Positions 1-64,000 of a stretch of DNA of 64,000 nt are shown one piece after another. The stretch covers positions 62,240 to 126,239 of the forward strand of contig CAVVMW010000018.1 in the NCBI GenBank assembly GCA_963749495.1. The letters are read 5' to 3'. This DNA is from an uncultured bacterium (lineage in GTDB: Bacteria; Verrucomicrobiota; Verrucomicrobiia; Limisphaerales; UBA8199). The notes under the pieces were generated by a model, which had not been told where the DNA came from, did not search any database, and saw only the letters and a list, made by a program, of their open reading frames with translations. Position 1 is the stretch's first letter, and the number at the start of each line of letters is the position of its first letter. The position numbers and the translations under genes were made by a program.

Positions 1-1
1 C

Positions 2-865
2 ACCATCTACTACGGGCGGCGCGGCGCGGCCGTGCAGGTGCTCTCCGGGTTCGATATCGCCTGTCACGACATTATCGGCAAGGCCATCGGGCGTCCCCTG
101 CACAAGCTCCTGGGCGGCGCCTTCCGCCAGCGCGTGCGCGCTTACGCCTCCACCCTCTTCCGCCAGACGCCCGACGACATGAAGCGCGCCTGCGAGTTCT
201 ACTTGCGGCGCGGTTTCACCGCCATCAAGTTCGGCTGGGGTCCCTTCGGCCAGGACCGTCGGCGCGATATCGCCCTGGTCGCGGCGGCGCGCGAGGCGAT
301 TGGGCCCGGCGTTGAGCTGCTGGTGGACCCGGGCTGGATGGTCAACCGCAGCGCCTGCGAGGCCATTGAACTGATCCGCGCCTTGGAGCCATACCGCATC
401 TTCTGGCTCGAGGATTTCCTGCACCCTGAATGTTATGAGGGCTACGCCCGTGTCAAAGAGGCGGGCCTCAAGACGCGGCTGGCCGCCGGCGAGCAGGAAG
501 CCACCGCATGGGGCTTCCACGACCTCATCACGCGCGCCAAGGTGGACGTGGTGCAGCCGGACCTGAGCCGGTGCGGCGGCTTGAGCCAGGCGCGCAAGAT
601 CATCTGGGAGGCGCAGCGGGCCGGTGTGGACGTGTGCCCTCACGCGTGGCTCACGGACTTGCTCTCCGCCGCAAGCCTGCACGTCAATGCCTGCCTGGAA
701 CGCAGCCTCTTCCTGGAATACAACGTCTGCGACAACCCGATGCTCCGCGAAATCATCCGCAATCCGATTCAAATGGACCCCGACGGCATGGTGCCCGTTC
801 CCCAGGGGCCGGGCCTGGGCATCGAGATCGACGAGACGGCCGTGGAACGCTTTCGCGTGGGATGA
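2..865 (+). CDS. Enolase-superfamily enzyme (mandelate racemase/muconate-lactonizing family, sugar-acid dehydratase-like), 5' end outside window
   Basis: Frame is open from nt 2. Product has FDIACHDIIGKAIGRPLHKLLGG, FWLEDF, GEQE, DVVQPDLSRCGG and CPHAW, typical of the MR/MLE C-terminal barrel. Stop overlaps the next start (ATGA). Confidence 0.8.
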   Translation, partial: TIYYGRRGAAVQVLSGFDIACHDIIGKAIGRPLHKLLGGAFRQRVRAYASTLFRQTPDDMKRACEFYLRRGFTAIKFGWGPFGQDRRRDIALVAAAREAIGPGVELLVDPGWMVNRSACEAIELIRALEPYRIFWLEDFLHPECYEGYARVKEAGLKTRLAAGEQEATAWGFHDLITRAKVDVVQPDLSRCGGLSQARKIIWEAQRAGVDVCPHAWLTDLLSAASLHVNACLERSLFLEYNVCDNPMLREIIRNPIQMDPDGMVPVPQGPGLGIEIDETAVERFRVG

Positions 866-1542
866 ATGCGACTTCTTTCACCAACGACTCTCAGCGCTTT
901 GATTGGATTCGACATCACCTCTACGTGGCTGCTGTCTGCGACATTCTGGACAGCCTGGGCCATCGGCAGCAGGCCATGCACCAGCGCCTGCGGCCCCTTG
1001 ACCCGGCCAACTGCACCATCGTCGGCCGCGCCCGGACCATTCGTTGGATGGAGACTGATTACGTTGTCGAGGATGATCCCTACGGCTTGGAGATCGACGC
1101 GATGGACTCGCTCAAACCGGGCGATGTGCCTGTCCACTCCACCGACTACGGCGGGACCAACGCGCCCTGGGGCGAGTTGATGAGCACGGTGGCCAAGCGC
1201 AACGGCGCCGTCGGCTGCGTCTGTGACAGCCAGATTCGTGACTGCCGCAAGATTATCGAACTTGGTTTCCCGGTTTTTTACCAAGGCATTCGGCCGCTGG
1301 ACAGCAAAGGCCGCGGGCGGGTGATGGCCTGTGACGTGCCGGTGAAGTGCGGCGAGGTGCTCGTGCGCCCGGGCGAGCTAATCTTCGCTGATTTTGACGG
1401 CGTGGTTGTGGTGCCAAAGGCCGTGGAGGACGAGGTCCTGCGCCTGGCCCAGGAGAAGGTCGGCAAGGAAAATGACTCGCGCCGCGAACTGCTCAAGGGC
1501 CGCTCTCTTCGCGACGTGTACAACCAATACCATGTGCTTTGA
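862..1542 (+). CDS. RraA-family protein (RraA / HMG-aldolase-like)
   Basis: ATG 862 overlaps the upstream stop. The 226-aa product has GGTNAPWGELMSTVAKRNGAVGCVCDSQIRD and FADFDGVVVVP, which are RraA-fold hallmarks. Confidence 0.8.
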   Translation: MNATSFTNDSQRFDWIRHHLYVAAVCDILDSLGHRQQAMHQRLRPLDPANCTIVGRARTIRWMETDYVVEDDPYGLEIDAMDSLKPGDVPVHSTDYGGTNAPWGELMSTVAKRNGAVGCVCDSQIRDCRKIIELGFPVFYQGIRPLDSKGRGRVMACDVPVKCGEVLVRPGELIFADFDGVVVVPKAVEDEVLRLAQEKVGKENDSRRELLKGRSLRDVYNQYHVL

Positions 1543-1545
1543 CTT

Positions 1546-2253
1546 ATGAACATACTGGCGGTCGGGGCGCATCCCGATGACATTGAAATCCTGTGCGCGG
1601 GCACCCTGGCGCGTTACGCCCAGGCAGGACACGCCGTGACCCTGGCCTCGTTCACGTGCGGTGATATGGGCGACACCCGGGTTCCGCCGCCTGAACTTGC
1701 GCGCATCCGCAAAGCGGAGTCGGAGGCCTCGGCCGCGATTCTTGGGGCGCGCTTGCTCTGGCCGGCCATCACCGATGAACTGGTCTTCCCCAACGAGGAG
1801 CAGCGCCGCATCATGATCGACCTTCTGCGCCAAGCCGATCCGGACGTCATTCTCACACACAGCCCGAACGACTATCATCCGGACCATCGCTACGTTTCGC
1901 AGCTTGTGTTTGATTCCTATTTTCAGAAGGGGCTGCCGCACTTGCCCAACCAGCGCCTGCCGGCCTGCCGGTTCGGCCAGGCACAGGTTTATTACATGGA
2001 CAACCTCGGCGGCATCGCCTTCGAGCCGGCCGAATACGTGGACATCACGGAGGTGATCGAAACCAAGTGCCGCATGCTGCAATGCCACCAGAGCCAGCTC
2101 AAGGGCATGAAGGACCTGGCCCGGACTGACATTGTGGAAATGGTTCGCATCCAGGCGGCCTTTCGGGGTCTGGCTGCGGGCTGCCGCTACGCGGAGGCCT
2201 TCCGCCCGCTCCAGGCCTTCCAGCGCGGCCTCACCCGCCGCATCCTGCCGTGA
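1546..2253 (+). CDS. PIG-L/LmbE-family deacetylase
   Basis: MNILAVGAHPDDIEI and HPDH motifs; 235 aa; starts 3 nt after the upstream stop. Confidence 0.85.
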   Translation: MNILAVGAHPDDIEILCAGTLARYAQAGHAVTLASFTCGDMGDTRVPPPELARIRKAESEASAAILGARLLWPAITDELVFPNEEQRRIMIDLLRQADPDVILTHSPNDYHPDHRYVSQLVFDSYFQKGLPHLPNQRLPACRFGQAQVYYMDNLGGIAFEPAEYVDITEVIETKCRMLQCHQSQLKGMKDLARTDIVEMVRIQAAFRGLAAGCRYAEAFRPLQAFQRGLTRRILP

Positions 2254-2306
2254 AGATCGACCGCTCAGGCCGTGCGTTGCCCTGCAACCCTTGGCGACCA
2301 GGAATG

Positions 2307-2350
2307 CTCCCTCTCCCCATCAGATGGGGAGAGGGCCGGGGTGAGGGGTC
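2307..2350. repeat. Family-1 hairpin repeat, single unit
   Basis: CTCCCTCTCCCCATCAGATGGGGAGAGGGCCGGGGTGAGGGG. Same unit recurs at 4343, 4450, 31087, 31224, 33422, 50470 and 50556. Confidence 0.9.
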
Positions 2351-2389
2351 GTCCGTCTGTCGTGCATCCCGCGGCTCGCTCGGTGACGC

Positions 2390-3994
2390 ATGACTGACTT
2401 TGCCCTCAGCCCACTCGACCTGGGCATCATCGTCGCCTCGATCCTGTTCTCGGTCGGCGTGGGGTTTTGGGCCTCGCGCCGCGTCGAGAAAACCACGCGT
2501 GGTTTTTTCCTGGCCTCCGGCAAGATGCCGTGGTGGCTCATTGGCGCCGCCTTCGTCTCGACCAGCGTCTCCAGTGAGCAAATCGTCGGCACGGTTGGGG
2601 CCGCTTACAAGCATGGCATGGGCATAGCCAACTGGGAATGGTGGTGTCTGCCCACCTATGGGCTGGTCATGGTCTTTTTCATTCCCCTCTACCTGAAGAA
2701 CCGGATTTCCACCGTCCCGGAACTGCTGACGCGCCGGTTCGGCCCTGCCTGCGCCGACATCTACAGTTGCGTCATCCTGTTGGCCTACGTCTTCCTTTTC
2801 CTCACGCCGGCGCTCTATGGCGGCAGCGTCACGTTCAGCAGGCTCACCGGCTGGCCGTCGGCGGCCGTGCTGGCGGGGATCGTGTTGCTCGTGGGATTCT
2901 ACACCATTCTCGGGGGACTCAGCTCGGTCATGTGGACCGATGCCATGCAGTGCGGCATGCTCGTGATTGGCGGCGTGGCGCTCTTCTTTGTCGCCCTGGG
3001 CCACATCCCAGGCGGATGGGCGGCCATGGTCCTGGCGGCACCCGAGCGATTTCATCTCTATCATCCTCCAAGCGACCCGCAGGCGCCCTTTCTGGGCCTC
3101 ATCACCGCGACCTTTGGTGTGTTCCTCTTCTACCAGTCCACCAACCAGGTGATGATCCAGCGCGTGCTCGCGGCGCGCAGCACCTGGGACGGCATGATGG
3201 GCATCGTGTTCGCCGGTTTCATTAACCTGCTGCGCCCGCTGGTGACCTGTTTGCTCGGGCTCGTCGTCTTCCATTGGATCGAGAAGATGGGCAAAGCCCC
3301 GTCGCTCCTGCCGGACAAACAGGACCAGGTCTTCCCGTTCGCGCTCGAGGTGTTCGCGCCATCGGGCTTGCGCGGCGTCATTCTCGCGGGCTTCATCGCG
3401 GCCGTCATGTCCTCGACCAGCGCCCTGGCCAATGCGGTGGGCACCCTCTTCTCGCTGGATGTCTATCGCCGCCTCTTCCGCCCTGCGGCCGGGGACCGCC
3501 AGTTGATCCGCGCCGGACGGCTCGCCTCGGGCGCGGCCCTGGTCCTGGCGTCTCTGACCACGCCGTGGGTGCCGCGCCTGGGTGGCATCTTCAAATACTT
3601 TCAAACCGGCGTGACCTATATGGCCACGCCCTTTGTTTCGGTGATCGTGCTCGGGATTCTCTGGAAGCGCGCCAACTACGCCGGCGCCCTGGCCGGCCTG
3701 CTGGGCGGACTCGTCATCCAGATCGGCCTGGCCCTGGCGTTGGGAGCGATGGACGTGCGGATGAACTGGCTGTTCATCGGCTCCACAGCGCAAGTCCTGA
3801 CGATGGCGCTGGTAGTGGTGGTCACCCTGCGCACCGCCCCGCCTGCCCCGCGCCAATGGGAGCCATTCCTCTGGCGGCCCTCGGTCCTCGCGCAATACGA
3901 TGAGGGCCGCCGCCGCCCGTGGTTCCAGCAGGTCAAAGTCTGGTTCGCCCTCTACGCCTTGATTTGGGCTTATATCTACTGGCGGTTCTGGTGA
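2390..3994 (+). CDS. Sodium:solute symporter family (SSS/SLC5) transporter
   Basis: 534 aa, multi-TM. N-terminus RGFFLASGKMPWWLIGAAFVSTSVSSEQIVGTVGAAY is typical of SSS transporters. Confidence 0.9.
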   Translation: MTDFALSPLDLGIIVASILFSVGVGFWASRRVEKTTRGFFLASGKMPWWLIGAAFVSTSVSSEQIVGTVGAAYKHGMGIANWEWWCLPTYGLVMVFFIPLYLKNRISTVPELLTRRFGPACADIYSCVILLAYVFLFLTPALYGGSVTFSRLTGWPSAAVLAGIVLLVGFYTILGGLSSVMWTDAMQCGMLVIGGVALFFVALGHIPGGWAAMVLAAPERFHLYHPPSDPQAPFLGLITATFGVFLFYQSTNQVMIQRVLAARSTWDGMMGIVFAGFINLLRPLVTCLLGLVVFHWIEKMGKAPSLLPDKQDQVFPFALEVFAPSGLRGVILAGFIAAVMSSTSALANAVGTLFSLDVYRRLFRPAAGDRQLIRAGRLASGAALVLASLTTPWVPRLGGIFKYFQTGVTYMATPFVSVIVLGILWKRANYAGALAGLLGGLVIQIGLALALGAMDVRMNWLFIGSTAQVLTMALVVVVTLRTAPPAPRQWEPFLWRPSVLAQYDEGRRRPWFQQVKVWFALYALIWAYIYWRFW

Positions 3995-4046
3995 GCCAAT
4001 AACACACATCGCGATTATGCAAAACAGCTATGATCCGTCTCCTGCC

Positions 4047-4342
4047 GCGCGGCCCAACGGGCCGCTAGAGCCTAGCCCAGGGCTGAGGCCGTCAGGCCGA
4101 TGCCCTGGGTGTTGGCCTCAGAAGTGCGCAAGGCGCCCTGAAAGAATTCCCGGAACAAATTCGCGCTTTGGGCCCCTGAACCTCGACACTGCGTTCCCGT
4201 CCCGCGAAGCGTTTTGGACTGCCGCAGTCCAAAACCTTCGGCCTTGGCGACGGTTCATGGAGAAGGCGCCAGACGGTTCTGGCGCCCCTTCAGGGCGCGC
4301 CGGTTCTCGCGCACGCCAGTCCCAGGGCATCGGCCTGGCGGA
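4047..4342. repeat. Family-2 composite repeat (right arm truncated)
   Basis: Contains AGCCTAGCCCAGGGCTGAGGCCG-CAGGCCGATGCCCTGGG, GCGCCCTGAAAG, AATTCGCGCTTTGGGCCCCTGAACCTC and the 25-bp palindrome GTTTTGGACTGCCGCAGTCCAAAAC. Colinear with 8018-8420 and 34896-35112. Confidence 0.85.
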
Positions 4343-4489
4343 CCCCTCACCCCAGCCCTCTCCCCGTCAGACGGGGAGAGGGAGCAGCGAAGCCTGGCTC
4401 GCCCCGGCTCCCGAGCCTTGGGATTCGCCAAGCGACGTGCGACGGTCCACCCTCTCCCCATCCGATGGGGAGAGGGCCGGGGTGAGGGG
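4343..4489. repeat. Family-1 inverted pair (TIR-like unit, about 147 bp)
   Basis: CCCCTCACCCCAGCCCTCTCCCCGTCAGACGGGGAGAGGG at 4343-4383 and its inverted copy at 4450-4489. Confidence 0.9.
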
Positions 4490-4646
4490 AAGAAGGCGTC
4501 CGAACCAAGCCAACTTCCAAAAGCCAGGCTGCACCCACAGGCAGGCGCTGTGGAAGAAGCTGTTTGCCTTGTGCATCGCAGGTCTCCTCACAACCCTTCC
4601 TCTGAGGGGAGCGGAAGAAACACCCAGCGCCCCGGCACCGGCCGTC

Positions 4647-7373
4647 ATGACCGGGCGCCTCAAGGTGCATCTCTCCTGGGGGCACAGGTCCAAGACCACG
4701 CGGCCCTTCCGCATCAGCTTCCTCACCAACGAGGTCGCGGTGAGCGAGTTGCACCCCGTCGGCTTCGAGCCGGGCGACCTGCTCCAAGACGGGGTCTGTC
4801 AGACTCGAGCCGGCGCTGGCGACGTGGACGGAGTCGAATTGAGGCTGTCTTTCCCGGAACGCAAGGTGGCGGAAATCAAGAATGTGCAACAGATTTGGGG
4901 CTACCTGTTGGCCCACTCCGATGCCGACACCGCTCGCCGGTTGCGGCTCGACCCCGGTTTTCGCCCCGATGCGCGCAAGCTGACCATCCAGATGGATGCC
5001 GAGGGAGCGCAGGGCTTCAGCGTCACGGTGGACCAGTTGCTGGCGAACAAGGCCTTTTGGGTGCCGGAACTGGATGTGTTCCTCTGGGCTGGAGAGGACG
5101 CGGTCTCTTTCGATGAGCACCAACGGGAGTTAGAGGCCTGGGGTGGCCGGCGGGTCATCAGCCAACTCCAAAGCGAGCCGGAAGCCACCTACGAGCAATA
5201 CACCTCGCGCTGGGAAGACATGGGCAGCCCGGCCTACAACAACCCGGCCTCGCCTCCTCCCGGCCACATCGTGTGCGTCACCTGGGACAGCGCGATTCCC
5301 AAGTTCGGCATCGACCGCGGGGCGGGCCTCTGGAACGACCTCGGCAACCCGGACCACTTCCGCCTCCGCTTCGACTTCGGCGACCTGGCGCCAGACCTCG
5401 CCGCCTCGTGGAAAGGCCAGAAGCTCGAGAACGGGCTGCCGGTGATGACGACGACGATTGAGCGCGACGGGGTGCGTTACCAAGTCGAGCAGTTCGCCTA
5501 TCCCTTGCACGGGCCCCCGGCGGAACGGCGCGGCGACATCGCGATGGTGCTGCTGGAGAAGGTGCGCCTGACCGAGCTGCGGGGCGAGGACCGAACGGTG
5601 TCGCTGGGCCTGACGCATTGCCGCGAGTTGCCGGCGGCGGGCTCGAGCGTGCTCGCTCGCACCAACGGAGCCGTCCTGCTCTGGGAAGCGCCGGACCCCG
5701 CCCTCCTGCTGCTCGCCGTCGAGGGCCCGGGCCTCACGCTCCAATCCAACTTCGTCCAGGGGACCAAGTGGCAGACGAACCGAATCGTGCTGGGCGCTGC
5801 GCTCCCCGCCCACGGCGCGCGCGAACTCATCGTGAAACTGCCTTCACCGCTGGTGGCCGCGGCGGACCGGCAGACGTTCCTGGCCCTGGACTACGCGGCC
5901 GCCCGCGAGACAACGCTCAAGTTCTGGTCGGATTACCTCGGGCGCGGCGCCCGGTTCGTGGTGCCGGAAGACGCGGTCAATCAGTTGTTTCGCGCCAATC
6001 TCTGGCATGCCTTGCGCCTGCCGCGCCGCCACGGCGGCCAGGGCGCGAACGTCAGACTCGACCTCCCGTACTCGAACTTCGCCTACGACCAGGCCGGCAC
6101 GCCCTGGCCGGTGAACCAGTCCATCTATGTGGACTACATGCTCTACGATCTGCGGGGCTATCACGCCGAGTCGGCCGAGGAACTGGCGGCCATCTATCGC
6201 AACAACCAGGAGCCGAACGGGCACGTCGGCGGCGTCGCCAATTGGGGCGTTTATACGCCCAGCATGATTTACGCGGTGGCCAGGCACTACCAACTCAGCG
6301 GCGACCGCGCCTCGCTGGACGCGCTGCTGCCCCAAACCCTCGAGGCGCTGGACTGGTGCCTGGGCGAAATCCAGCGGTCCTCCGGGCCCGGCGCCCCCGC
6401 GCGCGGCCTGGTGCTGGCGCCGCTCAACGACTTGTCCCACGACCCCAGGGCCTGGGCGTTCAACCAGGCATATCTGTGTGCCGGACTGGAGGTGCTGGGC
6501 CGGGTGCTGGCGGACCTCCGGCATCCGCGCGCCCAGGAGTGCCAGGCGGCCGCGCGGGCGATGCGCGAGTCAGTGCAGCGCGAATTTGGCCACGCCGCGA
6601 TGCTGGCGCCGCTGATCCAATTGCGCGACCATTCCTGGATGCCCTACGTCCCTTGCGACGCGCTGACGCCCCGGCGCCTCCTGGACATCTGGTATCCCAC
6701 CGACGTGGATTGCGGCGCCTTGCACCTGGCCCGCCTCAAGGCGCTGGATCCGAACGGCCCGTTGACCACCTGCCTGTTGAACGACCACGAAGACAACCTC
6801 TTTCTCAAGCAGTGGGGCATGGCCAATGAGCCGGTCTATAATCCGCACGCCACCGCGTATCTGCTCCGCGATGAGGTGAAGCCGGCCATTCGCGCCTTTT
6901 ACAGCATGATGGCCTGCGCCTTCAGCCACTCGGCCTTCGAGCCGGTCGAGCACCGTTGGTGTTGGGGCCAATTCTTCGGACCGCCCAGCACCGATGGCGC
7001 CTGGTTCGAGCTCTACCGCCAGATGCTCATCCACGAACGCGACGACGACACGCTCCTGCTCTTGCAGGCCACGCCCAGGAAATGGCTGGAGGACGGCAAA
7101 CAAATCCGCATCGAACGCGCCCCAACCTGCTACGGACGGCTGGACCTGACCGTCGCCAGCCGTGCCGCCGCAGGCGAGATTTCCGCCGCCATCAACCTGG
7201 AGCAGCGCCGGCGCCCCGCGGCGCTCCTGCTGCGCCTGCGCCATCCTCAGGGCCAGGCCCCGCAATCCGTCTCGGTCAACGGAAAAAAATGGACTGACTT
7301 TGACCCCGCCAAAGAATGGGTCCGAATCCCCAGCCCGAGTGAAGACCATTATGACGTGACGGTTCGATATTGA
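4647..7373 (+). CDS. Large secreted hypothetical protein, possibly (alpha/alpha)-toroid glycosidase-like; start uncertain
   Basis: Uninterrupted 1118-codon ORF from 4017, but the first ~530 nt are family-1/2 repeats. A signal-peptide-like WKKLFALCIAGLLTTLPLRGAEE at 4551 has no canonical in-frame start nearby. First clean ATG is 4647. Function not recognised beyond general resemblance. Confidence 0.6.
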   Translation: MTGRLKVHLSWGHRSKTTRPFRISFLTNEVAVSELHPVGFEPGDLLQDGVCQTRAGAGDVDGVELRLSFPERKVAEIKNVQQIWGYLLAHSDADTARRLRLDPGFRPDARKLTIQMDAEGAQGFSVTVDQLLANKAFWVPELDVFLWAGEDAVSFDEHQRELEAWGGRRVISQLQSEPEATYEQYTSRWEDMGSPAYNNPASPPPGHIVCVTWDSAIPKFGIDRGAGLWNDLGNPDHFRLRFDFGDLAPDLAASWKGQKLENGLPVMTTTIERDGVRYQVEQFAYPLHGPPAERRGDIAMVLLEKVRLTELRGEDRTVSLGLTHCRELPAAGSSVLARTNGAVLLWEAPDPALLLLAVEGPGLTLQSNFVQGTKWQTNRIVLGAALPAHGARELIVKLPSPLVAAADRQTFLALDYAAARETTLKFWSDYLGRGARFVVPEDAVNQLFRANLWHALRLPRRHGGQGANVRLDLPYSNFAYDQAGTPWPVNQSIYVDYMLYDLRGYHAESAEELAAIYRNNQEPNGHVGGVANWGVYTPSMIYAVARHYQLSGDRASLDALLPQTLEALDWCLGEIQRSSGPGAPARGLVLAPLNDLSHDPRAWAFNQAYLCAGLEVLGRVLADLRHPRAQECQAAARAMRESVQREFGHAAMLAPLIQLRDHSWMPYVPCDALTPRRLLDIWYPTDVDCGALHLARLKALDPNGPLTTCLLNDHEDNLFLKQWGMANEPVYNPHATAYLLRDEVKPAIRAFYSMMACAFSHSAFEPVEHRWCWGQFFGPPSTDGAWFELYRQMLIHERDDDTLLLLQATPRKWLEDGKQIRIERAPTCYGRLDLTVASRAAAGEISAAINLEQRRRPAALLLRLRHPQGQAPQSVSVNGKKWTDFDPAKEWVRIPSPSEDHYDVTVRY

Positions 7374-7395
7374 GACCTCGGAACAGGGCATTGAC

Positions 7396-7602
7396 ATGCC
7401 AGCCGATCCGGCGAAGTCTAAGCCCGTGAAACGCAGCAGATCGAACCGCCAGCGGAAGAGCAAGGGCACGCTCAGCGTACAAGAGCATCGCCCAATGATG
7501 AACAAGCTCTCTGGCACGGAACGCCAGCAACTTATGAAGGCAGGCTACGAGCTGATCTATGGAGTCCAGCGGCAACCCGAACCTGCTGCTCGCCGCCGAT
7601 AG
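7396..7602 (+). CDS. Small basic hypothetical protein (68 aa)
   Basis: ORF only; no recognisable domain; lies between a large CDS and a repeat. Confidence 0.25.
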   Translation: MPADPAKSKPVKRSRSNRQRKSKGTLSVQEHRPMMNKLSGTERQQLMKAGYELIYGVQRQPEPAARRR

Positions 7603-7637
7603 CAATCTCCCACTGGACGTGGCCGACGGGAACGAGG

Positions 7638-7905
7638 GGTGCGATTAAAACTGGCGGTCAGCCCACGGCGCCTTTTTGCCCCGGAGGGGCTTCCGACAAT
7701 AGCCCGGCGTTTCAACGCCGGGTGCGCGGACCCAAGGAGCAGGTCCGTCCCGAAGGGACGGCTGAAAGCAAGGAGCGTTCTCAGTCGTCCCTTCGGGACG
7801 AGGGTCGCTTTTGTGGCCTCCCCGGCGTTGAAACGCCGGGCTATTGTCAGATGTCCCTCCGGGACAAAACCCCCGAGGCGCATGCCCGACGCTTTTAATC
7901 GCACC
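7638..7905 (+). repeat. Family-3 MITE-like element (about 268 bp, TIR GGTGCGATTAAAA)
   Basis: Terminal inverted repeat GGTGCGATTAAAA...TTTTAATCGCACC. Internal hairpins CCCGGCGTTTCAACGCCGGG (x2), GTCCCGAAGGGAC and GTCCCTTCGGGAC. Other copies at 43421, 56099, 60138 and 63908. Confidence 0.9.
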
Positions 7906-8017
7906 CGGAACCGATGCGGCCATTGACGCGATTGATACGACACAATCCCGACTGCCGCGCGCGTTTTGTCATTTCCCCATCCGTGTTCTTCAGATGAAGC
8001 TTAGGCTAACGTTGGCC

Positions 8018-8420
8018 GGCCCAAAGGGCCGGGAGAGCCTAGCCTAGGGCTGAGGCCGCCAGGCCGATGCCCTGGGAACACGTCCATCGAGGATCATGTG
8101 CGCCCTGAAAGGGCGCCAGAGCCCTCTGGCGCCCTCCCCAGGAACCGACACCAAGTCCGAAGGTTTTGGACTGCGGCAGTCCTCTGCCGCTTTCGCGCCG
8201 GCAGCGAGGGGACACAAAAGCGGCAGAGGACTGCCGCAGTCCAAAACGCTTCGCGGGACGGGAACGCAGTGTTGAGGTTCAGGGGCCCAAAGCGCGAATT
8301 CGTTCCGGGAAATCTTTCAGGGCGAGGGGCCCGGGTTTGTGGCGAAACCCAGGGCATCGGCCTGGCGGCCTCAGCCCTGGGCTAGGTTCTGGCGGCCCGT
8401 TGGGCCGCGAGGCAGCGGCT
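8018..8420. repeat. Family-2 composite repeat, full palindromic form (about 400 bp)
   Basis: Outer arms AGCCTAGGGCTGAGGCCGCCAGGCCGATGCCCTGGG / CCCAGGGCATCGGCCTGGCGGCCTCAGCCCTGGGCTAGG. Core is GTTTTGGACTGCGGCAGTCCTCTGCCGCTTT...AAAGCGGCAGAGGACTGCCGCAGTCCAAAAC. Confidence 0.9.
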
Positions 8421-11400
8421 AATCCTGGGTGACTCGGAGCCGGTAGAGGCGGCCGTTGGCGCCTAGGGGATCGGTGAAGGTAATCGGCCCATCGGTGCCG
8501 GGAATCTGGTCCTGGAGGGTGGTCCAGGCATTGGTTTGGCCGATCTGGTCCAGTGTCTCTACAGCGTAAGTGCGGCCGGCGTGGGCTGTGAACTCGAGGA
8601 CACAGTTCGCGCCCTGGAGCGAGATGCGGTCAAAGCGCAGGAAATCCCGGGGATCCAGGGGGTCGGTGCCGGCAATCAACTCGAATTCATCGGGCATCCC
8701 GTCGTGGTCGGTATCCACCGTGAAGGCGCCCTGGTTGATGGCGCCGGGGGTGGGGCTGGCGGCTTGCCAGTTGGCGGGGTCATCCGCAAAGACCGCGCTG
8801 GACAGGCGCTGGAGAGAATTGCCGGTCTGCTGGGCGCCCGCCGGCCACGGCGGCTGGCTCGAATAGTGAACTTCCTCGACGAGCACTTTGGGCACCGACC
8901 CGGCCATGAGCGAGGGCGGCGCCACCGGCTTGCCGGGCTGATAGAGCCCCACGCCCGGACCCTCGTTAGCCAGGTCTCCCTGGAAAGGACCAAAGAGGGG
9001 AAGACTGGCATCGACGCCAAAGCGCTGCCGGAACCAACTCGACCTGGCCGGATCCTGGATGGGATCGAAGCTCACCACCAGCAGGTAGGACCAGGGGGAC
9101 ATCGAACTCCATCGCGGGAAGACATATTGCGCCGCGCCGTCAAGCTGCCAGGCATTGGTGGGATAGGCCGGGTCGTATAGCGGCACGGACTGGCCGGAAA
9201 TGTTCCTTAGCTCGACGTACTCGTCGTCGGTATCGGGCGCCAGCCCAAACGGCGGCGGTGAATACATGAGCTCGTTGATAACCACTGGGCCGACCCTGGG
9301 GCCGAGTTGGCGCAGCCCAAGGTGTTGCTCCGTTGGGCCACGAAATGCTCGAGGCCGTCACTGGACACGTAACGGCCAAACGTGACCCCTTTGAGTTGCG
9401 CCCCAAACGAGAACCCGTGCCGGTAGCCCGTGAGATTCGTGCCGTCGCCCGAGAAGAGATAAACCGCGTCGCCGAGCGAGGCTCAAAGCGAAGCTGTTGG
9501 ACCCGTTAAGTCCGAACTGGTAGCGGTCGAAGAGCGCGTATCCGCCGGCAGGAATCGTGGTGCCGGGCGGTGTGCAGTACTTGGCCGGGCGCTTGAGGTT
9601 GTCGGTGAGAAACCAACCGCCGATTGAGGCGGGAGCGGTCGTGGGGTTGTAGAGCTCGATGGTGTCCACCGCTGGGGCTTGGGGATGCGACAGGGCCTCG
9701 TTGACGACCACCGGCGGGATGAGTTGCGGGGCGGGATCGGCCTGGCCGGGGGAGCCGCCGGGCAGGGTGCTGGCCCGCCAACTCGCCGGGTTGCTCCAGG
9801 TGTCCAGCGGGGCGTATTCGTTGCGAATGACCAGCGAGAAGCCCGCGCCGTCAGCAGCCGGATACCATGCGCTGTCGAAGGGGAAGTCCAGGATCGGTTC
9901 CCGGCGCGGGCCTTCGAGATAGATGCGCCCGCTGCCCTGGCCCAACGAATTGGTGTATTGACCGGCGAGGTTGGTGACCCAGGGATAACGCGAGAGGAAG
10001 GCCTGCTGATTTCCGGCCAGCACCAGGTACTGGCCCGGGCCGAGGTTGGTGATGGCGCTGGCGGCGGTGAACGTGAACTCGATGCCGTTGGTGAACCGGA
10101 AGCCCGCCAAGGCGAGGGGGTTGCTGCCGACGTTCTTGAGTTCGATGAACTCGAACTGGGTGCTGTCGTTGGCGCCGGAGGTGTCCGGGGCCGGTTGGCA
10201 CATGATCTCGGTAACGGCCAGCGGCGGGGTGGCGACGATGAAGGTGGCGGCCGCAGGCCCGGACCAGGAACTGCTGATCCGCGGGTTGCCTTGGCCGGTG
10301 AGATTATGATGGGCGGCGTTCCAGTTGCGGGCGAAGACGCGCGCATTATTGGTGAGCGTGAGGCTGGCGATGTTGAGGTTGGACAAGGCCGCCGGTGACA
10401 CGCCGCCTCCGGGCAGCCGCGGGTCGGTGCCGTCCAATGTGTAATAGAGGGTGCTGTTGGCCTCGCGGGTCGAGGCGGTGAGCGTCAAGGTGAAGCCGGA
10501 GGTGATGGCGCCGCCGTTGACGCTGAACACGGGGGCGTGCAGGAAGTTGGTATCGATGAAGTTCAGCCGGTTGGCGGTCCAGGTTTTCAACGTGCTGATT
10601 TGCTGCTGGTAGCCGGACCCGTAGCCCCAGCGCTGGGCCTCACGCGGCGCGGCTTTGGTGAACTGGCGGCTCAGGCTGTCCATCACCGCGTTGATGTGGT
10701 CCGTGGTGAGCACGCGCGAACGCAAGTCCGTCCAACGGTCAATCCACCGCTGCCAGAAGTCCGGGTCGGTGAACAGCCGCGACCACCACCGCACGCCGTC
10801 GCCGTTGTTCGAACCATTGAAAAAGTCCGTGCCGCCGCTCCTCCACTGGCGAGGGTCGCCCCCCAGCGTCAGGTGCAGGTCCCACATCGGCCCCATCTCG
10901 ATTTTCTTCTCGCGGTCCTTGAAAAAGAAGCCGCTCAGCCGAAAGGCGTCCACATTCTGCACGAAGCATTCCAGGAGGTGATGATCGATCCACGAGTCCA
11001 CATCAATGTAGTCGGCGTAACCGCCGGGCGAATTGGTGTAATTGGCGCCCCAGAGCGCCGCGCCAAACTGGGCGAAGTAGTTGCTGATATAGGTGAGTTG
11101 GGGCAGGCGCGCGGCACTGGCCATCTGCAGGTGCGGCGGGTCAACAAAGACGATGGGATTCTGCGAATAGGCATCGTAAAAGGTCGTTTCCTCCGAGCCG
11201 TAGCTGTCGATCTTGAGCAGGTAGCCGCCCGTCACGGTTGGGGGCGTCGAGTTCTGAGGGTGGAGCTTGGTAATGTCAACCCGGTTTGTCCCCCGCTTTA
11301 TCTTTTCCTCGATGGTGTAGAATCCCCAGTAGTCGCCCCCCGCCGGCGCCGTGAACGCGACCGGCCCGCCGTTGGTGTTGAAGAAGCACTCGGCGAACCG

Positions 11401-12663
11401 GGTGCGGGCCGAGTAGCGGCCCACGTCGCGGCTGAGCTGGTGAATGAGCGCGTTGCGGATGAGGGAGTAGTCGATGAAATCCGGGGGGTACAAGACCCAG
11501 TCCGAATCGGCGGGCAGGCCGAGGAATTCCAACTTGTTGTTGGCGTTGTAATCGTCCCAAAACTTGAGCGAGAGCGGCCATTGGGGCAAACCCCCTGTGA
11601 TGCGGCCTCGGGTGTGGAGGCCCGCGCGGGTCACCAGCGCCGGCGGATTGGTGAGGGAGGCGACGCCATTGACGGGCTCGAAGACCATGAGAATCGCGCT
11701 CTGGCGCACAAATCCCGCACCCATCGGCACTCGCCCGCCCCCGAGGTTATGGAACAACATGATCGGCAAATCGGAGGTAAAGCTCGCGGCTGCCGGAGTG
11801 AGTTGCACGTAGCTCTCGGCGTGGACCGGACCGGGAAAGAATCCGCCCTGTCTCGGGAAGGCCCGCGCCGCGACCAGCGCGGCGTTGGTGAGCTGGATCG
11901 GTCCGGTGTAGAGGGGGGAACTGGCCGTGGGGATATTCGTCCGCGCGATGGAACCGGCAGGCACGTTATTGGTCACCACCAGGAACCGGATGTCGCAATT
12001 GGGGTCCGCCGTGGACAATGCCAGGGTGAAGCCGGCGAGGAAGGCGCCGCTGGCCCTCGAGAATTCAATGGCCGACCCGAAGCCCGGACCGCACGTGGCG
12101 TTCGGGGCGCCCGGCGTCGGGTTGAGGAAGTATCCGACCAGCGATGGGTCCAGGCGGTCGCGCCCATACGAGACGTCTGCCTGTTGCGGAGGGTAGGATG
12201 GGGCAAAGTCCGAAACGACGTTGGTGCCGTCATCGACCAGCGCCAGAAAGTCCCCGCTGGCCGCCAGCTTGAAATTCGTGTGGAGTTGGCCCGCCACGTT
12301 CGTGTCCCGCCCCGAGGCAAAGACCACCAGGTAGCCGCCGGCCGGCAGCAGCGTGGGCGGAAACGGCCACTTCGTGAGCTTGTTCGCGTTGTCGGTCAGG
12401 AACCAACCGGTCAGGCTCGCATCGGTGGCGCCCGCATTGCAGATCTCGATCCAGTCCGGGCTGTTGCCGAGTTCGTCGTGGACGGCATTCGCCGGCTTGC
12501 CGCTGTTGGACGCCATGAACTCGGAGATGAACACGTCGGGTGCGCCGGCCAGGGCCAAGGCGCCGCCGCCCAGGAGAACCGTCAGGGCGCCCACCGCCGC
12601 CAGGCACGCCCGGTTGCTTCTGAACTGAGTTCCAAATCCCTGGCGCCATCGAGTGAGCATCAT
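8419..12663 (-). CDS. CotH-family protein with multiple lamin-tail (LTD) domains; apparently one gene broken by two compensating frameshifts
   Basis: ATGATG at 12663 is followed by a signal peptide. LTD motifs (ISEFMASN, VVNEALSH, VINELMYS) and a CotH core are present. ORFs 9358-13083 and 8419-9285 share a frame. Between about 9475 and 9310 the homologous reading (SLGDAVYLFSGDGTNLTGYRHGFSFGAQLKGVTFGRYVSSDGLEHFVAQRSNTLG) is in another frame. Confidence 0.75.
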
Positions 12664-12806
12664 CACGTCCTTCCAATTCTGCCGAAGCAAGCCCCTGGAC
12701 CCGTTCCAGGAGAGCGTGCTTGACCGGGTTTTTACCAAAAAGCGCCCTCCGTGTGAAGTGTGCGTTTGGGGGCACACCCCGCTAGGGCCCATCCTGACAG
12801 TCCCCC

Positions 12807-12918
12807 CGGAGTGCGCCCGTCCCCGGGCGCAGCGACGTCCGGAGCCAGCGCAGCGGTCAAACGCTCCACCGCGCCTGCTCGCCCCGTCGCTGCTGCGCCC
12901 GGGGACGGGCGCACTCCG
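12807..12918. repeat. Family-4 foldback repeat (about 110 bp)
   Basis: Perfect 26-bp arms GGAGTGCGCCCGTCCCCGGGCGCAGC / GCTGCGCCCGGGGACGGGCGCACTCC. Copies at 24151, 56027 (split) and 57790. Confidence 0.9.
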
Positions 12919-12967
12919 CTCGCCCTCGGCGGTGGGGGCAATGCCGGGATGCGCCTGCCCCTGCGGA

Positions 12968-13139
12968 GCGCGCGACAGAATTCTTCGGATGCACGATGGA
13001 ACCGGCGGTGCGTGCTCTGGACGCCAAAGGCGTCGTTCATACCAGCCCAGGGCAACGCCCTGGGAACAGCCGCCAATAGTCATCTGGATCGCTGAAAGCG
13101 CGATTCATCCTCCCGGAGGCTTATGAGGCAGGCCGTTGG
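12968..13139. repeat. Family-5 foldback repeat, left half (interrupted)
   Basis: Colinear with 63090-63250 up to ...GAGGCAGGCCGTTGG, then homology stops at 13139. Confidence 0.9.
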
Positions 13140-13145
13140 TCAAGC

Positions 13146-13451
13146 TTGCCAACTACGCCTGATTGCGACGATCTGGCACAGGTCTTTCGCATCACGCACC
13201 CCTATCACCCGCTCCGTGGCCGGGGGTATAGACTACTGCGCCGCGGACAGGGCTGGGGAGATCGTCGGGTCTGGTTCCATGATGACGCCGGACAGTTGAT
13301 TTCATTGCCTGAAGCCTGGACCAGCCTGGGACCGGCCGACCCGTTTGTGACCCTCTCGCAGGGGCGCGCTTGCGCACGGGTGGAAGACCTGCTTGGGCTG
13401 GCGCAACTGGTGGCGGACTTAAGCCGCAACGATGTAAAGGGGAATATGTGA
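13146..13451 (+). CDS. Small protein resembling the DUF5372 / Y4bD-Y4pK family (from memory)
   Basis: FRITHPYHPLRGRGYRLL...RVWFHDDAGQLISLPEAWTSLGPADPFV. Only a TTG start is available in the integrated state, 6 nt inside the element end. Confidence 0.55.
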   Translation: MPTTPDCDDLAQVFRITHPYHPLRGRGYRLLRRGQGWGDRRVWFHDDAGQLISLPEAWTSLGPADPFVTLSQGRACARVEDLLGLAQLVADLSRNDVKGNM

Positions 13452-13538
13452 ATGCTGTAAAGAAGAATATGTGTAATGATTTTGGGGTGTGGGCGGTTGA
13501 TGTGCATTGTTACGCCTATAATAAGGCAAATAATAGGG

Positions 13539-13568
13539 TTGACACGGAGCCGGAGACGCCACTATACT
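13539..13568 (+). promoter_or_regulatory. Sigma70-like promoter inside the element (TTGACA-18-TATACT)
   Basis: TTGACA at 13539-13544 and TATACT at 13563-13568, in the only AT-rich stretch of the element, 39 nt upstream of ATG 13607. Confidence 0.5.
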
Positions 13569-13606
13569 CACATAAACTAGTTCACATAAGCCCACCCCCA
13601 TCCTTT

Positions 13607-14110
13607 ATGCCAACGGCTCCATCCCACGACGCCAAGCACCAAGCCCTCCAAACCAGCCATACCCTGCATCCCCACCCCGACAAAGTCCGCCACCCCCTCT
13701 TTGTCCCCGGCGGCTTCTTTGATGCCCGCGACCTCCTTCAAGTCAAATATGAGGCCCTGCGCGCCCTCCGCGCCGAAGGCTGGTCCTTGAGCCGCGCCGC
13801 CCGAGATTTCGGGCTGTCGCGACCCACGGTTTACCAAACCAAACACCTCTTCGCCCTCCAGGGCCTGGAGGGTCTGGTGCCTCGCAAGCCGGGACCCAAA
13901 ACCGCTCATAAATTCACCCCCGAGGTTTTGGGCTTTCTCCAAGCCAGGCGCGCCCAGCAACCGGCGATCTCGGCGGAGCAGTGGGCCCGACAGGTCCAGC
14001 AACGCTTCCGGCTCACCATCCATCCCCGGAGCATTGAACGCGCCTTGGTTGGCCACCAAGAAAAAAGGGGGCGACACAACCCACCGCCCTCAACACCCCA
14101 AAATCCATGA
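13607..14110 (+). CDS. Helix-turn-helix domain protein of the recombinase element
   Basis: WSLSRAARDFGLSRPTVYQTKHLF is an HTH. Stop overlaps the next start (ATGA). Confidence 0.7.
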   Translation: MPTAPSHDAKHQALQTSHTLHPHPDKVRHPLFVPGGFFDARDLLQVKYEALRALRAEGWSLSRAARDFGLSRPTVYQTKHLFALQGLEGLVPRKPGPKTAHKFTPEVLGFLQARRAQQPAISAEQWARQVQQRFRLTIHPRSIERALVGHQEKRGRHNPPPSTPQNP

Positions 14111-14385
14111 CCGACCTCAGCTCGCCACAATGGCCCCAACGCTACGAGGATTTGCGCGCGCACACCCTGGGCTCCCAGGCCACGCTCCACCCCCAAGCCT
14201 GGGCATGGGTGGTGTTCGCCCAGCAGGGTATGCGTGGCTGGATGCGCGCCTGGCAGGATCCGCTGCGCCCTGCCGGCCAGCGGGCCCAGCCAGCCCCCAC
14301 CCTCAATCCCTCGCTCAACACCAGCCCCCAGGCCACGGTGCTTCTAGCCAACAGGACCCTGCGTTGCCTGGGCCTTTCTTTATGA
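14107..14385 (+). CDS. Hypothetical protein of the recombinase element (92 aa)
   Basis: Translationally coupled on both sides (ATGA overlaps at 14107 and 14382). Confidence 0.5.
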   Translation: MTDLSSPQWPQRYEDLRAHTLGSQATLHPQAWAWVVFAQQGMRGWMRAWQDPLRPAGQRAQPAPTLNPSLNTSPQATVLLANRTLRCLGLSL

Positions 14386-16425
14386 ACCCCGAACCCAAAG
14401 TCACCCCCGAGCATCTGAAACGAACCGCTTGCCTTTGCATGCGCCAGTCCACCTTGCGGCAGGTGCTCGAGCATGGCGAAAGCGCCCGCCGTCAATGTGC
14501 GCTGCGGCAACGCGCCGTGGCGCTGGGCTGGGGTGAAGGCCAAATCATCGTGGTGGACGGCGACACCGCCCATAGCGCTGCTTGCGCCGCCGGCCTGGCA
14601 GGACTTCCAGCAACTGGTGGCCGAGGTGGGCTTGGGTCATGCCGGTCTGGTGATGGGCTTGGAGGTTTCGCGTCTGGCCCGTAACTGCAGCGACTGGCAC
14701 CGGCTCCTGGAGTTGTGCGCGCTGAGCAATACCCTCATCCTGGACGAGGAGGGCCTCTATGACGCCAATCAGTTCAATGACCGCCTGCTGCTGGGCTTGA
14801 AAGGCGCCATGAGCGAAGCGGAGTTGCACCTCATCAAAGGCCGGCTCCAAGGGGCGATTCTGAGCAAGGCCCGGCGTGGCGAGTTGAAGTTGCCCTTGCC
14901 CTCAGGGCTGGTTTACAGCCCCGATGAGCGGGTCATCTTGGACCCGGACCAGCAGGTGCAGCAGGCGGTCAAACACTTCTTCCAGAGTTTTGGGCGTGCC
15001 GGCTCGGCCAGGTCCACAGTGCAACTTTTTCGGCGCCAAGCCCTGCTGTTTCCTCACCGCCACCAGGCCGGCTCGGGCGAGCTGCAGTGGGACCCACTCA
15101 CGCAGTCCCGAGCGTTGGCGGTGCTCCGCAATCCGGGGTGTGCGGGCGCCTATGCCTTCGGCCGCACGCGGACGCGTCACACGCCCCAGGGCGGGGTCAG
15201 TTGCCGGCGCTTGCCGGCCGACCAATGGCGAGTGCTCATTAAAGACGCCCACCCGGCTTACATTACCTGGGAGCAGTACGAGCAAAACGTGCAACGGATC
15301 CGCAGCAATGCCCAGGCCTATGGAGCCGACCGCAGGCAAAGTCCCGCCCGAGAAGGTTGCGCGCTGCTCCAAGGACTGGTCCTGTGCGGCCGTTGCGGGG
15401 GGCGCATGACCGTGAATTACCACCAGCGCCAGGGCCGGCCGGTGCCCGCTCACCTCTGCCAACGCCAATGCCTTGAGAGCGGAAAAACCCTCTGCCAGTA
15501 CATACCTGGGCCTGCCATTGACCAGGCGCTCAGCAAGCTGGTTCTGGAAAGCGTGGCGCCGCTTTCCCTGGAGGTCGCTTTGAACGTGCAACAGGAGCTC
15601 CAAAACCGCCTGCAGGACGTGGATCGTCTGCGCCAACAACAAGTCCAGCGGGCCAGTTATGAGGCGGAGCAGGCCCAGCTTCGCTACATGCGCGTGGACC
15701 CCAACAACCGCCTGGTGGCCAACACTTTGGAGGCGGATTGGAACAACAAACTGCGCGCCTTGACCCAGGCCCAACAGGAATACGAGAAGCACCGCCAGAC
15801 TGACCAGCACAAGCTGAGCGAAGAGCAACGGGCACAAGTGCTGAACCTGGCCTGCGACTTCCCCAAATTATGGCAGTCACCCACCACCACCGACAAGGAC
15901 CGCAAACGCATGGCCCGATTGCTCCTGGAGGATGTAACCCTGCTGCGCGGCCAGGATCTGAGCGTGCAAGTCCGTTTCAAGGGCGGCGCCACCCGGTGCT
16001 TGAACCTGCCACTGCCCCTCAGGGGTGGCCAAGCGCGCCTCACCGAACCGGGGCTCTTGCACGAGATCGACCAGTTGCTGGATCAGTTTACCGAAGCACA
16101 ACTGGCGGCGCAGCTTAACCAGAGGGGCTGTTGCTCTTCGCTCAAGCGCCCGTTCTCGGCGAAACTCGTTGGAAGCTTGTGCCGCTGCCACCATTTCAAG
16201 ACCCGCCACCAACGGTTGCAGGACAGAGGGCTCTTGGATTCGCGCGCCATCGCGGCGTTGATCGGCACCAGGCCCAACCTGGTGGGCTATTGGCGCCAGC
16301 AAGGCTTGCTCCAGGGAGTCCTGCTGAATGAAAGGAATGAATATATGTATGAACGGCCGGGTCCGCAAGTAGTCGAACAAATCAAAATGCGCGTTCGTTT
16401 GAAACCCACCGAGGCCCAGTCTTAG
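14382..16425 (+). pseudogene. Large serine recombinase (resolvase/invertase N-domain plus large C-terminal region) with an apparent +1 frameshift near 14590
   Basis: The N-terminal part RTACLCMRQSTLRQVLEHGESARRQCALRQRAVALGWGEGQIIVVDGD is in the frame of ORF 14034-14684. The continuation FQQLVAEVGLGHAGLVMGLEVSRLARNCSDWHRLLELCALSNTLILDEEGLYD runs on in the frame of ORF 14473-16425. Confidence 0.8.
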
Positions 16426-16465
16426 ATCGCCCTAATGAGTGTGCAGTATGAAACCTTCGCTTTGG

Positions 16466-16572
16466 CCTGCAATAGAGAATGTGCGATGGACCCAGGGCGG
16501 CGGCCCGCCTGCGCTGCGCTCCGGCGGGCCTTGCCCTGGGCTGGTATGATTCAGGCCTTCGGCCTGAACGCC
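16466..16572. repeat. Family-5 foldback repeat, right half (interrupted)
   Basis: CCTGCAATAGAGAATGTGCGATGGACCCAGGGCGG...CCTTGCCCTGGGCTGGTATGATTCAGGCCTTCGGCCTGAAC, colinear with 63254-63363. Confidence 0.9.
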
Positions 16573-16884
16573 AGAGTGCCAACCCCAGGCCCGGCATCAG
16601 GGAGAGCACCAAGCGACGTATATATGGGCCCCACATACGTAGGCACCATGAATCCGCGCAAATCACAGGGTTCGAAGGATTTCGTCATGCACCCCCGCGC
16701 CCGGCCTCCAGGGGGCTTCCCGACACTGCCCCCGCTCCCCGGAGCGCGCTGAATAAAAAGGCCGTCGGCTCCGACTATAGGGTAACGACAAGCAGAGCGC
16801 GGCGAGATGCGCAGATCTCTGAGATCTCACCGCACTTGACCCCGGGCAGGCGCCTGGATAGCATCGGACCGCATAGGTGAGAAA

Positions 16885-17769
16885 ATGAGCGCGACGAATC
16901 TTTTCTCTCGCCTTCGGGCAGGGCTCTCCGGCAGCAGATCGCCATCTCCATGCCGGTTCTCAAGCGCACATCGCATCGCCGGCTTCACACTGATCGAACT
17001 GCTGGTGGTCATAGCCATCATCTCAATCCTGGCCAGCATGTTGCTTCCGGCGCTGGTCCGCGGCAAAGAACGGGCGCGGGAGGTCCAGTGTCTGAATAAC
17101 CTGCACCAAATCGGGTTGTTGACCAAGATGCTTTGGGACGATGCGGGCGGGAAGATGACTTATGTCTCGGGCGGGCGCGATCCTGTGACCGCGTGCCTGG
17201 CGACCAATTACGGCTGGGCGCGCGACCGGAAGCTCTTCCCCTATCTGAGGACCTCCGAGGTGTTCCGTTGTCCGGTGGACAAAGGGAAGATCAGCCAGGA
17301 TTGCCATCTCCACCCTGCGCAAACGTTGCTGCCCTCCTGCTGGGAGACGCGCGGGTTCAGCTACGAGATGAACCTGGGCACGCCCGACGGGATACCCCTC
17401 CCTTCCACGCGCCTGCCCGTGGCGGGGAGCATCGAGGGCCAGGTCGAGGCCTGGGTCCCCTACCCGGTGCGGTTCATCCTGTTTTACGAACCGCCCGCCG
17501 CGGTGCAGGTCTGTCATGCACGGCCCCCGCTCTTCCCGCCGCATTGGTACCAGTGGCACCGCGGCCGCGTCCTGAGCCGCTTCCTGGACCCGCGCCTGGC
17601 CCCCGGCCTGTTTTTTTCGCCGATCCTGTTTATGGACGGACACGCCAAAGTCCACAATTTCACGCAGGCGCTGTGCACCGATCCCTACTATCCCTACGAG
17701 GCGACCCGGGACTGGATGTGGTACAAGCCTCTCCAGCAAACGGCGAGCGCGGCCAACAGCCAGCCATGA
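16885..17769 (+). CDS. Prepilin-type N-terminal cleavage/methylation domain protein (pseudopilin-like)
   Basis: [25 protein letters not shown] motif; 294 aa. Confidence 0.85.
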
Positions 17770-18359
17770 GCGCCACTCTGGAAAACGCGGCAACCATCCG
17801 CGAACAGCATCTGCAGACACTGGCGCCGTTCTGCCGCGCCCTGGACCAGGCCCTGAGCGCGCAGGAACTGCCCCCGGACCAGGCACTCGACATCTGGCGC
17901 ACAAATGTGAGCGGCGTGTGTGTGTGCTGCGGCACCATCATCTCCGGCGACGACCTGTTCGGGCTGTCGCAGACGCTGGAGGGTCCGTATCCCAGCGCCC
18001 CGCTCCAGCGGCTGAGCCTCGGCTATTGCCCGCACCCCGGGTGCGAATCCTTTTTCTGCCGGCTGACGTTCCGCAAACACGAGAAGGTCGATTGGCCGGC
18101 GTTGCTCGAGCGGGCCGAGGCCCTCATGGGGGAACCCGGAAGACCGGCCGGAAAGCTGCGGGCGGCGGATTACCTCAAAGGCTTCTTGAGCCTGGGCCTG
18201 ACGCGCCGGATCGGCATCGGCCTGGCGCTGCTCATCGTGTTGCTCCTGGTCCGGCAATGGTACGGCGGCGGGCGCATCCCCTGGGTTCGCGAACCGGAGC
18301 GATTCCGCGTGGATCCGGCACCGGAGACCAACGAGCCTGCCGAGCATGGCGCGCACTGA
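17766..18359 (+). CDS. Hypothetical Cys-rich, single-TM protein coupled to the pseudopilin gene
   Basis: ATG 17766 overlaps the upstream stop (ATGA). Has CVCCG...[12 protein letters not shown] cysteines and a TM segment [14 protein letters not shown]. Confidence 0.55.
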
Positions 18360-18411
18360 GGGGCCGCAGAACACGCGCAAGACGCAGAATCCCGAACGTG
18401 GAAGTTGACGT

Positions 18412-19554
18412 TTACTCCACCAGCTTCCATCCGCCATTTTCGACCCTGACGATGACCATCGAGTCAACGCCCAGGCCGCAATGGTCCTGGGGGGAGAGGT
18501 TGTAGATGCCGCTCACGCCGACGTAATCCCTGGTGCTCTCGATGGCCGCGCGCAAGGCGGCTGGTTCGGTGCCGGCCTTCTCCATCGCCTTGAACACCAA
18601 TTGCACCGCGTCCCACGCGTAACCCGAGTGCGTGCTCAGGTTCTTGAGTCCGTGGCGGTCGTATTCCTTGATGAAATCCAGCACCACCGGGCGCTGGGGG
18701 TCGCTGGGCGAGAGCTGGTCGCCGGCCATGAGCTTGGTGGCGGGCATGGCGGTGCCGTTGGCGGCATCGGCTGCCAGCTTGATGTAATTGGGGTCGGGCT
18801 GCCCGTGGCATTGAAAGAGCGGGACGGTCAGGGCCGCTTGCCGGGCGTTCCTGGCGATGATGGCGCCCGCAGGCCCGATCGTCCAGACGACAAGGGCGTC
18901 GGGTTTTGCGGCGGCGACCTTGGCGAGCTGGACGGTCATATCGATGTCATTGGGGTCGAACGATTCCTGGGCGACGATTTGGAGGCCGAACCTTGGGGCC
19001 AGTTGCTTGAGGTAGGTCTCTCCTTCCTGGCCGAATTTGTCGGAGGCGGTGAGCGCGCCGAGCCTGGCGAGGCCCCGGGCCTTGAGATGGGCAAAGAGCC
19101 GTTCGACGGCGGTGCTGGTGCGCTGGGGCGTTTTGAAGACCCACTGGCGCGGGGGAGTGACCGGCGCATCGCCGCCCACGCACGCCACCATGGGGATGCC
19201 GCTCTGCTCGATCGTGCTCAGGCACGCCATGGCCGCGCCGGTCGTCGTGGGGCCGATGACCGCGACGACCTTGTCTTTGCCCAGCAACCGCTTGAGCGCC
19301 ACCACCGCCTGGGACGGCTCACTCTGGGTGTCCGCGATGACCAGCTCGATCGGCCGCCCCCTGAGCCCGCCTTGCCGGTTGAGACGCTCGACCACCATCC
19401 GGGCCACGTCCTTGGTGACCGAGCCGATGGCCTGGGCCTTGCCGGAGAGATCGAACAAGCCGCCGATTTTGATGGTGTCCGCGCCCGGCGCGGCGCCGGC
19501 CAGTCCCGCCGCCAGCATTGTGTTGAGCGCAAACAGTCTAGCGATTCTCGTCAT
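18412..19554 (-). CDS. ABC transporter substrate-binding protein, branched-chain amino-acid (LivJ/K-like) type
   Basis: Signal peptide followed by IKIGGLFDLSGKAQAIGSVTKDVARMVVERLNRQGGLRGRPIELVIADTQSEP, typical of the Leu/Ile/Val-binding family. Confidence 0.85.
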   Translation of the reverse strand: MTRIARLFALNTMLAAGLAGAAPGADTIKIGGLFDLSGKAQAIGSVTKDVARMVVERLNRQGGLRGRPIELVIADTQSEPSQAVVALKRLLGKDKVVAVIGPTTTGAAMACLSTIEQSGIPMVACVGGDAPVTPPRQWVFKTPQRTSTAVERLFAHLKARGLARLGALTASDKFGQEGETYLKQLAPRFGLQIVAQESFDPNDIDMTVQLAKVAAAKPDALVVWTIGPAGAIIARNARQAALTVPLFQCHGQPDPNYIKLAADAANGTAMPATKLMAGDQLSPSDPQRPVVLDFIKEYDRHGLKNLSTHSGYAWDAVQLVFKAMEKAGTEPAALRAAIESTRDYVGVSGIYNLSPQDHCGLGVDSMVIVRVENGGWKLVE

Positions 19555-19600
19555 GGTGTTCTTTAGTTTTAAGGGACGAAAGGGACGTGCTCGCGCCGCG

Positions 19601-20146
19601 TCACGGCAACCCGACTTGTTTTGGAAACGCCGGGCAGAGGCGCGAGGCCTGGAGGGGCCCGGCGGCGCCGGCGGCGAGGAAGGTCATTGCCCCGGAGGCG
19701 GCGCACAGCCACACCTCTTTGGCGCCGGCATCGAAATAGAGCGCCGTCTTCTCCCGGACTTCCGCTCGGGTATTGGACGGTGAGAGCACTTCAGCACAGA
19801 TCTCCGGCGCTTGCGGGAAGCAGGCGCGGTTGCCCAGTGAGCGCATCCGTTCCGGTGAGGCCCAGGCGACGTCAGCCACCTTCACGCCGTCGGCCGTCGA
19901 AATTGGGCACTCGGTCAAGACACGTCCACGGGGCATGAGATTCGCGAGCAGATGTCCTATCCAAGCTTGGAAGCTTCCATGTGCGGGTGGGGGAGGCGGG
20001 CTCATGATGATATGGCCGTGGCGATCGGTTTCGATGCGGCCTTGGATCTTCGCCAGTTCGGTATCGGCGACCAACTCGGCCCAGCGGCGCAGGTTCAACC
20101 TCGTTTGGGCCTCGTGTGGCGGTAGTTCGATCGTCAGCGTTGCCAT
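19601..20146 (-). CDS. Uma2-family (DUF820) endonuclease
   Basis: Start MATLTIELP at 20146. Has HGHIIMSPPPPPAHG and PEICAEVLSPSNTRAEVREKTALYFDAGAKEVWLC. The longer ORF to 20434 runs through a family-2 repeat. Confidence 0.75.
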   Translation of the reverse strand: MATLTIELPPHEAQTRLNLRRWAELVADTELAKIQGRIETDRHGHIIMSPPPPPAHGSFQAWIGHLLANLMPRGRVLTECPISTADGVKVADVAWASPERMRSLGNRACFPQAPEICAEVLSPSNTRAEVREKTALYFDAGAKEVWLCAASGAMTFLAAGAAGPLQASRLCPAFPKQVGLP

Positions 20147-20276
20147 GGGAGCAGAATAGGACCCCGGCGCAAATTGTTCAATCCTGGAATCGAGCTGATC
20201 CCTCGCCGGGGCGTATCTCACCTTTCTCGGCCTTCGGCAAGCCTGACTATTGGAGCGGGCGTCGGGAAGCCCGCCA

Positions 20277-20366
20277 GGTTTTGGACTGCGCCAGTCCTCT
20301 GGCGCTTTGGCGTCCCCAGGGGTCCGAAAAGCGGCAGAGGACTGCCGCAGTCCAAAACGCTTCGCG
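20277..20366. repeat. Family-2 repeat core (long palindrome form)
   Basis: GGTTTTGGACTGCGCCAGTCCTCTGGCGCTTT...AAAGCGGCAGAGGACTGCCGCAGTCCAAAACGC. Confidence 0.9.
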
Positions 20367-20449
20367 ACTTCGGACGCCCGCTCCAACCGCCCGGTTCGGC
20401 CGGGCTCGGCAAAGGTGAGATGCGCCCCCCTCACCGGCCGGATTACGGC

Positions 20450-21166
20450 TCACACACCCAAGTAGGCCTTCCTGACTTCGTCCGAGCGGGCCACATCGGA
20501 GGCGGGGCCTTCCATGACCACGCGCCCGGTTCTCATCACGTAGGCGCGGTCGGCGGCTTCCAGGGCGCGGCTCACGTGTTGTTCGGCGAGGATGAGGGCA
20601 AGGCCCGCCTGCTTGAGGTCCTTGATTTTCCGAAAGACCTCGTCCACCAGGAGCGGGGCCAGGCCGGTCGAGGGCTCGTCCAGGAGCAGGACCTCCGGCT
20701 CGCCCACAAGCGCCCGCGCCAGGGCCAGCATCTGCTGCTGGCCGCCGCTGAGGCTGCCGGCGCTTTGGGCCAGCTTCGGAACCAGGGCGGGAAAGCCGGC
20801 GCACACCGCCTCGATGCGCCGGACCAGGCCCCGTCCGCGCAACCGCCGGGCGTAGCCCCCCATCCTCAGGTTCTCCAGCACGCTCATGCCGGGGAAAAGC
20901 CCGCGCCCCTCCGGGACCAGCGTCAACCCCGCGGCCGCTATCCGGTTGGCGGACCGGCCGGCCATTTCCCTGCCTTTGAGCAGGACACGTCCCTCGGCGG
21001 GCGTGAGCAGGCCGGCGATGGTCTTGAGCAAGGTGCTCTTGCCCGAACCGTTGCCGCCAACCAGCGCAATGACCTCACCCGGGCAGGCCCGCAACGATAC
21101 CCCATCGATGACCCGCAACGAACCGTAGCCGGAGATGAGGTGGACGACCTTAAGGAGGCTATTCAC
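20450..21166 (-). CDS. livF: Branched-chain amino-acid ABC transporter ATP-binding protein (LivF-type)
   Basis: Walker A GGNGSGKST, signature LSGGQQQ, Walker B LLLDEP. GTG 21166 (MNSLLKVVHL) is preferred over the longer ORF to 21256. Confidence 0.85.
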   Translation of the reverse strand: MNSLLKVVHLISGYGSLRVIDGVSLRACPGEVIALVGGNGSGKSTLLKTIAGLLTPAEGRVLLKGREMAGRSANRIAAAGLTLVPEGRGLFPGMSVLENLRMGGYARRLRGRGLVRRIEAVCAGFPALVPKLAQSAGSLSGGQQQMLALARALVGEPEVLLLDEPSTGLAPLLVDEVFRKIKDLKQAGLALILAEQHVSRALEAADRAYVMRTGRVVMEGPASDVARSDEVRKAYLGV

Positions 21167-21348
21167 GATAACATGGACACTATCGCGCCGGGATTTTGAC
21201 CGCTGGCGAGGCGCGAGCGAGGAGCATACCCGAAGCGGTCTGTAACGAGCGAGCAACGACCCGTCCGCCGTAGCTTTAGCGAAGGCGGAAGCCAGCGGTC
21301 AAAAGACCAAGCGAGAGTGTTCATGTTATTGTGAATGGCCTCCTAAGC
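21149..21348. repeat. About 200-bp intercistronic foldback between livG and livF
   Basis: Outer ~38-bp imperfect inverted arms are 21149-21187 and 21310-21348. Inner arms are TTTTGACCGCTGGC / GCCAGCGGTCAAAA. The arms include the livF start region and the livG stop. Confidence 0.8.
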
Positions 21349-22128
21349 ATCCGGCGCCTCCTGCCCCAGGTAGGCGGTGCGGACCGCCGGCTCGGCGCGC
21401 ACCTGCGCGGGTGTGCCGTCGGCTATCACCCGGCCCTGGTCGAGCACGATCACCCGCTCCGCCAGGTCCATGACCAGCCCCATGTCGTGCTCCACGAGCA
21501 GGACCGTCAGCCCGCGGCCGTGAATCCGTTTGATGAGCGCGCCCAACCGGGACGTCTCGGCCGCGTTGAGGCCCGCCGCCGGCTCATCCAGCAGCAGCAG
21601 CCTGGGCCCAGGCGCCAGCGCCCGCGCCACCTCGACCAGGCGCTGCTGGCCGAAGGGTATCTCCCCCGCCGGCCGGTCCCCCAGGTGCGCCACACCAACG
21701 TCGTCCAGCAGGTAATACGCCCGCTTCATCCGCAGCCGCTCGGCCTCCACGCAACCGGGCAGCCGCAGCACCCCGCGCCAGAAGCTCAACCCGCCCATGC
21801 CCGTCAGGACGTTTTCCAGCACCGACATCTCATGGAAAAGGCGCACGTTTTGGAACGTCCGCCCGATGCCCAGGGCGCAGGCCCAAGCCGCGTCGCGCAC
21901 CGGCCGGTCGCGGAAGAGAATCCGGCCCGAGCTGGGCGGCAGCGCGCCGGCTATCAGGTTGAAGAGAGTTGTTTTGCCCGCCCCGTTCGGCCCGATGACC
22001 GCCGCCAGCGAACCTTGCGCCACCTCCAGCGAGACCCGGTCCACCGCCCTGTGCCCGCCAAAATGCCGGCTGGCCTCCCGGACCCGGAGCAGCGGAGTGT
22101 CTGTGTTCTGGGCGTCCATCGTTTTCAT
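21343..22128 (-). CDS. livG: Branched-chain amino-acid ABC transporter ATP-binding protein (LivG-type)
   Basis: MKTMDAQ start at 22128 overlaps the permease stop (ATGA). Walker A GPNGAGKTT, Walker B LLLLDEP. Confidence 0.85.
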   Translation of the reverse strand: MKTMDAQNTDTPLLRVREASRHFGGHRAVDRVSLEVAQGSLAAVIGPNGAGKTTLFNLIAGALPPSSGRILFRDRPVRDAAWACALGIGRTFQNVRLFHEMSVLENVLTGMGGLSFWRGVLRLPGCVEAERLRMKRAYYLLDDVGVAHLGDRPAGEIPFGQQRLVEVARALAPGPRLLLLDEPAAGLNAAETSRLGALIKRIHGRGLTVLLVEHDMGLVMDLAERVIVLDQGRVIADGTPAQVRAEPAVRTAYLGQEAPDA

Positions 22129-24086
22129 CCGTGGTTGAAGTTGGCGTGGGCGTGTCTGAGCCAGTCTCGCGCCGCCGGCACCAGCCCTTTGGGGCAGAAG
22201 ATGAGCATCGCCACCAGGAGGCTGCCGTAGGCCAGTTGCTCGTAACGGCTGACGTCCGTGCTGCCGAGCCGGGCGCCGGCGGCGGTGATGACTTCGTGGA
22301 GGCTGGTCATCACCACGGCGCCGATCAAGCCGCCCCAAATCCCGCCCATCCCGCCGACAACGCCCATGGTGACCAGCATGATCGAGAGCATGAGGCTGAA
22401 CTCGTCGGGCCCCAAGTAGGAGGGCGAATAGACCAGGGCGTAGAGCACGCCCGCCAGCGCCGCCAGCACGCCGGAGGCAACGAACATCTTGAGCTTCACG
22501 CCGAACACCGGCACCCCCAGCGCTGCCGCGGCCTCTTCGTCGCCGTGAATGGCCCGGAGCGCCCGCCCCACCGGCGAGGCCGTCAGGTGTACCGCCGCCA
22601 GCATCACCAGCCACGCCACCAGCCAGATGAAGTAAAACCGCGCCGGTTCGCTGCCGTTGCCCAGGCCGAAGAAAGTGATCTCGGGCAGGTTCAACAGGCC
22701 CTCGGCTCCGTGAGTGAGCCTCGAGCGGTTGATGAACTGGAAGATGATAACGCCCAGGCAGAGCGTGGCCAGGGCCAGGTGATGCCCCTTCAAACGCAGG
22801 ACCATGAATCCGCCGCCCAGCGCCGCCAAACCGCCGGCCGCAAGGGCCAGCGGCACAGCCAGCGGGACGGGCAGATGAAAGGTGGTCCAGGCCACCGCCG
22901 CCGTGTAAGCGCCGACACCGTAAAAGCCGGCCTGCCCGAGCGAGACCTGGCCCGTAAAACCCATCAGGAGTGTCAGGCCGGTGACGGCAATGGCGTAGAT
23001 GCCGCAGAGTTGCGCCAGAGGCAGGAGGTAAGCGTGCGCCCCTCGCGCCAGCAGCGGCACAACCAGGATGAACAACAGGAGCGCCCCCAAACCGCGATAG
23101 AGCTTCAGGCGGGGGACCGGCTCCGGCAATTTGATCCTCCCCGCTTTGACGGGCTCCGCGATTGGGGCAAAGGCATCCCGGCATTGCCCGCTTCCGCCCT
23201 CTCCCTCAGCGCTCCGGCCCAGGCCTTCTGCGCCCCGGCCAAAGACCCCCTCGGGCCGAAGGACCAGCACCAGCACCACGATGGCCAGCGCCAGGGTCTC
23301 CTTGTACACCGAGGACCCCCACGCGCTCAATTGCTCAAGGACCCCGAGCAGCACTCCGCTGAGCACCCCGCCGACGGGGTTGCCCAGGCCCCCCAAAATC
23401 GCCGCCGAAAACCCCTTCAAGCCCAGCATCGTGCCCTGGTCGAACTGCATCGAAAGCATCGGCGTCAATAAGACCCCGCCCACGCCCGCCAGCAGCGCGC
23501 CCAGGCCGAAGGCCAGGGCGGACATCCTGCCCGGACTCACCCCGCAGAGCCGGGCGCCCTCCGGGTTTTCCGAGCAGGCCCTCATCGCCCGGCCCGTCCT
23601 CGAGAACCGAAAAAACAGGGCCAGCGCCCCCATGCACACCGCCGCCGTGCCGAGCATCACCAGATTCTGCGACTCGACCCGGATGCCTGCCAGCCTCACC
23701 TCCCCGCTCAGCAGCGGCGGCAGATGGAACCGGTCCGTGCCCCATACCAGGGCCGCCAGCGCCCGCAGGACGATCAACACACCGACGGTGATGATAATCT
23801 GAATGACCGGCTTGGCGCGGCGCGCGGGCCGGATAGCCAGCCCCTCGACCAGCAGGCCCGCCAACCCGGCCCCCAGCACGCCCGCCGCCAGCGCCCCCCA
23901 CAGCGGCACCGAGCCCCCGCCATAGAGCCACGCCGCCGCCATCCCGCCGATCATCACAAACTCGCCCTGGGCGAAATTGAGCACGCCCGTGGTGCGGTAA
24001 ATGACGTTGAACCCCAGCGAGATCAGCGCATAGATGCTGCCGACCATGACCCCCTTCACGCACAACATGAGGGCAATGTTTCGCAT
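22125..24086 (-). CDS. Fused LivH-LivM-type branched-chain amino-acid ABC permease (no stop between the two domains)
   Basis: The LivH-like part (GSIYALISLGFNVIYRTTGVLNFAQGE ... LRPEGVFGR) continues in frame through a ~40-aa linker. It then runs into a LivM-like part (GFTGQVSLGQAGFYGVGAY...). GGAGGA-N5-TTG at about 23128 could be an internal start. Confidence 0.75.
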   Translation of the reverse strand: MRNIALMLCVKGVMVGSIYALISLGFNVIYRTTGVLNFAQGEFVMIGGMAAAWLYGGGSVPLWGALAAGVLGAGLAGLLVEGLAIRPARRAKPVIQIIITVGVLIVLRALAALVWGTDRFHLPPLLSGEVRLAGIRVESQNLVMLGTAAVCMGALALFFRFSRTGRAMRACSENPEGARLCGVSPGRMSALAFGLGALLAGVGGVLLTPMLSMQFDQGTMLGLKGFSAAILGGLGNPVGGVLSGVLLGVLEQLSAWGSSVYKETLALAIVVLVLVLRPEGVFGRGAEGLGRSAEGEGGSGQCRDAFAPIAEPVKAGRIKLPEPVPRLKLYRGLGALLLFILVVPLLARGAHAYLLPLAQLCGIYAIAVTGLTLLMGFTGQVSLGQAGFYGVGAYTAAVAWTTFHLPVPLAVPLALAAGGLAALGGGFMVLRLKGHHLALATLCLGVIIFQFINRSRLTHGAEGLLNLPEITFFGLGNGSEPARFYFIWLVAWLVMLAAVHLTASPVGRALRAIHGDEEAAAALGVPVFGVKLKMFVASGVLAALAGVLYALVYSPSYLGPDEFSLMLSIMLVTMGVVGGMGGIWGGLIGAVVMTSLHEVITAAGARLGSTDVSRYEQLAYGSLLVAMLIFCPKGLVPAARDWLRHAHANFNHG

Positions 24087-24150
24087 TTGCCGCCAGTCAG
24101 GGTAAAATGAATGGGGGCGGGATGGGAAGCCTCTTGGCAGGATCCTGCCC

Positions 24151-24263
24151 TCGGAGTGCGCCCGTCCCCGGGCGCAGCAGCGACGGAGCCGGCAGGCGCG
24201 CCGGAGTACTCGGCCGCTGCCCTGGCTGCGGACATCGCTGCGCCCGAGGACGGGCGCACTCCC
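24151..24263. repeat. Family-4 foldback repeat
   Basis: CGGAGTGCGCCCGTCCCCGGGCGCAGCAGCGACGGAGC...GCTGCGCCCGAGGACGGGCGCACTCC. Confidence 0.9.
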
Positions 24264-24338
24264 CTCTCGCCGCAACCGGATCTGGTTTGACACCTCCGGG
24301 GCGATCTTTAGGCTTGGCTGACTGATTTTCGGAGCACC

Positions 24339-25616
24339 ATGACAACCTTCTGGAACCAGAAAACCGAGACGATGTCGCGCGACGAACTGGCGAGCGGCCA
24401 GTTGGCCCGGTTGCGCCAGACCGTCAAACGCGTGTACGAGCGCAACCCGTTCTACCACAGCAAAATGGAGCAGGCGGGGGTAAAACCGGCCGACATCGAG
24501 GTCCCCGAGGACCTGCGCTGGCTTCCCTTCATCAGCAAAGAAGATTTCCGGCTCCAGTATCCGCTGGGGATGTCGTGCGTCGAGCGCTCCGAGTTGCGGG
24601 AGATCCACCTCAGCTCCGGTTCGAGCGGCTCGCCGGTGGTCATGGCCTATACGAGCGAAGACCTGGACCAGTGGGCCGAGTGCATGGCGCGCTGTTACGC
24701 GATGGCGGGCCTGGGACAGGGCGACACGATCCAGATCACACCGTCGTTCGGCCTGTTCAACGGCGGCTTCGGTTTTTACCATGGGGCGCGCAAGGCCGGG
24801 CTGTTTGTCATCCCCACCGGGGCCGGCAACACGCCGCGCCAAATCAAGTTGATGAATGATTTCGGGGTCAAGGCGCTCATGGGGGTCGTCTCCTATGGCT
24901 TGCGCATCCTGGAGGTCCTCCACCAGCAAAAGGCCGCCATCCCCTCGCTCAAGATCGGCATGTTCGGCGCCGAGACCTTCTCCGACAGCATGCGCGAGCG
25001 CATACAAAACGGCCTGGGCATCGAGGCCTTCGACATCTACGGGATGACGGAGACCGGCGGCGTGGGCACCACGGGCATGGACTGCCCCTTCCATTGCGGC
25101 ATCCACGTGTGGGAAGACCAGTATATCACCGAGGTGGTGGACCCCAAGACCGGCAAGCCGCTCGAGGACGGCCAGAGCGGCGAGGTCGTGTTCACCTCGC
25201 TCCAGCGCCAGGCCATTCCCGTCATCCGGTTTCGCACCGGCGACCTGGCGCGGGTGCTCAGCCGGAAACGTTGCGAGTGCGGCCGCACCAGCCTCCGCCT
25301 GGACCGCATCACCGGGCGCGTCGATGACATGCTCATCATCAAGGGTGTGAACTTCTTCCCGCGCCAAATCGAGCAGGCGCTCATGGAGATTCCCGGCGTG
25401 CTCCCGCACTACCAGATCATCGTCGAGGAACACGACGGCGTCCGCGACCTGCGCATCCACGTCGAGGTCCAACCCGGCGTCACCGGCTTCATGGTCGAGA
25501 AACATCTCAAGGAGAAACTGGGCTTCAGCCCCAAGGGCGACGTCTTCCCGCCCGGCACCCTGGCGCGCCAGGAGGGCAAGGCCAAACGCGTCTTTTTCGG
25601 CAAGGCCGGCGATTGA
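24339..25616 (+). CDS. paaK: Phenylacetate-CoA ligase family (PaaK-like) adenylate-forming enzyme
   Basis: 425 aa with SSGSSGSPVVMAYT, ITPSFGLFNGGFGFYHGA, YGMTE and FRTGD motifs. Confidence 0.85.
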   Translation: MTTFWNQKTETMSRDELASGQLARLRQTVKRVYERNPFYHSKMEQAGVKPADIEVPEDLRWLPFISKEDFRLQYPLGMSCVERSELREIHLSSGSSGSPVVMAYTSEDLDQWAECMARCYAMAGLGQGDTIQITPSFGLFNGGFGFYHGARKAGLFVIPTGAGNTPRQIKLMNDFGVKALMGVVSYGLRILEVLHQQKAAIPSLKIGMFGAETFSDSMRERIQNGLGIEAFDIYGMTETGGVGTTGMDCPFHCGIHVWEDQYITEVVDPKTGKPLEDGQSGEVVFTSLQRQAIPVIRFRTGDLARVLSRKRCECGRTSLRLDRITGRVDDMLIIKGVNFFPRQIEQALMEIPGVLPHYQIIVEEHDGVRDLRIHVEVQPGVTGFMVEKHLKEKLGFSPKGDVFPPGTLARQEGKAKRVFFGKAGD

Positions 25617-25712
25617 CCGGGCGCACTCCAGCTCTACCTCCGAGCTGCATCCGCGATTCCACCGTCGGAAAGCGGTCTTGTCGAGAACCTCAAGTCTTGG
25701 TAACTTTCTTCT

Positions 25713-25970
25713 GTGAAAACGTTGACGGTTGAGGAAGCGGTGGCTGGTTTGGGCCGGTGGGTGGAGTTGGCCTTGGCGGGCGAGAGAATCCAGATCCGAC
25801 AGGGAGAGGGGGTAGTGGAACTGCGGCCGGCGCGGGCCGGCGCGTCCGCTGAAACGGAACAACTGACGCCGCGTGAGGCGCTTCGCCGCTTGCAGGCCGA
25901 GGCGCGGCTCAAGCCGGAACAGGCGGAATCCTATCTCCGCGAGGTGCGCGAGGAACGCTTCGCGCTCTGA
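25713..25970 (+). CDS. Phd/YefM-like antitoxin, no cognate toxin ORF downstream
   Basis: GTG start. MKTLTVEEAVAGLGRWVELALAGERIQIRQGEGVVELRP resembles prevent-host-death antitoxins. Confidence 0.5.
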   Translation: MKTLTVEEAVAGLGRWVELALAGERIQIRQGEGVVELRPARAGASAETEQLTPREALRRLQAEARLKPEQAESYLREVREERFAL

Positions 25971-26169
25971 GGCCCTGGGGCGTCAGTCAACGACGTGAAG
26001 GACTGGAGACTTGGTGTCGTCCATGTTATCCAGTTTCCGCTCCAGCGTATTGGCATCCAAAAGCGCCTTATTCATCATCTAGCGAGGCCGGGCCTCAGAC
26101 CGTGGCTTGGGCATCCTGCCCAAGCCCTCACGGGCAGGATGCCCGTGCCACAAACTTGACCTGTCTGCA

Positions 26170-26394
26170 TCACGTTTTGAAATTCAAGGACTCTAGAGCG
26201 GCTTCAACTTCCTTGGACGTATAGACGCCTCCCTCGGAGCGGAACACCGCTGAAGGGTGCGCCGTCTGCGGGCTTTGCTGCAGTGCCTGGAGTATCAACT
26301 CCGAAACAGCCTTGCCCAGAGAGGTTTTCTCCTGGGCGGCCTTGGCTTTGGCGGCCCGGAACGCATCAGGCTCGAGTGTCACCGTGGTTCTCAC
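26170..26394 (-). CDS. VapB-like (MRTT-type) antitoxin, no intact toxin downstream
   Basis: MRTTVTLEPDAFRAAKAKAAQEKTSLGKAVSELILQAL. Downstream there is only a hairpin repeat and a 31-aa ORF (25983-26078). Confidence 0.55.
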   Translation of the reverse strand: MRTTVTLEPDAFRAAKAKAAQEKTSLGKAVSELILQALQQSPQTAHPSAVFRSEGGVYTSKEVEAALESLNFKT

Positions 26395-26599
26395 GATGGC
26401 ATCATGGCATCGGCATATCAGAGCGTCAAGCCCCTCTGGGCCGGATGGTCAAACGAAAGCTTCACCGTCGCGGGGCCTTTGTGCTAGCCCGCATATTTCA
26501 TAGCCCACCCGGCTTTTCGCGTTTCGGAGGATTTTTTGGAGACAAATCGGGCTGGGCGGCGCAGTTTTTTCCGTCTGGGCACTGATCAGGGCGCAACGG

Positions 26600-28145
26600 A
26601 GTCTTTAGTCAAACAAAAAGGCTGCCGCTGAAAACACCCCTCCCGTGACTCTTGAAACATTGACCCCATTTTTCTGCACTTAGCCCGGGGCCGGCGCCAA
26701 CGCCATCAGCCGCCGGTGGCACCGCCGAAACAGCGCTTGCAAGGGATAGGCGCTGCACATCTGCACATAGACCCGGCGCACGCTCACGCGCACCTGGGCC
26801 GCGATTTTCAGCAGCTTCACACGCAGGCTCCCAGCCGTCGCCCGCTCCAACTCCGTTCCCGCCAAGCCCTGCGTGCGCAAGCGCTCCATCAACAGGTAAG
26901 CAAACATGGCCTCCCACAATCGAAACTGATTGCTGGCCATATAATGCGTGCTCATCCGGTCGGCGTGTAAATCCAGCACTTGCTGCTTGAGCAGGTTTTC
27001 CATATCGCCCCGGGCGCAGTACAGTTCCTCATAAAGCCGGGCCGGACTGAAGCGGCTCTGTTGCTCATCCTCATCCTCATCGTTCTTGAAGCCTTCGGCA
27101 GGCAGATTGGTCACCACAAACCGTGGGTTTTCCCCTGCGTTCATCACTTCGGCTTTGCCGATCACCCGGCGCTCCCGACTCCAACTGTCGAGCGTCCGGT
27201 ATTGAAACTCAGCGAACTGGCGCACGCTGGCCGCACCGGTCAGACAGTGACGGGCCCGGGCTTGAGCCAGGGCCTGCCCAGCTTCTCAATTAACACCGAG
27301 TTCTTGGCCAAGCCCAGGCAATAGTAAATCCCCCGCTGGCTCTCGCACCAAGCCATAATCTCCTGCCGGCCAAAACCGCTGTCCCCGCGCACAATAATCC
27401 GCGCCTTGGGGCAACGCTTGCGAATCGCGGCCACTATCTTCTCCAGCGCGGGCACCGCTCCGTGGGCTGCCTCGTGCTCGGCGGTGCGCAGTTGCGCCCA
27501 TAGCGGGAAGTCCCCGACAAAGGCATAGAGCGGCAGATAACAATAGTCGTCATAGTAGGCGTTGAAGTGCCGCCCCTCCTGAAATCCGTGCAACCGATGG
27601 CCCATTGCGTCCAAATCCACCACGATCTCCTTGGCGCGTTTGGGCAGACAGCGCACCCCCATTTTCAGCAGGCAGGCTTCCACCTTGGCTGGGGCGTGCG
27701 GCAGTTTGTGGCAGCGCGTGTCTTTGTTATTGGATAATTCCAGCCGGTTGAGTGTGGAGGGCGCCGCCAGCGCGATGCCCCGGTGCTGCGGCAGCACCCT
27801 GTCTTGTCCCAGCGGATCGGTCTTGCCGCAGGCGGCAGCCAGCAGCGGGTCCAAGCGCAGGCGCTGGTGATCCTCAATGTCTTCGTAGCCCAGGGCCGTT
27901 CCGAAGATGCGCTGGCGCAGGAGTTCCTGCACCGAATGGTTTACCCAGTCGGGGTCACGCAGGTCGTAAAAACATTGCGCCAGTTCCGCCGTCACCCCGA
28001 GGTTAGTGTCGACCTGGCGCAGCAGCAGCGCGCCGGCATCACTGGAGAGGGCGCCGCCGGAGAAATCGGCTTGCACACGGCGAGGACCCAAGTCATCAAA
28101 GAGAATTGCTTGATTGGCAACGCACATGTAGTTAGTCTATAGGCT
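26600..28145 (-). mobile_element. IS1380-family insertion sequence (ends not resolved)
   Basis: Defined by the transposase reading frames. Terminal inverted repeats could not be identified with confidence, so the coordinates are approximate. Confidence 0.5.
26680..28127 (-). pseudogene. IS1380-family DDE transposase, frameshifted near 27283
   Basis: The N-part ends ...LAKNSVLIEKLGRPWLKPGPVTV*. The homologous continuation ALAQARARHCLTGAASVRQFAEFQYRTLDSWSRERRVIGKAEV...NPRFVVTN is in another frame. Confidence 0.75.
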
Positions 28146-28149
28146 AGAT

Positions 28150-28371
28150 ATGAAAAAGCAAGTAAAATATTCACTCAAAGTGCAGGCAATCCGTTCCAAG
28201 GGGCAGACCCCCAAGCTCTATGTGTATTTTCCGATCCCCCTGGCCGCCGCCATTGGGCTGGAGCCGGGAGAGCAGGTCGAGTGGGAGCTTTTGAACCGAA
28301 GCGAACTATATTTGGTGCGCCCGCACGCCCCGCCGCCGCGCGCTCGTCCCCGCGCTTTGGCAGTCGGCTGA
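28150..28371 (+). CDS. Small AbrB/SpoVT-like protein (possible orphan antitoxin or IS passenger)
   Basis: PIPLAAAIGLEPGEQVEWELLNRSELYLVRP resembles a swapped-hairpin AbrB domain. The gene has an AT-rich 5' end. Confidence 0.35.
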   Translation: MKKQVKYSLKVQAIRSKGQTPKLYVYFPIPLAAAIGLEPGEQVEWELLNRSELYLVRPHAPPPRARPRALAVG

Positions 28372-28513
28372 GCGTTCGACACCCTGTCGGTAACCCACCC
28401 GCCATCCTGCCAGTGGTCCAGGCCCGGTAAATCCGGCCCACCATGGCGATTTCATGCCAAATTTCGCGATCAACTATGAAATATGCGGGCTAGGCTGTCC
28501 CCCTTGTCTGGTT

Positions 28514-30280
28514 ATGACAGGAAAAGTTGAACTGCTTTCCGGCAACGAGGCGATAGCGCGCGGGGCCTACGAGGCGGGGGTGACCGTGGCCACGGGCTAT
28601 CCGGGCACGCCCTCGACGGAGATTCTCGAGGCCGTCTCCGGCTTCAAGCCGGAGGTCTATAGCGAATGGGCGCCCAACGAGAAGGTGGCGCTGGAGGTGG
28701 CCGTGGGCGCCTCGTTGAGCGGGGCGCGCTCGATCGTGACGATGAAACACGTCGGGCTCAATGTCGCCGCCGACCCGCTAATGACCTTCGCCTACATCGG
28801 GGCGGTGGGGGGCCTGGTGGTCTGCGTGGCGGACGACCCCGGCATGCACTCCTCGCAAAACGAGCAGGACACCCGCCACTATGCCCGCCTGGCGAAGATC
28901 CCGCTCCTGGAGCCGTCCGACTCCCAGGAGGCGCTCGATTTCACGGCACTGGGGCTGGACATTTCGGAGCAGTTTCAGACGCCGGTCATTCTGCGCACGA
29001 CCACGCGGGTGAGCCACTCGCGCAGCATCGTGAGCCTGGGCGAACGGGCGCCGCGGCCCCGGCCGGCCGGCTTCGTCAAGAACCCGCCCCGCTACGTGCC
29101 CATTCCCATGTGGGGCCGGGTGATGCGCCGGGCGGTGGAGGAGCGTCTGCCCAAACTGGGCGCCGCGGCGAGCCAATCCCCGGCCAATCGCATCGAGATG
29201 CGCGACCCGGCCCTGGGCATCATCACCGGCAGCGTCGCCTACCAGTATGCGCGGGACATCTGGCCGGAGGCCTCGGTCTTGAAATTGGGCTGGGCGTATC
29301 CGTTTCCGGACGAGTTGATCCGCCGGTTCGCCGGGCAGGTCAAACGCCTGCTGGTGGTCGAGGAATTGGACGATTTCCTGGAAGAACACATCAAGGCGCT
29401 TGGCCTGGCGTGCGATGGCCGCAATATCATCCCCGGCGTGGGCGAACTCTCCCCCACGGTCTTGCGGGCCGCCCGCGCCAGGCACGAGGGCCGGCCCGAG
29501 GCCGCCGCCAGCCCGCGCGCCGACACCCGGGACCTGCCCCTGCGCCCGCCCGTGCTCTGCCCCGGTTGCCCGCACCGCGGCATCTTCTATGCCCTGGCGC
29601 AATTCGACGTGGTCGTCACCGGCGACATCGGCTGCTACAGCCTGGGCGTGTTCCCGCCGCTCAACCGCATGGACACCATCCTGTGCATGGGGGCGGGGGT
29701 CTCGATGACCCAGGGCTTCGAAAAGGCCGGCGAACCCAAGCGCGTCGTCGGCATGGTCGGCGATTCGACCTTCTTTCACTCCGGCATCACCGGGTTGCTC
29801 AATATCGCCTGCAACGGCGGCTCCGCCGTCATCATCGTGGTGGACAACCGCACCACGGCCATGACCGGCCACCAGCCCAACCCCGGCTCCGGCCAAACGC
29901 TCATGGGGGAGGCTGCCCCCGCGGCCTCCATCGAGGCCATCGCCGCCGCCTGCGGCGTCAGGCGCGTCCTGACCGTCAACCCTTACGAACTGCAGCCCAC
30001 CATCCAGGCCCTCAAGGAATCGCTGGCCGCCCTCGAGCCGACGGTGATCGTCTCGCGCGCCCCCTGCCCCCTGGAGCAGGGCAAAGCGGCCGGCCCGCCC
30101 CAGGCCATCAACCCGGAGCAGTGCCAGCAGTGTTACGAGTGCCTGGGCCTGGGCTGCCCCGGGCTGGAGCGGGACCAGGCCCAGGGCCTGCGCATCAACG
30201 ACCTGCTCTGCGGCGGCTGCACCCTCTGCCGCCAGGTCTGCGCTTTCGAGGCGATCTCAACCCGCGCGGCCCCTCTATGA
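28514..30280 (+). CDS. iorA: Indolepyruvate:ferredoxin oxidoreductase alpha subunit
   Basis: Start MTGKVELLSGNEAIARGAYEAGVTVATGYPGTPSTEILE. Has a TPP-binding GDIGCY...GDSTFFHSG and a C-terminal ferredoxin-like Cys cluster. Confidence 0.85.
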   Translation: MTGKVELLSGNEAIARGAYEAGVTVATGYPGTPSTEILEAVSGFKPEVYSEWAPNEKVALEVAVGASLSGARSIVTMKHVGLNVAADPLMTFAYIGAVGGLVVCVADDPGMHSSQNEQDTRHYARLAKIPLLEPSDSQEALDFTALGLDISEQFQTPVILRTTTRVSHSRSIVSLGERAPRPRPAGFVKNPPRYVPIPMWGRVMRRAVEERLPKLGAAASQSPANRIEMRDPALGIITGSVAYQYARDIWPEASVLKLGWAYPFPDELIRRFAGQVKRLLVVEELDDFLEEHIKALGLACDGRNIIPGVGELSPTVLRAARARHEGRPEAAASPRADTRDLPLRPPVLCPGCPHRGIFYALAQFDVVVTGDIGCYSLGVFPPLNRMDTILCMGAGVSMTQGFEKAGEPKRVVGMVGDSTFFHSGITGLLNIACNGGSAVIIVVDNRTTAMTGHQPNPGSGQTLMGEAAPAASIEAIAAACGVRRVLTVNPYELQPTIQALKESLAALEPTVIVSRAPCPLEQGKAAGPPQAINPEQCQQCYECLGLGCPGLERDQAQGLRINDLLCGGCTLCRQVCAFEAISTRAAPL

Positions 30281-30413
30281 ACCGGCGCCACGTCCGAAGG
30301 TTTTGGACTGCGGCAGTCCTCTGCCGCTTTCACGTCCCCACGCTCCCAAAAGCGGCAGAGGACTGCCGCAGTCCAAAACGCTTCGCGCCGAGCGAAGCCC
30401 GTCCGGTTCATGG
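30277..30413. repeat. Family-2 repeat inserted between iorA and iorB
   Basis: ATGAACCGG...CCGGTTCAT outer arms and the GTTTTGGACTGCGGCAGTCCTCTGCCGCTTT...AAAGCGGCAGAGGACTGCCGCAGTCCAAAAC core. The left arm overlaps the iorA stop codon. Confidence 0.9.
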
Positions 30414-30449
30414 TCCCAATGCCCGATCTCAGAATAGCGGAGGCTCTCC

Positions 30450-31037
30450 ATGACCGCCACCCACACCGTCAATGTGGTCCTGGCCGGTGTGGGCGGCCAG
30501 GGCATCCTGCTGGCCAGCGAGATTGTCGCCCGCTCCGCCATGGCTGCCGGCTATGCCGTCAAGACCAACGAGGTACACGGCATGGCCCAGCGCGGCGGCT
30601 CGGTGCTGGCGCAGATTCGCTATGGGCAGGAGGTCCATAGCCCGCTGGTCGAGCGCGGCGCCGCCCAGGTGCTGGGCGCGCTGGAGTGCATCGAATCGCT
30701 CCGGCACGCCGATTACCTGGCGCCCGACGGCCTGGCGGTGGTCTCCAGCCAGAGGGTCGTGCCCATCACCGTCTCCAGCGGCCAGGCCAAATACCCCGAG
30801 GATGCCGAGGCGCGGATTCGGGCCGCCTTTCCGCGCCTGGTCTATCTGGATGCCCTTGGAATAGCGGCGGCCCTCGGCTCCATCAGATGTTCCAACCTCG
30901 TCATCCTGGGTGCCCTGTCCACGGGCCTGACCCTCCCCGCCGTGGCCTGGCACGAGGGCATTGGCCAGTCCGTAAAACCGCAATTTCTCGAACTCAACCT
31001 CCGGGCCTTCGCGCGCGGAGCGGCCTTGCGGGCGTGA
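30450..31037 (+). CDS. iorB: Indolepyruvate:ferredoxin oxidoreductase beta subunit
   Basis: VNVVLAGVGGQGILLASEIVARSAMAAGYAVKTNEVHGMAQRGGSV. GGAGG sits upstream of the ATG. Confidence 0.85.
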   Translation: MTATHTVNVVLAGVGGQGILLASEIVARSAMAAGYAVKTNEVHGMAQRGGSVLAQIRYGQEVHSPLVERGAAQVLGALECIESLRHADYLAPDGLAVVSSQRVVPITVSSGQAKYPEDAEARIRAAFPRLVYLDALGIAAALGSIRCSNLVILGALSTGLTLPAVAWHEGIGQSVKPQFLELNLRAFARGAALRA

Positions 31038-31086
31038 TCACATCATGCAACCGGTCATGGAAGGCGGAACCAGAGTCTCCGGCCGA

Positions 31087-31262
31087 CCCCTCACCCCAGC
31101 CCTCTCCCCACCCGCTGCGACGGCGCGGCAGCGCGGCGAGTCGGATGGGGAGAGGGAGAATTCTGCGCAGCCGCTGGAGGAACCAGAGATGCTTGGAAGT
31201 TCAAGCGACTGCCGACGCTTCTCCCTCTCCCCTTCAGAAGGGGAGAGGGCCGGGGTGAGGGG
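31087..31262. repeat. Family-1 inverted pair (about 176 bp; left unit has an expanded loop)
   Basis: CCCCTCACCCCAGCCCTCTCCCC...GGGGAGAGGG at 31087-31157 and CCCTCTCCCCTTCAGAAGGGGAGAGGGCCGGGGTGAGGGG at 31224-31262. Confidence 0.9.
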
Positions 31263-31305
31263 TCTGCCCCCGTGACACTCCCGCCTTCACTGCGGCCTTA
31301 CCACA

Positions 31306-31660
31306 TCAGGTCTGATCGCGCTGGCCCAGCTTGCGGATCCAGATGTTGCGGAACCGAAGCGGGTTGTTGTGGTACTGCAACTCGATGAAGACCTCGGGCG
31401 GATGAGGGCTGCCGTACTTCGAGAGCGTCCTCCAGGGCACCTCGCGGGTGATGCCGTCGGTAATTCCGGCCAGTTCGTATCGGTTCTGGACGACGACGCC
31501 GTTGTAGAGCACGGTGACAATGGCCTTCTTAGCATAGGTTTAATGGTTCACAGTGATGGTCGTTTTCAAACGGATGCCGGCGGAAGAGCTTCCCGCGCGC
31601 AGTTCGACCTTTCCGCTTTCCAGGACGACAGAATGCCGATCCATGTCCCAACAGGCCAGT
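31306..31660 (-). pseudogene. Remnant of a DUF1080-like (3-keto-disaccharide hydrolase family) gene with an in-frame TAA
   Basis: C-terminal LQYHNNPLRFRNIWIRKLG is a hallmark. An in-frame TAA at 31540-31542 separates ...IRLKTTITVNH from TYAKKAIVTVLYNGVVVQN. Too short for the full domain. Confidence 0.4.
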
Positions 31661-31862
31661 GATTTCGCCGGCGAAGGGAGTTCGGCGAGCGGAGGCCCCG
31701 GTAAGCCGGCGCTCCTCGGAAAGCCACGGCCTGTAAGGCCGGGACCTTATGGCGCCCCTAAAAGGGCGTGCGCGCAAGGCAGAATTCTTCGCTGCCGCAT
31801 AGCGGAACCGATGCCTTACACCGAGAACCTCGTTGACCCTCTGCCCGCCGCCGGTCTATTCA

Positions 31863-34091
31863 ATGCCCATGCGCGTATGCTCTGCTCGAAGGTTGTGGTG
31901 GTGGTTTCCCGGATTCCTCTGCCTGTTGGCAGGCATGATGGCGGCCTGGGCGGAGGAAGGCGGCGCGCTCCGGCCCTGGACAGAATACCGCACGATCATG
32001 TGGGTGGGGGACACCGCATACCGGCGGCCGGAGAAGCTGCCGCTGTTCTTCCAGCGCCTGCGCGAGATGGGCATCAACACCGCGATGGTCTATGGCGAAG
32101 GGGAGGCCCAGCCGCTGCTGGACAACCGGTTCCCCTATTATGTCGAGAACATGGTCAACCGCGGGCTCTGCCTCAAGTTCAACTCGAACGTCCGCGACTG
32201 GGACAAATGCGTCACCGAGTGGGCGCATTCCGGGCGGCCCGAGAGCGGCCTGGTGCGCGATTATTGCCTGGACGACCCCCAGTGGCGGCAGTGGGCCCGG
32301 CAGCAGGTTCAGAAACTGGTCCGCAGGCACCTCGAGCATCAACCGCTGGCCTACAACATCCGCGACGAACTCTCGACCACCACCTCCGCCAATCCATTCG
32401 ACTACGACTTCAATCCCATCGCCCTGGCCAAATTCCGCGAGTGGCTCAAGACCCAATACACCGGCCTGGCCGCCCTCAACGCCCAATGGCAAACGCGCTT
32501 TGCGTCGTGGGACGACGTCAAGCCCTTCACGACGGACCAGGTCAAGAACCGCATGGGCAGCGGCGAGGCCCTGCCGCGCGGCACGGCCGATTGGCAGCAG
32601 GTGCAGGCGCTCAGGTTCGAGCCGGCCTCAGCCCGCCAATCTCTCACTCGCTGGAACTTCGCGCCCTGGGCCGATTTCCGGACCTATATGGACCTCTCGC
32701 TGGCCCGGACGTTGGCTGACCTCCGCCAGGCCGCCCACGATCTGGACCCCCGCACGCCCGTCGGCATCGAAGGCACCCAGATGCCCCATGCCTTCGGCGG
32801 CTACGACCTCTGGCGCCTGGCCCAGGCGCTCGATTGGGTCGAGCCCTACGACGTCGCCAATGCCCGCGAAATCTTTGGCTCGTTCATGCCCGGCAAACCG
32901 GTGCTCACCACCGTCTTCGAATCGCTCACCAACCCTGCCCGCCGCCGGCTTTGGCACCTGCTGCTGGAGGGCGATCGCGGCTGCATCATCTGGTGGAGCG
33001 AGGACTGCCTCGAGTGGAACAACCCAGATTATCCGCTCACCGCCAAGGCCAAGGCCCTGGCCCCGGCCCTCCAGGAAATGACTTCGCCCCTGGCGCGGCT
33101 CTTCCTCCGCGCCCGCCCCGAGCGCGACCCCGTCTTTATCCATTACTCCCAGCCGTGCATCCAGGTGGATTGGCTGCTCGAATTGACCGTGGACGGCTCG
33201 ACCTGGCTGCGGCGGTTCTCCAGCTTCGAGGCCGATCACAACCACCAGGCCGTCATCCGCGACGGCTGGCTCAAGGCCTTCCAGGATTTGGGATACAGCC
33301 CCCAGTTCATCTCCTCGGAGCAAATCGAGAACGGCGCCCTCAACCGGCCGGGCGGCGCAGTGCTGGTGCTCCCGGCCTCATGGGCGCTCTCGGACAAGGA
33401 GGCCGCGGCGATTCGGGCATTCCTCACCCTCTCCCCATCCGATGGGGAGAGGGTGGCTGGCAGGCCGGGTGAGGGGAAGCCCCTGGAAGGTCCTTCCGCA
33501 AACGTTCCCCAGCGCGTTGCCTTCTATGATGGCACACCGGGCCTCTTCGACCAGCACGGCACCCTTCGCCCGAAGAGCCCGCTCGAACCGTTGTTCCCTC
33601 TGGCGGCAGCCGATTCGGCGGGCTGCATCGCCCCCAATGGCGGCAGCGGACAAGTCCCGCCCCCCGGCGGCATCGCCCGCTATGCCGCCGAGCGTTTGAA
33701 AGCGCAGCCCGCCGCAGCCTGGCCGGATTGGATTGGCGCCCGGCTCAAGGAGATGCCGGGCGCGGTCCAGTTGCCCGCCAACTCGCGGACACGCATCCAC
33801 CGCTTCAGCGCCGGCCGCGCCCGGCTGCTCGCCTTCGAGCGCAACATCGATTACCACATGAGCGAGGAGTTGAAGCAGGCGGGCGGCAATGAGGCGCTCG
33901 AGAAACCCGTCGAGCTGGAGGCCGCCCTGCCCCAAGCCGCCCACGTCTATGACCTCCGCACCCAACAATATCTCGGCCACACCGACCGGATACGTTTCAC
34001 GCTCGACCCCTGGCAACCGGCCCTCTTTGCCCTTACCCAGGAGAAGCTGCCCGCGGGGTCCATCGTCGAGGCGCTGTCGGAACAGCAGTAG
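31863..34091 (+). CDS. GH42-like beta-galactosidase-family protein (secreted)
   Basis: MPMRV start followed by a signal peptide. General resemblance to GH42 catalytic and trimerisation regions (NPFDYDFNPIALAKFREWLKTQYTGLAALNAQW). Carries an in-frame family-1 repeat. Confidence 0.7.
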   Translation: MPMRVCSARRLWWWFPGFLCLLAGMMAAWAEEGGALRPWTEYRTIMWVGDTAYRRPEKLPLFFQRLREMGINTAMVYGEGEAQPLLDNRFPYYVENMVNRGLCLKFNSNVRDWDKCVTEWAHSGRPESGLVRDYCLDDPQWRQWARQQVQKLVRRHLEHQPLAYNIRDELSTTTSANPFDYDFNPIALAKFREWLKTQYTGLAALNAQWQTRFASWDDVKPFTTDQVKNRMGSGEALPRGTADWQQVQALRFEPASARQSLTRWNFAPWADFRTYMDLSLARTLADLRQAAHDLDPRTPVGIEGTQMPHAFGGYDLWRLAQALDWVEPYDVANAREIFGSFMPGKPVLTTVFESLTNPARRRLWHLLLEGDRGCIIWWSEDCLEWNNPDYPLTAKAKALAPALQEMTSPLARLFLRARPERDPVFIHYSQPCIQVDWLLELTVDGSTWLRRFSSFEADHNHQAVIRDGWLKAFQDLGYSPQFISSEQIENGALNRPGGAVLVLPASWALSDKEAAAIRAFLTLSPSDGERVAGRPGEGKPLEGPSANVPQRVAFYDGTPGLFDQHGTLRPKSPLEPLFPLAAADSAGCIAPNGGSGQVPPPGGIARYAAERLKAQPAAAWPDWIGARLKEMPGAVQLPANSRTRIHRFSAGRARLLAFERNIDYHMSEELKQAGGNEALEKPVELEAALPQAAHVYDLRTQQYLGHTDRIRFTLDPWQPALFALTQEKLPAGSIVEALSEQQ
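33422..33475. repeat. Family-1 repeat embedded in-frame in the GH42-like CDS
   Basis: CCTCACCCTCTCCCCATCCGATGGGGAGAGGGTGGCTGGCAGGCCGGGTGAGGGG is translated as LTLSPSDGERVAGRPGEG. Confidence 0.9.
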
Positions 34092-34722
34092 GGCGGCGTT
34101 TCAGAAACTGCTTGGCCTTTTTCCGTGTGGCGGGGCGCGGGTTGTGGAGTTGGTTTCGCACGAAGCGGAGGGCCGGGGCCGGGTCCCGGATGAGGTCAAA
34201 GAACTCCCCCAGGGCCAGGACGGCATGGCCGATGGCGACGTTCCGGCACTCGGCAGTCTGGTAGCGGGCCCTGGCCACCTTCAACACCTCGCTGGCTATC
34301 CGGTCGGCGAGCTGCGGCTTGGCCCGGGCGACACGCGCCGCGCCCCGGATGACGTTGGCGGCGGTGATCATGACCGGGCCGGGGATCGGGGCAAAATACC
34401 GGTCGAAAATGGCGGCGAACCTGTCTTGGGCATCCACGCGGGCCAACTGCGAGAGCACGAACGCGCCGTGCCACTGGAAGATCTTGTTCTTGTGGTCCAA
34501 TAAGCGGGCGAAGATGTCGAATTTCGGATAGAGCAACTCGGGGCGCTCCTCGCTGAGAATGCGCAATGCCTTGGCGCAACCGAATTTGCTGCGGGCCGCC
34601 TCGGCACCGAGCCCCGCGATGATGCGGTCCAACAAGGAAGGGTTGCGGATGGTCTTGCGCGCGAGCAGCAGCGGGTTGGCAGCCGCCCGCAGAACCGGCG
34701 CAAGCGCAGTGGTCGTGGTCAT
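34033..34722 (-). CDS. Hypothetical helical-repeat protein (HEAT/alkylation-repair-like; weak)
   Basis: 229-aa ORF with good coding appearance. The 3' end overlaps the convergent gene by 59 nt. Function not recognised with confidence. Confidence 0.5.
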   Translation of the reverse strand: MTTTTALAPVLRAAANPLLLARKTIRNPSLLDRIIAGLGAEAARSKFGCAKALRILSEERPELLYPKFDIFARLLDHKNKIFQWHGAFVLSQLARVDAQDRFAAIFDRYFAPIPGPVMITAANVIRGAARVARAKPQLADRIASEVLKVARARYQTAECRNVAIGHAVLALGEFFDLIRDPAPALRFVRNQLHNPRPATRKKAKQFLKRRPTAVPTAPRRWTPRAASPG

Positions 34723-34895
34723 GGCGCGAGATTACTCGCCGTCGGTTCGGCCGTAAAGAACGCGGTGTCATTCAAGGGCGTCGTGTTGCAGAACCACACC
34801 AACCGCTGGGGCTATTTCCTGGGAACGAACCAAACCGGGCAGGTCCTCATCTCCAGCCCGTAGCCAGGTGGCAGAGGGGCCTTGTTCCATGCCTG

Positions 34896-35112
34896 AAGGG
34901 CCGCCAGCCTAGCCCAGGGCTGAGGCCGGAAGGCCGATGCCCTGGGTAGAGGGTCTTCGAAATGAAATGCGCCCTGAAAGAATCCCCCGAACGAATTCGC
35001 GCTTTGCGCCCCTGAACCTCAATCTTGCGTTCCCGTCCCGCGTAGCGTTTTGGACTGCCGCAGTCCAAAACCTTCGGACTTGGTGTTGGTTCATGGAGGG
35101 GCGCCAGAGTCC
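34896..35112. repeat. Family-2 composite repeat (half element)
   Basis: Colinear with 4060-4275: AGCCTAGCCCAGGGCTGAGGCCG...GCGCCCTGAAAGAATCCC...GTTTTGGACTGCCGCAGTCCAAAACCTTCGG. Confidence 0.9.
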
Positions 35113-35398
35113 TCGGTCCCACACATACCGCTCGTCGTATCGTTGACCGTCCCGCCCAGGCAGGCGCGCAGCAAGCGGTTAGGGATGGGGGACGACTCGC
35201 GAATGGCGCAAGCCATCGGGCGAGTCAACCGCGGGGCGGACCTCGGACTGGAGCGGCCCAAGGAGCAGTTGGAACAGGCACACGGAGATGCCGCGCCGAC
35301 GGAGATATGAGCAAAAATCAGAATTCAGGGACTTCATAACGACCCCTTCAAAAACCCCTTCAAAAATCAGAATTCAGGGACCCCTTCACTTCACTGAG

Positions 35399-35572
35399 TC
35401 ATACCAGCCCAGGGCAAGGCCCGCCGGAGCGTAGCGCAGGCGGGCCGCCGCCCTGGGTCCACCGCACATTCTCGATTGCAGGCCAACGGCCTGCTTCATA
35501 AGGCTCCTGGAGGTTGAATCGCGCTTTCAGCGCTCCAGATGATTATTGGCCGCCGTTCCCAGGGCTTTGCCC
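35399..35572. repeat. Family-5 foldback repeat (reverse orientation), truncated at the IS4-like element
   Basis: Contains an uninterrupted CAGGCCAACGGCCTG at 35479-35493. Homology ends at ...CCCAGGGCTTTGCCC (35572), where consensus continues TGGGCTGGTATGA. Confidence 0.85.
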
Positions 35573-37077
35573 CATAAGCGTTAACTTGTTTCTATAAACT
35601 CATCTTCTAGATCCAATATTACGTCTTCTTGAAACTTCCGCTTCCGCGGCGGATCCGCCAAACCAGCCGAGATCTTTTCCCACTGGTCGAGCGTTTCTCG
35701 CAGTGAGAGCCAAGGGATTACCGTCTGCAGCACCTGGCGAAACATAAAAACAAACTCTCGCCAAGGGCTACACCGTCTGGATTGCTTGGACGTCGTACCC
35801 CCAGGGGGAAAGGGCGCGCGCGTGCGCCAGGACCTTCTCGGTGAGCAGTGCCACGAACAGCTTGCCGTAAAGCCAGGCTCTGGCGCTCTCCGGATCCTGC
35901 TTGGGCAGGTGGCCTAGTTGGGCGATCTGCTTGAAACGCTTGAAGACCAATTCAATCTGCCACCGAAACCGATAATACTCCAAGACCAACCACGCCGGAA
36001 ACTCCACCTCCGGGAAGGTGCTCAGCACCATCACATACTCGGCGTAAACCAGTGTCTCGGGCTGCAAGTGCGAACCCTGCTTGCTGGCCTTGCGCCGGAG
36101 TTGCTCCTGCGCCAGGGCGATGGCGGCCTTGCTCTTGCGAATCACGCACACCCGCACCGCGACTGCGGGCTCCTCCTCCCATGGAACCAAGGCCTTCCAT
36201 TGGGCTATCTGGCCCGTTCGCTGGAGAGGTTTGAGCCTCTTTAGCAGATCGAAAGGATCGCCGGCCGGGGTCTGTAGCGCGATCCCATCCGGGTTCAACC
36301 GAACCGTGACGTAGCTGTTCCGTTTGGCGGCATAATGAATGCCGCTGGCGTGGCAGTAGCCCCGGTCCGACAAGGTGTAGTCACCGGCCTCCAGTGGAAA
36401 TTGCCGCAACGACTCCCCGTTGCCTTCGCCTTCGACCGGGGTGAGTTTGAAGCAGTCGCACCGCAGTGCGGGCCACAGCAGGCTATAATGAATTCGCCAC
36501 TGACTCCCCCTCGGACCGGGCTCTTTGATGAGCGTGCCGTCCACTAAACGCAATGGGTGGGTGCAGGCAGCGGGCGGTTTTAGGCCACGCTCTTCAAACA
36601 GGGCGCGACACAATTCATGGAGCCATTCCGCGCTCTTACGCAGCCGCTTGAACAACGCCACCGCCGAGAGGTTGGCCAATCCACCCTGCTTGGCGCGCGT
36701 CGCAGTATCGATCAGGGACAGGCCGCAACCAAAGTGCACCATCAACACTCGCAGGTAATTCTCCTCGCCCTTATCTTGCCGTAGGCCCTTGAGGGCGCGG
36801 GTCGTTTTGGCCAAGTGCCTCCAGCCGGGCGGAAAAAAGCTGCAGAGCAATTCCCAATCCTTTTTCTTCACTTTTGATCATTTCGGACTTGAAACTTGGG
36901 CGCAGTTGTGGCCGATTAGTTGGTTCGAGGTCTGTTTGGGCCGGAACCTTGCCGGTCAGAGACTGTCAGAGCCCTTACAAGCGGCGTTGAAAAACTGGGC
37001 CAGGTGGAGAATAATGTAGGGTGTGTGAGCGTCGATCTTCTGGTTCTGGTGTTTGCAGCAGTTGAACGCTTGATAAG
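35573..37077 (-). mobile_element. IS4-family insertion sequence (about 1.5 kb; ends tentative)
   Basis: Candidate imperfect IRs are CATAAGCGTTAACTTG (35573) and AGTTGAACGCTTGAT (37060-37074, reverse complement). The left end coincides with the truncation of a family-5 repeat. No clear target duplication was found. Confidence 0.55.
35768..36871 (-). CDS. IS4-family DDE transposase (intact)
   Basis: 367 aa with LVDGT, LSDRGY and YYRFRWQIELVFKRFK (the Y-2-R-3-E-6-K region). Confidence 0.85.
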   Translation of the reverse strand: MKKKDWELLCSFFPPGWRHLAKTTRALKGLRQDKGEENYLRVLMVHFGCGLSLIDTATRAKQGGLANLSAVALFKRLRKSAEWLHELCRALFEERGLKPPAACTHPLRLVDGTLIKEPGPRGSQWRIHYSLLWPALRCDCFKLTPVEGEGNGESLRQFPLEAGDYTLSDRGYCHASGIHYAAKRNSYVTVRLNPDGIALQTPAGDPFDLLKRLKPLQRTGQIAQWKALVPWEEEPAVAVRVCVIRKSKAAIALAQEQLRRKASKQGSHLQPETLVYAEYVMVLSTFPEVEFPAWLVLEYYRFRWQIELVFKRFKQIAQLGHLPKQDPESARAWLYGKLFVALLTEKVLAHARALSPWGYDVQAIQTV

Positions 37078-37178
37078 GACCGGGAAAGTGCCGGTCCGCC
37101 CCATTGAGATGAACTGTTGTGGCTGAACGACTTACGGAAATTTCTGAACTAAAACAGACTCGGCCAGTCTGATTATTT

Positions 37179-39038
37179 ATGCTGAATAGGAAAGAGAACA
37201 AGCCGGCCGACGCGGCAGATCCTGCCAGCCAGCACGCGAGCCGGACAGCAGCCGGAAACCACCGCCCGCATCGCCGCCGCTTTATTATTTCGTCCAAGGC
37301 CCCCGGCGTCTGCCCCGAATCGGCTGGGGCATCCGCTTCCACTCCTTCGGGGCGAGCCGATTCCGTTCCTCCGGGGCAGCCGGACCCGGCCCATGCTCCC
37401 GAGGCGCCCGCTGCCTTGGCGGCGGGTCTCAACGAGTGCATCAAGACCCTCCTCCACATGGCCCGCGAGCACGGGCACGTCACTTACGACAACATCAACG
37501 ATGCGTTGCCGGACGGGCTGTCGTCGCCCGATGACCTGGATGAGGTTTACACCCGGCTGCGGAGCCTGGATGTCGAGATCCTCGACCACGGCGAGGCAGA
37601 ACGGGTCAAGCCCCTGGAGCCGGACGAGGACGAAGACCACCGGTTGGAGGTTTTGGACGACCCGGTTCGAATGTACATGAATCAGATGGGCAAGGTCCCG
37701 TTGCTGACCCGCGAGCAGGAGGTCGAGATCTGCAAGCACATCGAAGATGCCGAATCGGAGATGCGGCGGCTGGTCTATAGCCTGGGTTTTGCCGCCAAAG
37801 AGCATATAGCCATTGCTGAAAAGCTCCTCTCCGAACCGCCCAAGGAACGCTTTGACCGCGTGGTGGTGGACAAGAAGGTCTCCAGTCGCGAACGCCATCT
37901 GAAGGAGCTGCGCAACCTGATCAAGAAGGTCCGGCAACTGGATGATGAGGTTGACCATTACTACAACGCCTGGCAGAGGAGCGCCAACAGCCGGCGCGAA
38001 AAGCACTTCATCGAGTTCCGGAAACGCGACCGGAAACTCCAGGAGATGTTCTCCAAATTCTATTACAAACAGCGGGTGCTCGAGGACATGATCGTCGTGG
38101 CCGGCAACGTCCACGAGAAATTCCAGTCCAGCCTGCGGCGCCTCCAGGAGTTGGAACCGCACCGCAAGACGCCCGAGCAGCAGGCCTCTATCAACGGGGA
38201 GCGCAGCAGGGTCCTGGCGCTGGAGCAGTTCGTGCGCACGCCCCGCGAGGAGTTCTACCGCATCTTCGACCAGTTGCGGCACGCCGCCGAGCGGGCGCAC
38301 CAGGCCAAGACCCACATGGCCGAGGCCAACCTGCGCCTGGTGGTTTCCGTGGCCAAGAAATACACCAACCGCGGGCAGTCCTTTCTGGACCTCATCCAGG
38401 AGGGCAATATCGGGTTGATGAAAGGCGTGGAAAAGTTCGAGTACCGCCGCGGCTACAAGTTCTCCACTTACGCCATCTGGTGGATTCGCCAGGCCATCAC
38501 CCGCTCCATTGCCGATCAGGCGCGCACCATCCGCATCCCCGTCCACATGATCGAGATCATGAACAAGCTGTGGCGGGCGCAGAAGCAATTGACCCAGGAG
38601 CTGGGCCGAGAACCGACCCCCGAGGAGATTGCCGATGAAATGCACCTGCCGGTCACGCGCATCAATTCGCTGCTCAAGATGGCCCAACAGCCCATCTCCC
38701 TCCACGCCCCCGTGGGCGACGACGGCGACGTGAGCGTGGGCGATTTCATCGAGGACAAGACCGCCGAGAACCCCTCGGACGTGACCAGCTACAGCCTGCT
38801 CAAGGAGAAGCTGGGCGACGTGCTGACCAGCCTGACCGAGCGCGAGCGGAGGATCCTCGAAATGCGCTTCGGGCTGGTGGATGGTTACGAGCGCACGCTT
38901 GAGGAAATCGGCAAGATGTACAACGTCACCCGCGAGCGCATCCGCCAGATCGAAGCCAAGGCCCTGCGCAAGCTGCGCCACCCCACCCGCGTCCGCCACC
39001 TCCAAGGCTTCCTGGATACCGAGGAAGAGGCCGCCTGA
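37179..39038 (+). CDS. rpoD: RNA polymerase primary sigma factor
   Basis: Regions 1.2 to 4.2 are present: [50 protein letters not shown] and [30 protein letters not shown]. Confidence 0.95.
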
Positions 39039-39065
39039 GGCCGGCGCACCCGCCCTCCCCGAGGT

Positions 39066-39279
39066 GCGTCGCGGAGCGACGCAGTGAAGGCAGCCGTGGA
39101 CCTCGGTCCACGGTTTGGGGCGTGGGGATGGCGTCGCGTCGCGTAGCAACGCCTGACGGTTCGGGGCTTAGACAGATCGGCGTCCCTCTTCAGGCGTCGC
39201 TCCGCAACGCGGGGCGTCCTGGGCACAAGGTCCGTGGACTGAAGTCCACGGCTGCCGTCAGGCACCGCTACGCGGTGAC
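39066..39279. repeat. Family-6 foldback repeat (about 210 bp)
   Basis: GCGTCGCGGAGCGACGCAGTGAAGGCAGCCGTGGACCTCGGTCCACGG...GTCCGTGGACTGAAGTCCACGGCTGCCGTCAGGCACCGCTACGCGGTGA. Lies 28 nt after the rpoD stop. Confidence 0.9.
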
Positions 39280-39463
39280 CGAAGGTCCCGGCACGCGCGG
39301 GAGCGGCACCCGGGCCCCCACCGGCTTGCAAAAGGCCCAGGGACGGCTATTCTACTGACGGCAGGACGCGCCAGCCAGGCAAACCGACGACCGGACCGGC
39401 GCCCTGCCATTTGGCGGGCTGTTGCCAAATAGACCAGTGCTAAACCGACAATTCAGGAATCGT

Positions 39464-40387
39464 ATGATTGCACAGATAGGCAAGCGCATTTTTCTGCTCG
39501 TGATGGTGAACATCCTGATCATGGCCACTATCACGGCGATCCTCGCGGTATTGCACGTAGGCCGTTACTTTCCTCGGGGCGGCCTGGCGGGGCTGGCGGT
39601 ATTGTGCCTGGTCATGGGGTTCGGAGGGGCTTTCGTTTCCCTGGCGCTGTCGCGCGCGATGGCCAAATGGTTCATGGGGGTGCAGGTGGTGCCGCCGAAT
39701 GCCACGGACCCGGGCTTGCAGGAATTGGTCCAGACCGTTCATGGGCTGGCGCGCGCGGCCGGCCTGCCGCTGCCCGAGGTGGGAATCTATGAATCACCCG
39801 AGGTGAACGCCTTTGCCACGGGCCCCACGCAATCCCGCGCCTTGGTGGCCGTCTCGACCGGGCTGCTGGGGCGGATGCGGGAGCGGGAAATCCAGGGTGT
39901 CCTGGGCCATGAGATGACCCATATCGCCAATGGCGACATGGTGACCATGACGCTCCTGCAGGGGGTCATCAATGCCTTCGTGATGTTCGTGTCTTACGTG
40001 CTGGCCTTTGCCCTGAGCCAGGCCATGCGCTCCAAGGATGACGAGCGCGACGGCGGGGGCTCCTGGCTGTGGCAGTACCTCCTGAGCCAGGTCTTCCAGG
40101 TGGTCTTCGGCCTCCTGGGGATGATCGTCATCTGCTGGTTTTCGCGCTGGCGGGAGTTCAGGGCCGATGCAGGCGGCGCCCGGTTGGCCGGGCGCGGCAA
40201 CATGATCGATGCCCTGCGGGCCTTGCGGCGGCTCCATGACCCCGCGCTCGCCCTCGCCGAAGCCAAGCGCGCCCAGGCCTTTCAGTCCCTCAAGATCTCC
40301 GGCCCGCGCGGCGGCTTGCTGGCCCTCTTTGCCACCCATCCTCCGCTGGAAGAACGCATTGCGCGGCTCGAACACGCAACGGTGTAG
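39464..40387 (+). CDS. htpX: Zinc metalloprotease HtpX (M48 family)
   Basis: HEMTHIANGDM motif and four TM segments. The ATG at 39464 is preferred over the upstream TTG. Confidence 0.9.
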   Translation: MIAQIGKRIFLLVMVNILIMATITAILAVLHVGRYFPRGGLAGLAVLCLVMGFGGAFVSLALSRAMAKWFMGVQVVPPNATDPGLQELVQTVHGLARAAGLPLPEVGIYESPEVNAFATGPTQSRALVAVSTGLLGRMREREIQGVLGHEMTHIANGDMVTMTLLQGVINAFVMFVSYVLAFALSQAMRSKDDERDGGGSWLWQYLLSQVFQVVFGLLGMIVICWFSRWREFRADAGGARLAGRGNMIDALRALRRLHDPALALAEAKRAQAFQSLKISGPRGGLLALFATHPPLEERIARLEHATV

Positions 40388-40391
40388 AGTC

Positions 40392-40829
40392 CACGGTTCA
40401 AGGCGTGGGAATCATCGCGCGTCGCGTAGCGACGCAGTGAAGGTAGCCGTGGACCGCGGTCCACGGTTTGGAGCTTGGGAATGCTCGCGCGTCGCGTAGC
40501 GACGCCTGACAGCATCGCGGTTTTCAGGCGTCGCTACGCGACGCGGTCGAGCTTGGGCCATGGGTCCGTGGACTGGAAGTCCACGGCTACCATCGGGCAC
40601 CGCTACGCGGTGAGCCGGGAGCAGTGCGTGCGTCGCGGAGCAACGCAGTGAAGGTAGCCGTGGACCTCGGTCCACGGTTTGGAGCTTGGGAATGCTCGCG
40701 CGTCGCGTAGCGACGCCTGACAGCATCGCGGTTTTCAGGCGTCGCTACGCGACGCGGTCGAGCTTGGGCCATGGGTCCGTGGACTGGAAGTCCACGGCTA
40801 CCATCGGGCACCGCTACGCGGTGAGCCGG
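40392..40829. repeat. Family-6 repeats, two tandem copies (211-bp period)
   Basis: 40461-40617 is repeated essentially identically at 40672-40828. Begins 5 nt after the htpX stop. Confidence 0.9.
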
Positions 40830-40858
40830 GAGCAGTGAGGGGTCCGCCCCGTCCCGCC

Positions 40859-43356
40859 TTACTGTGCGGCCGCGGCGTGGCCCGCGGTGGCCAGGCTGGA
40901 CCGCGACAAGACGGACATGTAATCCACCAGGATATGTTCGGTTTCCTCCAGGGCGGCGTCCACTGCGGGCGGTGTGTCCTGGTCCAGGGGCGAAGCCGAG
41001 TCGTCCTGGAGGTCCGGATCCTGCCGGGTCCCGGTCGAGGTATTGGCGCTGCTGACCGGAGCGAGGGCCCTGGTGTGGGGGGAGAGCTTGGCCACGGTGT
41101 TGGTCGGCGGCGGCAGGCCCGGTTTGTCCACCAGGTCGAGGGTCAATTCATGAACGATCTCGGGCGGGCTTTTCCGGGCCAGGCGCTCTTTTTCCCGGGC
41201 CTTTTCGCGCGCCTCATCCTCCTGTTGCTGCTTGAGCCGCTGCCCTTCGTTGAGCGAGATGGTCTTGTCGTCCTGGAGCTTCTTGTAAATTTGGATGTCC
41301 TCGCGGATGTAGCGGTACTCGGGGTCGGCGGCCTGTCGCTCGGCGGAGTGTTTGCGCAGGTCGGCCAGGTAGGGCGCGACCAGGTTCAGCCGATCATAAT
41401 CGGCGCTGGGGATGGGATCGGGCTCGAGCGGGTTTTCGAGCGCGCTTTCGCCGATCAGCTTGGACTCGCCCAGGACGGAGGGCAGGATGATGTCGGGGAT
41501 GACGCCGATTTTCTGGGTCGAGGAGCCGCTGGGGCGATAGAATTTCTTGATGGTGATTTTCATCGCGCCCGGGTCGTCGGCGGGGGCGGGGCTGTGAGTC
41601 AGGTTGGTGTAATAGGCATTGATGGGAAGCAGGCTTTGGACGGTGCCTTTGCCGTGGGTCGAGGTGTCGCCAACGATCAAGGCGCGTCCATAATCCTGCA
41701 ATGCGCCGGCGAGGATTTCCGAGGCGGAGGCGCTGAACCGGCTCGTGAGCACGATGAGCGGCCCCTCATAGTCCACGGACGAATCGGAGGAGTTGTCCTG
41801 GTCGATCGAGCCGTCGAAGTTCTTGACCTGGACGACGGGTCCTTTGCGGATGAAGAGGCCGGTGAGCTTGATGGCTTCGTCGAGGGAGCCGCCGCCGTTG
41901 CGGCGCAGGTCCAGGATGACGCCGTGGACGTTTTCCTTCTGGAGCTTGTTGAGCAATCGGCGGACGTTGACCGAGGTGCTCTTGCCCCCGGCGTGGTCGT
42001 GCCGGCCGGTCAGTTCCATGTCGGCGTAGAAGGAAGCGAGGTCGATGACGCCCAAACGCACGTTGCCGCCCTGGCCGTTGGGCAGTTCGATGACCTGGGC
42101 CTTGGCTTCCTGGTCGTGGATTGTGATCTCGTCGCGCACCAGGGTGAGGCACCGGCGCGAGGAGCCCTCGGCGCCGGGACGCTCCAACGTGAGCGTCACC
42201 TGAGTCCCCTTGGGTCCGCGAATAAGCTGGACCGCCTTGTCCAGGCGCATGTCGATCAGTTCCACCGGGGGTGAATTGCTCTGGGCGACCGCCACGATGC
42301 GGTCGCCTTCCTTGATCTGGTTCTTGGTCGCGTTGCTCTTCTGGCCGGCCCTCCGGGCAAAATTTTGTACACGATGCAATAGCCGTCCTCGGAACGCAGC
42401 TCGGCGCCGATGCCCTCCAGTTTCAAATTCATTTGGATGGAAAAAGTCACCAACTGCGAGTGGGTCATGTAGTCGGAGTGCGGGTCATAGACGTGAGCCA
42501 GGGTCGTCAAATAGATGCCCAGCACGTCCTCGTCGTTGAGTTCGGCGAAGGCGCGCATCCGGCGATGGTAGCGGCGGTGGAGGATCTCGACGATTTCCTC
42601 GTGCTCGGTCTTGGGCTTGGCGGCCAGCTTGGCGTCCGTGTCGCCGGGGCTGCTGCCCGGGGCCTCAGCCGGCGGGTTGAGGACCTCTTTGGGAGGAGCC
42701 GGTTTGGCGGCAGCATGGGGGCCTTTCTCTTTCTTTTTGGCGCCGGCTTTGACGAGTTTCTCCTGCAAGTACTCGAAGCGGAGCACGTCCCGCCAAAGCT
42801 GCTTCGCCTCGTCGAGCGTCTTGGGATAGGGCTGGTCCTTGCGGTTGATGACCACGCGCTCGTTGGTGTCAAAGGTAAACTGCTCGTGGTCCAGCAGGTC
42901 GTCCACGCAGGCGACGTGCTGTTCGAGCCGCTCCATGAAGCGGTTGAAGATCTCGTCGGCAGGCGCTGTGTTGGCGTTGGGCCGCAGAGCCAGGAATAGC
43001 CGATGGAGATTGGTTCTGTAGTGGTCAAACTCCGCCAAATCGGACTGGACGAAGTGCAAATGCTGCGGGTCATAGGTCTCGAGGTAGCGGCCGAAGAAAT
43101 TCGTCGACACTTTCGTGTTGAAGGTCTTGTGCAGAAACTGGGAATGCTCCAACAACCAGGCCGTCGTATAGGCGATCTTGCCGTCTTCCGGCCGCGGGCG
43201 GACCGGATGAAAGACGTTGGTCCAGGAGTCGGAGTTCTCCGCCCGGGCCGCCTCGGGGGAGCCGCTCGGGGCAGCAGGTTCTGCGGAAAAGAGCGGCCAG
43301 GCCAGGTTGCAACTCAACAGCAGCAACAGAATTCTCATCAAGCAACGATTTATCAT
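40859..43356 (-). CDS. prc: Tail-specific (C-terminal processing) protease, S41 family, with an apparent frameshift near 42355
   Basis: N-part ...LEGIGAELRSEDGYCIVYKILPGGPA (ORF 42256-43512). It continues as GQKSNATKNQIKEGDRIVAVAQ...DLRRNGGGSLDEA...TSRFSASASEILAGALQDY in ORF 40859-42379. Confidence 0.8.
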
Positions 43357-43420
43357 GACGTTCAATGTGCTAAAGCTTAGCACAGGTTCGACGGTCCGCA
43401 CCAGCGAATGTTCACTCGCG

Positions 43421-43687
43421 GGTGCGATTGAACGCGTGGGACATGCCCCTCGGGGTTTTGTCCCGGAGGGACATCTGACAATGGCCCGGCGTTTCAACGC
43501 CGGGGAGGCCACGAAAGGGACCCTCCTCCCGAAGGGACGACTGAGAACACTCCGTGCTTTGAGCCGTCCCTTCGGGACGGACCTGCTCCCTGGGTGCGCT
43601 CACCCGGCGTTGAAACGCCGGGCTATTGTCGGAAGCCCCTTCGGGGCAAAAGCTCGCCGTGGGCTGGCCGACCCTTTTCATCGCACC
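43421..43687 (-). repeat. Family-3 MITE-like element
   Basis: GGTGCGATTGAACGCG...CCTTTTCATCGCACC, reverse orientation relative to 7638-7905. Confidence 0.9.
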
Positions 43688-43761
43688 CCTCCGCGGGTCT
43701 TGACTGTCGCCCGGATGATGCCGCATCTTCTGGTCCGGACAGGTGCGACAGGTGATCTGAC

Positions 43762-44332
43762 GTGCAGCAGCCATTTCAATCTCGAGCCGTGCGTTTGCGG
43801 CGGGCGGGGGCCGGCCTGGTCGTCGTGGACATCCAGGAACGGCTCCTGCCCTCGATCTACGAGAAGGAGCGGGTGACCCAAAATGCGGCGCGCCTGGCCA
43901 GGGGCGCCGCCGTCCTGGGCATCCCGGTGCTCGCCACCGAGCAATACCGCAAGGGGCTGGGGGCCACGGTTTCGGAGGTGGCGTCCGCCATCGAAGGCTT
44001 CGCGCCAATCGAGAAAGTGGCCTTTAGCGCCTGCGGCGCGGAGGGCTTTATGACGGCGCTTGGGGACAAGCAGATGTCGAGCGTCCTGCTCTGCGGCATC
44101 GAGAGCCACGTGTGCGTCGCCCAGACCTGCCTGGATCTGCTCGAGGCATGGCCTTTGCGTCTTCGTGGCGGCAGACGCGGTCTCCTCGCGCACGGCCCAA
44201 AACTACCGCCTGGGCCTGGACCGGGTCCGGGACGCCGGGGCGGTTATCGTCTCGACGGAAATGGCCCTCTTCGAATGGCTCGGCCAGGCCGGCACCGAAG
44301 AATTCCGCCGCATCCTGCCCCTGGTCCGGTGA
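43762..44332 (+). CDS. Isochorismatase-family hydrolase with an apparent frameshift near 44148
   Basis: LVVVDIQERL...LLCGIESHVCVAQTCLDLLEA (frame of 43762). It continues as CVFVAADAVSSRTAQNYRLGLDRVRDAGAVIVSTEMALFEWL in the frame of ORF 44060-44332. Confidence 0.75.
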
Positions 44333-44443
44333 CTCAAAGTACACTACACACCACACGCGGCGCTTGCAATCTGCGGGCAGCCGTTCCATGCTGCTTGAGC
44401 AGTATTTGCAGGGCGCACTGCGATTAGCGCCTGACGTAACGTA

Positions 44444-46300
44444 ATGAGCACATCGCCTGAAAACGAATTCGATCTGGAAAAACTCTTCCTGCCGGCGTGG
44501 GCGCAACAGCCCTCCTCGGCCAAGTACATCCACTACGAGGGGGAAGAAGAACGCCCGGAGCGCCGAGGGGAACGGCGCGGCCCCCGGCCCCCGCGCCGCG
44601 AGGGCATGCCGGGGCCAAGGCGCGACGGGGCCCGCCCGCGTGGAGAGTCGCGTGGCCGCGCGCCCCGGCCCGAGGGCGGCCCCTGGCCGCCGCGCCACGA
44701 GGGCAGGCCCCCCGCCCGGCGCCCCGAGGCCCTCGAACACCGCCCGCCGCCGCCGCCCCTGCCCGAGCTCAACCTCTCCCTGCTCCCGGACGAAAAGGGC
44801 GTCGAATCCCTCGCCCGCCAGATCAAGATGACCGGACGCGCCTACCCGCTCTTCGACATTGCCCAAATGATCCTGCAGAAGCCGGAGCGCCACGCCATCG
44901 TCTTCAGCATCAAACGCAATCCCGAAGGGCAGCCCGTCCAGCCCCTGTTTGTCTGCGCCCTGGACGACACCCTTTGGCTCTCGCAAACCGAGGCGGCGGC
45001 GCACGTGCTCCGCAAGCATTTCGCCACGTTCTACAAGGCCGAACGCACCCCCAAAGACCCGCCCAAGGGCACCTATACCTTTGTCGCCCAGTGCGGCCTG
45101 AGCGGCGTCATCCTGGGCCCGCCCAATTACCACGACTACCAAAACCAGTTGCGCAAGCTCCACGCCGAGCGGTTCTCCCGAATGCCATTCGAGGCCTTCA
45201 AGGCCCGCGTCCGCATCGTCCGCGACGAGGAAGTGGTCAAGAAATGGATCGAAGACCAAAGCTGGCACACCGTCTATGACTGCCTCAACCTGCCGGAACC
45301 GCTCCGCCTGGGCACCATGGACGAGGTCGAAAAGCACTTCCGCCAGACCCATCAGGAGAACATCATCAAGCCGGTCGAATCTCACACCCTGAGCGGCGCC
45401 GCCGCGCGCCTGCTCCGCAGCCCCGAGCTGCTGCGCCTCATCCGCAGCGTCTGGGAAGACCAGCGCCGGTTCCCCCTCCAGATCGCCACGGTCCTCAGCC
45501 AGCAGTTCGCCACTCACGGCTTGCAGTTCTTCAAGGTCAACAAGTCCATTACCCACGTCTGCGTCGCCCGCCCGCACTTTCTGGACCTGGCCGCCGCCCC
45601 GGTCTCCGAGGGCATCAGGCGCATTGTCGAGCACATCGACGCCCATCCCCGATGCACGCGACGCGACCTGGTCGAGGGCCTCGCCCCCTCCCCGGCCCCG
45701 GCTCCAGCCCCCGTCCCGATTCCGGCCCCGGCTCAGGCACTGCCCGGCCAGGACCAGCCCCCGGCTCAGGCACTGCCCGGCCAGGACCAGCCCCCGGCTC
45801 CTCAACCCGAACTCAATCAGCCCACGCCGGAGCAGACGAGCATCATAGCCGATTTGCACTGGCTCATCCATCAGGGGCACGTTATCGAGTTCGCTAATGG
45901 CATCCTCGAGACGGCCAAGAAACCCGCTCCCAGGCCGCCCAAGCCCGAACCCAAGCCCGCCGAGCAACCTGCCCCGGCCCAGGCCGAACCGGTCTCCGCC
46001 CCCACAGGTCAGGCGCCAGAGGTGGCCGGGGCTGAGCCGGCGCCGCCCCCCAAGGCCGGCCCCGAGACTGCCGCGGCGCCGGAGCTTGCCCTCTTGGAAC
46101 CGCCTCCTCCGCCCGCGGAGGCGCCGCCCGCCGTCCCCGCAGAGGGCGCGTCGCTTGAGAGTCCCCCTGCCGCCGCCGCCGCGGCGGCCCGCCAGCCGGA
46201 GCAGGCGCCCCCGGCAGGCGAGCCGGCAGAACCGCTCCCTGCGCCAGAGGGCCAAACGCAGGTCGAACCGGTCCCGGCCCCTGCTCAGTCTCAGCCGTAG
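44444..46300 (+). CDS. Hypothetical protein with an Arg/Gly/Pro-rich N-terminus, a central folded region and a Pro/Ala-rich tail
   Basis: 618-aa ORF ending 9 nt before the helicase gene. Contains a perfect 33-bp tandem duplication (45728-45793). Confidence 0.7.
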   Translation: MSTSPENEFDLEKLFLPAWAQQPSSAKYIHYEGEEERPERRGERRGPRPPRREGMPGPRRDGARPRGESRGRAPRPEGGPWPPRHEGRPPARRPEALEHRPPPPPLPELNLSLLPDEKGVESLARQIKMTGRAYPLFDIAQMILQKPERHAIVFSIKRNPEGQPVQPLFVCALDDTLWLSQTEAAAHVLRKHFATFYKAERTPKDPPKGTYTFVAQCGLSGVILGPPNYHDYQNQLRKLHAERFSRMPFEAFKARVRIVRDEEVVKKWIEDQSWHTVYDCLNLPEPLRLGTMDEVEKHFRQTHQENIIKPVESHTLSGAAARLLRSPELLRLIRSVWEDQRRFPLQIATVLSQQFATHGLQFFKVNKSITHVCVARPHFLDLAAAPVSEGIRRIVEHIDAHPRCTRRDLVEGLAPSPAPAPAPVPIPAPAQALPGQDQPPAQALPGQDQPPAPQPELNQPTPEQTSIIADLHWLIHQGHVIEFANGILETAKKPAPRPPKPEPKPAEQPAPAQAEPVSAPTGQAPEVAGAEPAPPPKAGPETAAAPELALLEPPPPPAEAPPAVPAEGASLESPPAAAAAAARQPEQAPPAGEPAEPLPAPEGQTQVEPVPAPAQSQP

Positions 46301-46309
46301 GGACTGGTT

Positions 46310-47545
46310 ATGTCATTCTCCAAACTGGGGCTTTCCAGCGCCATGGTCGAGGGAGTCAAGGCCATGGGCTACGTGGAGCCAACGCCAATTCAGCTTCGGG
46401 CAGTGCCGCTCATCTTGAACGGCCAGGACGTCATTGGCAGCGCGCAGACGGGCACAGGCAAGACGGCGGCCTTTGCGTTGCCGATCCTGTCCCGGCTCGG
46501 CCGGCATGACGCCCGGGCCAGAGTCCTGGTCCTGGAACCGACGCGGGAGCTGGCGGCGCAGGTCGAGACGGCCATTCGCGGCTTTGCGCGGTTCACCGAC
46601 CTGCGCACGGTGGTGGTGTTTGGCGGCGTGGGCTACGGGCGCCAAATCGAGGCGCTCCGGAGCGGGGTGGATGTCATCGTGGCCACACCGGGCCGTTTGC
46701 TGGACCATCTGCGCCAGGGCCATTGCACGCTGGGCTATGTGAAGTACCTGGTCCTGGACGAAGCGGACCGGATGCTGGACATGGGCTTTTTGCCCGACGT
46801 GCGGCGCATCCTGGAGCGGTGTCCCCGCCAGCGGCACACCTCGCTCTTTTCGGCCACCATCCCGCCGGAGATCGAGACCCTCATCCAGTGGGCCATGCGC
46901 AACCCCCAAACCGTCGAAATCGGCGCCCGGCGCACCCCCAAAGACACCGTCACCCACGTCCTCTACCCGGTCTCCGATGCCCAGAAAACCGACCTCCTCC
47001 TGGAGTTGCTCCGGCGCGTCAATTTCGAATCGGCCATCGTCTTCTGCCGCACCAAGCAGGGGGCCGACCGCGCCGCCCATGTGCTCAAGCGCCACAACCA
47101 CGCCGTCGCCGTCCTGCACTCCAACCGCACCCAGAGCGAGCGCGAACAGGCCCTCCGCGGCTTCCGCGAAGGCCGCTACGAGGTCCTGGTCGCCACCGAC
47201 ATCGCGTCGCGCGGCCTGGACATCTCCAACGTGAGCCACGTCATCAACTACGACGTGCCCCAGCACCCCGAGGACTACATCCACCGCATCGGGCGCACCG
47301 GGCGCATGGAGGCCACCGGCGATGCCTTCACCCTGATGGTCGCCGAGGATATCCGCCACGTGAATGCCATCGAACGCTTCATCAGCCAGAAAATCCCCCG
47401 CGTCAAACTCGACCATTTCGATTATCGCTACACCGCCCTTTTCGAGGAGGGCAAGCCGGGCCGGCCCCAGGGCGGCGTCTCCCGCGTCCGGGGCGCCCGC
47501 ATCCGGGGCGGCTACTTCTACGGCCCCGCCCGGCGCAGACATTGA
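46310..47545 (+). CDS. DEAD-box ATP-dependent RNA helicase (RhlE-like)
   Basis: Q motif, AQTGTGKT, DEAD, SAT and HRIGRTGR motifs, plus an Arg/Gly-rich C-terminal tail. Confidence 0.9.
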   Translation: MSFSKLGLSSAMVEGVKAMGYVEPTPIQLRAVPLILNGQDVIGSAQTGTGKTAAFALPILSRLGRHDARARVLVLEPTRELAAQVETAIRGFARFTDLRTVVVFGGVGYGRQIEALRSGVDVIVATPGRLLDHLRQGHCTLGYVKYLVLDEADRMLDMGFLPDVRRILERCPRQRHTSLFSATIPPEIETLIQWAMRNPQTVEIGARRTPKDTVTHVLYPVSDAQKTDLLLELLRRVNFESAIVFCRTKQGADRAAHVLKRHNHAVAVLHSNRTQSEREQALRGFREGRYEVLVATDIASRGLDISNVSHVINYDVPQHPEDYIHRIGRTGRMEATGDAFTLMVAEDIRHVNAIERFISQKIPRVKLDHFDYRYTALFEEGKPGRPQGGVSRVRGARIRGGYFYGPARRRH

Positions 47546-47570
47546 ACGCAAAAAAAAGTTTAAAAAAACG

Positions 47571-47598
47571 TTGACACGGGCCGCCCTTTCGCTATGAT
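47571..47598 (+). promoter_or_regulatory. Sigma70-like promoter (TTGACA-16-TATGAT)
   Basis: TTGACA at 47571-47576 and TATGAT at 47593-47598, about 65 nt upstream of ATG 47663. Confidence 0.5.
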
Positions 47599-47662
47599 GG
47601 ACCTCGAAATCGTTTAAGCCGGCTATCTAGCGGTAGCTGGACGGCACCGTACCGAGGACCAT

Positions 47663-48383
47663 ATGAAGAATCTTTTAACGAAGAGCGGTTGGTTGGCGGC
47701 AGGCGCCCTGAGCTTCACGTTGGGCTTCTCAGCCAACGCGGACATTCTGTTCAACAATACCAGCGTCGATCGGGCGATTCAGTTTAACCCCGGCACGTCC
47801 GAAGTTGGAGACCAGATTTACCTGAGCAGCGCCGGGTACATCACCAATTTCGCCATCGAGTACCTGGGGCACCGGTCCCGGCGGCAGTTCCACCTTCGCA
47901 GGTTCCACCGTCCAGATGCGCGTGAGGTGGTACCTCAACGACGGCACGGCCGTCAATGGTTATGGCTCTCCGGGCACCCTGGAGTTCGATAGCAATTGGA
48001 ATACCATTACAGCAACCGCTGGCTCTACTCTCAAGTTCACCACGCCCCCTGATTTCCCGACCGCTGCTCCGGGAGGCACCAACGGACTCTTCATCCCCTC
48101 CCGGCAACTGACCGTGACCGTCCAGTTCCAGGGCCTGGGTGCCGGCGACACCGCGGGCCTCGAACTCTTCGGCCCCGTCCCGACCACCGGCGACCAGTTC
48201 GCCGATTACTGGTTGAAGACCGTCTCCTCCAGCACGTGGCAGTTGCTCCAGGACACTAATGGCGTCCAGGTCACCTTCGGCGAGGAATGGATGGGCACGC
48301 CGGTGCCTGAGCCCTCGACTCTGGCCATCTCCCTCGTGGGCGGTGTGGGCCTGTTCCTGGCGGTTCGCCGGTTCCGCAAGTAA
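47663..48383 (+). CDS. PEP-CTERM sorting-domain protein with an apparent frameshift near 47870
   Basis: Signal peptide (frame of 47663). C-terminal VPEPSTLAISLVGGVGLFLAVRRFRK (frame of 47916). The frames switch at a G-run (CTGGGGCACC). Confidence 0.75.
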
Positions 48384-48408
48384 GCGGCAGCCCGCCAAAT
48401 GCTCTTCC

Positions 48409-48441
48409 GAGGCGCGAGTTTCACTCGCGCCTCACTTTTTT
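48409..48441 (+). terminator. Rho-independent terminator
   Basis: GAGGCGCGAGT-TTC-ACTCGCGCCTC followed by ACTTTTTTG, 26 nt after the stop at 48383. Confidence 0.8.
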
Positions 48442-48475
48442 GTACACGCCCGGGAACAACGCTGAGGTCTAGCGC

Positions 48476-48672
48476 GCGTCGCGGAGCAACGCAGTGAAGG
48501 TAGCCGTGGACCTCGGTCCACGGTTTGCGGCGTGGGAACGGACCCGCGTCGCGTAGCGACGGCTGACGGCCTCGCGGTTTTCAGGCGTCGCTCCGCGACG
48601 CGGTCGTGCTTGGGCCATGGGTCCGTGGACTGGAAGTCCACGGCTACCATCGGGCACCGCTACGCGGTGAGC
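48476..48672. repeat. Family-6 foldback repeat
   Basis: GCGTCGCGGAGCAACGCAGTGAAGGTAGCCGTGGACCTCGGTCCACGG...GTGGACTGGAAGTCCACGGCTACCATCGGGCACCGCTACGCGGTGA. Confidence 0.9.
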
Positions 48673-48796
48673 CGGACGCGGTCATGACCTGGGCCGTTGG
48701 CCCGGGCATGGGCCGCGCCGTTGGCGCTCCAGGCCATCAATCCATCAATCCATCAATCCATCAATCCCCCCCCGAAGGGTTCTTGCGCCCAGCAAC

Positions 48797-50477
48797 TCAC
48801 TGGGCGGGCTTTTCGAATTTGGCCGGGCCGAGGGTGAGGGTGCCTTGGAAGAGGGCGGGGGCGTTGGTGACGATGCCGGCGCCCAGCAGGGTGGCCGTGG
48901 CGGCGGCGCTGGGCCAGGAGATGGCGGCCAGGGCCTGGGAGTCCAGGGAGAGCAAATCGGAAGTCAGCACCAGGCGCTCGAGGGCGTACTGAGTGCGCGC
49001 GGCGGGCGCGGAATTCGGGACGGATGCCAGAACGCTGTTGGTGAACCAACTGCTGATATCCGTATCGCGGTTGGTCCCGTTGAGCATGTCGCGGACCACG
49101 AATCGCGAGGCGCCCGTGTTTGAAGGAGTGACCAGGAGGAGTTTTGCTGCCGAGGAGAAGCCGCCATTGGGCGCCGCTTGCGCCAGGGCTTTGAGGATGT
49201 CCTTGTTGGCAAGGGCTGCTCGGAAGACGGTCGAGCCGGCGGCATTGGCCGGGCCTTGGATAGTGGCCGTGAGAGTGAGCAGCACGCTCTGGACGGCGTT
49301 GGAGAAACCGCCGTTGATGCTCCAGGCTCAGCTTCTGGGTCAACAGGCCCGCAGGGTCGGTGCGCACAAGGCTGGTGCGGTCCTGGACCAGAGCGCTGAT
49401 GAAATGGCCGCCGGGGCCGAGTCCCGGCGGCAGGCCCAGGGAAAGGTTGGTGGCCCCGCTCACTGGCTGGCCGTCGGCCAGCCACTGCACGCTCAGGTCG
49501 TGAGTGGCAGGCTGCAGCAGGTCCAGGCTGAAGTCCGCCCCCTGGCCGGCAGGCACCGTCAGGCTCAGGCCTCCAGGGCTGAAACCGTCCACTGGCCGGA
49601 CGCTCTGGTAAATCGCGCGCACCAGGGCCTGGCTGCAGACCTCGCAGAAGGGCGAACCGAAACTGCCCATCATGCAATTGAGCTTGGGACGATACCAGCC
49701 GTTGGTGTGATAATGGGCGCCCTGGAACAACCCGACTACCTCGGCGTAGTCGGAGCTCAGCGGCGTGGGCAGCGGGGTGCCGGGCGCTATCCAGACACTC
49801 CATTTGATATAGCCTGGCCGCGTCTCGCGCGTGGTGTTGGGCTCCTCGGTATCGGGAAAACCGGGCCTGGCGGTGGTGTATTCATCGCCCAGGTTGGCCA
49901 GCACGTGGCCCGTCTCGTGGGTGAGAATGATCAGGGCTTCGTCCGGAACCACGCCGGCCGAAGTCGAGGCAAGGGCGGTCTTGTCGAATCCGTCCGAGCC
50001 TCCGGGGACGGAGTCGTTTACCAGGAGAATGGGCAGGCGGCAGCGGGGCAGGAGGGCCTTGAGCAGCGCGTCCACCTTGGCCTGGCCGGCCGGCGGCATC
50101 GTGATGAGACGGTCGTCGAGGTCGTACGTGCTGCCGAAGTAAGTGTTCCTCTTGATCCCGGAATTGAGGTGAGTCGAGCCGGCTTGAGGCGAGGCAACGA
50201 AGATGGCGAAGGCGTTGAAATAGCCGCTGTATTCCCGGTAGGGCGGCCAGGAGAGCAGGGCGGTGACCGAGTTGGTCGCAGCCGCCAGGAACAGGCCCGA
50301 TTGATTGCTGGTGTAGCCCTCGGAGAGCAGCACCATGTTCAGCCGGTTGGACACCGGGCCGTTGATCAGAATCGTGCTCAACAGGGGCTGGCCATCCGCG
50401 CGCAGGCCGCCCGCAGCCAGCACGCCCAATCCCAATGCCGCGATAATGCCGAGCAGCCCGCGCCGGTGACCCCTCAC
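48797..50477 (-). CDS. M64-family (IgA-peptidase-like) zinc metallopeptidase with an apparent frameshift near 49310; start uncertain
   Basis: Has LTHETGHVLANLGDEY. The C-terminal domain (WSINGGFSNAVQSVLLTLTATIQG...) is in the frame of ORF 48797-49285. The candidate GTG start at 50477 lies inside a family-1 repeat and precedes the signal peptide RRGLLGIIAALGLGVLAAGG. Confidence 0.7.
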
Positions 50478-50595
50478 CCCGGCCCTCTCCCCATCTGATG
50501 GGGAGAGGGAGATGCTACGGACGCCCTCGGGAACATCGGACGCCGAAACGCTACCCCCTCTCCCCGTCCGACGGGGAGAGGGCTGGGGTGAGGGG
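50470..50595. repeat. Family-1 inverted pair (about 126 bp)
   Basis: CCCCTCACCCCGGCCCTCTCCCCATCTGATGGGGAGAGGG at 50470-50509 and CCCTCTCCCCGTCCGACGGGGAGAGGGCTGGGGTGAGGGG at 50556-50595. Confidence 0.9.
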
Positions 50596-50633
50596 CTTTC
50601 CGGTGATAGTCTCATCTTGAAAGTCAAATCGGG

Positions 50634-53544
50634 TCATTCGAAGCTCAGCCGGTAAAAGCGGCTAGCCGGGGGATTGGTGAGACTGAGCACCCACCAGTTG
50701 TTGGTGGTCAGGACCGGCGTTGAGGCCAAGGTGGTCCACTGGGCCGGGGGTGCGAGGCTGGGCGTTTCCTTGAGCGTCAGGGGTGCGCTATTGGTCCAGG
50801 AGAGCAGGACCAACTGCCGGCCCAGATGCGCGCCGGCCGCGCCATAAGAACGAGGTCATGCTCAGCGCCGGCACTGCCTGCACCGGCACGGCCAGGGAGA
50901 ATTCGGAGGTATTGCCCTGGGCATCGGTGGCCGTGGCGGTGATGACGCTGACCGCCGGCACCGGGTTGGTGAGAAAGGCCAGGAAACTGCCGTTGCAGTC
51001 CGCGCCGGTGGATACCGTCTTTTCGCCCAGATAGACCTGTCCCTCGCCATGATCCTGGCCGATGATCAGGTCGGGCATCGGCTCAGCAAAGAACTGGACA
51101 CGGCAGAGGCCGTTGGGGCGGGTGTTGAGCGTGCCGCTGACGCCGGTGCCGTTTGGCCCCGCCACCGCGTTGGAGAGCACGGGGTAATTCTGCCCGAGAT
51201 TGGCGGCCCCGGCCCCGACCCCCGCATCGCAGGGCAGATTAGCCCACACGCCGTATTGGCCGAGGTTGATGCCCAGGGCGCCATTGGCGAAGATCGCGTT
51301 GCCCAGGATGGAATCGCAAGCGGCGCCGTCGCGGATGCGGACCCCCGCGAAATCCCCATGGGCGTAAGCGATGCGGTTGCCCGCGTTGGCATCGCCGCCG
51401 ATCAGGTTGTAATTGGCCCCGGCCTCGCACTCGACGCCGTGAAAGATGTTGCACAGGTTGGCCACCCCGTCGCTCTTGGTGCCAATCCAGTTGCCCTGGA
51501 TGACATTCCAGCAGGAATTGGTCATGTAGATGCCGTCGCCGTTGGCATAAGAAGCGCCGTTGCCGGAGATTAGATTGCCCGCGCCCGGCGCCGCGCCCCC
51601 GATGACATTGGTGGAGGCGCTCTCGATGTAGATGCCGTCGTAGAAGTTGCCCAGCCGGGCCGTGCCGGTGAGGTCGGTGCCGATCTTGTTGCCCTGGATG
51701 AGAGTGCCGCTGGAGCCGCTGCCGACGATGGAAATGCCCGTGTAGCTATTGGCTGAAATGAGGTTGCCGGCCCCCGGGGTTGCGCCGCCAATCCTGTTGC
51801 CCGGAGCATCGGAGAGGAAGAGCCCGGACGCGCCGTAGGGGGCGGCGAGGCCGTTGGGCAGGGGGGCCGTGCCGCTGGAATCGGTCCCGATGAGATTGCC
51901 GGCCACCACGTTGCCCGTGGCGGTGGCGCCGTCCAGTTGGAGGCCGTCCAACCCGTTGCCGGAGATCACGTTGCGCGCCCCGGTGAGGGCCCCGCCGATC
52001 GTGTTGCCTGGGGATTGGATGTACACGCCCGCCATGCCATTGGTCAACGAGGTCTGGCCGCCGGCATCGGTGCCGATCCAATTGCCCTGCACCAGGTTGG
52101 CCGTGGTTCCGGAGATGAGCGCGACCCCGTGGCCGCGGTTGCCTGAAATCACGTTGCCCGCCCCGGTGAGCGTCCCCCCAACCGCGTTGGAAAGTCCGCC
52201 GGAAATGGTGACTCCACTATAGGCATTGCCCAGGGTGCCTGCGCCAGTTCCGTCCACTCCGATGCGGTTGCCCTGCACCAGGTTGCCCACGCCGTTGGTG
52301 ATGAAGATGCCGTCCTGTTGGTTGCCCAAAATCAGGTTGGCCGCCCCGGGCACAGTCCCCCCGATGAGGTTGGCGTTCGCGTTTTCGATGGTTATGCCTG
52401 CGTAGCTGTTGCCCAGGGCCTGCCGTCCCGAGGGCCTGGCGCCAATGCTGTTGCCCTGCACCACGTTGTTGGTCGCGCCGGCACCGTCGACGAGGATTCC
52501 TGCATGGCTATTGGCCAGGATCACGTTGCCCGCCCTGGCACCGGTGCCCCCAATGAGGTTCGAGGCCGCCTCGACAATCGAGATGCCGTCCCCGGCGTTG
52601 CTCAAGCTCATGCTCCCGGTCACGTCGGTGCCGATGTAATTGCCCTGCACCACATTGCCGTTGGCGCCCGGACCCTGGAGCAGCACGCCGCTGCCGCCGT
52701 TGCCGGCGAGGATGTTCGTTGCACCGGGCGTCGCGCCGCCTATGAGGTTGCCCGACGAGTTCAACACCAGCACGCCGTTATTGGCGTTGCCGAGCCGCGT
52801 ACGGCCGTTGGCAGTCGTGCCGATGAAATTGCCCAGCACTGCGTTGCTCGGGGCGGAGTAGAGATAGACGCCGCAATCGGAGCTGGCAGAGATCACATTG
52901 CGGTCCGCGGCATTGGTCCCGCCTATCACATTGCCCTGGGACGAATAGACGTAGATCCCCTCCCCGCCGTTGGCCCGGCTGAGGGTGCCGCTCACATCCA
53001 GGCCGATGAAATTGCCCCGGATCCAGTGGTTGCCCAGGCCCTCGATCCGCACCCCGCCCCCGGCAAACCGGTTGATGACCAGCCCGCAGACCACACAGTT
53101 GCTCGAGAGCAAATGCAGACCGTTGCCGCCCCCCGCGCTCGCCCCGTCCAGCTCGATCAATGGAGAGCCGGCGAACCCCGGCTGGGTCGTGCCGTCAATC
53201 ACCACCGGGTCCGTGACTGCTGGCAGGGCCGAATGGGGGAGGATCGTGTGAGTGGCCTTGCCCGGTATTCGGAAGATGATCTTGTCCAGCCCATTGCTCG
53301 AGTTGGCATTGAGCATCGCCTCGCGCAATGAACCCACCCCGCTGTTGAGCGTGTTCGAGACCACGAACGTCGCCGCCTCGCTCCTGAGCCCCGCGCCAGC
53401 CGCCGCCAACACCAACCCCAGCCACGCCCCAGCCCAGCGGCGCCCGAGGCCAGCCTGGGCCCGGAGACGCGAAATGCCCGGAATAGTCTCTTCCCTCCGG
53501 CCGCCTTCGCCACCGCTTGTCATATCCGGCATAAGTGCAGACAT
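50634..53544 (-). CDS. Right-handed parallel beta-helix repeat protein with an N-terminal CSLREA-like motif; apparent frameshift near 50830
   Basis: GSLREAMLNAN, then dozens of G-N-x-I-x-G-N repeats. The C-terminal HLGRQLVLLSWTNSAPLTLKETPSLAPPAQWTTL...ASRFYRLSFE is open in another frame down to the TGA at 50634. Confidence 0.75.
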
Positions 53545-53802
53545 CGCCCCCTGTGATGCCCTAAATCCGCGTCAATTGCAATGTGATAATGGGCGGGAAC
53601 CGAGGGCCGAGGGGCGAGGGTCGAGGGAAGGGACCTCCGCCCCTCGCCCCTCGCCCCTCGGCCCCCGGTGTGCGGTCACTTCTGAACCGAGGTCTGAGTT
53701 TGCCAGCCGCTCTTGGCCAGAGGGCCTCCTGCCATGATTTTGCCAAAAATGATTTTGCAGAGAATGATTCTGCAAAAATGATTCTGCCTTCCTCCGGCGC
53801 GC

Positions 53803-55929
53803 TCAGCGCCCCAGGGCCACCTCTTGCTCGGCATCCCGGTCGACTGGCAGCTCGAGCGTCTCATTTCGGGCGGCAAGCCCCTCGAGGTGGAGGAGGACCC
53901 TGTTGGGGCGGCTGCCCTTGAGCTGGGCCAGCCTGACGCGGGCACTCCGCCCATCGTCCGAAACGCGGACCTCCAGGCGCAACGGGCCGAACGGGGTCAG
54001 GACGCCGTTGAGGCGGGTGATGCTCCCCGGGCGGGCCCATTGCGAGGGGAACCCCTCCAGCAGGTGCAGTTCCCTGCCGCGGTCCAACTCCAGCAGGTGC
54101 GCCGTCAGGCGGACGAATTCGGCGCTGGCCCAATTGTGGGGCATGTCGCCCACTTCCTCATTGCCCTTGCCCGAGGGTTTCTGCTCCTCGCGCCAGACCC
54201 GGGTGGGGCTGGCGTGCTGGGCGAAGGCGTAGAGCACCTCGGCGGCCTCGCGGCCCTGGCCCTGCCAGAGCAAGGCATGGCCGTAAAAGGAAGCGAAGTA
54301 AGTCCAGATGCCGTCCCGCATCCAGCCCGTGTCGAAGACCATCCCCTCGACTTTGGTGGCCCCGAGCATCGCCAACTGGCCCGCGACCAGCGGGTCGTCC
54401 TGGGCAAACACCTGGCCCGGGTACACCGCATGGCAAAAGGCCCACTGGCCCCGCGCGGGCACATGCCCATCGAGATTGCCCATCATCGTCGGCAGGTAGG
54501 CATGGCCGAACCTGTCCTTGAGCAGGTCCCGCGCGGCCGCTTTGCGGAAGGCGGCGTTGAAATCGTCGAACTCCTCTTGCCATGCGCGGGCATCGGCGTC
54601 GTTCCCCAGCCAGCGCGCCGCGGCGATCGCCGCCTTGAGGCCCGCCAGGCACCAGCACGTGTTCGAGTACTCCGGCTTGTCGGTCGTGCCGATGCCGCCA
54701 TCGACGAAGCCCCCGGGCAGCAAGCGGTAATTGAGGGCTTGCGGGTCCGACGAGGCGCGCGCCCTCAGGTTCTGTATCGCCTTGACCACGCGCTGGAGGG
54801 CGGGCCAGCGCGCCCGCAGCCACTCCTTGTCCTGCGTCAACTGGGCATGCCGCACCGCCGCCCACAATACGATCCCGTTCTCTTTCCAGTACCTCCCCAG
54901 CAGCTCGAAGCTGCCGTCGGGCTTTTGGTGGCTCAGAAGGTACTCGATCCCGGCCCGGGCATCCTGGCCCCGGCCCAGCAACGCCGCCGTCTCCAGCAGA
55001 AACGAGCCGTCCACCACCCACAACCCGCGATAAACGGTCGGCCCGACATGGAACGCCGGCTGGCCCTGCTTGATCTCGCGCGCCTGCCAGATGTTGCGCA
55101 CGCACGATTCGAGCATGGCCTGGATGTCGGCGTCCGGCACCTGGATAGTGGCGAAGGGCAGGTCCGCCTGCTCCCACCATTGGCGGGCGGCGTCGCGCGC
55201 CTGGCGGGCCTGCTCGACGCTCAGCGCCCGCGCAGCTTTGGCGCCGTGCCGGCAGACCGTGAAGGCTGCCTGGCGGACCGCACCCGGCTCCATCTCCACC
55301 GCGGGCAGGCGCACCAGGGACTCCCTGGCGCCGTTGGTGCTGCACGACTCGATGCGCTCAGACGCCGCGATGCGCGTTCCTTGCCCCGCCTCGATTTCCT
55401 GGTCGTTTTCGTTGAAAACCACCGGCCCCGGGGTCTGGATGCGCAGGAGCGGCTGGCGGGTGGCGTTCTTGGCCGTGTTGTTGTGGAGCGTCACCAGGAT
55501 GACGGCTTGGCGTTCCGGCAGGCCCCCGCCGGCATTGGTTGCCGTCACGACGAAGGCCTCTTCCAATACCTCGACGCCTTGGGCGTCCTTCCGGGTCTGG
55601 ACAATCGGCGCCCGCGCCGAGGCGGTCTGCTGCCGCAACCAGCGCGCGCCGCCCGCTATCTCGGGCTGGGTGCAGATGCCGAAATTGCGCGCCCCGCCGC
55701 CCCCAAAATCCAGCAGCAGTTGGCCCTCCTTGCCCACCAGCATCTTGTCCGGGTCATCCGGCAGGCAGATGGCCGTCTGCCACCACGCGGGCGCGCAACG
55801 AAAATCCGCCCGCATCGGTTCCGCGACCCCTCCGGCGGCTGCCAGCGCCATGAGCAGCGCGGCCGCGGGGCCAAGGCGAAGGTGAGGGCCGCGCACAGGG
55901 GGCGAGGGGCGAGGGGCGAGGGTGTTCAT
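53803..55929 (-). CDS. Secreted hypothetical protein, (alpha/alpha)6-barrel glycosidase-like
   Basis: 708-aa ORF with a signal peptide. Helical-repeat composition (LLSHQKPDGSF, WCLAGLKAAIAAARWLG). Family not identified. Confidence 0.65.
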   Translation of the reverse strand: MNTLAPRPSPPVRGPHLRLGPAAALLMALAAAGGVAEPMRADFRCAPAWWQTAICLPDDPDKMLVGKEGQLLLDFGGGGARNFGICTQPEIAGGARWLRQQTASARAPIVQTRKDAQGVEVLEEAFVVTATNAGGGLPERQAVILVTLHNNTAKNATRQPLLRIQTPGPVVFNENDQEIEAGQGTRIAASERIESCSTNGARESLVRLPAVEMEPGAVRQAAFTVCRHGAKAARALSVEQARQARDAARQWWEQADLPFATIQVPDADIQAMLESCVRNIWQAREIKQGQPAFHVGPTVYRGLWVVDGSFLLETAALLGRGQDARAGIEYLLSHQKPDGSFELLGRYWKENGIVLWAAVRHAQLTQDKEWLRARWPALQRVVKAIQNLRARASSDPQALNYRLLPGGFVDGGIGTTDKPEYSNTCWCLAGLKAAIAAARWLGNDADARAWQEEFDDFNAAFRKAAARDLLKDRFGHAYLPTMMGNLDGHVPARGQWAFCHAVYPGQVFAQDDPLVAGQLAMLGATKVEGMVFDTGWMRDGIWTYFASFYGHALLWQGQGREAAEVLYAFAQHASPTRVWREEQKPSGKGNEEVGDMPHNWASAEFVRLTAHLLELDRGRELHLLEGFPSQWARPGSITRLNGVLTPFGPLRLEVRVSDDGRSARVRLAQLKGSRPNRVLLHLEGLAARNETLELPVDRDAEQEVALGR

Positions 55930-56026
55930 AGGCTGGGCTGGTTCTTTTCTGCGCGTCTATAGTCGAAATGCGACCGGGAGGCGAGTCAAAAAGGGCGGAG
56001 GGCGAGGCAAGGGCGCGTCCCTGCCC

Positions 56027-56417
56027 CGGAGTGCGCCCGTCCCCGGGCGCAGCAGCGATGGAGCGGGCAGGCGCGCAGGTGTGTTTGACCGCTGCCCAGG
56101 TGCGATTAAAAGCGTGGGGCATGCGCCTCGGGAGTTTTGTCCCGGAGGGACACCTGACAATAGCCCGGCGTTTCAACGCCGGGGAGGCCACAAAAGGGAC
56201 CCTCGTCCCGAACGGACGAGTGACAACACTCCTGGCTTTCAGCCGTCCCTTCGGGACGGACCTGCTTTTTGGGGCCGCTCACCCGGCGTTGAAACGCCGG
56301 GCTATTGTCGGAAGCCCCTTCGGGGCAAAAAGGCGGCCTTGGCTGGCCGACAGTTTTAACAGCACCCCCGCTGCCGTGGCTCCGGACGTCGCTGCGCCCG
56401 GGGACGGGCGCACTCCG
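56027..56417. repeat. Family-4 foldback repeat split by a family-3 MITE
   Basis: The left part 56027-56098 and right part 56367-56417 together match the intact copy at 57790-57897. Confidence 0.9.
56099..56366 (-). repeat. Family-3 MITE-like element nested in a family-4 repeat
   Basis: GGTGCGATTAAAAGCG...CAGTTTTAACAGCACC, flanked by CCGCTGCC at 56089-56096 and 56368-56375. Confidence 0.9.
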
Positions 56418-56599
56418 GTCCGGCCCCCGGCGTTGGGGGCGGTGTCGGGATGCGCCCCCCCTGTGCATTGAAACGCACAGTTTGCAACCCCCGGGGGGAA
56501 GCGAAGGGTGCGTAATGAAGCCCTGTGAAACAGCCATTCATTCATCGGACCGCGATCGACCCTCGATCCCCAGGCTTGACAAAACAGCGGGCCAAACGA

Positions 56600-56627
56600 T
56601 TGACTCCATCCGCGCAACAGATACAAT
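56600..56627 (+). promoter_or_regulatory. Sigma70-like promoter (TTGACT-16-TACAAT), 7 nt before the start codon
   Basis: TTGACT at 56600-56605, TACAAT at 56622-56627, GTG at 56635. Duplicated at 58082-58109. Confidence 0.5.
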
Positions 56628-56634
56628 CCCAGTT

Positions 56635-57384
56635 GTGAAAACGAACCCAAGATCTCCAGACCAGCCCCTGGCCTTTACGCTGATCGAGCTTCTGGTGGTG
56701 ATCGCCATCATCGCCATCCTCGCAGCGATGCTGCTGCCCGCCTTGGCGAGCGCCAAGGAAAAAGCGCAGCGTATGCAGTGCGTCAACAACAACAAGGAAT
56801 TGGGGTTGGCGGTAACCATGTACGCGACCGACAGCAGAGATATTCTCCCTTACCCGAATTGGAACCCGCCCTGGTATGCGGGCTGGCTTTACGCGCCTTA
56901 TGCGGGAAGCGTCCCTGACCCCACCCACAGCCCCTTCAATACGAACTCAACGTCGGCATACGGCAGCGGACAGATCTGGCAGTACCTCAAGAACATCGGA
57001 GTCTACCGGTGCCCCCTGGACAAGACCAACGCGCCGGACTGGAAGGTGCGGGCCAACAAACTGTCCACGTACGTCATGAATGGCGCGGTGTGCGCTTACG
57101 GCAATTTCGCTCCCCGAAGTTATAAGCTTTCCGACTTTAAGGCCACCGACTACATGATGTGGGAACCGGACGCGGACTTGATGGGGAACAACTACAATGA
57201 CGGCAGCAGCTACCCGGACGCGAATGAAGGCTTGGGCCACCGCCATGGCAAGATCGGAGGCATCGTCCTCGCCTTTGGATCGCATGTCCTATTCGTCCAA
57301 TACGCCAAATGGGCGAAGCTCAGCGCGAGCCCAACCAGAAACGAACTGTGGTGTAGTCCCGGCAACCCCCAAACGGGCCGTTAG
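56635..57384 (+). CDS. Prepilin-type N-terminal methylation domain protein (pseudopilin paralog 1)
   Basis: [37 protein letters not shown]. Ends at an in-frame TAG, followed by 31 more codons homologous to the paralog 2 tail. Confidence 0.8.
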
Positions 57385-57488
57385 TTCCGGCGGGAGGCCG
57401 ATTCCACGGGCACGGGGCCGGGAGGAAGGAACCTTTTTTGGTGGGTCCCTGACAGTCAAGGCTCGCCACCAGGGCATTGAGAAATGGG

Positions 57489-57851
57489 ATGCACCGCAAA
57501 CCCGCCATGCCCGCTCAGAAGCCCTTGCGCACCAGCCTTGTTTCTGCCAAGAGATGGCTCGATTGGACAGCCGTCTTCTGCCTGCTCCTCCTCATCGCCT
57601 GCACCCTGGCGGGCTGCAAGAAGCCCGTCGCGGGCACTAACGCCCACTCGAGGCTCCTTCAGTCGGCCGCCCCCAGATCAAGTCCGCAAACGTTGTCGCG
57701 GAACCCGAGCTGCGGGTCGAGTGCCGACTCGCGCTTTCCGACCCGTCCGACCGGTCCCCACCCCCCCTGGCGTATCGCGACACTGCCCGCGGAGTGCGCC
57801 CGTCCCCGGGCGCAGCAGCGACGGAGCGGGCAGGCGCGCCGCAGTACTTGA
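57489..57851 (+). pseudogene. Small lipoprotein paralog, 5' fragment only
   Basis: KRWLDWTAVFCLLLLIACTLAGCKKPVAGTNAHSRLLQSAAP matches 59637-60029 up to about 57685. The ORF then runs into unrelated sequence and a family-4 repeat. Confidence 0.6.
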
Positions 57852-57897
57852 CCGCTGCCCTGGCTGCGGACGTTGCTGCGCCCGAGCACGGGCGCAC
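57790..57897. repeat. Family-4 foldback repeat (intact)
   Basis: GGAGTGCGCCCGTCCCCGGGCGCAGCAGCGACGGAGCGGGCAGGCGCGCC...GCTGCGCCCGAGCACGGGCGCACC. Confidence 0.9.
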
Positions 57898-58081
57898 CCC
57901 CATCTCGCCGCAGCCGGTGGGGGCGGTGTCGGGATACGCCCCCCCCTGTGCGCTGAAACGCACAGTTTACAACTCCTGGGGGGAAGCGTAGGATGCGTAC
58001 GTAAGCCCTGTGAAACAGCCATTCATTTATCGGACCGGGATGGACCGTCAATCCAGGCTTGACAAAACCGCGCGCAAACGA

Positions 58082-58109
58082 TTGACTCCACCCGCGCAAC
58101 AGATACAAT
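58082..58109 (+). promoter_or_regulatory. Sigma70-like promoter (TTGACT-16-TACAAT), 7 nt before the ATG
   Basis: TTGACT at 58082-58087, TACAAT at 58104-58109, ATG at 58117. Confidence 0.5.
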
Positions 58110-58116
58110 CCCAGCT

Positions 58117-58962
<846 letters not shown>

Positions 58963-59120
58963 GCGGCGAGTTGCTCCGCGGCGATGCAAACCAACGGTTA
59001 TGTCGCCGCCTATATGGGCTTCTCGCAATTGCGCGCCCAACCGGGCCTCGGGTGGCGGCCCTTAGGCGCCGGCGGGTCTGTCGCGCGCTGTCATCCGTTG
59101 TTGGATCATAAGCGATATTG

Positions 59121-59561
59121 ATGAAATCTGTGCCGATTTTCAAGCCGGTTCGGGGCGGGCAAAGCCGGGCTCGCTGTTTCACGGCTTGGGGCCTGGACCC
59201 CTGGGCCAGGGCAACGGCGGTCCTCGTCCTTCTGGTGGCGCTTGGGTTCGCCGTTGCCGGCTGCAAGGGATCTGGAGAGGGGGGGGCCGGCTCCAAGGCC
59301 TTTGAATCAGCCGCGCCCGAGGCCAAGGCGGCGTGGGATGGCGCGGTGGCCGCCAGCCGGTCGAACGATTATGCAGCCGCTTTCCTGACGCTCAGAGAGT
59401 TGCGCGCCCAACCTGGCCTCACGCCGGCACAGACTCAAGCCGTTGAGGCCCAGTCCACGCTGATCAACCAGCGAATGGCGGCGGCGGCGGAGAAGGGCGA
59501 TTCCAACGCGCTCCAGGCGATCCGGGACATACGGGCAGTATCGCGAAGGGGACGCCCGTGA
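59121..59561 (+). CDS. Small lipoprotein (paralog family)
   Basis: Lipobox LGFAVAGC. ESAAPEAKAAWDGAVAASRSNDYAAAFLTLRELRAQPGLTPAQ is shared with 59637-60029. Confidence 0.7.
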   Translation: MKSVPIFKPVRGGQSRARCFTAWGLDPWARATAVLVLLVALGFAVAGCKGSGEGGAGSKAFESAAPEAKAAWDGAVAASRSNDYAAAFLTLRELRAQPGLTPAQTQAVEAQSTLINQRMAAAAEKGDSNALQAIRDIRAVSRRGRP

Positions 59562-59636
59562 GCGGGCAGGTCTGCTCGAAACGCTTGAGCTGGTTTGGCC
59601 AGACGTGTAACTGGCCGCTCGGACATTCGGACAATC

Positions 59637-60029
59637 ATGTGCATGAACATCGTTTCTATGAAAAAGTGGCTCCACTGGAGCGCCGCCCTTTGCTCGCTCC
59701 TGCTCCTGGCCTGCGCTGTGGCGGGCTGCAAGAAGCCCGTTGCGGGCACTAATGCCGATTCGAAGCTCTTTCAGTCGGCCGCCCCCGAAATCAAATCCGC
59801 CTGGGACGACGGCGTGGCGGCGATGCAAACCAACGGCTATGTTCCGGCCTATCTGGGTCTCCGGCAATTGCGCGCCCAACCGGGCGTGACCCAGGAGCAG
59901 AAAGACGCCATCAACGCCCGGCTCAAGCAGATCAACACCCAGTTGGGCGAGGCCGCCCAAAAGGGCGACACGAGCGCCGCCGAGGCCCTCACCGAGATCC
60001 GCAACGCTTCCCGAATGCGCGGGCGGTGA
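59637..60029 (+). CDS. Small lipoprotein (paralog family)
   Basis: Lipobox LLACAVAGC, plus QSAAPEIKSAWDDGVAAMQTNGYVPAYLGLRQLRAQPGVTQEQ. Confidence 0.7.
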   Translation: MCMNIVSMKKWLHWSAALCSLLLLACAVAGCKKPVAGTNADSKLFQSAAPEIKSAWDDGVAAMQTNGYVPAYLGLRQLRAQPGVTQEQKDAINARLKQINTQLGEAAQKGDTSAAEALTEIRNASRMRGR

Positions 60030-60137
60030 CGTGCCGTCCCGCTGACGGGCACCCCAAATTGCAAAGCGCCTGGAGATGCGCGGCACGCCCGCGTTCTGGC
60101 TCCATGAGCGCCGCCCCGCCCGGCCGGGGGATTATTG

Positions 60138-60403
60138 GGTGCGATTAAAACTGTCGGTCAGCCCACGGCGCCTTTTTGCCCCGAAGGGGCTTCCGACAAT
60201 AGCCCGGCGTTTCAACGCCGGGTCAACGAACCGAAAGAGCAGGTCCGTCCCGAAGGGACGGCTGAAAGCAACGAGTGTTCTCAGTCGTCCCTTCGGGACG
60301 AGGGTCCCTTTTGTGGCCTCCCCGGCGTTGAAACGCCGGGCTATTGTCAGATGTCCCTCCGGGACAAAGCTCCAAGGGGCATGCCCACTCTTCTAATCGC
60401 ACC
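60138..60403 (+). repeat. Family-3 MITE-like element with a perfect 9-bp flanking duplication
   Basis: GGTGCGATTAAAACTG...CTTCTAATCGCACC. GGGATTATT occurs at 60128-60136 and 60405-60413. Confidence 0.9.
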
Positions 60404-60828
60404 TGGGATTATTCCAACCATTGACACCCCAACCCCTTGGGCTAGATTGCGGCGCATGATGACGCCGCGTAACGAGACACGACAGGGCCACCCGGCCGCG
60501 GGCGCTTCCCGACACTGCCCCCGGAGTGCCCTCGTCGCCGGGCTGAAAGCCCGAAATGTGACAGCCTGGGCTGGAGCGAGCTTGCGAGCGGAGGCCCAGG
60601 TCATCGGGCCGGAATCTGGCGCGCCCTGTAGGGGCGCCATAAGGTCCCGGCCCTACAGGCCGGGGCTTTTCGAGGGGCACTGGCTTACCCGGGCCTCCGC
60701 TCCGCTCCAGCCCGGGCCATCACATGGCGGGCCTTCGGCCCTGGGGCGCCGGGGGGGATTGGTCCGGGCCAGGCAGGAAATGCCGGACATCTCGATGGCG
60801 GCGGTGTATAGTGATCCGGATTGAGTTC

Positions 60829-62277
60829 ATGAGCACGGCAACGGAAACCATCGAGGGCCTGGTCCAGAAGGAGTACAAGTACGGCTTCTACACGGACCTG
60901 GAGGCGGACTCGGCGCCGCCGGGCCTGAACGAGGACATCATCCGGCTGATCTCGGCCAAGAAGAACGAGCCGGCGTTCATGCTGGAGTGGCGGCTGAAGG
61001 CCTACCGGCATTGGCTCACGATGAAGGAGCCGGCGTGGCCGCACGTGCATTACCCGCCCATCGACTATCAGAAGGCGGTCTATTATTCGGCGCCCAAGCA
61101 GCGGGGCCAAGGGCCCAGGAGCCTGGAGGAGGTCGACCCCAAGCTGCTGGAGACCTACGAGAAGTTGGGCATCCCGCTCAAGGAACGGGAGCGGTTGGCC
61201 GGCGTGGCGGTGGACGCGGTCTTCGACAGCGTCTCGGTGGGCACGACCTTCAAGGAGAAGCTGGCGGAGCGGGGCATAATCTTCTGCTCGTTCAGCGAGG
61301 CGGTGCAGCAGCACCCGGACCTGGTCAGGAAGTACCTGGGCATGGTCGTGCCGTACACGGACAACTTTTTCGCCGCCCTCAATTCCGCGGTGTTCAGCGA
61401 CGGCTCGTTTTGCTTCATCCCCAAGGGCGTGCGGTGTCCCATGGAGCTCTCGACCTATTTCCGCATCAACGCCGCCAACACCGGCCAGTTCGAGCGGACG
61501 CTCATCGTGGCCGAAGACGGGGCCTCGGTGAGCTACCTGGAGGGGTGCACCGCCCCGATGCGCGACGAGCACCAGTTGCACGCCGCGGTGGTGGAGCTGA
61601 TCGCCCTGGACAACGCCCAGATCAAGTACTCGACCGTCCAGAACTGGTACCCGGGCGACGAACAGGGGCGCGGCGGCATCTACAACTTCGTCACCAAACG
61701 CGGCCTCTGCAAAGGCAAGAACTCGAAGATCTCCTGGACCCAGGTCGAGACCGGCTCGGCCATTACCTGGAAATACCCGAGTTGCATCCTCCTGGGCGAT
61801 AATTCCATCGGCGAGTTCTACTCCGTGGCCGTCACCAACCACTTTCAGCAGGCCGACACCGGCACCAAGATGGTCCACCTGGGCAAGAACACGCGCAGCA
61901 CCATCGTCTCCAAGGGCATCGCCGCCGGCCACGGCCAGAACAGCTACCGCGGCCTGGTCAAGGTGCAAAAGAGCGCACTCAACGCCCGCAATTTCTCCCA
62001 GTGCGATTCGCTCCTGCTGGGCGACAAGTGCGGCGCCCATACATTCCCCTACATCGAGGTCAAGAACACCTCCGGCCGCGTCGAGCACGAGGCCTCGACC
62101 TCGAAGATCGGCGAGGACCAGATCTTCTACTGCAACCAGCGCGGCCTCTCGACCCAGGACGCCGTCAACATGATCGTCAACGGTTTCTGCAAGGAGGTCT
62201 TCCGCGAACTGCCGATGGAATTCGCCGTCGAGGCCCAGAAACTCCTCGGCGTGAGCCTCGAGGGGAGCGTGGGGTGA
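60829..62277 (+). CDS. sufB: Fe-S cluster assembly protein SufB
   Basis: [25 protein letters not shown]...; 482 aa, with conserved SufB sequence throughout. Confidence 0.95.
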
Positions 62278-62322
62278 GCACTGAAACAACCGATCCTGGA
62301 GATTGTTGATCTCAACGCCGGC

Positions 62323-63051
<729 letters not shown>

Positions 63052-63089
63052 AGGCTAAAGGCTAAGGTGCAGCGGGGCAGGGCGCACGA

Positions 63090-63363
63090 CAGAGTTCTTC
63101 GCGTGCATGATGGGGCCGGAGGTGCGTGCTCTGGACGCCAAAGGCGTCGTTCATACCAGCCCAGGGCAACGCCCTGGGAACAACCGCCAATAATCATCTG
63201 GAGCGCTGAAAGCGCGATTCATCCGCCGGGAGCTTCATGACGCAGGCCGTTGGCCTGCAACAGAATAGATGATGGGCGGTGGACCCAGGGCGACGGCCCG
63301 CCTGCGTTGCGCTCCGGCGGGCCTTGCCCTGGGCTGGTATGACTCAGGCCTTCGGCCTGAACC
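63090..63363. repeat. Family-5 foldback repeat, intact reference copy
   Basis: Arms are TCATACCAGCCCAGGGCAA (63151-63169) and TTGCCCTGGGCTGGTATGA (63324-63342). The apex palindrome CAGGCCGTTGGCCTG is at 63243-63257. Confidence 0.9.
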
Positions 63364-63381
63364 CCAGCGCGCAAACTCCGC

Positions 63382-63594
63382 CTAATGCTTCTTCAAGAGC
63401 GCCAGCAGCTTGCCGTCCAGCCTGTGCCCGTGCCGATCCTCGTAGAATCCCGAAGGGAAATATCCCCGGCAGCCCTGGGCGATGTTCAGTTCCTTGAGTT
63501 CGGGAGTCACCAGGTTTCCGACCCTGTTTCCGTCAGCAATCACCCGATGGCCCGGGTTGGCGGCGCGAATGGCCTCGGTTGCGCCCTTGGCCAC
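63382..63594 (-). pseudogene. Gene fragment, possibly a glycoside-hydrolase remnant, truncated by a family-2 repeat
   Basis: 70-aa ORF (EAIRAANPGHRVIADGNRVGN...) whose upstream side abuts the repeat at 63598. Weak similarity only. Confidence 0.25.
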
Positions 63595-63597
63595 CGC

Positions 63598-63659
63598 CCG
63601 CGAAGCGTTTTGGACTGCCGCAGTCCAAAACCTTGCGGGCTTGGCGACGGTTCATGGAG
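63598..63659. repeat. Family-2 repeat, short form
   Basis: CGAAGCGTTTTGGACTGCCGCAGTCCAAAACCTTGCGGGCTTGGCGACGGTTCATGGAG. Confidence 0.9.
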
Positions 63660-63717
63660 ATCCCCCTTTGGCTTCTGCCAATGCATTGGGACCGTGAACC
63701 GGTCAGGGGCCCCGAGG

Positions 63718-63837
63718 CTGCGAAGCGTTTTGGACTGCGGCAGTCCTCTGCCGCTTTTCCAACCCCAGCGCGCACGAAAGCGGCAGAGGACTGCCGCAGT
63801 CCAAAACCTTGCGGGCTTGGCGACGGTTCATGGAGAG
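63718..63837. repeat. Family-2 repeat, long form
   Basis: GTTTTGGACTGCGGCAGTCCTCTGCCGCTTT...AAAGCGGCAGAGGACTGCCGCAGTCCAAAACCTTGCGGGCTTGGCGACGGTTCATGGAG. Confidence 0.9.
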
Positions 63838-63907
63838 CTTGTGCCAGCCGCAGGGCAAAGAGCAAGAATAGAAGTGCTTTCTCCCGAAAACCTGAATGGG
63901 CGAAACG

Positions 63908-64000
63908 GGCGCGATTAGAACTGTCGGCCCGCCGCCGGGGCCTCTTTGCCCCGAAGGGGTTTCCGAGAGTAGCCCGGCGTTTCAACTTTCAACGCCGGGT
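63908..64000 (+). repeat. Family-3 MITE-like element, partial (runs off the window)
   Basis: GGCGCGATTAGAACTGTCGG...GCCCCGAAGGGG...AGCCCGGCGTTTCAAC, a diverged left end. Confidence 0.8.

Follow-up and report, generated by a model that had tools for sequence, protein, structure and literature searches.

Foldback repeats dominate the intergenic DNA of the window

The analysed stretch of DNA (the window, 64 kb) belongs to an 11.4-Mb verrucomicrobial genome on 31 contigs (a MAG, 88% complete, 5.8% contamination) and carries foldback repeats, insertion sequences (ISs), a serine-recombinase element and pilin-like genes. A repeat search of the window returned 43 direct repeat families and 80 inverted pairs (D and I numbers below). 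Together with the long single-hairpin folds of representative units, it confirmed the foldbacks where a sequence-only reading had placed them. Folded as DNA, families A (271 nt; -108.6 kcal/mol, z = -13.6) and G (285 nt; -92.9 kcal/mol, z = -8.9) were each more stable than all of 200 shuffles; folds with RNA parameters were also computed for the repeat units. Two apparent families (repeats at 16980-17118, 56593-56836 and 58075-58329) were rejected as foldbacks, being conserved 5' ends of N_methyl/DUF1559 paralogues, the pilin-like genes.

Repeats with at least ten copies make up 11.3% of the window, with 92% of these bases non-coding, and cover 40% of its non-coding DNA. They occur in 21 of the 28 intergenic gaps of at least 150 bp, so that repeats do dominate intergenic DNA, but the statement that nearly every long intergenic region is built from them was somewhat overstated. 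The spurious ORFs that the repeats had been said to generate were found as well: ORFs of at least 120 aa cross repeats at 7557-7943 (-), 55968-56471 (+), 56106-56537 (-) and 60135-60824 (+).

Comparing the window with the whole genome by blastn yielded 8,919 non-self HSPs, and 10.2 kb of the window had at least three other genome copies. The foldback repeats occurred 50-480 times, with near-full-length copy numbers of 88 (A), 156 (B), 220 (C core), 389 (D hairpin), 76 (E), 123 (F) and 46 (K). Every counted family was found on 14-22 of the 31 contigs, in copies of 72-96% identity with unique flanks. The families are thus dispersed, structured, mobile and non-coding, as proposed, and are not confined to the window as an assembly artefact or a collapsed region would leave them. 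20-mers present at least ten times account for 3.85% of genome bases and 9.6% of the window, which lies at the 97th percentile of the genome's 64-kb windows and is an extreme of its own genome in repeat load. The window's families alone make up 2.0% of the genome; genome-wide, about 81% of repeat bases are non-coding by a crude gene call. This load is high, yet comparable to what is known from MITE- or REP-rich bacteria; the suggestion that such a density is unusual for a bacterial chromosome found no support.

Families A, E and C3long are MITEs with a probable link to ISKra4-family transposases

Families A, E and C3long are true MITEs: non-coding elements of 170-270 bp with GGGYGC...GCRCCC inverted termini (tips GGGTGCGAT in A, GGGCGCATCC in E and GGGCGCATCTC in C3long) and 9-bp target duplications. 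Their copies in the window, and an element with an E-like tip, are:

7637-7907 (+), family A MITE, 271 bp; tips GGGTGCGATTAAAAC...GTTTTAATCGCACCC; core of two inverted Acido-Lenti-1 modules, RF01687 at 7677-7722 (-) and 7821-7866 (+)
43420-43690 (-), family A MITE; repeat I3, 92% complementary to 7634-7873; RF01687 at 43459-43504 and 43603-43648
56099-56367 (-), family A MITE nested in an E copy; target CCGCTGCCC duplicated at 56089-56097 and 56368-56376, 8/9 identical
60137-60404 (+), family A MITE; perfect 9-bp target duplication GGGATTATT
63907-64000 (+), family A, cut by the window end; repeat D5, 86%
12785-12955 (+), family E MITE; tips GGGCGCATCCTGACAC...GTGTCGGGATGCGCC
24145-24279 (-), family E copy; repeats D4, I7
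56006-56463, family E copy in two parts, 56006-56098 and 56368-56463, around the inserted A; repeat I24
57769-57941 (-), intact family E; repeats D4 (92%), I5
60498-60752, foldback of ~255 nt with E-like tip GGGCGCTTCCCGACACTGCCCC; modules E5 and I; MFE -184 kcal/mol (RNA parameters)
20209-20427 (+), C3long MITE, 219 bp; tips GGGCGCATCTCACC...; C hairpin central at 20278-20366

Among 62 full-length family A copies, 30 were bounded, right at their ends, by a perfect direct repeat of 6 bp or more (modal length 9 bp), against 2.5% in a flank-swap control. Repeats of at least 6 bp were present in 46% of the genome copies of E (control 3%) and in 35% of those of C3long (control 5%), in which duplications measured 8-11 bp.

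A profile search assigned a 429-aa transposase, present in about a dozen copies in the genome, to the ISKra4 family (NF033572, 247 bits). Its IS starts with GGGTGCG (ends GGGTGCGCGACAAAAAAGTAAC) and has copies with perfect 9-bp duplications; a paralogue, 41% identical, has ends GGGCGCATGACGG, and two copies of an IS ending in GGGCGCAT showed no clean target duplication. The MITE ends resemble those of the ISKra4-family ISs over the first 7-9 nt only, and no autonomous element with exact A, E or C3long ends was found in the genome. In 13 of 71 family A copies TTGAC starts 15-17 nt outside the end, whereas the 55-nt flanks of this family contain TTGAC 24 times in total, these 13 included; the peak was absent from all other families examined.

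For prokaryotic Mutator-like elements, duplications of 8-9 bp have been reported and, for some members of the ISKra4 group, insertion sites at a distance of 13-17 bp from sigma-A promoters (Guerillot et al., 2014, PMC3942029). The MITEs described here resemble this p-MULT/ISKra4 group in their G...C inverted ends and 9-bp target duplications and in the accompanying multicopy transposase; the TTGAC peak of family A matches the reported insertion near sigma-A promoters. They differ from ISKra4 ISs in the short terminal match, in interiors that are long foldbacks unrelated to the IS and, in family A, in an interior that appears to derive from a Y1 (HUH) element. The literature searched contained no description of MITEs derived from ISKra4. 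For A, E and C3long, mobilisation in trans by ISKra4-family (prokaryotic Mutator-like) DDE transposases encoded in the same genome is most likely.

The core of family A resembles a small Y1 (HUH) unit

The inner 190 bp of family A consist of two inverted Rfam Acido-Lenti-1 motifs, which are two-hairpin modules, and small GNRA/UUCG-type hairpins. Eight RF01687 matches in the window exceeded the gathering score, always as inverted pairs within a larger element and on both strands. Arms of the same core flank a single-copy IS200-like Y1 gene, both in the host genome and in other genera. PF01797 matched 24 times in the genome. Six Y1 genes of ~150-210 aa, in at most three copies each, are bordered on both sides by repeats of 30-400 copies, and five of these genes have left and right flanks that form inverted repeats of 108-134 nt. 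One Y1 gene (C24) stands in a family A copy exactly in place of its central spacer; the link of D to a Y1 gene, at locus C21, is one-sided.

In other genomes, an Acido-Lenti-1 match adjoins the gene at 7 of 13 related Y1 loci, and five of six such loci examined, from five genomes, have inverted arms ~40-100 nt outside the gene, with compensatory changes in the stems (CCCGGCG/CGCCGGG vs CCCAACG/CGTTGGG). The A core matches in other genera lack the GGGTGCG shell, and this terminus was also absent from the same-genus Y1 loci examined. The Y1 proteins retain the HUH motif, have ISDra2 and IS608 TnpA as closest solved structures and score 50-63 bits with the IS200 model (cut-off 55), but only 21 bits with the RAYT model (cut-off 80). 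With these shared arms, the A core is thus an ORF-less, REPIN-like form of a small IS200-like Y1 (HUH) unit; conserved adjacency suggests a role of the Y1 enzyme for this core. Target duplications are not known from HUH Y1 enzymes, so the Y1 gene cannot explain those of family A.

The arrangement recalls REPINs and RAYTs (Bertels and Rainey, 2011, PMC3116915) in its low-copy Y1/HUH genes flanked by inverted copies of an over-represented extragenic palindromic module, in the several distinct gene-repeat pairs within one genome, in long hairpins formed by ORF-less doublets and in a gene-arm pairing that is kept across genera. It differs in that the proteins score as IS200-like rather than RAYT, one Y1 type occurs in three copies, the arms are multi-hairpin modules of 110-134 nt and not REPs of roughly 20-40 nt, and family A, the most abundant derivative, bears extra inverted ends and 9-bp target duplications. 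The 46-nt two-hairpin Acido-Lenti-1 motif, matched both in the window and next to Y1 genes elsewhere, had been reported from Acidobacteria and Lentisphaerae as a candidate sRNA, in some cases close to group II introns (Weinberg et al., 2010, PMC2864571). Here, in contrast, it occurs in Verrucomicrobiota, in inverted pairs in the window and by most Y1 genes examined, and forms the arms both of a transposon-like unit and of a repeat family of roughly 190 loci.

Family F shares its ends with an IS4-family insertion sequence

The arms of family F are the ~60-nt terminal repeats of a 2.1-kb IS4-family IS with a 514-aa transposase. Genome-wide, F-F' pairs comprise six of ~2.1 kb, 23 ORF-less ones of 210 bp and 11 of ~390 bp with a C module. 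In further cases the DDE gene is replaced between the arms by an IS200-like Y1 gene or decayed copies of it, and two internally deleted derivatives of this composite lie elsewhere in the genome. The recurring flanks of family F (GTCGGTCTGAATCTC / CGAGGCAGAGCAGGA) suggest a preferred target. The series of common ends on a full-length IS, an ORF-less short form and insert-bearing forms is that of an IS4-family IS with its deletion MITEs, from which it differs in the Y1 gene and the recurring flanks. The window holds three composites:

8017-8407, F-C composite; F arms 8017-8076 and 8348-8407; C module of ~180 bp (hairpin 8158-8255) in the GAAA loop of the inner hairpin GCGCCCTGAAAGGGCGC; repeat I22
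4050-4342, F-C composite with collapsed C hairpin (4206-4234); F' arm truncated after ...GGCCTGGCGG at 4342; repeats I8, I15, I19
34896-35106, partial F-C composite; F arm 34896-34947, collapsed C hairpin ~35043-35070; repeat I10

Families B, C, D and K and a further insertion sequence

The remaining small families and a second IS are represented by:

39064-39280 (+), family B foldback, diverged single unit; repeats D6, D19
40389-40837 (+), family B array; partial unit 40389-40415 and tandem 211-nt units 40416-40626 and 40627-40837; repeat D1, 98%
48473-48683 (+), family B unit; repeat D1, 91%
30266-30453 (+), C-hairpin element with palindromic CCATGAACCGG-type arms; core hairpin 30295-30387; repeats D17, D18
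63597-63837, two C modules; collapsed hairpin 63607-63631 and long hairpin 63727-63815; the same 49-nt arm follows both; repeat D11, 100%
2307-2350 (+), family D single hairpin; repeat D10
4343-4489, family D doublet, REPIN-like; an inverted pair of CCCTCTCCCC-loop-GGGGAGAGGG hairpins on GGGGTGAGGGG feet; repeat D10
50468-50595, family D doublet, REPIN-like, 128 nt
31049-31301, foldback of ~250 nt around D hairpins; extra outer arms are P and Q modules
33422-33477 (+), D-like hairpin with few genome copies, inside a crudely called ORF (31833-34091) and not intergenic
26079-26196 (+), family K, 118 bp; CTAG...CTAG ends; 46 genome copies, ~95% identity
26484-28494 (-), IS1380-family IS, 2,011 bp; TIR CTAGCCCGCATATTTCATAG; transposase split into two ORFs; 10 genome copies at least 99.5% identical

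Family B comprises 170 units in 141 arrays of up to six units genome-wide, and the genome holds 137 near-full-length D doublets, for which no target duplication of at least 6 bp was found in the copies examined. The C core was absent from three same-genus genomes examined and present in other genera. No mobilising enzyme was found for families B, C, D, G and K in this MAG; because it is incomplete, partner elements may be absent from the assembly.

Family G and the order of insertions

Later insertions give nestings that order events. An intact copy of family G and two interrupted or truncated ones were identified:

63077-63361 (+), intact family G foldback; apex GCAGGCCGTTGGCCTGC at 63243-63260
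12963-13139 (+), G copy, left part, interrupted at the apex; repeat D12, 89% to 63077-63253
13140-16465 (+), 3.3-kb element with a gene for an HTH protein and a gene for a 650-aa large serine recombinase (14473-16425, XisF/Ccr-like), inserted at the TTGG core of the G apex
16466-16554 (+), G copy, right part; repeat I9, 96%
35394-35572 (-), truncated G copy; repeats I9, I11, I14
35768-36871 (-), IS4-family transposase gene

The serine-recombinase element, with junctions GCCGTTGG/TCAAG and GCTTTGG/CCTGC, thus lies in the apex palindrome of a G copy, as the sequence-only reading had stated for this family. An IS4 copy was placed there inside or against another copy; "against" holds only approximately, the gene lying ~200 nt beyond the truncated end of G, and "inside" found no support. 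The reported MITE within a MITE was recovered as A in E at 56098/56368, with the duplicated target CCGCTGCCC/CCGCTGCCG and intact E copies (57830-57880, 24195-24245) as reference. Insertion of A after E agrees with the divergence of the copies, median identity to the window copy being ~92% for A and ~76% for E. Likewise, the doublet that begins at 4343 abuts the F' arm truncated at 4342.

Origin and spread of the elements

The window contains more than the six families first counted, and they are not free of mutual similarity. A, E and C3long have common GGGYGCR tips, at least four distinct outer elements have the C hairpin as their core, the A core lies within at least five different shells, and B is often located inside a D hairpin. 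The elements therefore appear to be built as nested modules, with shared cores (A core, C hairpin, D hairpin) in different outer shells. Composites have also been multiplied as whole units: the genome has three copies of E plus an IS50-like IS, E arms included, and F plus Y1 has left derivatives.

A pure REP/REPIN-RAYT system, with all foldbacks spread by flanking Y1 (HUH) transposases on single-stranded DNA and without DDE transposases, would account for Y1 genes bordered by inverted high-copy palindromes, for the conservation of this arrangement across genera and for D doublets without target duplications, and it has a precedent in IS200 'Group 3', for which RAYT-like behaviour was described (Bertels et al., 2017, PMC5581495). 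We regard it as unlikely, since F arms bound an IS4-family DDE gene in at least six copies, the RAYT model was missed and Y1 genes adjoin just three of the window's families (A, F and, weakly, D). Inverted ends with 9-bp target duplications, as in A, E and C3long, are moreover not known from HUH enzymes.

Slightly less probable again is that these are host-serving structured elements that multiplied, be it as sRNAs (Acido-Lenti-1), terminators, mRNA stabilisers or BIME-like protein-binding palindromes. The RF01687 matches, the very stable folds and the largely non-coding location are in line with this idea, and copies of A and E show ~4-fold more compensatory pair changes than a shifted control; most substitutions, however, break pairs. 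Target duplications and inverted ends indicate insertion by transposition, the Acido-Lenti-1 motifs always form inverted pairs within a larger element, and the distribution among relatives is patchy, as for the C core. Because co-option after insertion is possible, a host function would be compatible with mobile elements. The estimated contamination and the 31 contigs could raise the suspicion of an artefact of assembly or binning (sequence that is collapsed, chimeric or from a MAG contaminant); this is highly improbable and in practice already refuted by copies within long contigs, by individual target duplications in unique flanks and by related copies in independent genomes of the same and other genera.

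The elements are probably nested non-autonomous elements with ISKra4/IS4-type shells around Y1-derived or similar cores. With their observed inverted ends, target duplications and copy numbers, the shells of A, E and C3long would be moved in trans by ISKra4-family DDE transposases, and family F elements represent internal-deletion derivatives of the 2.1-kb IS4-family IS that use its terminal repeats. For the A core, the association with the gene points to probable spread by the Y1 enzyme on single-stranded DNA; in the host genus, ISKra4-type ends would then have come to surround this core, and amplification would have followed as a MITE of the cut-and-paste or copy-out type. Hairpins C and D, without target duplication and in several outer contexts, may be similar cores. 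Since such shells would move whatever is inside, composites could arise and spread, as exemplified by F arms around the Y1 gene or the C module and by E arms around the IS50-like IS. The links to transposase genes, absent from the sequence-only reading, decide the nature of these elements: they are a known kind of genome parasite, here unusually rich and modular.

Dispersal of the foldback repeats

The window corresponds to C18:62240-126239. The genome comprises 11.37 Mb in 31 contigs (named C5, C6 and so on) with ~63% GC, an estimated completeness of 88% and 5.8% contamination. The genes of the window encode prepilin-type N_methyl/DUF1559, PEP-CTERM and LTD/CotH proteins as well as SufBC, and the closest relatives of SufB are found in Verrucomicrobiota MAGs (one labelled Limisphaerales) at no more than 92% amino-acid identity, which marks the organism as a Limisphaerales-like verrucomicrobium. 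A repeat search of the window yielded 43 direct families and 80 inverted pairs. RNA-parameter folds were computed for 27 repeat units; in DNA folds, families A (z = -13.6) and G (z = -8.9) each formed a single long hairpin that was far more stable than the folds of shuffled sequences.

Comparing the window with the genome by blastn, we found at least three other copies for 10.2 kb of the window, with cores reaching 200-480 hits. Near-full-length copies numbered 88 for family A, 156 for B, 220 for the C core, 389 for the D hairpin, 76 for E, 123 for F and 46 for K, and the copies of each family were distributed over 14-22 contigs. With hundreds of copies on this many contigs, the repeats are not confined to the window, and the sequence-only reading, which had proposed many mobile foldback families with an informative nesting, was right in general. 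20-mers present at least 10 times make up 3.85% of the genome bases versus 9.6% of the window (97th percentile). The foldback seeds taken from the window have hits over 2.0% of the genome, ~81% of this in crudely called non-coding DNA. Within the window, 11.3% of the bases and 40% of the non-coding DNA belong to repeats that have 10 or more copies, and such repeats occupy 21 of the 28 gaps of at least 150 bp.

Two further candidate families, H and M, were rejected as foldbacks, as they correspond to the conserved 5' ends of prepilin-type (N_methyl/DUF1559) genes. These genes have so many paralogues that the family looks like a dispersed repeat: their upstream regions and first ~40 codons (window positions 16980-17118, 56593-56836 and 58075-58329) are conserved at ~85-115 genome loci. 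The window also contains a 918-aa beta-helix/NosD-like gene (50788-53544, minus strand) with internal tandem repeats of 183-189 nt, which are coding and unrelated to the foldbacks.

Families A, E and C3long are MITEs

Alignment of full-length copies together with their flanks revealed sharp ends for three families, with the inverted termini GGGTGCGATTAAAAC / GTTTTAATCGCACCC in A, GGGCGCATCCTGACAC / GTGTCGGGATGCGCC in E and GGGCGCATCTCACCTTTGTCGG / its complement in C3long. Of 62 A copies, 30 had a perfect direct repeat of at least 6 bp, most often 9 bp long, immediately abutting the two ends; in a control with right flanks swapped between copies, the share was 2.5%. Target duplications were also found for E (46% versus 3% in the control) and C3long (35% versus 5%), and none of this kind was present at the junctions of the C core, the D doublet (two inverted hairpins), K or N. 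All three families are short (170-271 bp) and non-coding, with 28-88 near-full-length copies plus additional partial ones, and the ORFs crossing them are spurious only. Based on inverted termini, target duplications, small size and copy number, A, E and C3long are MITEs. Pair-change (covariation) statistics gave a weak signal confounded by subfamily structure, and are weak evidence for selection on the repeat structure.

A genome-wide search for A-type ends spaced 0.4-6 kb apart, as expected for an autonomous partner, returned no IS with full-length A ends; four candidates turned out to be chance matches inside ordinary genes. Short tandem motifs of the (GGCTAAA)n and GAGGGGCGAGGGGCGAG type recur at window positions 63040-63066 and alongside several A insertion sites (e.g. 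C14:285106, C6:631667); they may represent additional families of repeats or else preferred targets.

ISKra4-family transposases as candidate movers

Self-comparison of the genome resulted in 275 long repeat segments representing many IS families. A ~1.84-kb IS with ~12 copies encodes a 429-aa protein that matches the NCBIfam ISKra4 model NF033572 with 247 bits (cut-off 205); its ends are GGGTGCGCGACAAAAAAGTAAC, its copies are flanked by perfect 9-bp duplications, and derivatives also have 9-bp duplications. A paralogous transposase (41% identical, two copies) belongs to an IS with the ends GGGCGCATGACGGAATTC. No ISKra4-family transposase gene lies within the window. The match between these IS ends and A, E and C3long is limited to the first 7-9 nt and the duplication length.

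[quoted passage not shown] In agreement with such promoter-proximal insertion, TTGAC starts 15-17 nt outside an A terminus in 13 of 71 copies; over half of the TTGAC boxes present within the 55-nt flanks lie at this distance. The peak is absent from the flanks of the other families, including E and C3long. Thus, tips and the 9-bp duplication length are common to the MITEs and the ISKra4-family ISs, and the promoter-proximal signature holds for A only. We infer that ISKra4-family transposases move the A, E and C3long MITEs.

Y1 genes between inverted repeat arms

PF01797 matches are present at 24 places in the genome. Six of the IS200-like Y1 (HUH) transposase genes, encoding ~150-210 aa, occur in at most three copies each (one type in three), and both of their borders consist of sequence present 30-400 times. 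In five of the six, the sequences on either side of the gene match each other as inverted repeats of 108-134 nt, and one gene (C24) sits exactly at the position of the family A central spacer. For the D family and another Y1 gene (C21), the D-type sequence is found on one flank only, and we therefore make no claim of a pairing.

The A-type arms have a counterpart in Rfam: the window contains eight hits to the Acido-Lenti-1 motif (38-46 bits, gathering score 37), with two per A copy, one in each arm and on opposite strands. Hits above the cut-off were obtained in 9 of 151 sampled Verrucomicrobiota genomes. Homologues of the Y1 proteins are present in 33 of 41 related genomes, and of 14 loci retrieved, 8 (including this genome's own) have the motif beside the Y1 gene. 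Inverted arms lie ~40-100 nt outside the gene in five of six orthologous loci from five other genomes, and their stems show compensatory differences (CCCGGCG/CGCCGGG versus CCCAACG/CGTTGGG).

The inner ~190 bp of family A (positions ~40-232), here called the A core, carry the two inverted motifs, and the GGGTGCG-type ends form an outer shell. About 40 genome copies have the core without this shell, in at least five other outer contexts. In other genera, matches to A cover the core only, full-length A with its ends being restricted to the same genus, and the same-genus Y1 loci are without the GGGTGCG terminus. This distribution indicates that the core belongs with the Y1 gene and that the shell was added later. 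Insertion of the core into a pre-existing shell is not supported by shell-only copies: one 51-bp A remnant with a 9-bp duplication was found and none for the ACAATGTTAGATTTCC shell, too few for a demonstration of this step. The C core, in turn, is missing from the three congeners but abundant in G004, which represents a different genus of the same taxonomic family, and it also occurs elsewhere in the order. Such patchy distributions are compatible with horizontal spread.

The gene-arm units resemble REPIN-RAYT systems, in which a single-copy Y1/HUH gene lies between inverted copies of an abundant extragenic palindrome, as observed here for five of six genes (one type having three copies). The arrangement is also kept across genera, the genomic behaviour that defines such systems. 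For IS200 elements, a 'Group 3' that behaves much like RAYTs has been described (Bertels et al., 2017; PMC5581495). The proteins, in contrast, fall outside the RAYT sequence family, scoring 21 bits on the RAYT model NF047646 (REP_Tyr_transpos; cut-off 80). They retain the HUH motif, reach 50-63 bits with IS200/IS605 TnpA (cut-off 55) and have ISDra2 and IS608 TnpA as closest solved structures; cleavage of one specific strand at the foot of the hairpin is reported for IS608 TnpA and TnpA-REP. Nevertheless, an IS200/IS605 IS would occur as near-identical multiple whole copies with dissimilar ends, whereas these genes have at most three copies and ends that are mutually inverted over 108-134 nt. 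Spread without target duplication, as in REPINs, holds for the D doublets and the C core, but A copies with GGGTGCG ends have 9-bp duplications.

A different HUH gene is present in a ~1-kb unit bounded by 24-26-bp inverted repeats (GGGTCAAACCATAACTTTTCACTT), found twice in tandem at C6:1027453-1029520 and in ~7 further copies (e.g. C14:44560-46437, C15:52818-53864). It encodes a 320-aa Y1_Tnp protein that matches the RAYT model best (55 bits, below the 80-bit cut-off). A multi-copy HUH gene between inverted repeats is unusual.

Family F arms carry different cargo

In the case of family F, an autonomous partner with matching ends was found. The ~60-nt F sequence is identical to the terminal inverted repeat of a 2.1-kb IS encoding a 514-aa IS4-family transposase with a YREK-like YLRRWRLEMCLDDLK motif. 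Among 50 adjacent pairs of the inverted arms F and F', 23 span ~210 bp in total, 11 ~390 bp, 6 ~2.1 kb and 2 ~680 bp. Alignment revealed that the 390-bp form is the 210-bp form with a ~180-bp C-hairpin module in the GAAA loop of the inner hairpin GCGCCCTGAAAGGGCGC. One ~674-bp form holds an IS200-like Y1 gene, and two 374-bp copies elsewhere keep only the first part of this gene. Given these different contents, the F arms move with differing cargo. Many F MITEs and F-bounded ISs share common asymmetric flanks, with GTCGGTCTGAATCTC at one end and CGAGGCAGAGCAGGA at the opposite end (e.g. C6:431449, C5:141261, C12:379176), which suggests a preferred or sequence-specific target or a still larger repeat unit.

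Other families are modular as well. The C hairpin is found inside C3long, the F composite and two other arm types, and B units often lie inside a D hairpin and can be repeated in tandem, with as many as six units of 211 nt per array. A 2.5-kb IS50-like IS (ends CTGCACCTTACACGC, duplication CGTCCCCG) is inserted in a family E MITE; its ORF encodes 605 aa, with a Druantia DruA-like domain (PF14236) fused to the DNA-binding domain (Tnp_DNA_bind) of Tn5-type transposases. The whole composite with the E arms occurs three times (C6:1048452-1050979, C14:213939-216474, C16:108003-110537), each time with the IS in the same position of E.

Nesting, chronology and insertion targets

Two larger mobile elements of the window have the following window coordinates:
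13140-16465: serine-recombinase element
13370-14110: HTH gene of this element
14473-16425: 650-aa large serine recombinase gene of this element
26484-28494: IS1380-family IS
27240-28127 and 26680-27225: split transposase ORFs of this IS

An intact E copy reads GACCGCTGCCCTGGCTGCGG, and the interrupted one GACCGCTGCCC, then an A element, then CCGCTGCCGTGGCTCC. Copy divergence (~92% identity for A versus ~76% for E) is in line with A as the younger of the two. The intact G sequence is GCAGGCCGTTGGCCTGC, and the interrupted copy reads GCCGTTGG/TCAAG... and ...GCTTTGG/CCTGC around the 3.3-kb serine-recombinase element, which integrated at the TTGG core of the G apex palindrome. Intact G copies resemble attB sites. 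A D doublet directly adjoins the truncated end of an F' arm at 4342/4343, and an IS4-family gene (35768-36871) lies ~200 nt beyond a truncated G copy. All 10 genome copies of the IS1380-family IS are at least 99.5% identical, and it is therefore very recent; at a distance of 290 bp there is a family K element of 118 bp, whose CTAG ends are similar.

Empty target sites were reconstructed for 29 A, 20 E and 5 C3long copies whose duplication was 7 bp or longer. These sites were no more palindromic than flank-swapped controls, with 10.2 versus 9.8 palindromic positions of 24 for A, 10.3 versus 9.6 for E and 9.2 versus 9.0 for C3long. Insertion aimed at hairpin apices is thus unsupported as a general rule for the duplication-bearing MITEs, and the near-apex position of A in E is probably incidental. 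For the C module, the serine-recombinase element, the IS50-like IS and the Y1 genes, loop or apex insertion is an anecdotal pattern. An empty-site comparison at the sufBC locus found only sufBC in common with the closest available species (72-85% nucleotide identity among the closest), in which no foldback family of the window occurs within 4 kb.

Biological meaning of the layered repeats

Taken together, the repeats are a case of MITE/REPIN biology, in which ISKra4-type MITEs and a conserved IS200-like Y1 gene-arm system, with the Rfam Acido-Lenti-1 motif as arm, are layered one within the other; the novelty lies in these details. A bolder reading, which we regard as rather unlikely, is a two-enzyme partnership: Y1 genes and multi-hairpin Acido-Lenti-1 arms would form a RAYT-like lineage in Limisphaerales-type Verrucomicrobiota, repeatedly captured inside ISKra4- or IS4-type DDE shells, and the Rfam 'sRNA' would be a transposon arm. 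If true, one repeat population would be propagated by two unrelated transposition chemistries. In a more radical variant, the Y1-associated unit itself may insert with a 9-bp duplication.

In annotation, the repeats give rise to many false ORFs and false gene starts, both in this MAG and in related ones, and they interrupt assemblies; both problems would be remedied by a library of the repeats of these Verrucomicrobiota. If A truly lands beside -35 boxes, ~140 copies may have rewired promoters across the 11-Mb genome. On this evidence, Acido-Lenti-1, whose range extends to the Verrucomicrobiota, would no longer count as a candidate small RNA; it would be the hairpin arm of a mobile unit that has a conserved Y1 gene as its partner. 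Furthermore, several distinct Y1-gene/arm pairs beside DDE-type MITEs with the same arms represent a natural system for the origin of REPIN-like elements, in which one can ask whether other transposases can take over REPIN-like populations.

What the first reader, a model, noticed from the sequence alone, without database searches (positions are those of the whole stretch)
7638..7905. Family-3: a ~268-bp MITE-like element with 13-bp TIRs, 9-bp target duplications and UNCG-type hairpin loops; five copies in the window
Copies are at 7638, 43421, 56099, 60138 and 63908, in both orientations. All share the ends GGTGCGATTAAAA/TTTTAATCGCACC. Each is a quasi-palindrome built from two inverted ~45-bp modules (GACAATAGCCCGGCGTTTCAACGCCGGG). 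The copy at 60138 is flanked by a perfect direct repeat GGGATTATT (60128-60136 and 60405-60413). Other copies have degraded 9-bp repeats. Four small stems are capped by C(UUCG)G or C(UCCG)G loops, or by their complements. These would be exceptionally stable if transcribed, so an RNA-level role cannot be excluded. No autonomous partner with matching ends is present in this window.
Basis: seen in the sequence. Interest (0 to 1): 0.6.

Follow-up and report, generated by a model that had tools for sequence, protein, structure and literature searches.

The report
Promoter-seeking mini-transposon carrying hairpin repeats
The repeat is a real 270-bp non-coding "jumping" element that lands 16 bases upstream of gene promoters, and its interior is a pair of hairpin modules that a public database lists as a small RNA of unknown function but which look like recognition sites of a second, unrelated transposase.

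Summary
The element is 270 bp, not 268, with about 24-bp terminal inverted repeats (GGGTGCGATTAAAACTGTCGGTCA). It has about 80 full-length copies in this 11.4-Mb verrucomicrobial genome. The 9-bp target duplication is statistically secure, and an empty-site test proves it.

It has two parts of different origin.

1. **Ends and insertion behaviour.** These match a clade of ISKra4-family (Mutator-like) insertion sequences. Autonomous 1.4–1.5-kb elements with the same ends occur in a soil metagenome contig and in 22 of 201 genomes of the same order, but not in this assembly. Like the MITE, they make 9-bp duplications and insert with a −35-like TTG exactly 17 nt beyond an end.

2. **Interior.** It is an inverted pair of arms, each holding one Rfam RF01687 (Acido-Lenti-1) motif. 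The genome has 333 such motifs, almost always in convergent pairs. One IS200-type Y1 (tyrosine) transposase gene sits between such a pair here. In 15 of 20 homologous loci from three phyla, RF01687 motifs flank the gene (both sides in four). This resembles the known REP/RAYT and "TIRtron" arrangements.

RNA-seq could not be consulted, so an RNA role is not excluded.

The parts
7637..7906 (+). MITE copy 1, 270 bp (the finding)
   Evidence: Read directly. It served as the reference for the genome census. It folds as one long foldback: RNA -187 kcal/mol, z = -13.7.
7637..7660 (+). Left terminal inverted repeat, GGGTGCGATTAAAACTGGCGGTCA
   Evidence: 23 of 24 bases match the left end of the autonomous element in L155, GGGTGCGATTAAAACTGTCGGTCA, which is also the left end of the MITE consensus.
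7883..7906 (-). Right terminal inverted repeat (reverse complement GGGTGCGATTAAAAGCGTCGGGCA)
   Evidence: It shows the same left/right asymmetry (AAAACTG versus AAAAGCG) as the two ends of L155.
7628..7636 (.). Left copy of the 9-bp target duplication (GGGAACGAG), degraded
   Evidence: 6 of 9 bases match 7907-7915 (GGAACCGAT). The register comes from the statistics.
7907..7915 (.). Right copy of the 9-bp target duplication
7677..7722 (-). Rfam RF01687 (Acido-Lenti-1) module, left arm
   Evidence: cmscan 38.2 bits, gathering threshold 37.
7821..7866 (+). Rfam RF01687 module, right arm
   Evidence: cmscan 44.9 bits.
7745..7804 (.). Two central CGTC-type hairpins (CCGTCCCGAAGGGACGG and GTCGTCCCTTCGGGACGAG) with a ~25-nt centre
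   Evidence: Read directly. At C24:85868-86314 the Y1 gene occupies exactly this centre.
7923..7928 (+). -35-like TTGACG, starting 17 nt beyond the right end
   Evidence: Positional enrichment of TTG at 16-18: 22 of 63 right flanks and 16 of 63 left flanks, against a 5.7% background (p = 2e-12).
43420..43688 (-). MITE copy 2
   Evidence: RF01687 modules at 43459-43504 (-) and 43603-43648 (+).
56098..56367 (-). MITE copy 3, nested inside a copy of an unrelated ~155-bp repeat. Duplication CCGCTGCCC / CCGCTGCCG.
   Evidence: The rebuilt empty site matches uninterrupted paralogues without gaps only when 9 bp are removed: 76 hits at k = 9, none at any other k. RF01687 at 56138-56183 (-) and 56282-56327 (+).
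60137..60404 (+). MITE copy 4, with the perfect duplication GGGATTATT (60128-60136 and 60405-60413)
   Evidence: RF01687 at 60177-60222 (-) and 60321-60366 (+).
60421..60448 (+). Promoter-like TTGACA-N16-TAGATT, starting 17 nt beyond the right end of copy 4
   Evidence: Read directly. Of 38 flanks with a -35-like TTG, 12 have TAnnnT at a 16-18 nt spacer, against a 2.8% control rate (p = 3e-10).
63907..64000 (+). MITE copy 5, a diverged and rearranged copy cut by the window end
   Evidence: In the genome the left half (about 160 bp) is intact, the right arm is replaced by another foldback, and a degenerate right end lies near C18:126478-126490.

Best explanation
The element is a chimeric non-autonomous transposon.

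**Outer shell (shown).** Its 24-bp inverted repeats and its insertion behaviour belong to a clade of ISKra4-family (prokaryotic Mutator-like, DDE) insertion sequences. A transposase of that clade, supplied in trans, would bind the two ends and insert the element with a 9-bp staggered cut. The cut is placed so that the element's end lies 16 nt upstream of a sigma-70-type -35 box. Because the two ends are nearly identical, the element lands in either orientation. The copies are about 11% diverged from each other and no matching transposase gene is in the assembly. I infer an old burst whose helper has been lost or not assembled.

**Interior (geometry shown, mechanism inferred).** The roughly 220-bp interior is not IS-derived. 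It is an inverted doublet of arms. Each arm is a CGTC-type hairpin followed by the two-hairpin Rfam motif RF01687 (Acido-Lenti-1). The same doublets exist without these ends, or with other ends, and a single IS200-type Y1/HUH transposase gene sits between such arms. The arms are therefore most likely the single-stranded-DNA hairpin recognition sites of that Y1 transposase, in the manner of REP or 'TIR' sequences. On this reading the covariation that made them look like a structured RNA reflects selection on DNA hairpins.

How the doublet came to lie between ISKra4-type ends is unknown.
For: **MITE status**
- 9-bp duplication in a single register, far above control.
- The empty site is restored only by removing 9 bp.
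- 73 full copies, 36 on the + strand and 37 on the - strand.
- Copy lengths vary from 265 to 272 bp, so no reading frame is kept.

**Helper family**
- L155 is a 1478-bp element. Its ends are GGGTGCGATTAAAACTGTCGGTCA and GGGTGCGATTAAAAGCGTCGGTCA, with the same left/right asymmetry as the MITE. It encodes a 362-aa protein whose best family is NF033572 ISKra4 (185 bits, E = 3e-54).
- Homologues occur in 22 of 201 genomes of the order. The examined loci hold 1.18-1.49-kb elements (five of six 1.39-1.49 kb) with ends of the same type.
- In G074, 10 of 10 copies have perfect 9-bp duplications, and 9 of 10 have TTG exactly at position 17 beyond an end.
- The MITE shows the same position: TTG at 16-18 in 22 of 63 right and 16 of 63 left flanks, against 5.7% background (p = 2e-12). 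12 of 38 such flanks also have TAnnnT at the proper spacing, against 2.8%.
- Published properties agree: p-MULT elements make 8-9-bp repeats, and ISKra4-group elements insert 13-17 bp upstream of sigma-A promoters (PMC3942029).

**Interior**
- RF01687 scores above threshold on both arms of every complete window copy.
- The genome holds 333 modules, with 145 convergent pairs, most 90-101 nt apart (16 wider, up to 560 nt), and only one pair in any other arrangement.
- The best-scoring of 24 Y1 genes lies between such a pair.
- 15 of 20 homologous loci from Verrucomicrobiota, Acidobacteriota and Planctomycetota have flanking RF01687 motifs: on both sides of the gene in four, on one side in most others, and with irregular strands in two.
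- Across 40 relatives, presence of the Y1 clade tracks RF01687 abundance (Mann-Whitney p = 8e-4, rho = 0.62).
- Pairing is 99% canonical, against 34-46% in shifted controls, and 6 of 11 pairs show two-sided compensatory changes.
Against: - No helper with these ends is in the own assembly, which is 88% complete. Mobilisation was therefore never observed here.
- The L155 transposase falls just below NCBIfam's equivalog cut-off (185 bits against 205), and that copy has no visible target duplication.
- Only about half of the MITE copies retain a -35-like TTG at the expected place. Promoter function was not tested.
- The Y1 protein scores as IS200-type (63 bits, cut-off 55) and not as the curated RAYT family (21 bits against 80). 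It is not single-copy in all congeners.
- No binding or cleavage data exist.
Confidence: 0.75

Rival explanations
1. The modules are genes for a structured small RNA (Acido-Lenti-1 as originally proposed). The 270-bp unit spreads or persists because of an RNA-level function, for example very stable UUCG-capped hairpins acting as terminators, stabilisers or a long double-stranded RNA.
For: - The modules score above the Rfam gathering threshold.
- Covariation is strong.
- The predicted fold is extremely stable (z = -13.7).
Against: - The modules occur almost only as convergent inverted pairs, so there is no preferred strand relative to genes.
- There are hundreds of copies per genome.
- They flank a Y1 transposase gene in three phyla.
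- Loop sequences change in concert on the two arms (GAAG/CTTC to GTAG/CTAC). This is expected if both arms must match one protein's specificity, and is not needed for local RNA hairpins.
- The elements sit upstream of outward-facing promoters, so those promoters do not transcribe them.
Confidence: 0.1
2. The whole 270-bp unit is a REPIN moved by the Y1 transposase alone. On this view the terminal repeats are just the outer part of the palindrome, and the flanking 9-bp repeats are a by-product.
For: - The unit is one long palindrome.
- A Y1 gene lies between arms, and at that locus the right side runs on into a MITE-type end.
Against: - By established knowledge of the IS200/IS605 family, HUH single-strand transposition leaves no target duplication.
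- The same 24-bp ends bound DDE-transposase-encoding elements and small elements with unrelated interiors.
- The Y1 loci in congeners lack these ends.
- The core also occurs with other ends.
- The position-17 promoter offset equals that of the DDE elements.
Confidence: 0.05
3. The resident, currently active ISKra4-type element ISb mobilises the MITE. ISb is 1836 bp and present in about 12 copies at more than 99.5% identity.
For: - It shares the terminal heptamer GGGTGCG and an A-run.
- It makes 9-bp duplications.
- Its transposase is NF033572 ISKra4 at 247 bits (cut-off 205).
- It also targets promoters.
Against: - Its inverted repeats differ from the MITE's beyond base 7.
- Its two ends are asymmetric and it inserts in one orientation only, with TTG at position 28 rather than 17 (9 of 12 informative right ends, 1 of 12 left ends).
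- Its transposase is only about 25% identical to that of the clade carrying the MITE's ends.
- The MITE copies are old (88.7% identity) whereas ISb copies are nearly identical.
Confidence: 0.08

Closest known systems
ISKra4-group insertion sequences, with ISLre2 and TnGBS (prokaryotic Mutator-like transposases; Guérillot et al. 2014, PMC3942029)
   Same: Both make 9-bp direct repeats. Both have inverted repeats in the 18-39 bp range with G...C tips. Both insert at a fixed short distance upstream of sigma-A -35 boxes (16 nt here; 13-17 bp published). The best family of the transposase in autonomous relatives is NF033572.
   Different: The element here has no transposase. Its interior is not IS sequence but a hairpin-repeat doublet. 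Insertion occurs in both orientations because the two ends are symmetric. I did not find MITEs of this family in the papers searched.
REPIN-RAYT systems (Bertels & Rainey 2011, PMC3116915) and REP sequences
   Same: The interior is two inverted hairpin units separated by a short spacer. There are hundreds of doublets against one flanked Y1 gene. The Y1 gene is flanked by the same units in inverted orientation. Its 3' flank is homologous in two other MAGs with 89-91% identical Y1 proteins, which suggests vertical inheritance.
   Different: Each unit is a 46-nt two-hairpin motif plus a third hairpin, not a 20-40-nt single palindrome. I saw no GTAG tag. The protein fails the curated RAYT model (21 bits against 80) and scores as IS200-type. 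Here the doublet also carries DDE-type ends and duplications.
TIRtrons / TIRYTs (Di Nocera et al. 2013, PMC3733652)
   Same: These are Y1 transposase genes flanked by long inverted repeats, some of them double-palindromic, that can form moderately abundant repeat families. A sharply defined group occurs in Acidobacteria, one of the phyla where RF01687 was described.
   Different: That paper makes no link to RF01687. I did not test whether its acidobacterial repeats are the same sequences. The paper reports CGTC-tagged palindromes as lacking a dedicated transposase, whereas here CGTC-type hairpins lie next to a Y1 gene.
Rfam RF01687, Acido-Lenti-1 RNA (Weinberg et al. 2010, PMC2864571)
   Same: Each arm of every complete copy passes the family's gathering score.
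   Different: Rfam lists it as a gene for an sRNA. Here it is a module of mobile repeats, always paired in inverted orientation, in Verrucomicrobiota and Planctomycetota as well as Acidobacteria.

Membership tests
MITE (non-autonomous DDE-type transposon) | Terminal inverted repeats | tested here: met
   About 24 bp at both ends, conserved across 63 or more copies.
MITE (non-autonomous DDE-type transposon) | Target-site duplication of fixed length | tested here: met
   9 bp: 26 of 63 copies with at most 1 mismatch, against 0.46 expected. Only one register gives a signal.
MITE (non-autonomous DDE-type transposon) | Empty sites exist, giving proof of insertion | tested here: met
   76 gap-free paralogous matches appear only when 9 bp are removed. 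Orthologous empty sites in congeners were inconclusive.
MITE (non-autonomous DDE-type transposon) | An autonomous element with the same ends encodes a transposase | tested here: met
   Found outside this genome: L155, and the G015, G094 and G074 elements. Absent from the own assembly.
MITE (non-autonomous DDE-type transposon) | No coding capacity | tested here: inconclusive
   Copies differ in length (265-272 bp), which breaks any frame. The ORFs across the element are the spurious kind expected in GC-rich palindromes. No homology search of these ORFs was run.
ISKra4 family (p-MULT 4) | Transposase matches NF033572 above the curated cut-off | tested here: inconclusive
   The helper-clade protein scores 185 bits against a cut-off of 205. 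It is by far the best family (E = 3e-54), and the protein is N-terminally shorter than the profile.
ISKra4 family (p-MULT 4) | 8-9-bp direct repeats and 18-39-bp inverted repeats | tested here: met
   9-bp repeats and 24-bp inverted repeats, in both the MITE and the autonomous relatives. Published range in PMC3942029.
ISKra4 family (p-MULT 4) | Insertion at a fixed distance upstream of sigma-A promoters (a subset of the ISKra4 group) | tested here: met
   TTG at position 17. Promoter activity itself was not tested.
Rfam RF01687 Acido-Lenti-1 | Covariance-model score at or above the gathering threshold | tested here: met
   38-46 bits against 37, for 8 hits in the window.
Rfam RF01687 Acido-Lenti-1 | Expressed as a discrete small RNA | not testable with these tools
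REPIN-RAYT | Inverted doublets of a hairpin unit, many per genome | tested here: met
   145 convergent pairs.
REPIN-RAYT | The same units flank a Y1 transposase gene in inverted orientation | tested here: met
   Own genome. 15 of 20 homologous loci in three phyla have flanking units, on both sides of the gene in four of them.
REPIN-RAYT | The protein belongs to the RAYT sequence family | tested here: not met
   NF047646 scores 21 bits against a cut-off of 80. NF033573 (IS200/IS605) scores 63 against 55.
REPIN-RAYT | Single-copy, vertically inherited transposase | tested here: inconclusive
   There is one copy of this clade in the own genome. The 3' flank is homologous at the Y1 loci L051 and L052 (MAGs with 91% and 89% identical proteins), though these loci were not matched to G002/G003. 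G003, G002, G021 and G038 each have 2-4 copies.
REPIN-RAYT | No target duplication on insertion | tested here: not met
   The 270-bp family has 9-bp duplications. I attribute these to its DDE-type ends. Core-only doublets were not tested.

The most novel reading that the evidence does not exclude
RF01687 / Acido-Lenti-1 is not an sRNA. It is the single-stranded-DNA recognition hairpin set of a widespread clade of IS200-like Y1 transposases in Verrucomicrobiota, Acidobacteriota and Planctomycetota. In this lineage a doublet of such sites was captured between the ends of a promoter-targeting Mutator-like IS. The result is a 'double parasite' that two unrelated transposases can act on, and that places very stable foldback hairpins exactly 16 nt upstream of dozens of promoters. 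There the hairpins may insulate those promoters from upstream read-through.
Probability: 0.3. Interest if true: 0.75.

Novelty: new variant of a known kind. Interest (0 to 1): 0.62.

Why it matters
[quoted passage not shown] This work offers a concrete, testable explanation: its covariation may reflect DNA hairpins read by a transposase rather than an RNA structure. This is a general caution for RNA discovery based on covariation.

**A new kind of cargo for a rare behaviour.** Fixed-distance insertion upstream of promoters is known for TnGBS, ISLre2 and ISKra4 elements. Here a non-coding miniature derivative does the same. Its copies therefore act as ready-made markers of promoter positions in an uncultured verrucomicrobial lineage.

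**Modular assembly of repeats.** The element documents a chimera between two unrelated mobility systems, one HUH/Y1 and one DDE. This bears on how bacterial repeat families are built from parts.

Tried and rejected
**Searches for a helper in the own genome: nothing found**
- Pairing of ends at 300-8000 bp gave only 3-mismatch chance pairs around ordinary genes.
- Unpaired good ends that run into non-MITE sequence hold no transposase remnants.
- Comparing the ends of all multi-copy repeats of 600 bp or more found only ISb, ISa and ISc, which share the heptamer GGGTGCG.
- Two ISKra4-type paralogues lying next to MITE fragments ('ISd', C6:458116-459676 and C6:1167534-1169320) have their own ends (GGGCGCATGACGGAATTC...) and no duplications. 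I rejected them as helper.
- ISKra4-type loci in congeners lack the MITE end.

**Other checks**
- ISb was rejected as helper because its promoter offset is 28 rather than 17, it inserts in one orientation only, and its inner inverted repeat differs.
- The orthologous empty-site search in congeners, for the copy at 60137, matched only other repeats. It is inconclusive.
- A second family with the same core and other ends (about 281 bp, TTSGACAATGTTAGATTTCC...) appears to have 4-bp NTAN flanking repeats. With only 9 copies (8 independent insertions, 2 of them exact) this stays tentative.
- Most of the 15-mer hits in the metagenome scan are chance single matches.

Full report
**1. The observation**

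The sequence at 7638-7905 is as described. The 13-mer end GGTGCGATTAAAA occurs 10 times in the window with up to 2 mismatches, against 0.58 expected. The copies at 7638 and 60138 (+), 43421 and 56099 (-), and a partial copy at 63908 align over their whole length. The repeat GGGATTATT flanks the copy at 60138 exactly as stated.

The window is contig C18:62240-126239 of an 11.37-Mb, 31-contig assembly with 63% G+C. The closest relatives of one of its genes are Verrucomicrobiota MAGs of the subdivision 3 / Limisphaerales type.

Genome-wide there are 73 full copies at 85% identity or more (36 on +, 37 on -), 7 more diverged full copies, and about 100 partial or variant loci. Mean pairwise identity of the full copies is 88.7%.

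**2. True limits and target duplication**

I scanned every offset and repeat length against permuted flanks. In that register 12 of 63 copies are exact and 26 of 63 have at most 1 mismatch, against 0.2 and 0.46 expected. The element is therefore 270 bp, GGGTGCG...CGCACCC.

The copy at 56098-56367 lies inside a copy of an unrelated ~155-bp repeat. I joined its flanks after removing k bases, for k from 0 to 12. Gap-free matches to uninterrupted paralogues appear only at k = 9 (76 hits), and none at any other k. A second copy behaves the same way. This is direct evidence of insertion with a 9-bp duplication.

**3. The interior is a known Rfam family**

A gathering-threshold Rfam scan assigns each of the two inverted ~46-nt modules in all four complete window copies to RF01687, Acido-Lenti-1 (38-46 bits, threshold 37). 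That family was proposed in 2010 as a probable non-coding RNA of Acidobacteria and Lentisphaerae (PMC2864571). [quoted passage not shown]

An iterated nhmmer profile finds 333 modules in this genome. Neighbouring modules form 145 convergent (- then +) pairs, most 90-101 nt apart (16 are wider, up to 560 nt), and only one pair has any other arrangement. Of the 333 modules, 160 lie in 270-bp copies. The rest lie in other contexts.

Across the sub-families the stems covary:
- CCCGGCG/CGCCGGG, CCCAACG/CGTTGGG and CCCAATG/CATTGGG.
- Pairing is 99% canonical, against 34-46% in shifted controls.
- 6 of 11 pairs show two-sided compensatory changes.

Loop sequences also change in concert on the two arms, GAAG/CTTC to GTAG/CTAC. 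As single-stranded RNA or DNA the whole element folds into one long foldback (z = -13.7 and -12.4).

**4. A Y1 transposase sits between such arms**

I tested this independently.

The genome has 24 Pfam Y1_Tnp hits. Exactly one, the best-scoring, lies between a convergent module pair (C24:85779-85823 and 86366-86409). Read directly, the locus is: module, hairpin GTCCCGAAAGGGAC, a 148-aa HUH/Y1 ORF, hairpin GTCCCTTCGGGAC, module. The gene replaces the ~25-nt centre of the repeat core. The protein scores as IS200/IS605-type (63 bits, cut-off 55) and not as the curated RAYT family (21 bits against 80).

Homologues at 62-91% identity occur in Verrucomicrobiota, Acidobacteriota and Planctomycetota. 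In 15 of 20 loci sampled across these phyla, RF01687 modules above threshold flank the gene. Where the arrangement is regular, a minus-strand module lies about 50-270 nt upstream and a plus-strand module about 20-50 nt downstream. Four loci (L097, L115, L117, L124) have both, most have one, and L066 and L120 differ in strand.

Two loci from other MAGs with 91% and 89% identical proteins (L051, L052) show the same layout, with a homologous 3' flank and no MITE end. This suggests vertical inheritance.

Across 40 relatives, genomes with a close homologue have a median of 34.5 RF01687 hits, against 2.5 in the others (Mann-Whitney p = 8e-4; Spearman rho = 0.62). The association is imperfect: some fragmented MAGs have many modules and only distant Y1 paralogues.

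This layout is that of REP/RAYT systems and of the 'TIRtrons' of Di Nocera et al. 2013, who described a sharply defined acidobacterial group of such Y1 genes. The full 270-bp element is confined to the genus (G003 at 81-90% identity, G002 at 82%). The inner core, positions 44-232, is found across the family and the order.

**5. The ends belong to an ISKra4-family clade that targets promoters**

No longer element with these ends exists in the assembly.

A resident IS, ISb, shares the terminal heptamer GGGTGCG and makes 9-bp duplications. It is 1836 bp and present in about 12 copies at more than 99.5% identity. Its transposase is NF033572 ISKra4 at 247 bits (cut-off 205).

While reading the flanks I noticed TTGAC about 17 nt beyond many ends. 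Quantified:
- TTG starts at positions 16-18 in 22 of 63 right flanks and 16 of 63 left flanks, against a 5.7% background (p = 2e-12). 33 of 63 copies have it on at least one side.
- 12 of 38 such flanks have TAnnnT at a 16-18-nt spacer, against 2.8% in controls (p = 3e-10). An example is TTGACA-N16-TAGATT at 60421-60448.

Guérillot et al. 2014 report that prokaryotic Mutator-like elements make 8-9-bp repeats. They also report that ISKra4-group, ISLre2 and TnGBS elements insert 13-17 bp upstream of sigma-A promoters, with asymmetry between the two inverted repeats setting the orientation.

ISb behaves this way, but with TTG at position 28 and only beyond its right end: 9 of 12 informative right ends, against 1 of 12 left ends. 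ISb is therefore a relative and not the helper.

A metagenome scan for the 15-nt end returned L155, a 1478-bp element.
- Its ends, GGGTGCGATTAAAACTGTCGGTCA and GGGTGCGATTAAAAGCGTCGGTCA, reproduce the MITE's left and right ends, including their difference.
- It encodes a 362-aa protein whose best family is ISKra4 (185 bits, E = 3e-54, just under the cut-off).
- TTGACG-N16-TAAAAT starts 18 nt beyond its right end.

About 15 other contigs carry much the same terminus (about 20-24 nt conserved), with a partner end 82-220 nt away and unrelated interiors. These are other miniature derivatives.

The own genome has no close homologue of this transposase (25-26% identity to ISb and ISd). However, 22 of 201 genomes of the order do, and the examined loci hold 1.18-1.49-kb elements (five of six 1.39-1.49 kb) with ends of the same type. 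In G074, all 10 identical copies have perfect 9-bp duplications, and 9 of 10 have TTG exactly at position 17 beyond one end or the other. This is the MITE's signature.

**6. Synthesis**

The family-3 element is a MITE of an ISKra4-family, promoter-targeting IS clade. Its cargo is a REPIN-like doublet of RF01687 arms, and those arms are associated with an IS200-type Y1 transposase.

- **Shown:** the limits, the duplication, the insertion, the copy number, the identity of the ends with autonomous elements, the shared positional signature, the geometry of the arms, their association with the Y1 gene, and the covariation.
- **Inferred:** that the L155-type transposase moved the copies; that the TTG boxes are working promoters; that the Y1 enzyme recognises the arms as DNA hairpins; and how the chimera arose.

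Noticed in passing
genome C7:206411-208246 and about 11 other sites (e.g. C18:195473-197305, outside the window): ISb is an apparently active ISKra4-family IS: 1836 bp, copies 99.5-99.9% identical, 9-bp duplications. Its right end lies exactly 27 nt upstream of a -35-like TTG in 9 of 12 informative insertions, always in the same orientation. Two sites hold tandem ISb-ISb pairs sharing the duplication AACCCCAGG.
   Followed up: partly
genome C16:49539-49819, C5:49714-50020, C23:169489-169769 and 6 more: A second small family (about 281 bp, 9 copies) carries the same RF01687 doublet core between quite different ends (TTSGACAATGTTAGATTTCCTCGGAAA). It apparently has 4-bp NTAN flanking repeats, which suggests capture by a different (IS5-like?) transposition system.
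   Followed up: partly
genome C19:228143, C1:527509, C4:428195, C22:275834, C21:899331: Five further small Y1/HUH transposase genes have no RF01687 modules nearby. The genome also has at least six unrelated foldback repeat families, so each may be a separate repeat/Y1 pair.
   Followed up: no
One copy served as the insertion target of the MITE.
   Followed up: partly
genome C22:459836-461330 (about 1.5 kb) and C6:652077-653085 (about 1.0 kb), 17-50 hits: These multi-copy elements have ISKra4-like ends (GGGTGCGAGACAAAATAGTAACC) but no transposase. One carries a 180-aa ORF that, from memory, resembles the GxxExxY protein family.
   Followed up: no
G074 (10 copies), G065, G186, G058, G153: The helper-clade transposase reading frame contains one in-frame TAA in several unrelated genomes, including all 10 identical and evidently recent copies in G074. 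This may be programmed recoding or frameshifting.
   Followed up: no
genome C6:457996-459676 and C6:1167156-1169320: Two copies of another ISKra4-type IS ('ISd', ends GGGCGCATGACGGAATTCTTCGG) lack target duplications. Each lies 60-300 nt from a truncated MITE end in the same relative orientation, which may be a sign of past rearrangement.
   Followed up: partly
window 26474-28505 (C18:88713-90744): One copy of a ~2.03-kb repeat that has about 10 copies in the genome, presumably another IS family.
   Followed up: no
metagenome loci L131, L133, L134, L135, L143, L151, L165, L178, L186, L188, L189, L200: Small elements (about 140-220 bp) bounded by much the same terminus as the MITE (about 20-24 nt conserved) but with unrelated interiors. 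The IS clade has spawned several MITE families in environmental bacteria.
   Followed up: partly

What the first reader, a model, noticed from the sequence alone, without database searches (positions are those of the whole stretch)
13136..16465. Four-gene large-serine-recombinase element inserted at the apex palindrome of a foldback repeat; attL, attR and attB-like sites are all visible
A family-5 repeat runs from 12968 to ...GAGGCAGGCCGTTGG (13139). It resumes at 16466 (CCTGCAATAGAGAATGTGCGATGGACCC...). Uninterrupted copies read ...GCAGGCCGTTGGCCTGCAA... at 63243-63260 and, in reverse complement, at 35479-35493. The intervening 3,326 bp carries a DUF5372-like ORF, an HTH protein, a small ORF and a ~680-aa serine recombinase, the last three translationally coupled. 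Both junctions contain TTGG (13136-13139 and 16462-16465), which is the presumed crossover core. The target CAGGCC-GTT-GGCCTG is a perfect dyad lying within a few nt of the geometric centre of the repeat (arms at 63151-63169 and 63324-63342). The deduced attP, CCTTCGCTTTGGTCAAGCTTGCC, also has dyad symmetry (GCTT-TGGTC-AAGC). A serine-recombinase element that uses a multicopy palindromic repeat as its landing pad would have many safe-harbour sites per genome. The gene set recalls the poorly studied Y4bA-Y4bD/Y4pH-Y4pK units of rhizobial plasmids (from memory; to be verified).
Basis: partly seen in the sequence, partly recalled or inferred. Interest (0 to 1): 0.85.

Follow-up and report, generated by a model that had tools for sequence, protein, structure and literature searches.

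The report
Dead NGRIS-4-type serine-recombinase insertion sequence
A 3.3-kb, four-gene mobile element driven by a large serine recombinase sits precisely in the central hairpin of a repeated foldback sequence; it belongs to the little-studied NGRIS-4 insertion-sequence family, whose relatives normally jump into the transposase genes of other mobile elements, and this copy carries a frameshift in its recombinase gene.

Summary
Joining 13139 to 16466 restores the 19-nt apex palindrome of a ~290-bp foldback repeat, which has two uninterrupted copies in the window. The insert carries four genes: DUF5372, an HTH protein, a small ORF and a ~680-aa large serine recombinase (LSR).

All four proteins are homologous, in the same order, to y4bD, y4bC, y4bB and y4bA of pNGR234a. 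Sources name these "putative transposases 1-4 of insertion sequence NGRIS-4". This is therefore a new member of a known but barely characterised IS family.

- The crossover core is TT, not TTGG. TT is the only sequence shared at both junctions in the 16 attL/attR pairs read, one of which has a true empty site.
- Relatives do not use this repeat. About 22 of 30 sit in rve-type DDE transposase genes, at the codon four residues before the catalytic glutamate. A dedicated landing pad is thus unsupported (n=1).
- The window copy has a 1-nt insertion at about 14596 that frameshifts the recombinase, so it is probably dead.

One apparently new feature: the DUF5372 ORF spans the circle junction. Its start codon lies in the right end, so the gene is complete only in the excised circle.

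The parts
12963..13135 (+). Left half of the interrupted ~290-bp foldback repeat ('family 5'), up to the crossover
   Evidence: 89-90% identical to 63077-63253.
13136..13137 (+). TT crossover dinucleotide at attL
   Evidence: TT is the only sequence shared by attL and attR in all 16 junction pairs read. These pairs comprise the window, nine 76-86% relatives including L098, five elements of the 58% clade, and the Burkholderia element. NGRIS-4b is consistent with TT after a register choice.
13138..13162 (+). Left end of the element, equal to the right arm of attP (GGTCAAGCTTGCCAACTACGCCTGA). It also encodes residues 6-14 of the junction-spanning ORF1.
   Evidence: Conserved in relatives. Complementary to the right end at 12 of 25 positions about TT, with outer motif ACTACGC against GTGCAGT.
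13146..13451 (+). ORF1, DUF5372 protein (y4bD/y4pK homologue). In the integrated state only a TTG start is available. The full 109-aa ORF begins at the ATG at 16448 across the circle junction.
   Evidence: Pfam DUF5372, E 1.2e-18. Junction ORF shown. The AF2 model is a small beta-barrel plus a helix.
13539..13568 (+). Sigma-70-like promoter TTGACA-N18-TATACT upstream of ORF2
   Evidence: 11 of 12 consensus matches. The -35 TTGACA is invariant in 10 aligned elements.
13608..14110 (+). ORF2, helix-turn-helix protein (y4bC/y4pJ homologue). It resembles the N-terminal DNA-binding region of IS630/IS481/IS21 transposases.
   Evidence: Pfam HTH_29/28/23/32. NCBIfam gives sub-threshold N-terminal matches to IS630/IS481/IS21 transposases. 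40% identical to y4bC.
14107..14385 (+). ORF3, 92-aa protein with no family (y4bB/y4pI position). ATGA overlaps on both sides.
   Evidence: Weak similarity to y4bB (28%, E 0.004). An ORF of 79-92 aa is conserved at this position in relatives.
14382..16425 (+). ORF4, large serine recombinase (y4bA/y4pH homologue), interrupted by a +1 frameshift (extra T at about 14596)
   Evidence: Pfam Resolvase, Recombinase and Zn_ribbon_recom. 80% identical to intact 680-aa homologues. The 1-nt insertion is seen against L021, L005 and L003. 18 unique changes at positions invariant in 15 relatives, the highest count in the set.
16441..16461 (+). Right end of the element, equal to the left arm of attP (GTGCAGTATGAAACCTTCGCT). 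It contains the ATG (16448-16450) that is in frame with ORF1 across the junction.
   Evidence: The 17-mer GTGCAGTATGAAACCTT is exact in L003, L005 and L006, which were found through protein searches. L007 differs at 2 nt. Frame conservation shown.
16462..16463 (+). TT crossover dinucleotide at attR
   Evidence: Same evidence as for 13136-13137.
16464..16574 (+). Right half of the interrupted foldback repeat
   Evidence: 90% identical to 63250-63367 and 96% complementary to 35394-35486.
63077..63370 (+). Complete, unoccupied copy of the repeat (attB-like site at 63242-63260)
35394..35572 (-). Truncated, unoccupied copy of the repeat (attB-like site at 35476-35494)

Best explanation
The insert is one copy of an NGRIS-4-family insertion sequence. 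It is about 3.32 kb long and its transposase is a large serine recombinase (LSR).

Shown:
- A four-gene module (DUF5372, HTH, small ORF, LSR) lies between two TT dinucleotides, at a site that is intact in other copies of the host repeat.
- In relatives the same module lies between TT dinucleotides at many different sites.
- attP, reconstructed from the two ends, is an imperfect dyad centred on TT.

Inferred from the established LSR mechanism:
- The LSR synapses attL and attR.
- It makes 2-nt staggered cuts at TT, rotates subunits and religates.
- This releases a circle carrying attP and reseals the donor site.
- The circle then integrates by attP x attB recombination at a TT flanked by a short attP-like core (CCNTT...).

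Inferred from anatomy:
- A conserved sigma-70-type promoter drives ORF2, ORF3 and the LSR as a translationally coupled operon.
- The DUF5372 ORF has its ribosome-binding site and start codon in the right end of the element. The full 109-aa protein can therefore be made only after circularisation, when it becomes the last gene of the operon.
- I propose it acts in the circle-specific step, biasing the reaction towards integration (for example by neutralising an excision factor encoded by ORF2 or ORF3) or helping target capture. This last point is speculative.

The family's usual target is the codon four residues upstream of the catalytic Glu of rve-type DDE transposase genes. The window copy went instead into the apical palindrome of a foldback repeat, most likely as a secondary, non-canonical site. 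A frameshift has since disrupted its recombinase reading frame, so it is probably immobile unless complemented in trans.
For: Identity
- Pfam domains.
- More than 8000 LSR homologues, many on contigs of about 3.3-3.6 kb.
- The same four-gene order is annotated in Burkholderia, Rhodococcus and pNGR234a.
- Source names link y4bA-D to NGRIS-4.
- Each window protein matches its NGRIS-4 counterpart.
- About 3.3-kb unit boundaries appear in rhizobial plasmids.

TT crossover
- 16 attL/attR pairs share only TT.
- One has a real empty site in the same strain: attB CATCGGCGCA-TT-ATCGTAGC, attL GCATT|GGAG, attR GCCTT|ATCG.
- The NGRIS-4b junctions are consistent with TT after a register choice.
- The attP dyad is centred on TT, with 12-15 of 25 complementary positions in 8 of 9 elements. 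NGRIS-4b is weaker at 7 of 25, though it keeps the outer TGCA.

Independent transposition
- Element and flank identities are discordant. L021 and L005 elements are 86% identical but their flanks barely align. L005 and L075 flanks are 86% identical but their elements only 79%.
- The last 68 nt of the right end are identical in L018 and L059, which lie in two different rve families.

Targets
- About 22 of 30 right flanks are rve genes, cut just before K-G-K/R-x-E.
- Pfam rve matches in seven target fragments run to profile position 93-102 of 102, at or within a few residues of the junction.
- L005 shows D-35-E spacing by direct count.

Junction ORF
- An intact 109-aa ORF starts at the right-end ATG in 8 of 9 close relatives. 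Five of these have no start codon in the integrated form.
- It is also in frame in NGRIS-4 (ATG) and in the Burkholderia element (AAGGAGG-N4-GTG).
- Predicting TT from the reading frame alone hit TT in 5 of 5 elements of the 58% clade.
- Gene callers give DUF5372 proteins of 56-125 aa with flank-encoded N-termini.

Promoter.
Frameshift and decay.
Against: - No excised circle or attP junction was seen in any contig. Circularisation is inferred only.
- The junction ATG lies inside the most conserved recombinase-binding sequence, so its conservation could reflect DNA binding rather than coding. Variable columns in the leader fall 13/11/16 by codon position, with no third-position excess.
- A position weight matrix (PWM) built from canonical attBs ranks the window site only 1117th of 4816 TT sites. 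Resemblance to the canonical target therefore does not explain the site choice. A changed specificity in this lineage is not excluded.
- The frameshift could be a sequencing or assembly error.
- The roles of ORF1-3 are untested. Foldseek gave no significant match for DUF5372.
Confidence: 0.8

Rival explanations
1. Dedicated landing pad. This lineage of the element has evolved to recognise the apex palindrome of the multicopy foldback repeat as its attB, which gives it many neutral integration sites per genome.
For: - The insertion is exactly in the palindrome near the centre of the repeat.
- The site scores poorly against the family's canonical attB matrix, as a retargeted specificity would predict.
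- No rve gene lies in the 64-kb window.
- The right half TT-GGCCTGC is identical to the NGRIS-4b attB right half.
Against: - There is only one insertion.
- Two of the three repeat copies in the window are empty.
- None of about 35 related elements is in such a repeat, and the repeat is absent from all fetched loci.
- The palindrome's dyad axis is offset by half a base pair from the TT centre, so the two half-sites are out of register.
- The copy's recombinase gene is frameshifted.
Confidence: 0.15
2. Gene-interrupting excision element, analogous to XisF/fdxN or SpoIVCA/skin. The element's biological role would be to split a gene and restore it by programmed excision, rather than to transpose.
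For: - The best NCBIfam match of the LSR is XisF, far below the cut-off.
- Relatives split transposase genes precisely, and excision would restore them.
Against: - The window copy sits in a non-coding repeat.
- Discordant element and flank phylogeny, and the same element in different rve families, show repeated transposition.
- Replicons carry many copies, for example 12 places in one Microvirga plasmid.
- Sources already treat it as an IS.
Confidence: 0.03
3. Artefact. The apparent insertion is an assembly chimera that joins an element contig into a repeat.
For: Repeat-rich genome. Elements of this family often assemble as separate ~3.3-kb contigs.
Against: - Both junctions fall at TT with the family's conserved ends, at the same register as in 15 other junction pairs.
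- The two repeat halves abut without loss or gain beyond TT.
Confidence: 0.02

Closest known systems
NGRIS-4 of Sinorhizobium fredii NGR234 (y4bD-y4bC-y4bB-y4bA / y4pK-y4pJ-y4pI-y4pH)
   Same: - Same four genes in the same order, with 28-46% protein identity.
- Same unit length of about 3.3 kb.
- TT at both junctions.
- Start codon for the DUF5372 gene in the right end, in frame across the junction.
- From memory of Perret et al. 1997 (J Bacteriol 179:7488; existence confirmed, text not held): all nine NGRIS-4 copies lie in other ISs. This matches the rve-gene targets found here.
   Different: - The host is a Verrucomicrobiota-like genome. This is inferred from Limisphaerales relatives.
- The window copy's target is a non-coding foldback repeat, not a transposase gene.
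- The recombinase gene is frameshifted.
TnpX / TndX large serine 'transposases' of Tn4451 and Tn5397 (from memory; the TndX-like multi-targeting clade is described in PMC10083194)
   Same: An LSR that excises the element as a circle and integrates at several sites. Those sites share a central dinucleotide and a loose resemblance to the circle joint.
   Different: - Those enzymes typically carry DUF4368, which was not detected here.
- They use a GA core (from memory) and carry resistance cargo.
- They have no DUF5372, HTH or ORF3 partners and no known preference for transposase genes.
Phage serine integrases (Bxb1, phiC31, A118/LI)
   Same: - Resolvase + Recombinase + zinc-ribbon/coiled-coil architecture.
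- A 2-bp non-palindromic crossover.
- An imperfectly dyad attP of about 45-50 bp with outer motifs.
   Different: - The element has no phage genes.
- It is an IS-sized unit with many targets.
- The enzyme has an extra C-terminal region of about 250 aa (MerR-type HTH hits in some homologues).
- No recognisable RDF.
IS607 family (small serine transposases)
   Same: A serine-recombinase-driven IS without terminal inverted repeats or target duplications (PMC4058570, PMC6188088).
   Different: - IS607 TnpA is a small enzyme with an N-terminal HTH and minimal target specificity.
- It has no Recombinase or zinc-ribbon domains, and its partner gene is tnpB.
REP/BIME-targeting IS elements (IS1397, ISKpn1, several IS110-family members; from memory)
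   Same: Insertion into the loop or centre of multicopy palindromic repeats, used as neutral sites.
   Different: Those use DDE or DEDD transposases. Here the palindrome hit is a single event, and it is not the family's habit.
Tn916 circularisation-dependent expression (from memory)
   Same: Joining the element's ends places genes downstream of a promoter at the other end, so they are expressed only from the circle.
   Different: In Tn916 transcription crosses the joint. Here the coding sequence itself crosses it (start codon at one end, body at the other). This is inferred, not demonstrated.

Membership tests
NGRIS-4-type insertion sequences | Four co-oriented genes in the order DUF5372, HTH, small ORF, ~680-700-aa serine recombinase | tested here: met
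   Pfam. Synteny in pNGR234a, Burkholderia and Rhodococcus. BLASTP of each window protein to y4bD, y4bC, y4bB and y4bA gives E 9e-24, 3e-35, 4e-3 and 0.
NGRIS-4-type insertion sequences | Discrete unit of about 3.3 kb that recurs with the same ends in different contexts | tested here: met
   The window insert is 3326 bp. Relatives are 3309-3319 bp between TTs. NGRIS-4 spans query 247/248 to 3571/3581 in many plasmids.
NGRIS-4-type insertion sequences | Insertion into other IS or transposase genes | tested here: not met
   Met by about 22 of 30 relatives, by NGRIS-4b and by the Burkholderia element. Not met by the window copy, which lies in a non-coding repeat. This is a habit of the family, not a structural criterion.
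Large serine recombinases | N-terminal resolvase catalytic domain with the nucleophilic Ser, followed by a Recombinase domain and a zinc ribbon with coiled-coil insert | tested here: met
   PF00239, PF07508 and PF13408. The motif RQST is retained. However, the gene is split by a frameshift.
Large serine recombinases | Recombination at a 2-bp crossover identical in attP and attB, with no target duplication | tested here: met
   TT is the only shared junction sequence in the 16 pairs, one with an empty site. The chemistry itself is not testable here.
Large serine recombinases | Catalytic activity and an excised circular intermediate | not testable with these tools
   No circular or attP-containing contig was found. 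This needs PCR, long reads or a recombination assay.
TndX/TnpX-like multi-targeting LSR clade | DUF4368 domain, typical of that clade (PMC10083194) | tested here: not met
   No DUF4368 hit at E <= 0.01.
IS607 family | Small serine recombinase with an N-terminal HTH, paired with tnpB | tested here: not met
   The domain order is resolvase first and the protein is about 680 aa. No tnpB is present.
XisF-type developmental excision recombinases | Scores above the NCBIfam equivalog cut-off (375 bits) and interrupts a host gene | tested here: not met
   82.8 bits against a cut-off of 375. The insertion is in a non-coding repeat.

The most novel reading that the evidence does not exclude
Three linked claims:
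1. NGRIS-4-type elements are serine-recombinase 'transposon hunters'. Across bacterial phyla they home to one homologous position in rve-type transposase genes of several IS and Tn families (TniA-like, IS21-like, ISNCY-like, IS3). That position is the first two bases of the codon four residues before the catalytic glutamate.
2. Their DUF5372 gene is assembled only in the excised circle. It acts as a topological switch that tells the recombinase whether it is integrated or free.
3. In this verrucomicrobial lineage the element may additionally have been retargeted to a REP-like palindrome.
Probability: 0.3. Interest if true: 0.8.

Novelty: new member of a known kind. Interest (0 to 1): 0.5.

Why it matters
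On its own, the window copy is a probably dead insertion sequence in a neutral site, which is ordinary. The family it belongs to matters more.
- It is very widespread: more than 8000 recombinase homologues and 525 plasmids.
- It was named in 1997 but, in the literature I could search, is mechanistically undescribed.
- It appears to combine three useful properties. It uses a large serine recombinase as a transposase. It homes to the catalytic-site codons of other transposons' transposase genes, a self-limiting 'safe harbour' that also disables competitors. It carries a gene that is complete only in the circular intermediate.

If confirmed, these enzymes would be a new source of LSRs with short, definable target motifs. 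The circle-only gene would be a simple natural solution to the directionality problem of serine integrases.

Tried and rejected
- Other copies of the same element or an empty site, by exact protein look-up of window ORF3 and of the downstream gene. Neither is on record. The source genome is absent from the genome collection as well. A genome-wide census was therefore impossible.
- PWM of canonical attBs scanned over the reconstructed window. The real site ranks 1117th of 4816. I do not use the PWM as evidence either way, because it is dominated by coding conservation of TniA-like genes.
- Circularly permuted contigs. No terminal overlaps in twelve contigs of about 2.5-4.2 kb. P0005's contig has no DNA held.
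- DUF5372 structure. The AF2 model has pLDDT 72.6 and shows a 5-strand beta-barrel plus a helix. The best PDB matches are the small beta-barrel of ribosomal protein eS4, all with E > 1e-3. No functional assignment follows.
- Literature. There are no papers containing 'DUF5372', 'NGRIS-4' or the y4 gene names. Perret et al. 1997 is not held.
- Co-divergence of one ancient insertion with its host transposon as the explanation for the rve targets. Rejected because element and flank identities are discordant and the same element end occurs in two rve families.
Rejected because it is 2.5 nt off the TT, and the wider dyad about TT is the conserved one.


Full report
**1. The observation**

The window holds three copies of a ~290-bp foldback repeat. 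One is complete (63077-63370). One is truncated (35394-35572, minus strand). One is split at 13139/16466.

Joining the two halves restores the 19-mer GCAGGCCGTTGGCCTGCAA exactly. This sequence otherwise occurs only in the two intact copies, with 0.02 matches expected by chance.

The complete copy folds as a long hairpin (z = -8.1). The GCAGGCC-GTT-GGCCTGC stem-loop lies in its apical region. TTGG is present at both junctions. The description is therefore correct and far beyond chance.

**2. What the insert encodes**

- ORF1 (13146-13451) is a DUF5372 protein.
- ORF2 (13608-14110) is an HTH protein. It resembles the N-terminal DNA-binding region of IS630/IS481/IS21 transposases.
- ORF3 (14107-14385) has no family.
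- ORF4 is a large serine recombinase with Resolvase, Recombinase and zinc-ribbon domains.
- ORF2/3 and ORF3/4 overlap by ATGA.
- A near-consensus sigma-70 promoter (TTGACA-N18-TATACT, 13539-13568) precedes ORF2. Its -35 hexamer is invariant in ten aligned relatives.

The recombinase is not intact. Relative to three intact relatives there is an extra T at about 14596, which shifts the frame after residue ~71. The protein also has 18 unique substitutions at positions invariant in 15 relatives, the highest count in the set. Four of these replace conserved Tyr with Cys and one with His. This copy is probably dead, unless the T is a sequencing error.

**3. Which family**

The recombinase has more than 8000 homologues. 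Many are on contigs of about 3.3-3.6 kb, the signature of a collapsed multicopy element.

The same four-gene order is annotated in plasmids of Burkholderia, Rhodococcus and Sinorhizobium. 525 plasmids have a match, often several per replicon.

The four pNGR234a proteins are y4bD/y4pK, y4bC/y4pJ, y4bB/y4pI and y4bA/y4pH. Their depositors called them [quoted passage not shown]. Each window protein matches its counterpart at 41, 40, 28 and 46% identity.

The paper that defined NGRIS-4 (Perret et al. 1997) exists (reference list) but is not held. From memory, its abstract states that all nine NGRIS-4 copies had transposed into other ISs.

**4. Ends and crossover**

I read 16 attL/attR pairs:
- the window;
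- nine elements of 76-86% nt identity: L003, L005, L007, L019, L021, L047, L062, L075 and L098;
- five elements of a clade with about 58% recombinase identity;
- a Burkholderia element for which an uninterrupted copy of the target IS3 exists in the same strain.

In every pair the only sequence shared by both junctions is TT. The two bases after TT differ between attL and attR. Examples are GC/AC, GC/TG and AC/CG. In the empty-site case, attB is ...GCA-TT-ATC, attL is GCA-TT-GGA and attR is GCC-TT-ATC. The NGRIS-4b junctions are consistent with TT once the register is chosen, as explained in section 5.

The crossover is therefore the TT dinucleotide (window 13136-37 and 16462-63), as expected for a serine recombinase. 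The window's TTGG is TT plus two bases that happen to match.

The reconstructed attP is an imperfect dyad centred on TT. In 8 of 9 elements, 12-15 of 25 positions are complementary, against about 6 expected. A conserved outer motif (GGTGCAGT on one arm, ACTGCACC on the other) lies 15-22 bp from the centre. NGRIS-4b is weaker at 7 of 25 but keeps the outer TGCA.

**5. Where relatives insert**

None of about 35 related elements lies in the family-5 repeat.

About 22 of 30 right flanks are fragments of rve-type DDE transposase genes, read on the opposite strand and cut immediately before K-G-K/R-x-E. The types are:
- TniA-like genes next to TniB-like ATPases;
- IS21-like genes;
- an ISNCY-like type.

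The same holds for NGRIS-4b (TPQA|KGRVER). There I chose the first of two adjacent TTs because it preserves the KGRVER motif. The Burkholderia element sits in IS3 at CYD|NAPMES.

Pfam rve matches in seven such fragments run to profile position 93-102 of 102, at or within a few residues of the junction. In L005 the second Asp and the Glu are 35 residues apart by direct count. TT is therefore the complement of the first two bases of the codon four residues before the catalytic Glu.

These are independent events, not one inherited insertion:
- The L021 and L005 elements are 86% identical, yet their flanks barely align.
- The L005 and L075 flanks are 86% identical, yet their elements are only 79%.
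- L018 and L059 have right ends identical over their last 68 nt, but lie in two different rve families.

A minority of relatives (L028, L047, L053, L089, L093, L094) are in other sequence, as is the window copy.

**6. The window's target**

The central core GCCG-TT-GGCC resembles the usual CC(C/T)-TT-G(G/C). Its right half TT-GGCCTGC is identical to the NGRIS-4b attB.

Even so, a matrix built from canonical attBs ranks the site only 1117th of 4816 TT positions. The palindrome's axis is also half a base pair off the TT centre. No rve gene lies in the 64-kb window.

With one occupied and two empty repeat copies, and no access to the rest of the genome, a dedicated landing pad can be neither shown nor excluded. 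I rate it at about 0.15. A one-off secondary site is more likely.

**7. A gene that spans the circle junction**

The conserved right end contains an ATG (window 16448-50). After joining the ends at TT, this ATG is in frame with ORF1. The result is a 109-aa protein MKPSLWSSLPTTPDC... that is intact in 8 of 9 close relatives. The exception, L005, has other lesions.

- In five of them no ATG, GTG or TTG exists between the left junction and the conserved TTPDC codons, so the integrated copy cannot start the protein.
- The same holds in NGRIS-4 (ATG TCC GCT CCT|TCT...).
- It also holds in the Burkholderia element, where a perfect AAGGAGG precedes a GTG in the right end.
- Predicting the position of TT purely from this reading frame hit TT in 5 of 5 elements of the 58% clade.
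- Gene callers give DUF5372 proteins of 56-125 aa, with N-termini borrowed from flanks.

I infer that full-length DUF5372 is made only from the excised circle, where it lies downstream of the recombinase gene on the same strand.

Caveats: the ATG lies within the best-conserved recombinase-binding sequence, codon-position variability in the leader is not biased, and no circle was observed.

The AF2 model shows a small five-stranded beta-barrel plus a C-terminal helix (pLDDT 72.6). It has no significant PDB match.

**8. Mechanism proposed**

- In the integrated state, the internal promoter expresses the HTH protein, ORF3 and the recombinase.
- The recombinase synapses attL and attR, probably with ORF2 and/or ORF3 as excision or architectural factors. 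It exchanges strands at TT, releasing a circle and resealing the donor site.
- Circularisation completes the DUF5372 gene. Its product acts at the circle stage, either as a directionality switch towards integration or as a target-capture factor. This is speculative.
- The circle integrates at a TT in an attP-like core, usually in the catalytic-site codons of another transposon's transposase.

The window copy followed this route into a repeat hairpin and then decayed.

**9. Comparison and novelty**

- The element works like the TnpX/TndX serine transposases. However, it lacks their DUF4368 domain (PMC10083194) and has three extra genes.
- It is not IS607-like, because the domain order and size differ.
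- It is not a XisF equivalog (82.8 bits against a cut-off of 375).
- It is a new member of the NGRIS-4 kind.

I could not find three features in the searchable literature: the TT core, the codon-precise homing to rve genes across IS families and phyla, and the junction-spanning DUF5372 gene.

**10. Verdict**

The finding is real and its anatomy is largely as described. Its headline interpretation, a palindromic repeat as landing pad with a TTGG core, is not supported by the family evidence. The copy is defective.

Interest is moderate for the locus (0.5 overall). It is higher for the family-level leads it exposes.

Noticed in passing
L054 2930-3000 and L063 5820-5895: Only the last ~60 nt of an element's right end remain next to a truncated TniA-like rve gene. 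Ordinary host genes lie upstream, and no recombinase or DUF5372 is present. This is probably a solo end left by a deletion.
   Followed up: partly
L049 (oriented): left junction ~673, right junction ~4016: The left flank encodes KGKAER..., but the right flank encodes an IS21-like ...QVDFGQG...VLSHSR segment. The two flanks do not look like one continuous gene. This suggests a rearrangement between two copies or a deleted target.
   Followed up: no
window 13442-13480: A conserved direct repeat GAATATGTG(A/T) occurs twice around the ORF1 stop codon. It lies upstream of the invariant -35 TTGACA and is conserved in ten elements. It is a candidate operator for the HTH protein.
   Followed up: no
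window 15700-16425 (recombinase residues ~430-681): The recombinase has a C-terminal extension of about 250 aa beyond the usual zinc-ribbon/coiled-coil. Some homologues carry a precomputed MerR-type HTH hit (PF13411). In Rhodococcus pLPS8 this part is annotated as a separate HTH protein.
   Followed up: no
window-wide, e.g. 7636-7908, 43439-43691, 56096-56368, 60137-60386; 20260-20428; 39064-40837: The window is unusually rich in other dispersed and inverted repeat families (32 direct families, 51 inverted pairs). These include ~240-270-bp units in four copies and GGACTGCCGCAGTCC-type hairpins.
   Followed up: no
window 51467-52933: Periodic repeats with ~183-189-nt spacing lie on the strand read, with GC-rich GTTGCC.GA.AT... 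units. They look like a repetitive coding region, possibly beta-helix or adhesin-like.
   Followed up: no
L001 / L097 (Burkholderia sp. PAMC 26561 plasmids): The same strain holds an IS3-family element both interrupted by an NGRIS-4-type element and uninterrupted on two other replicons. This is a ready-made natural attB/attL/attR set for experiments.
   Followed up: yes
window 12800-12934: A second repeat family lies immediately upstream of the interrupted family-5 copy. Its other copies are at 24145-24279, 56020-56154 and 57783-57917. Repeats therefore cluster at this intergenic site.
   Followed up: no

What the first reader, a model, noticed from the sequence alone, without database searches (positions are those of the whole stretch)
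13136..13451. The DUF5372-like ORF would gain an ATG start and join the element's own operon only after circularisation
In the integrated state this ORF begins 6 nt inside the left end with only a TTG (13146). It also lies upstream of the element's single recognisable promoter (13539-13568). Joining the right end to the left end at the TTGG core places ATG 16448 in frame: ATG AAA CCT TCG CTT TGG | TCA AGC TTG CCA... This gives MKPSLWSSLPTTPDCDDLAQVFRITHPYHP... In the circle the gene order becomes promoter, HTH, small ORF, recombinase, attP, then the DUF5372-like ORF. That ORF would end just before the promoter. This would make the protein specific to the excised form, as expected for a directionality or integration-control factor. 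The frame match could be coincidence (about 1 in 3).
Basis: inference. Interest (0 to 1): 0.7.

Follow-up and report, generated by a model that had tools for sequence, protein, structure and literature searches.

The report
Gene completed only in excised circle
A small mobile element keeps the body of one gene at its left end and that gene's ribosome-binding site and start codon at its right end, so the protein can be made only once the element has cut itself out and closed into a circle; this arrangement is conserved across many bacterial phyla.

Summary
The window holds a 3.3-kb element driven by a large serine recombinase (LSR). Its ends are TT cores at 13136-37 and 16462-63, confirmed by two identical empty sites elsewhere in the window. 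Joining the ends puts ATG 16448 in frame with the DUF5372 ORF, giving a 109-aa protein.

In 31 distinct homologous elements from many phyla, the right end always carries GAGGTGCAGT followed by ATG or GTG. In two elements that codon is lost and the next codon is a start. Thirty of 31 fuse in frame. The leader has 0 in-frame stops, against 22 and 51 in the other two frames. Length changes are whole codons.

Of 57 distinct left ends, 46 have no in-frame start codon and none has an ATG. TTG 13146 is a variable Leu/Ser/Pro codon. Only 10 of 56 integrated copies have a start codon in the flank. The LSR stop lies -69 to +11 nt from the start in 27 elements with an intact LSR, often overlapping it. 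One metagenome contig carries the intact junction with the full ORF.

The protein's function is untested. I infer that it controls recombination in the excised state. The window copy looks damaged: its LSR is frameshifted and its SD has a 1-nt insertion. This is a new variant of junction-activated expression.

The parts
13136..13137 (+). attL central dinucleotide TT, the left crossover site of the element (within TTGG 13136-13139)
   Evidence: TT is the dinucleotide at both ends in all 31 distinct homologous elements. Empty-site paralogues in the window read ...GGCCG TT GGCCTG....
13137..13184 (+). Left-end part of the leader, codons 6-21 of the junction ORF (WSSLPTTPDCDDLAQV). It also forms the P' arm of attP.
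   Evidence: The leader has a fixed length (21 aa; 20 aa in 3 elements and 22 aa in S. meliloti). Across the whole leader, from the start codon to the Phe codon, there are 0 in-frame stops against 22 and 51 in the other frames. Differences from L002 are mostly synonymous.
13146..13148 (+). TTG, the only start-type codon available in the integrated state. It is codon 9 of the junction ORF, a variable position.
   Evidence: Codon 9 in 57 distinct left ends: TCG 17, CTG 8, CCG 8, CAG 6, TTG 5, others 13. No SD-like sequence lies upstream in the window.
13152..13159 (+). ACTACGCC, the P'-arm motif (family consensus ACTGCACC). It is the inverted partner of the right-end motif and is placed symmetrically about the TT core.
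   Evidence: Positions -8..-1 and 30..37 are complementary in 14-27 of 27 elements.
13185..13451 (+). Body of the DUF5372 gene (FRITHPYHP... to the stop codon)
   Evidence: Pfam PF17342, E=2e-18, profile 1-77 of 78. 1776 homologues found. The model shows a five-stranded SH3-like barrel plus a C-terminal helix, pLDDT 76.
13539..13568 (+). Sigma-70-type promoter of the HTH / small ORF / recombinase operon
   Evidence: TTGACA, 18 nt, TATACT; 11 of 12 positions match.
13607..14110 (+). HTH protein gene (HTH_28/29/23/32; resembles the N-terminal DNA-binding region of IS630/IS481 transposases)
   Evidence: The same gene sits at the same position in all related loci.
14107..14385 (+). Small conserved ORF (92 aa) with no family match
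   Evidence: A counterpart of 79-101 aa is present in related loci.
14382..16425 (+). Large serine recombinase gene, broken by a +1 frameshift at about 14590-14605. The N-terminal ~70 aa are in the frame of 14382 and the rest is in ORF 14473-16425.
   Evidence: Resolvase, Recombinase and Zn_ribbon_recom domains. tblastn with the intact 681-aa L003 recombinase matches residues 1-99 in frame +2 and 73-681 in frame +3, the latter at 76% identity.
16437..16447 (+). GAGTGTGCAGT, the right-end P-arm motif that doubles as the Shine-Dalgarno sequence. The family consensus is GAGGTGCAGT; this copy has an extra T.
   Evidence: Consensus ..AtGAGGTGCAgT ATG in 27 aligned elements. Comparison with L003 and L004.
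16448..16463 (+). Start codon ATG, codons 2-5 (MKPSL) and the attR central TT (16462-16463). This is the 5' end of the junction ORF.
   Evidence: At this position: ATG 25, GTG 4, CTG followed by ATG 1, CAG followed by GTG 1. The start codon is not part of the dyad symmetry: 1, 0 and 7 of 27 elements are complementary at positions 0, 1 and 2.
63242..63260 (+). Unoccupied paralogue of the insertion site (GCAGGCCG TT GGCCTGCAA) in another copy of the host repeat. A second one lies at 35476-35494 on the minus strand.

Best explanation
The DUF5372 gene is split by integration. Its ribosome-binding site, start codon and first five codons sit at the element's right end, directly after the recombinase gene. 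Codons 6-109 sit at the left end, and the attP crossover TT falls at the boundary of codons 5 and 6. While the element is integrated, the gene body has no promoter, no SD and, in most family members, no start codon. The right-end start then opens only a short ORF that runs into the flank. When the recombinase joins attL and attR, the circle (or any head-to-tail junction) carries a complete gene as the last cistron of the operon promoter-HTH-orf92-recombinase. That cistron is often translationally coupled to the recombinase gene. The protein is therefore made only by the excised form, and production stops again on re-integration. These steps are shown by sequence: the exact ends, the conserved start and SD, the conserved frame, the absence of other starts, and a natural junction contig. 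These steps are inferred: that the circle is transcribed across attP, and that the protein, an SH3-like barrel plus helix, acts on the recombinase or on attP to control what the excised element does next. The role I think most likely is favouring re-integration or blocking reversal; I put that specific role at about 0.35. The window copy itself is probably inactive.
For: The ends are exact. There are empty-site paralogues in the window. Joining the L003 flanks at the TT restores an intact 450-aa DDE transposase ORF. Copy-versus-copy boundaries agree in Accumulibacter, Longimicrobiales, Planctomycetota and Paraburkholderia. Among 31 distinct elements the core is TT at both ends, and the right end reads GAGGTGCAGT plus ATG (25) or GTG (4). 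In the two elements that have lost that codon, the next codon is ATG (L046) or GTG (L072). Thirty of 31 fuse in frame. Further elements also fuse in frame: L029, L105, S. meliloti, and L117 and L120. In-frame stops in the leader number 0 of 627 codons, against 22 and 51 of 597 in the other frames. The leader-length variants seen are whole codons (20 aa in 3 elements, 22 aa in S. meliloti); L001 has a 1-nt insertion. The start codon is highly conserved yet lies outside the dyad symmetry that marks the recombinase-binding motif. In 46 of 57 left-end leaders there is no in-frame ATG, GTG or TTG, and none has an ATG. In 46 of 56 attL junctions the flank supplies no in-frame start. The recombinase stop lies -69 to +11 nt from the start in the 27 elements whose recombinase ORF is intact there, with recurring overlaps of the type GTATGA and ATGAAGCCTGA. 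The natural junction contig L099 carries the recombinase, then attP, then the full junction ORF MKPDPWLKLSTT...ITHPFHP.... Annotated N-termini of 123 homologues scatter from 0 to 174 residues before the domain, so gene callers find no consistent start.
Against: There are no expression data, so neither a junction transcript nor the protein has been observed. The right-end motif GGTGCAGT is also a recombinase-binding motif, so its resemblance to an SD cannot by itself be counted as selection for translation. In some lineages the same bases also encode the recombinase C-terminus (..EVQYEA*). Eleven of 57 left ends, including the window, do have an in-frame TTG or GTG that could give weak expression while integrated. 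Only one intact junction contig was found in one metagenome scan, and it could come from a tandem array rather than a circle. The window copy has a frameshifted recombinase and an altered SD. The elements compared are related by descent, so the counts are not fully independent events.
Confidence: 0.78

Rival explanations
1. The gene is an ordinary left-end gene that is translated while integrated, from TTG 13146 or another internal or flank start. On this view the right-end ATG is conserved only because it lies inside the recombinase-binding site or the recombinase C-terminal coding region, and the frame match is inherited by descent without function.
For: GGTGCAGT is part of an inverted repeat with the left end. 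In about a third of elements the recombinase ORF reads through these bases. TTG at codon 9 exists in 5 of 57 left ends, and gene callers use it.
Against: The ATG is asymmetric; its mirror positions are complementary in only 0-7 of 27 elements. It varies only to GTG, never to the ACG that a synonymous TAT-to-TAC change in the recombinase frame would produce. Where it is lost, the next codon is a start. The motif and ATG are kept where the recombinase stops upstream of them (window, L011, L004). There are 0 in-frame stops against 22 and 51 in the other frames, and the leader-length variants seen are whole codons. In 46 of 57 left ends and 46 of 56 flanks no start is available.
Confidence: 0.07
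2. The gene is expressed in two modes. A low, context-dependent level of DUF5372 is made from integrated copies, through a weak TTG or GTG in the leader, a chance flank start, or read-through from neighbours. A high level is made from the junction. The protein would then be needed in both states, for example as an excision factor whose trickle sets a low excision rate.
For: Eleven of 57 leaders and 10 of 56 flanks offer some start codon. The reading frame is usually open for 2-115 codons into the flank. If DUF5372 were a classical RDF, some expression while integrated would be needed for excision.
Against: Most copies offer no start at all, and SD-like sequences accompany only 3 of the flank starts. 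The flank strand is antisense to the usual target gene, so no host promoter or translational fusion is expected. No internal start is conserved.
Confidence: 0.15
3. In this window the feature is a relic. The copy is a decaying, non-autonomous element, so nothing is assembled or expressed here, whatever intact relatives do.
For: There is a +1 frameshift in the recombinase at about 14590-14605. The conserved GAGGTGCAGT has a 1-nt insertion. The copy sits in a non-canonical target, a host repeat rather than a transposase gene. Two identical empty sites in the same window are unoccupied.
Against: The DUF5372 ORF, the HTH gene and the small ORF are intact, and the rest of the recombinase is 76% identical to an intact homologue with no further disruption. 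A single-base indel may be an assembly error. A second copy elsewhere in the genome could supply the recombinase in trans.
Confidence: 0.5

Closest known systems
Tn4451/Tn4453 of Clostridium (large serine recombinase TnpX). Excision creates a circular form whose joined ends form a strong promoter for tnpX.
   Same: It is an element driven by a large serine recombinase. An expression signal is complete only when the two ends are abutted, so the excised form is distinguished from the integrated form.
   Different: There a -35/-10 promoter is assembled and it drives the recombinase itself. Here the promoter is internal and complete. What is assembled is a coding sequence: SD, start and 5 codons joined to 104 codons. 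The product is a separate accessory protein.
Junction promoters of IS circles: IS911/IS2/IS30 Pjunc (own knowledge) and IS1111/IS110 elements such as ISEc11 and ISEc21 (PMC11187229)
   Same: The circular intermediate abuts the ends and switches on expression that the integrated copy lacks. ISEc21 also targets codons of a conserved catalytic motif in IS3-family transposase genes, which parallels the target preference seen here.
   Different: Those elements use DDE or DEDD transposases, assemble a promoter rather than a gene, and drive the transposase or a guide RNA.
SSV-type (fusellovirus SSV1/SSV2) and pTN3-type archaeal integrases (PMC5861418)
   Same: The att site lies inside a coding sequence. 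Integration therefore interrupts the gene, and only the circular form carries it intact.
   Different: There the split gene is the tyrosine integrase itself, cut in mid-gene. Here it is a small accessory gene of a serine-recombinase element, cut after codon 5, so that its translation signals are separated from its body.
State-dependent transcription in integrative elements: ICEclc Pcirc and lambda sib retroregulation (own knowledge), and ICEKp1 promoter switching (PMC13023037; title and abstract seen)
   Same: The same recombination event rewires which regulatory sequence is linked to a recombination gene.
   Different: Those cases involve promoter or RNA-stability elements acting on int. None involves separating a start codon from a reading frame.
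Recombination directionality factors of large serine integrases (phiC31 gp3, Bxb1 gp47, SPbeta SprB; own knowledge) and the integration-specific accessory factors of SNJ2 (PMC5861418)
   Same: A small accessory protein is encoded with the recombinase and could bias the direction of the reaction. SNJ2 shows that accessory factors can be needed for integration rather than excision.
   Different: No sequence or fold similarity to any of them was found. A classical RDF is needed in the integrated state, which is exactly the state in which this protein cannot be made.

Membership tests
Pfam PF17342 (DUF5372) | Profile match above the gathering score over the full domain | tested here: met
   66.6 bits against a cut-off of 25, profile 1-77 of 78, E=2e-18. 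1776 homologues carry PF17342.
Integrative element driven by a large serine recombinase | Recombinase with Resolvase catalytic domain, Recombinase domain and zinc beta-ribbon | tested here: met
   All three Pfam domains are present. In this copy the gene is frameshifted near codon 70. Intact genes of 681-701 aa are found in L003, L099 and L105.
Integrative element driven by a large serine recombinase | Precise insertion at a shared central dinucleotide, with a recoverable empty site | tested here: met
   TT at both ends in 31 of 31 elements. Empty sites in the window. Target ORF restored in L003.
Integrative element driven by a large serine recombinase | attP with imperfect dyad symmetry about the crossover | tested here: met
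   Positions -8..-1 (GGTGCAGT) mirror positions 30..37 (ACTGCACC) in 14-27 of 27 elements.
Integrative element driven by a large serine recombinase | Excision to a circle and re-integration catalysed by the recombinase | not testable with these tools
   The only evidence is indirect: multiple copies per genome and a natural attP junction contig, L099.
Junction-promoter systems (Pjunc, Tn4451 type) | -35 and -10 hexamers on opposite ends, forming a promoter only at the junction | tested here: not met
   The one strong promoter (13539-13568, 11 of 12 positions) is wholly internal. The junction joins SD and ATG to a reading frame instead.
Junction-promoter systems (Pjunc, Tn4451 type) | An expression unit that is complete only when the ends are abutted | tested here: met
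   Start and SD are at the right end and the body is at the left end. Most left ends and flanks offer no alternative start.
Genes split by integration (SSV type) | The crossover site lies inside a coding sequence | tested here: met
   The TT core spans the last base of codon 5 and the first base of codon 6 of the junction ORF.
Genes split by integration (SSV type) | The split gene is the integrase | tested here: not met
   In the window the recombinase gene ends at 16425, 22 nt before the ATG. The split gene is DUF5372.
Recombination directionality factor of serine integrases | Homology or fold similarity to a characterised RDF | tested here: not met
   No NCBIfam, PHROG or PDB sequence hit. 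Foldseek gave only weak SH3/KOW-like matches, all with E >= 0.003.
Recombination directionality factor of serine integrases | Changes the direction of recombination by binding the recombinase | not testable with these tools
   This needs in vitro or in vivo recombination assays.

The most novel reading that the evidence does not exclude
DUF5372 is a new kind of control factor for large serine recombinases, and its synthesis is hard-wired to the topology of the element. Excision builds its gene and re-integration destroys it. The element would therefore sense its own state without any regulator, and would use the protein to switch the recombinase from excision mode to integration mode, or to choose the target. 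This self-resetting switch would be shared by thousands of elements across bacterial phyla. Most of these elements insert into the catalytic-motif codons of other elements' transposase genes.
Probability: 0.35. Interest if true: 0.85.

Novelty: new variant of a known kind. Interest (0 to 1): 0.68.

Why it matters
It gives the first functional handle on DUF5372, an uncharacterised family for which a full-text search of the paper library found no mention. The family has at least 1776 members. It also points to a widespread four-gene family of serine-recombinase elements that is not characterised in anything I could search. The family is present in tractable organisms, including S. meliloti 1021 pSymA and GR4, Paraburkholderia nodosa and Accumulibacter.

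How serine-recombinase transposons avoid losing the excised, non-replicating circle is poorly understood, as is how direction is set without a phage-type RDF. A protein that can exist only in the excised state is a concrete, testable answer.

It also has a practical side. Large serine recombinases are genome-engineering tools, and a natural factor that biases them towards integration, or a design that ties a gene's expression to excision, would be useful.

For annotation, current gene calls for this family are systematically wrong at the N-terminus.

Tried and rejected
- **Junction scan of viral contigs:** it returned 7 hits, all chance matches.
- **Junction scan of metagenome contigs:** of 16 hits, 13 were chance matches, mostly one AT-rich repeat. 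Three were real: L099, L091 and L097.
- **Homologues starting M-x-W (P0060, P0075, P0091, P0048, P0114):** I suspected these were junction forms with a nearer start. The DNA of L103 and L105 showed that the ATG or GTG lies in the flank, not in the element.
- **The large group of 93-94-aa homologues (MSNAPD...):** I suspected they had their own internal ATG. The DNA of L117-L122 showed that the 'M' is the TTG Leu codon at codon 9, and that their right ends carry GGAGGTGCAGT GTG in frame.
- **P0009 and P0007:** their 'starts' are the GTG Val codon 21, and the leader upstream is open and conserved.
- **Function from homology:** there were no informative hits in NCBIfam, PHROGs or PDB sequences. 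Foldseek against PDB and BFVD gave only generic SH3/KOW-like barrels.
- **Literature:** no paper mentions DUF5372, and the y4bD hits were irrelevant.
- **pNGR234 y4bA-D:** my recollection that the element corresponds to these genes could not be checked, because that record carries no annotation in the collection.
- **Loci without a located right end:** thirteen loci with enough downstream sequence had no right-end motif at the expected distance (L016, L021, L036, L050, L051, L054, L055, L064, L066, L085, L086, L027, L017). Their recombinase genes are broken, truncated or interrupted. I did not pursue them, so they are not counted for or against.

Full report
**What is in the window**

Positions 13136-16463 hold a 3.3-kb mobile element on the + strand. 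In order, it contains:
- a DUF5372 ORF (TTG 13146 to 13451; Pfam PF17342, 66.6 bits, profile 1-77 of 78, domain starting at Phe codon 13185);
- an AT-rich spacer with a near-consensus promoter (13539-13568, 11 of 12 positions);
- an HTH gene (13607-14110);
- a 92-aa ORF (14107-14385);
- a large serine recombinase gene (14382-16425) with Resolvase, Recombinase and Zn-ribbon domains.

After the recombinase stop come 22 nt, then ATG 16448 AAA CCT TCG CTT TGG. Both ends share TTGG (13136-39 and 16462-65). Fusing the ends there gives an open 109-codon ORF, MKPSLWSSLPTTPDCDDLAQVFRITHPYHP....

**The ends are real**

The two flanks belong to a ~275-nt host repeat. Joined at the TT, they align without a break to an unoccupied copy of that repeat at about 63104-63380. 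The 19-mer GCAGGCCGTTGGCCTGCAA that spans the join occurs intact at 63242-63260 and at 35476-35494.

In relatives the same boundary is confirmed in two ways:
- Copy-versus-copy comparison within genomes of Accumulibacter, Longimicrobiales, Planctomycetota and Paraburkholderia.
- Reconstruction of the target in L003, where removing the element at the TT restores an intact 450-aa DDE transposase ORF.

**The comparative test**

DUF5372 homologues number at least 1776 in the protein collection. In representative genomes, 495 of 598 candidate stretches encode a relative. They span Verrucomicrobiota, Planctomycetota, Acidobacteriota, Actinomycetota, Chloroflexota, Gemmatimonadota, and Alpha-, Beta- and Gammaproteobacteria, often with several copies per genome. 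Every locus whose called or annotated genes I inspected carries the same four-gene module.

For 31 distinct elements in which both ends could be located, I placed the left crossover from the P'-arm motif, independently of reading frame. The results:
- The central dinucleotide is TT at both ends in all 31.
- The right end reads GAGGTGCAGT followed by ATG (25) or GTG (4).
- In the two exceptions the codon is CTG or CAG, and the very next codon is ATG (L046) or GTG (L072).
- Thirty of 31 fuse in frame to the DUF5372 domain. The exception, L001, has a 1-nt insertion.

Elements examined separately behave the same way: L029, L105, the S. meliloti 1021 and GR4 element, L117 and L120.

The leader is 21 aa before the conserved Phe. 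It is 20 aa in three elements and 22 aa in S. meliloti, so the leader-length variants seen are whole codons. From the start codon to the Phe codon there are 0 in-frame stops in 627 codons, against 22 and 51 in about 597 codons of the other two frames.

**Is the conservation just a recombinase-binding site?**

Partly, yes. GGTGCAGT at the right end (positions -8 to -1 relative to the ATG) is the inverted partner of ACTGCACC at the left end (positions 30 to 37). The two are exactly symmetric about the TT core, as expected for the distal half-site motifs of a serine-integrase attP. The SD-like GAGG therefore cannot be counted on its own as evidence for translation.

The start codon is a different matter:
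- It is among the most conserved positions, yet its mirror positions are complementary in only 1, 0 and 7 of 27 elements.
- It varies only between ATG and GTG.
- Where the recombinase reads through these bases (..EVQYEA*), the Tyr codon is always TAT, or becomes TGT (Cys). It is never the synonymous TAC, which would destroy the start.
- The motif and the start are retained in lineages where the recombinase stops upstream of them (window, L004, L011).

The recombinase stop lies -69 to +11 nt from the start in the 27 elements with an intact recombinase ORF there. Recurrent classes are at -8, +4 (GTATGA) and +11 (ATGAAGCCTGA). This is the packing expected of consecutive cistrons with translational coupling.

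**No alternative start**

- Among 57 distinct left-end leaders, 46 contain no in-frame ATG, GTG or TTG, and none contains an ATG.
- The window's TTG is codon 9, which is TCG (17), CTG (8), CCG (8), CAG (6) or TTG (5) elsewhere.
- Among 56 distinct attL junctions, only 10 have any in-frame start in the flank before a stop. Two of these are ATG, and three have an SD-like sequence.
- Gene callers therefore place the N-terminus anywhere from 0 to 174 residues before the domain.
- The apparent counter-examples I checked (M-x-W N-termini, the 94-aa MSNAPD group, P0009) turned out to be flank codons, or Leu or Val codons read as starts.

**Direct sighting of the junction**

I made one scan of metagenome contigs with a degenerate pattern that can match only if a right end abuts a left end. 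It returned three true hits.

L099 (2689 nt) carries a complete 701-aa recombinase, the attP junction, and an intact 103-aa junction ORF, MKPDPWLKLSTT...ITHPFHP.... The junction ORF's start overlaps the recombinase stop.

L091 and L097 carry the junction followed by a truncated DUF5372 gene. These contigs could derive from circles or from head-to-tail tandems. Either way, they show that the assembled gene exists in nature.

**Mechanism**

*Shown by sequence.* Integration separates the SD, the start and codons 1-5 from codons 6-109. The integrated body has no promoter of its own, because it lies upstream of the only promoter, and it usually has no start. The junction form restores a complete last cistron of the operon.

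*Inferred.* Transcription from the internal promoter runs through the recombinase gene and across attP. The protein is then made only from the excised form, and production stops on re-integration.

*What the protein does.* The AlphaFold model (pLDDT 76) is a five-stranded SH3-like barrel followed by a long C-terminal helix. Its matches were only weak and generic. Because a classical RDF is needed before excision, I think an excised-state role is more likely. It could promote or target integration, or prevent reversal. Accessory factors needed for integration rather than excision have a precedent in SNJ2. I put that specific role at about 0.35.

**This copy**

The window's recombinase has a +1 frameshift at about 14590-14605 relative to the intact L003 homologue, which is 76% identical. 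The conserved GAGGTGCAGT reads GAGTGTGCAGT. The copy sits in a host repeat rather than in the family's usual target, and two identical empty sites nearby are unoccupied. It may be a decaying copy, or the indels may be assembly errors.

**Comparison with what is known**

Switching on expression by abutting the ends is well known:
- junction promoters of IS911, IS2 and IS30, and of Tn4451 TnpX (own knowledge);
- IS1111 and IS110 elements (PMC11187229);
- state-dependent int promoters in ICEs (PMC13023037).

Genes interrupted by their own att site are also known, for SSV-type integrases (PMC5861418).

Here the two ideas are combined in a new way. The element is driven by a large serine recombinase, the promoter is internal, and what is separated is a small accessory gene from its translation start. 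No paper in the searchable library mentions DUF5372. I rate this a new variant of a known kind.

Noticed in passing
L001-L004, L009, L011, L030, L038, L058, L062, L081 and others; reconstructed attB sites: The family's usual target is the DNA that encodes the catalytic-Glu motif of other elements' DDE transposases (..KGKVER....NG.IER....NAYAER..; IS21, IS3, IS481 and Mu/Tn7-like genes). This holds in at least 22 of 30 reconstructed sites. Insertion is always antisense to the transposase, with the TT core opposite the AA of the Lys or Asn codon. Two sites (L037, L056) instead encode the GKGRKER motif of tyrosine recombinases. The element therefore inactivates other mobile elements' recombination genes. 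An IS110-family element, ISEc21, is reported to target DDE-motif codons of IS3 transposases (PMC11187229).
   Followed up: partly
window 13023-13060 and 16526-16563; 63104-63380; 35402-35494: The window copy is not in a transposase gene. It sits at the palindrome CAGGCCG-TT-GGCCTG, in the middle of a ~275-nt host repeat that has 38-nt inverted arms. At least three copies of this repeat lie in the window, and two of them are empty. What the repeat is remains unknown.
   Followed up: partly
window about 14590-14605: There is a +1 frameshift in the large serine recombinase gene. The window reads GGCCTGGCAGGACTTCCAG where L003 reads GGTCGAGAGGGCTTCCAG. This is either a pseudogene or an assembly error.
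   Followed up: partly
window 16437-16447: A 1-nt insertion (T) is present in the otherwise highly conserved GAGGTGCAGT motif. It weakens both the SD and the recombinase-binding motif.
   Followed up: partly
window 12807-12918: A 36-nt GC-rich inverted repeat, 89% complementary with a 40-nt loop, lies in the left flank between the large upstream ORF and the element. It may be a terminator or a REP-like hairpin.
   Followed up: no
L015, L023, L032, L048, L062, L072, L084, L099 (recombinase 3' ends): In several lineages the recombinase C-terminus (..EVQ[YC]EA*) is encoded by the same bases that form the P-arm motif, the SD and the start of the junction ORF. That is three overlapping codes in about 20 nt.
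   Followed up: partly
L091 1304-1345 and L097 440-481: Two metagenome contigs carry the attP junction followed by only about 28 codons of DUF5372 and then unrelated DNA. They may be a rearranged or truncated tandem.
   Followed up: no
L103 4154-7333: One family member has been invaded by two group II intron reverse-transcriptase genes (RVT_1 + GIIM), which replace or interrupt its recombinase region.
   Followed up: no
L107 (S. meliloti GR4 pRmeGR4b) and L108 (S. meliloti 1021 pSymA 424964-425269): The element is present in a model rhizobium. In GR4 it lies next to an IS21-like istB gene, with a second, inverted recombinase gene nearby. RefSeq starts the DUF5372 CDS 54 nt inside the conserved frame.
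   Followed up: partly
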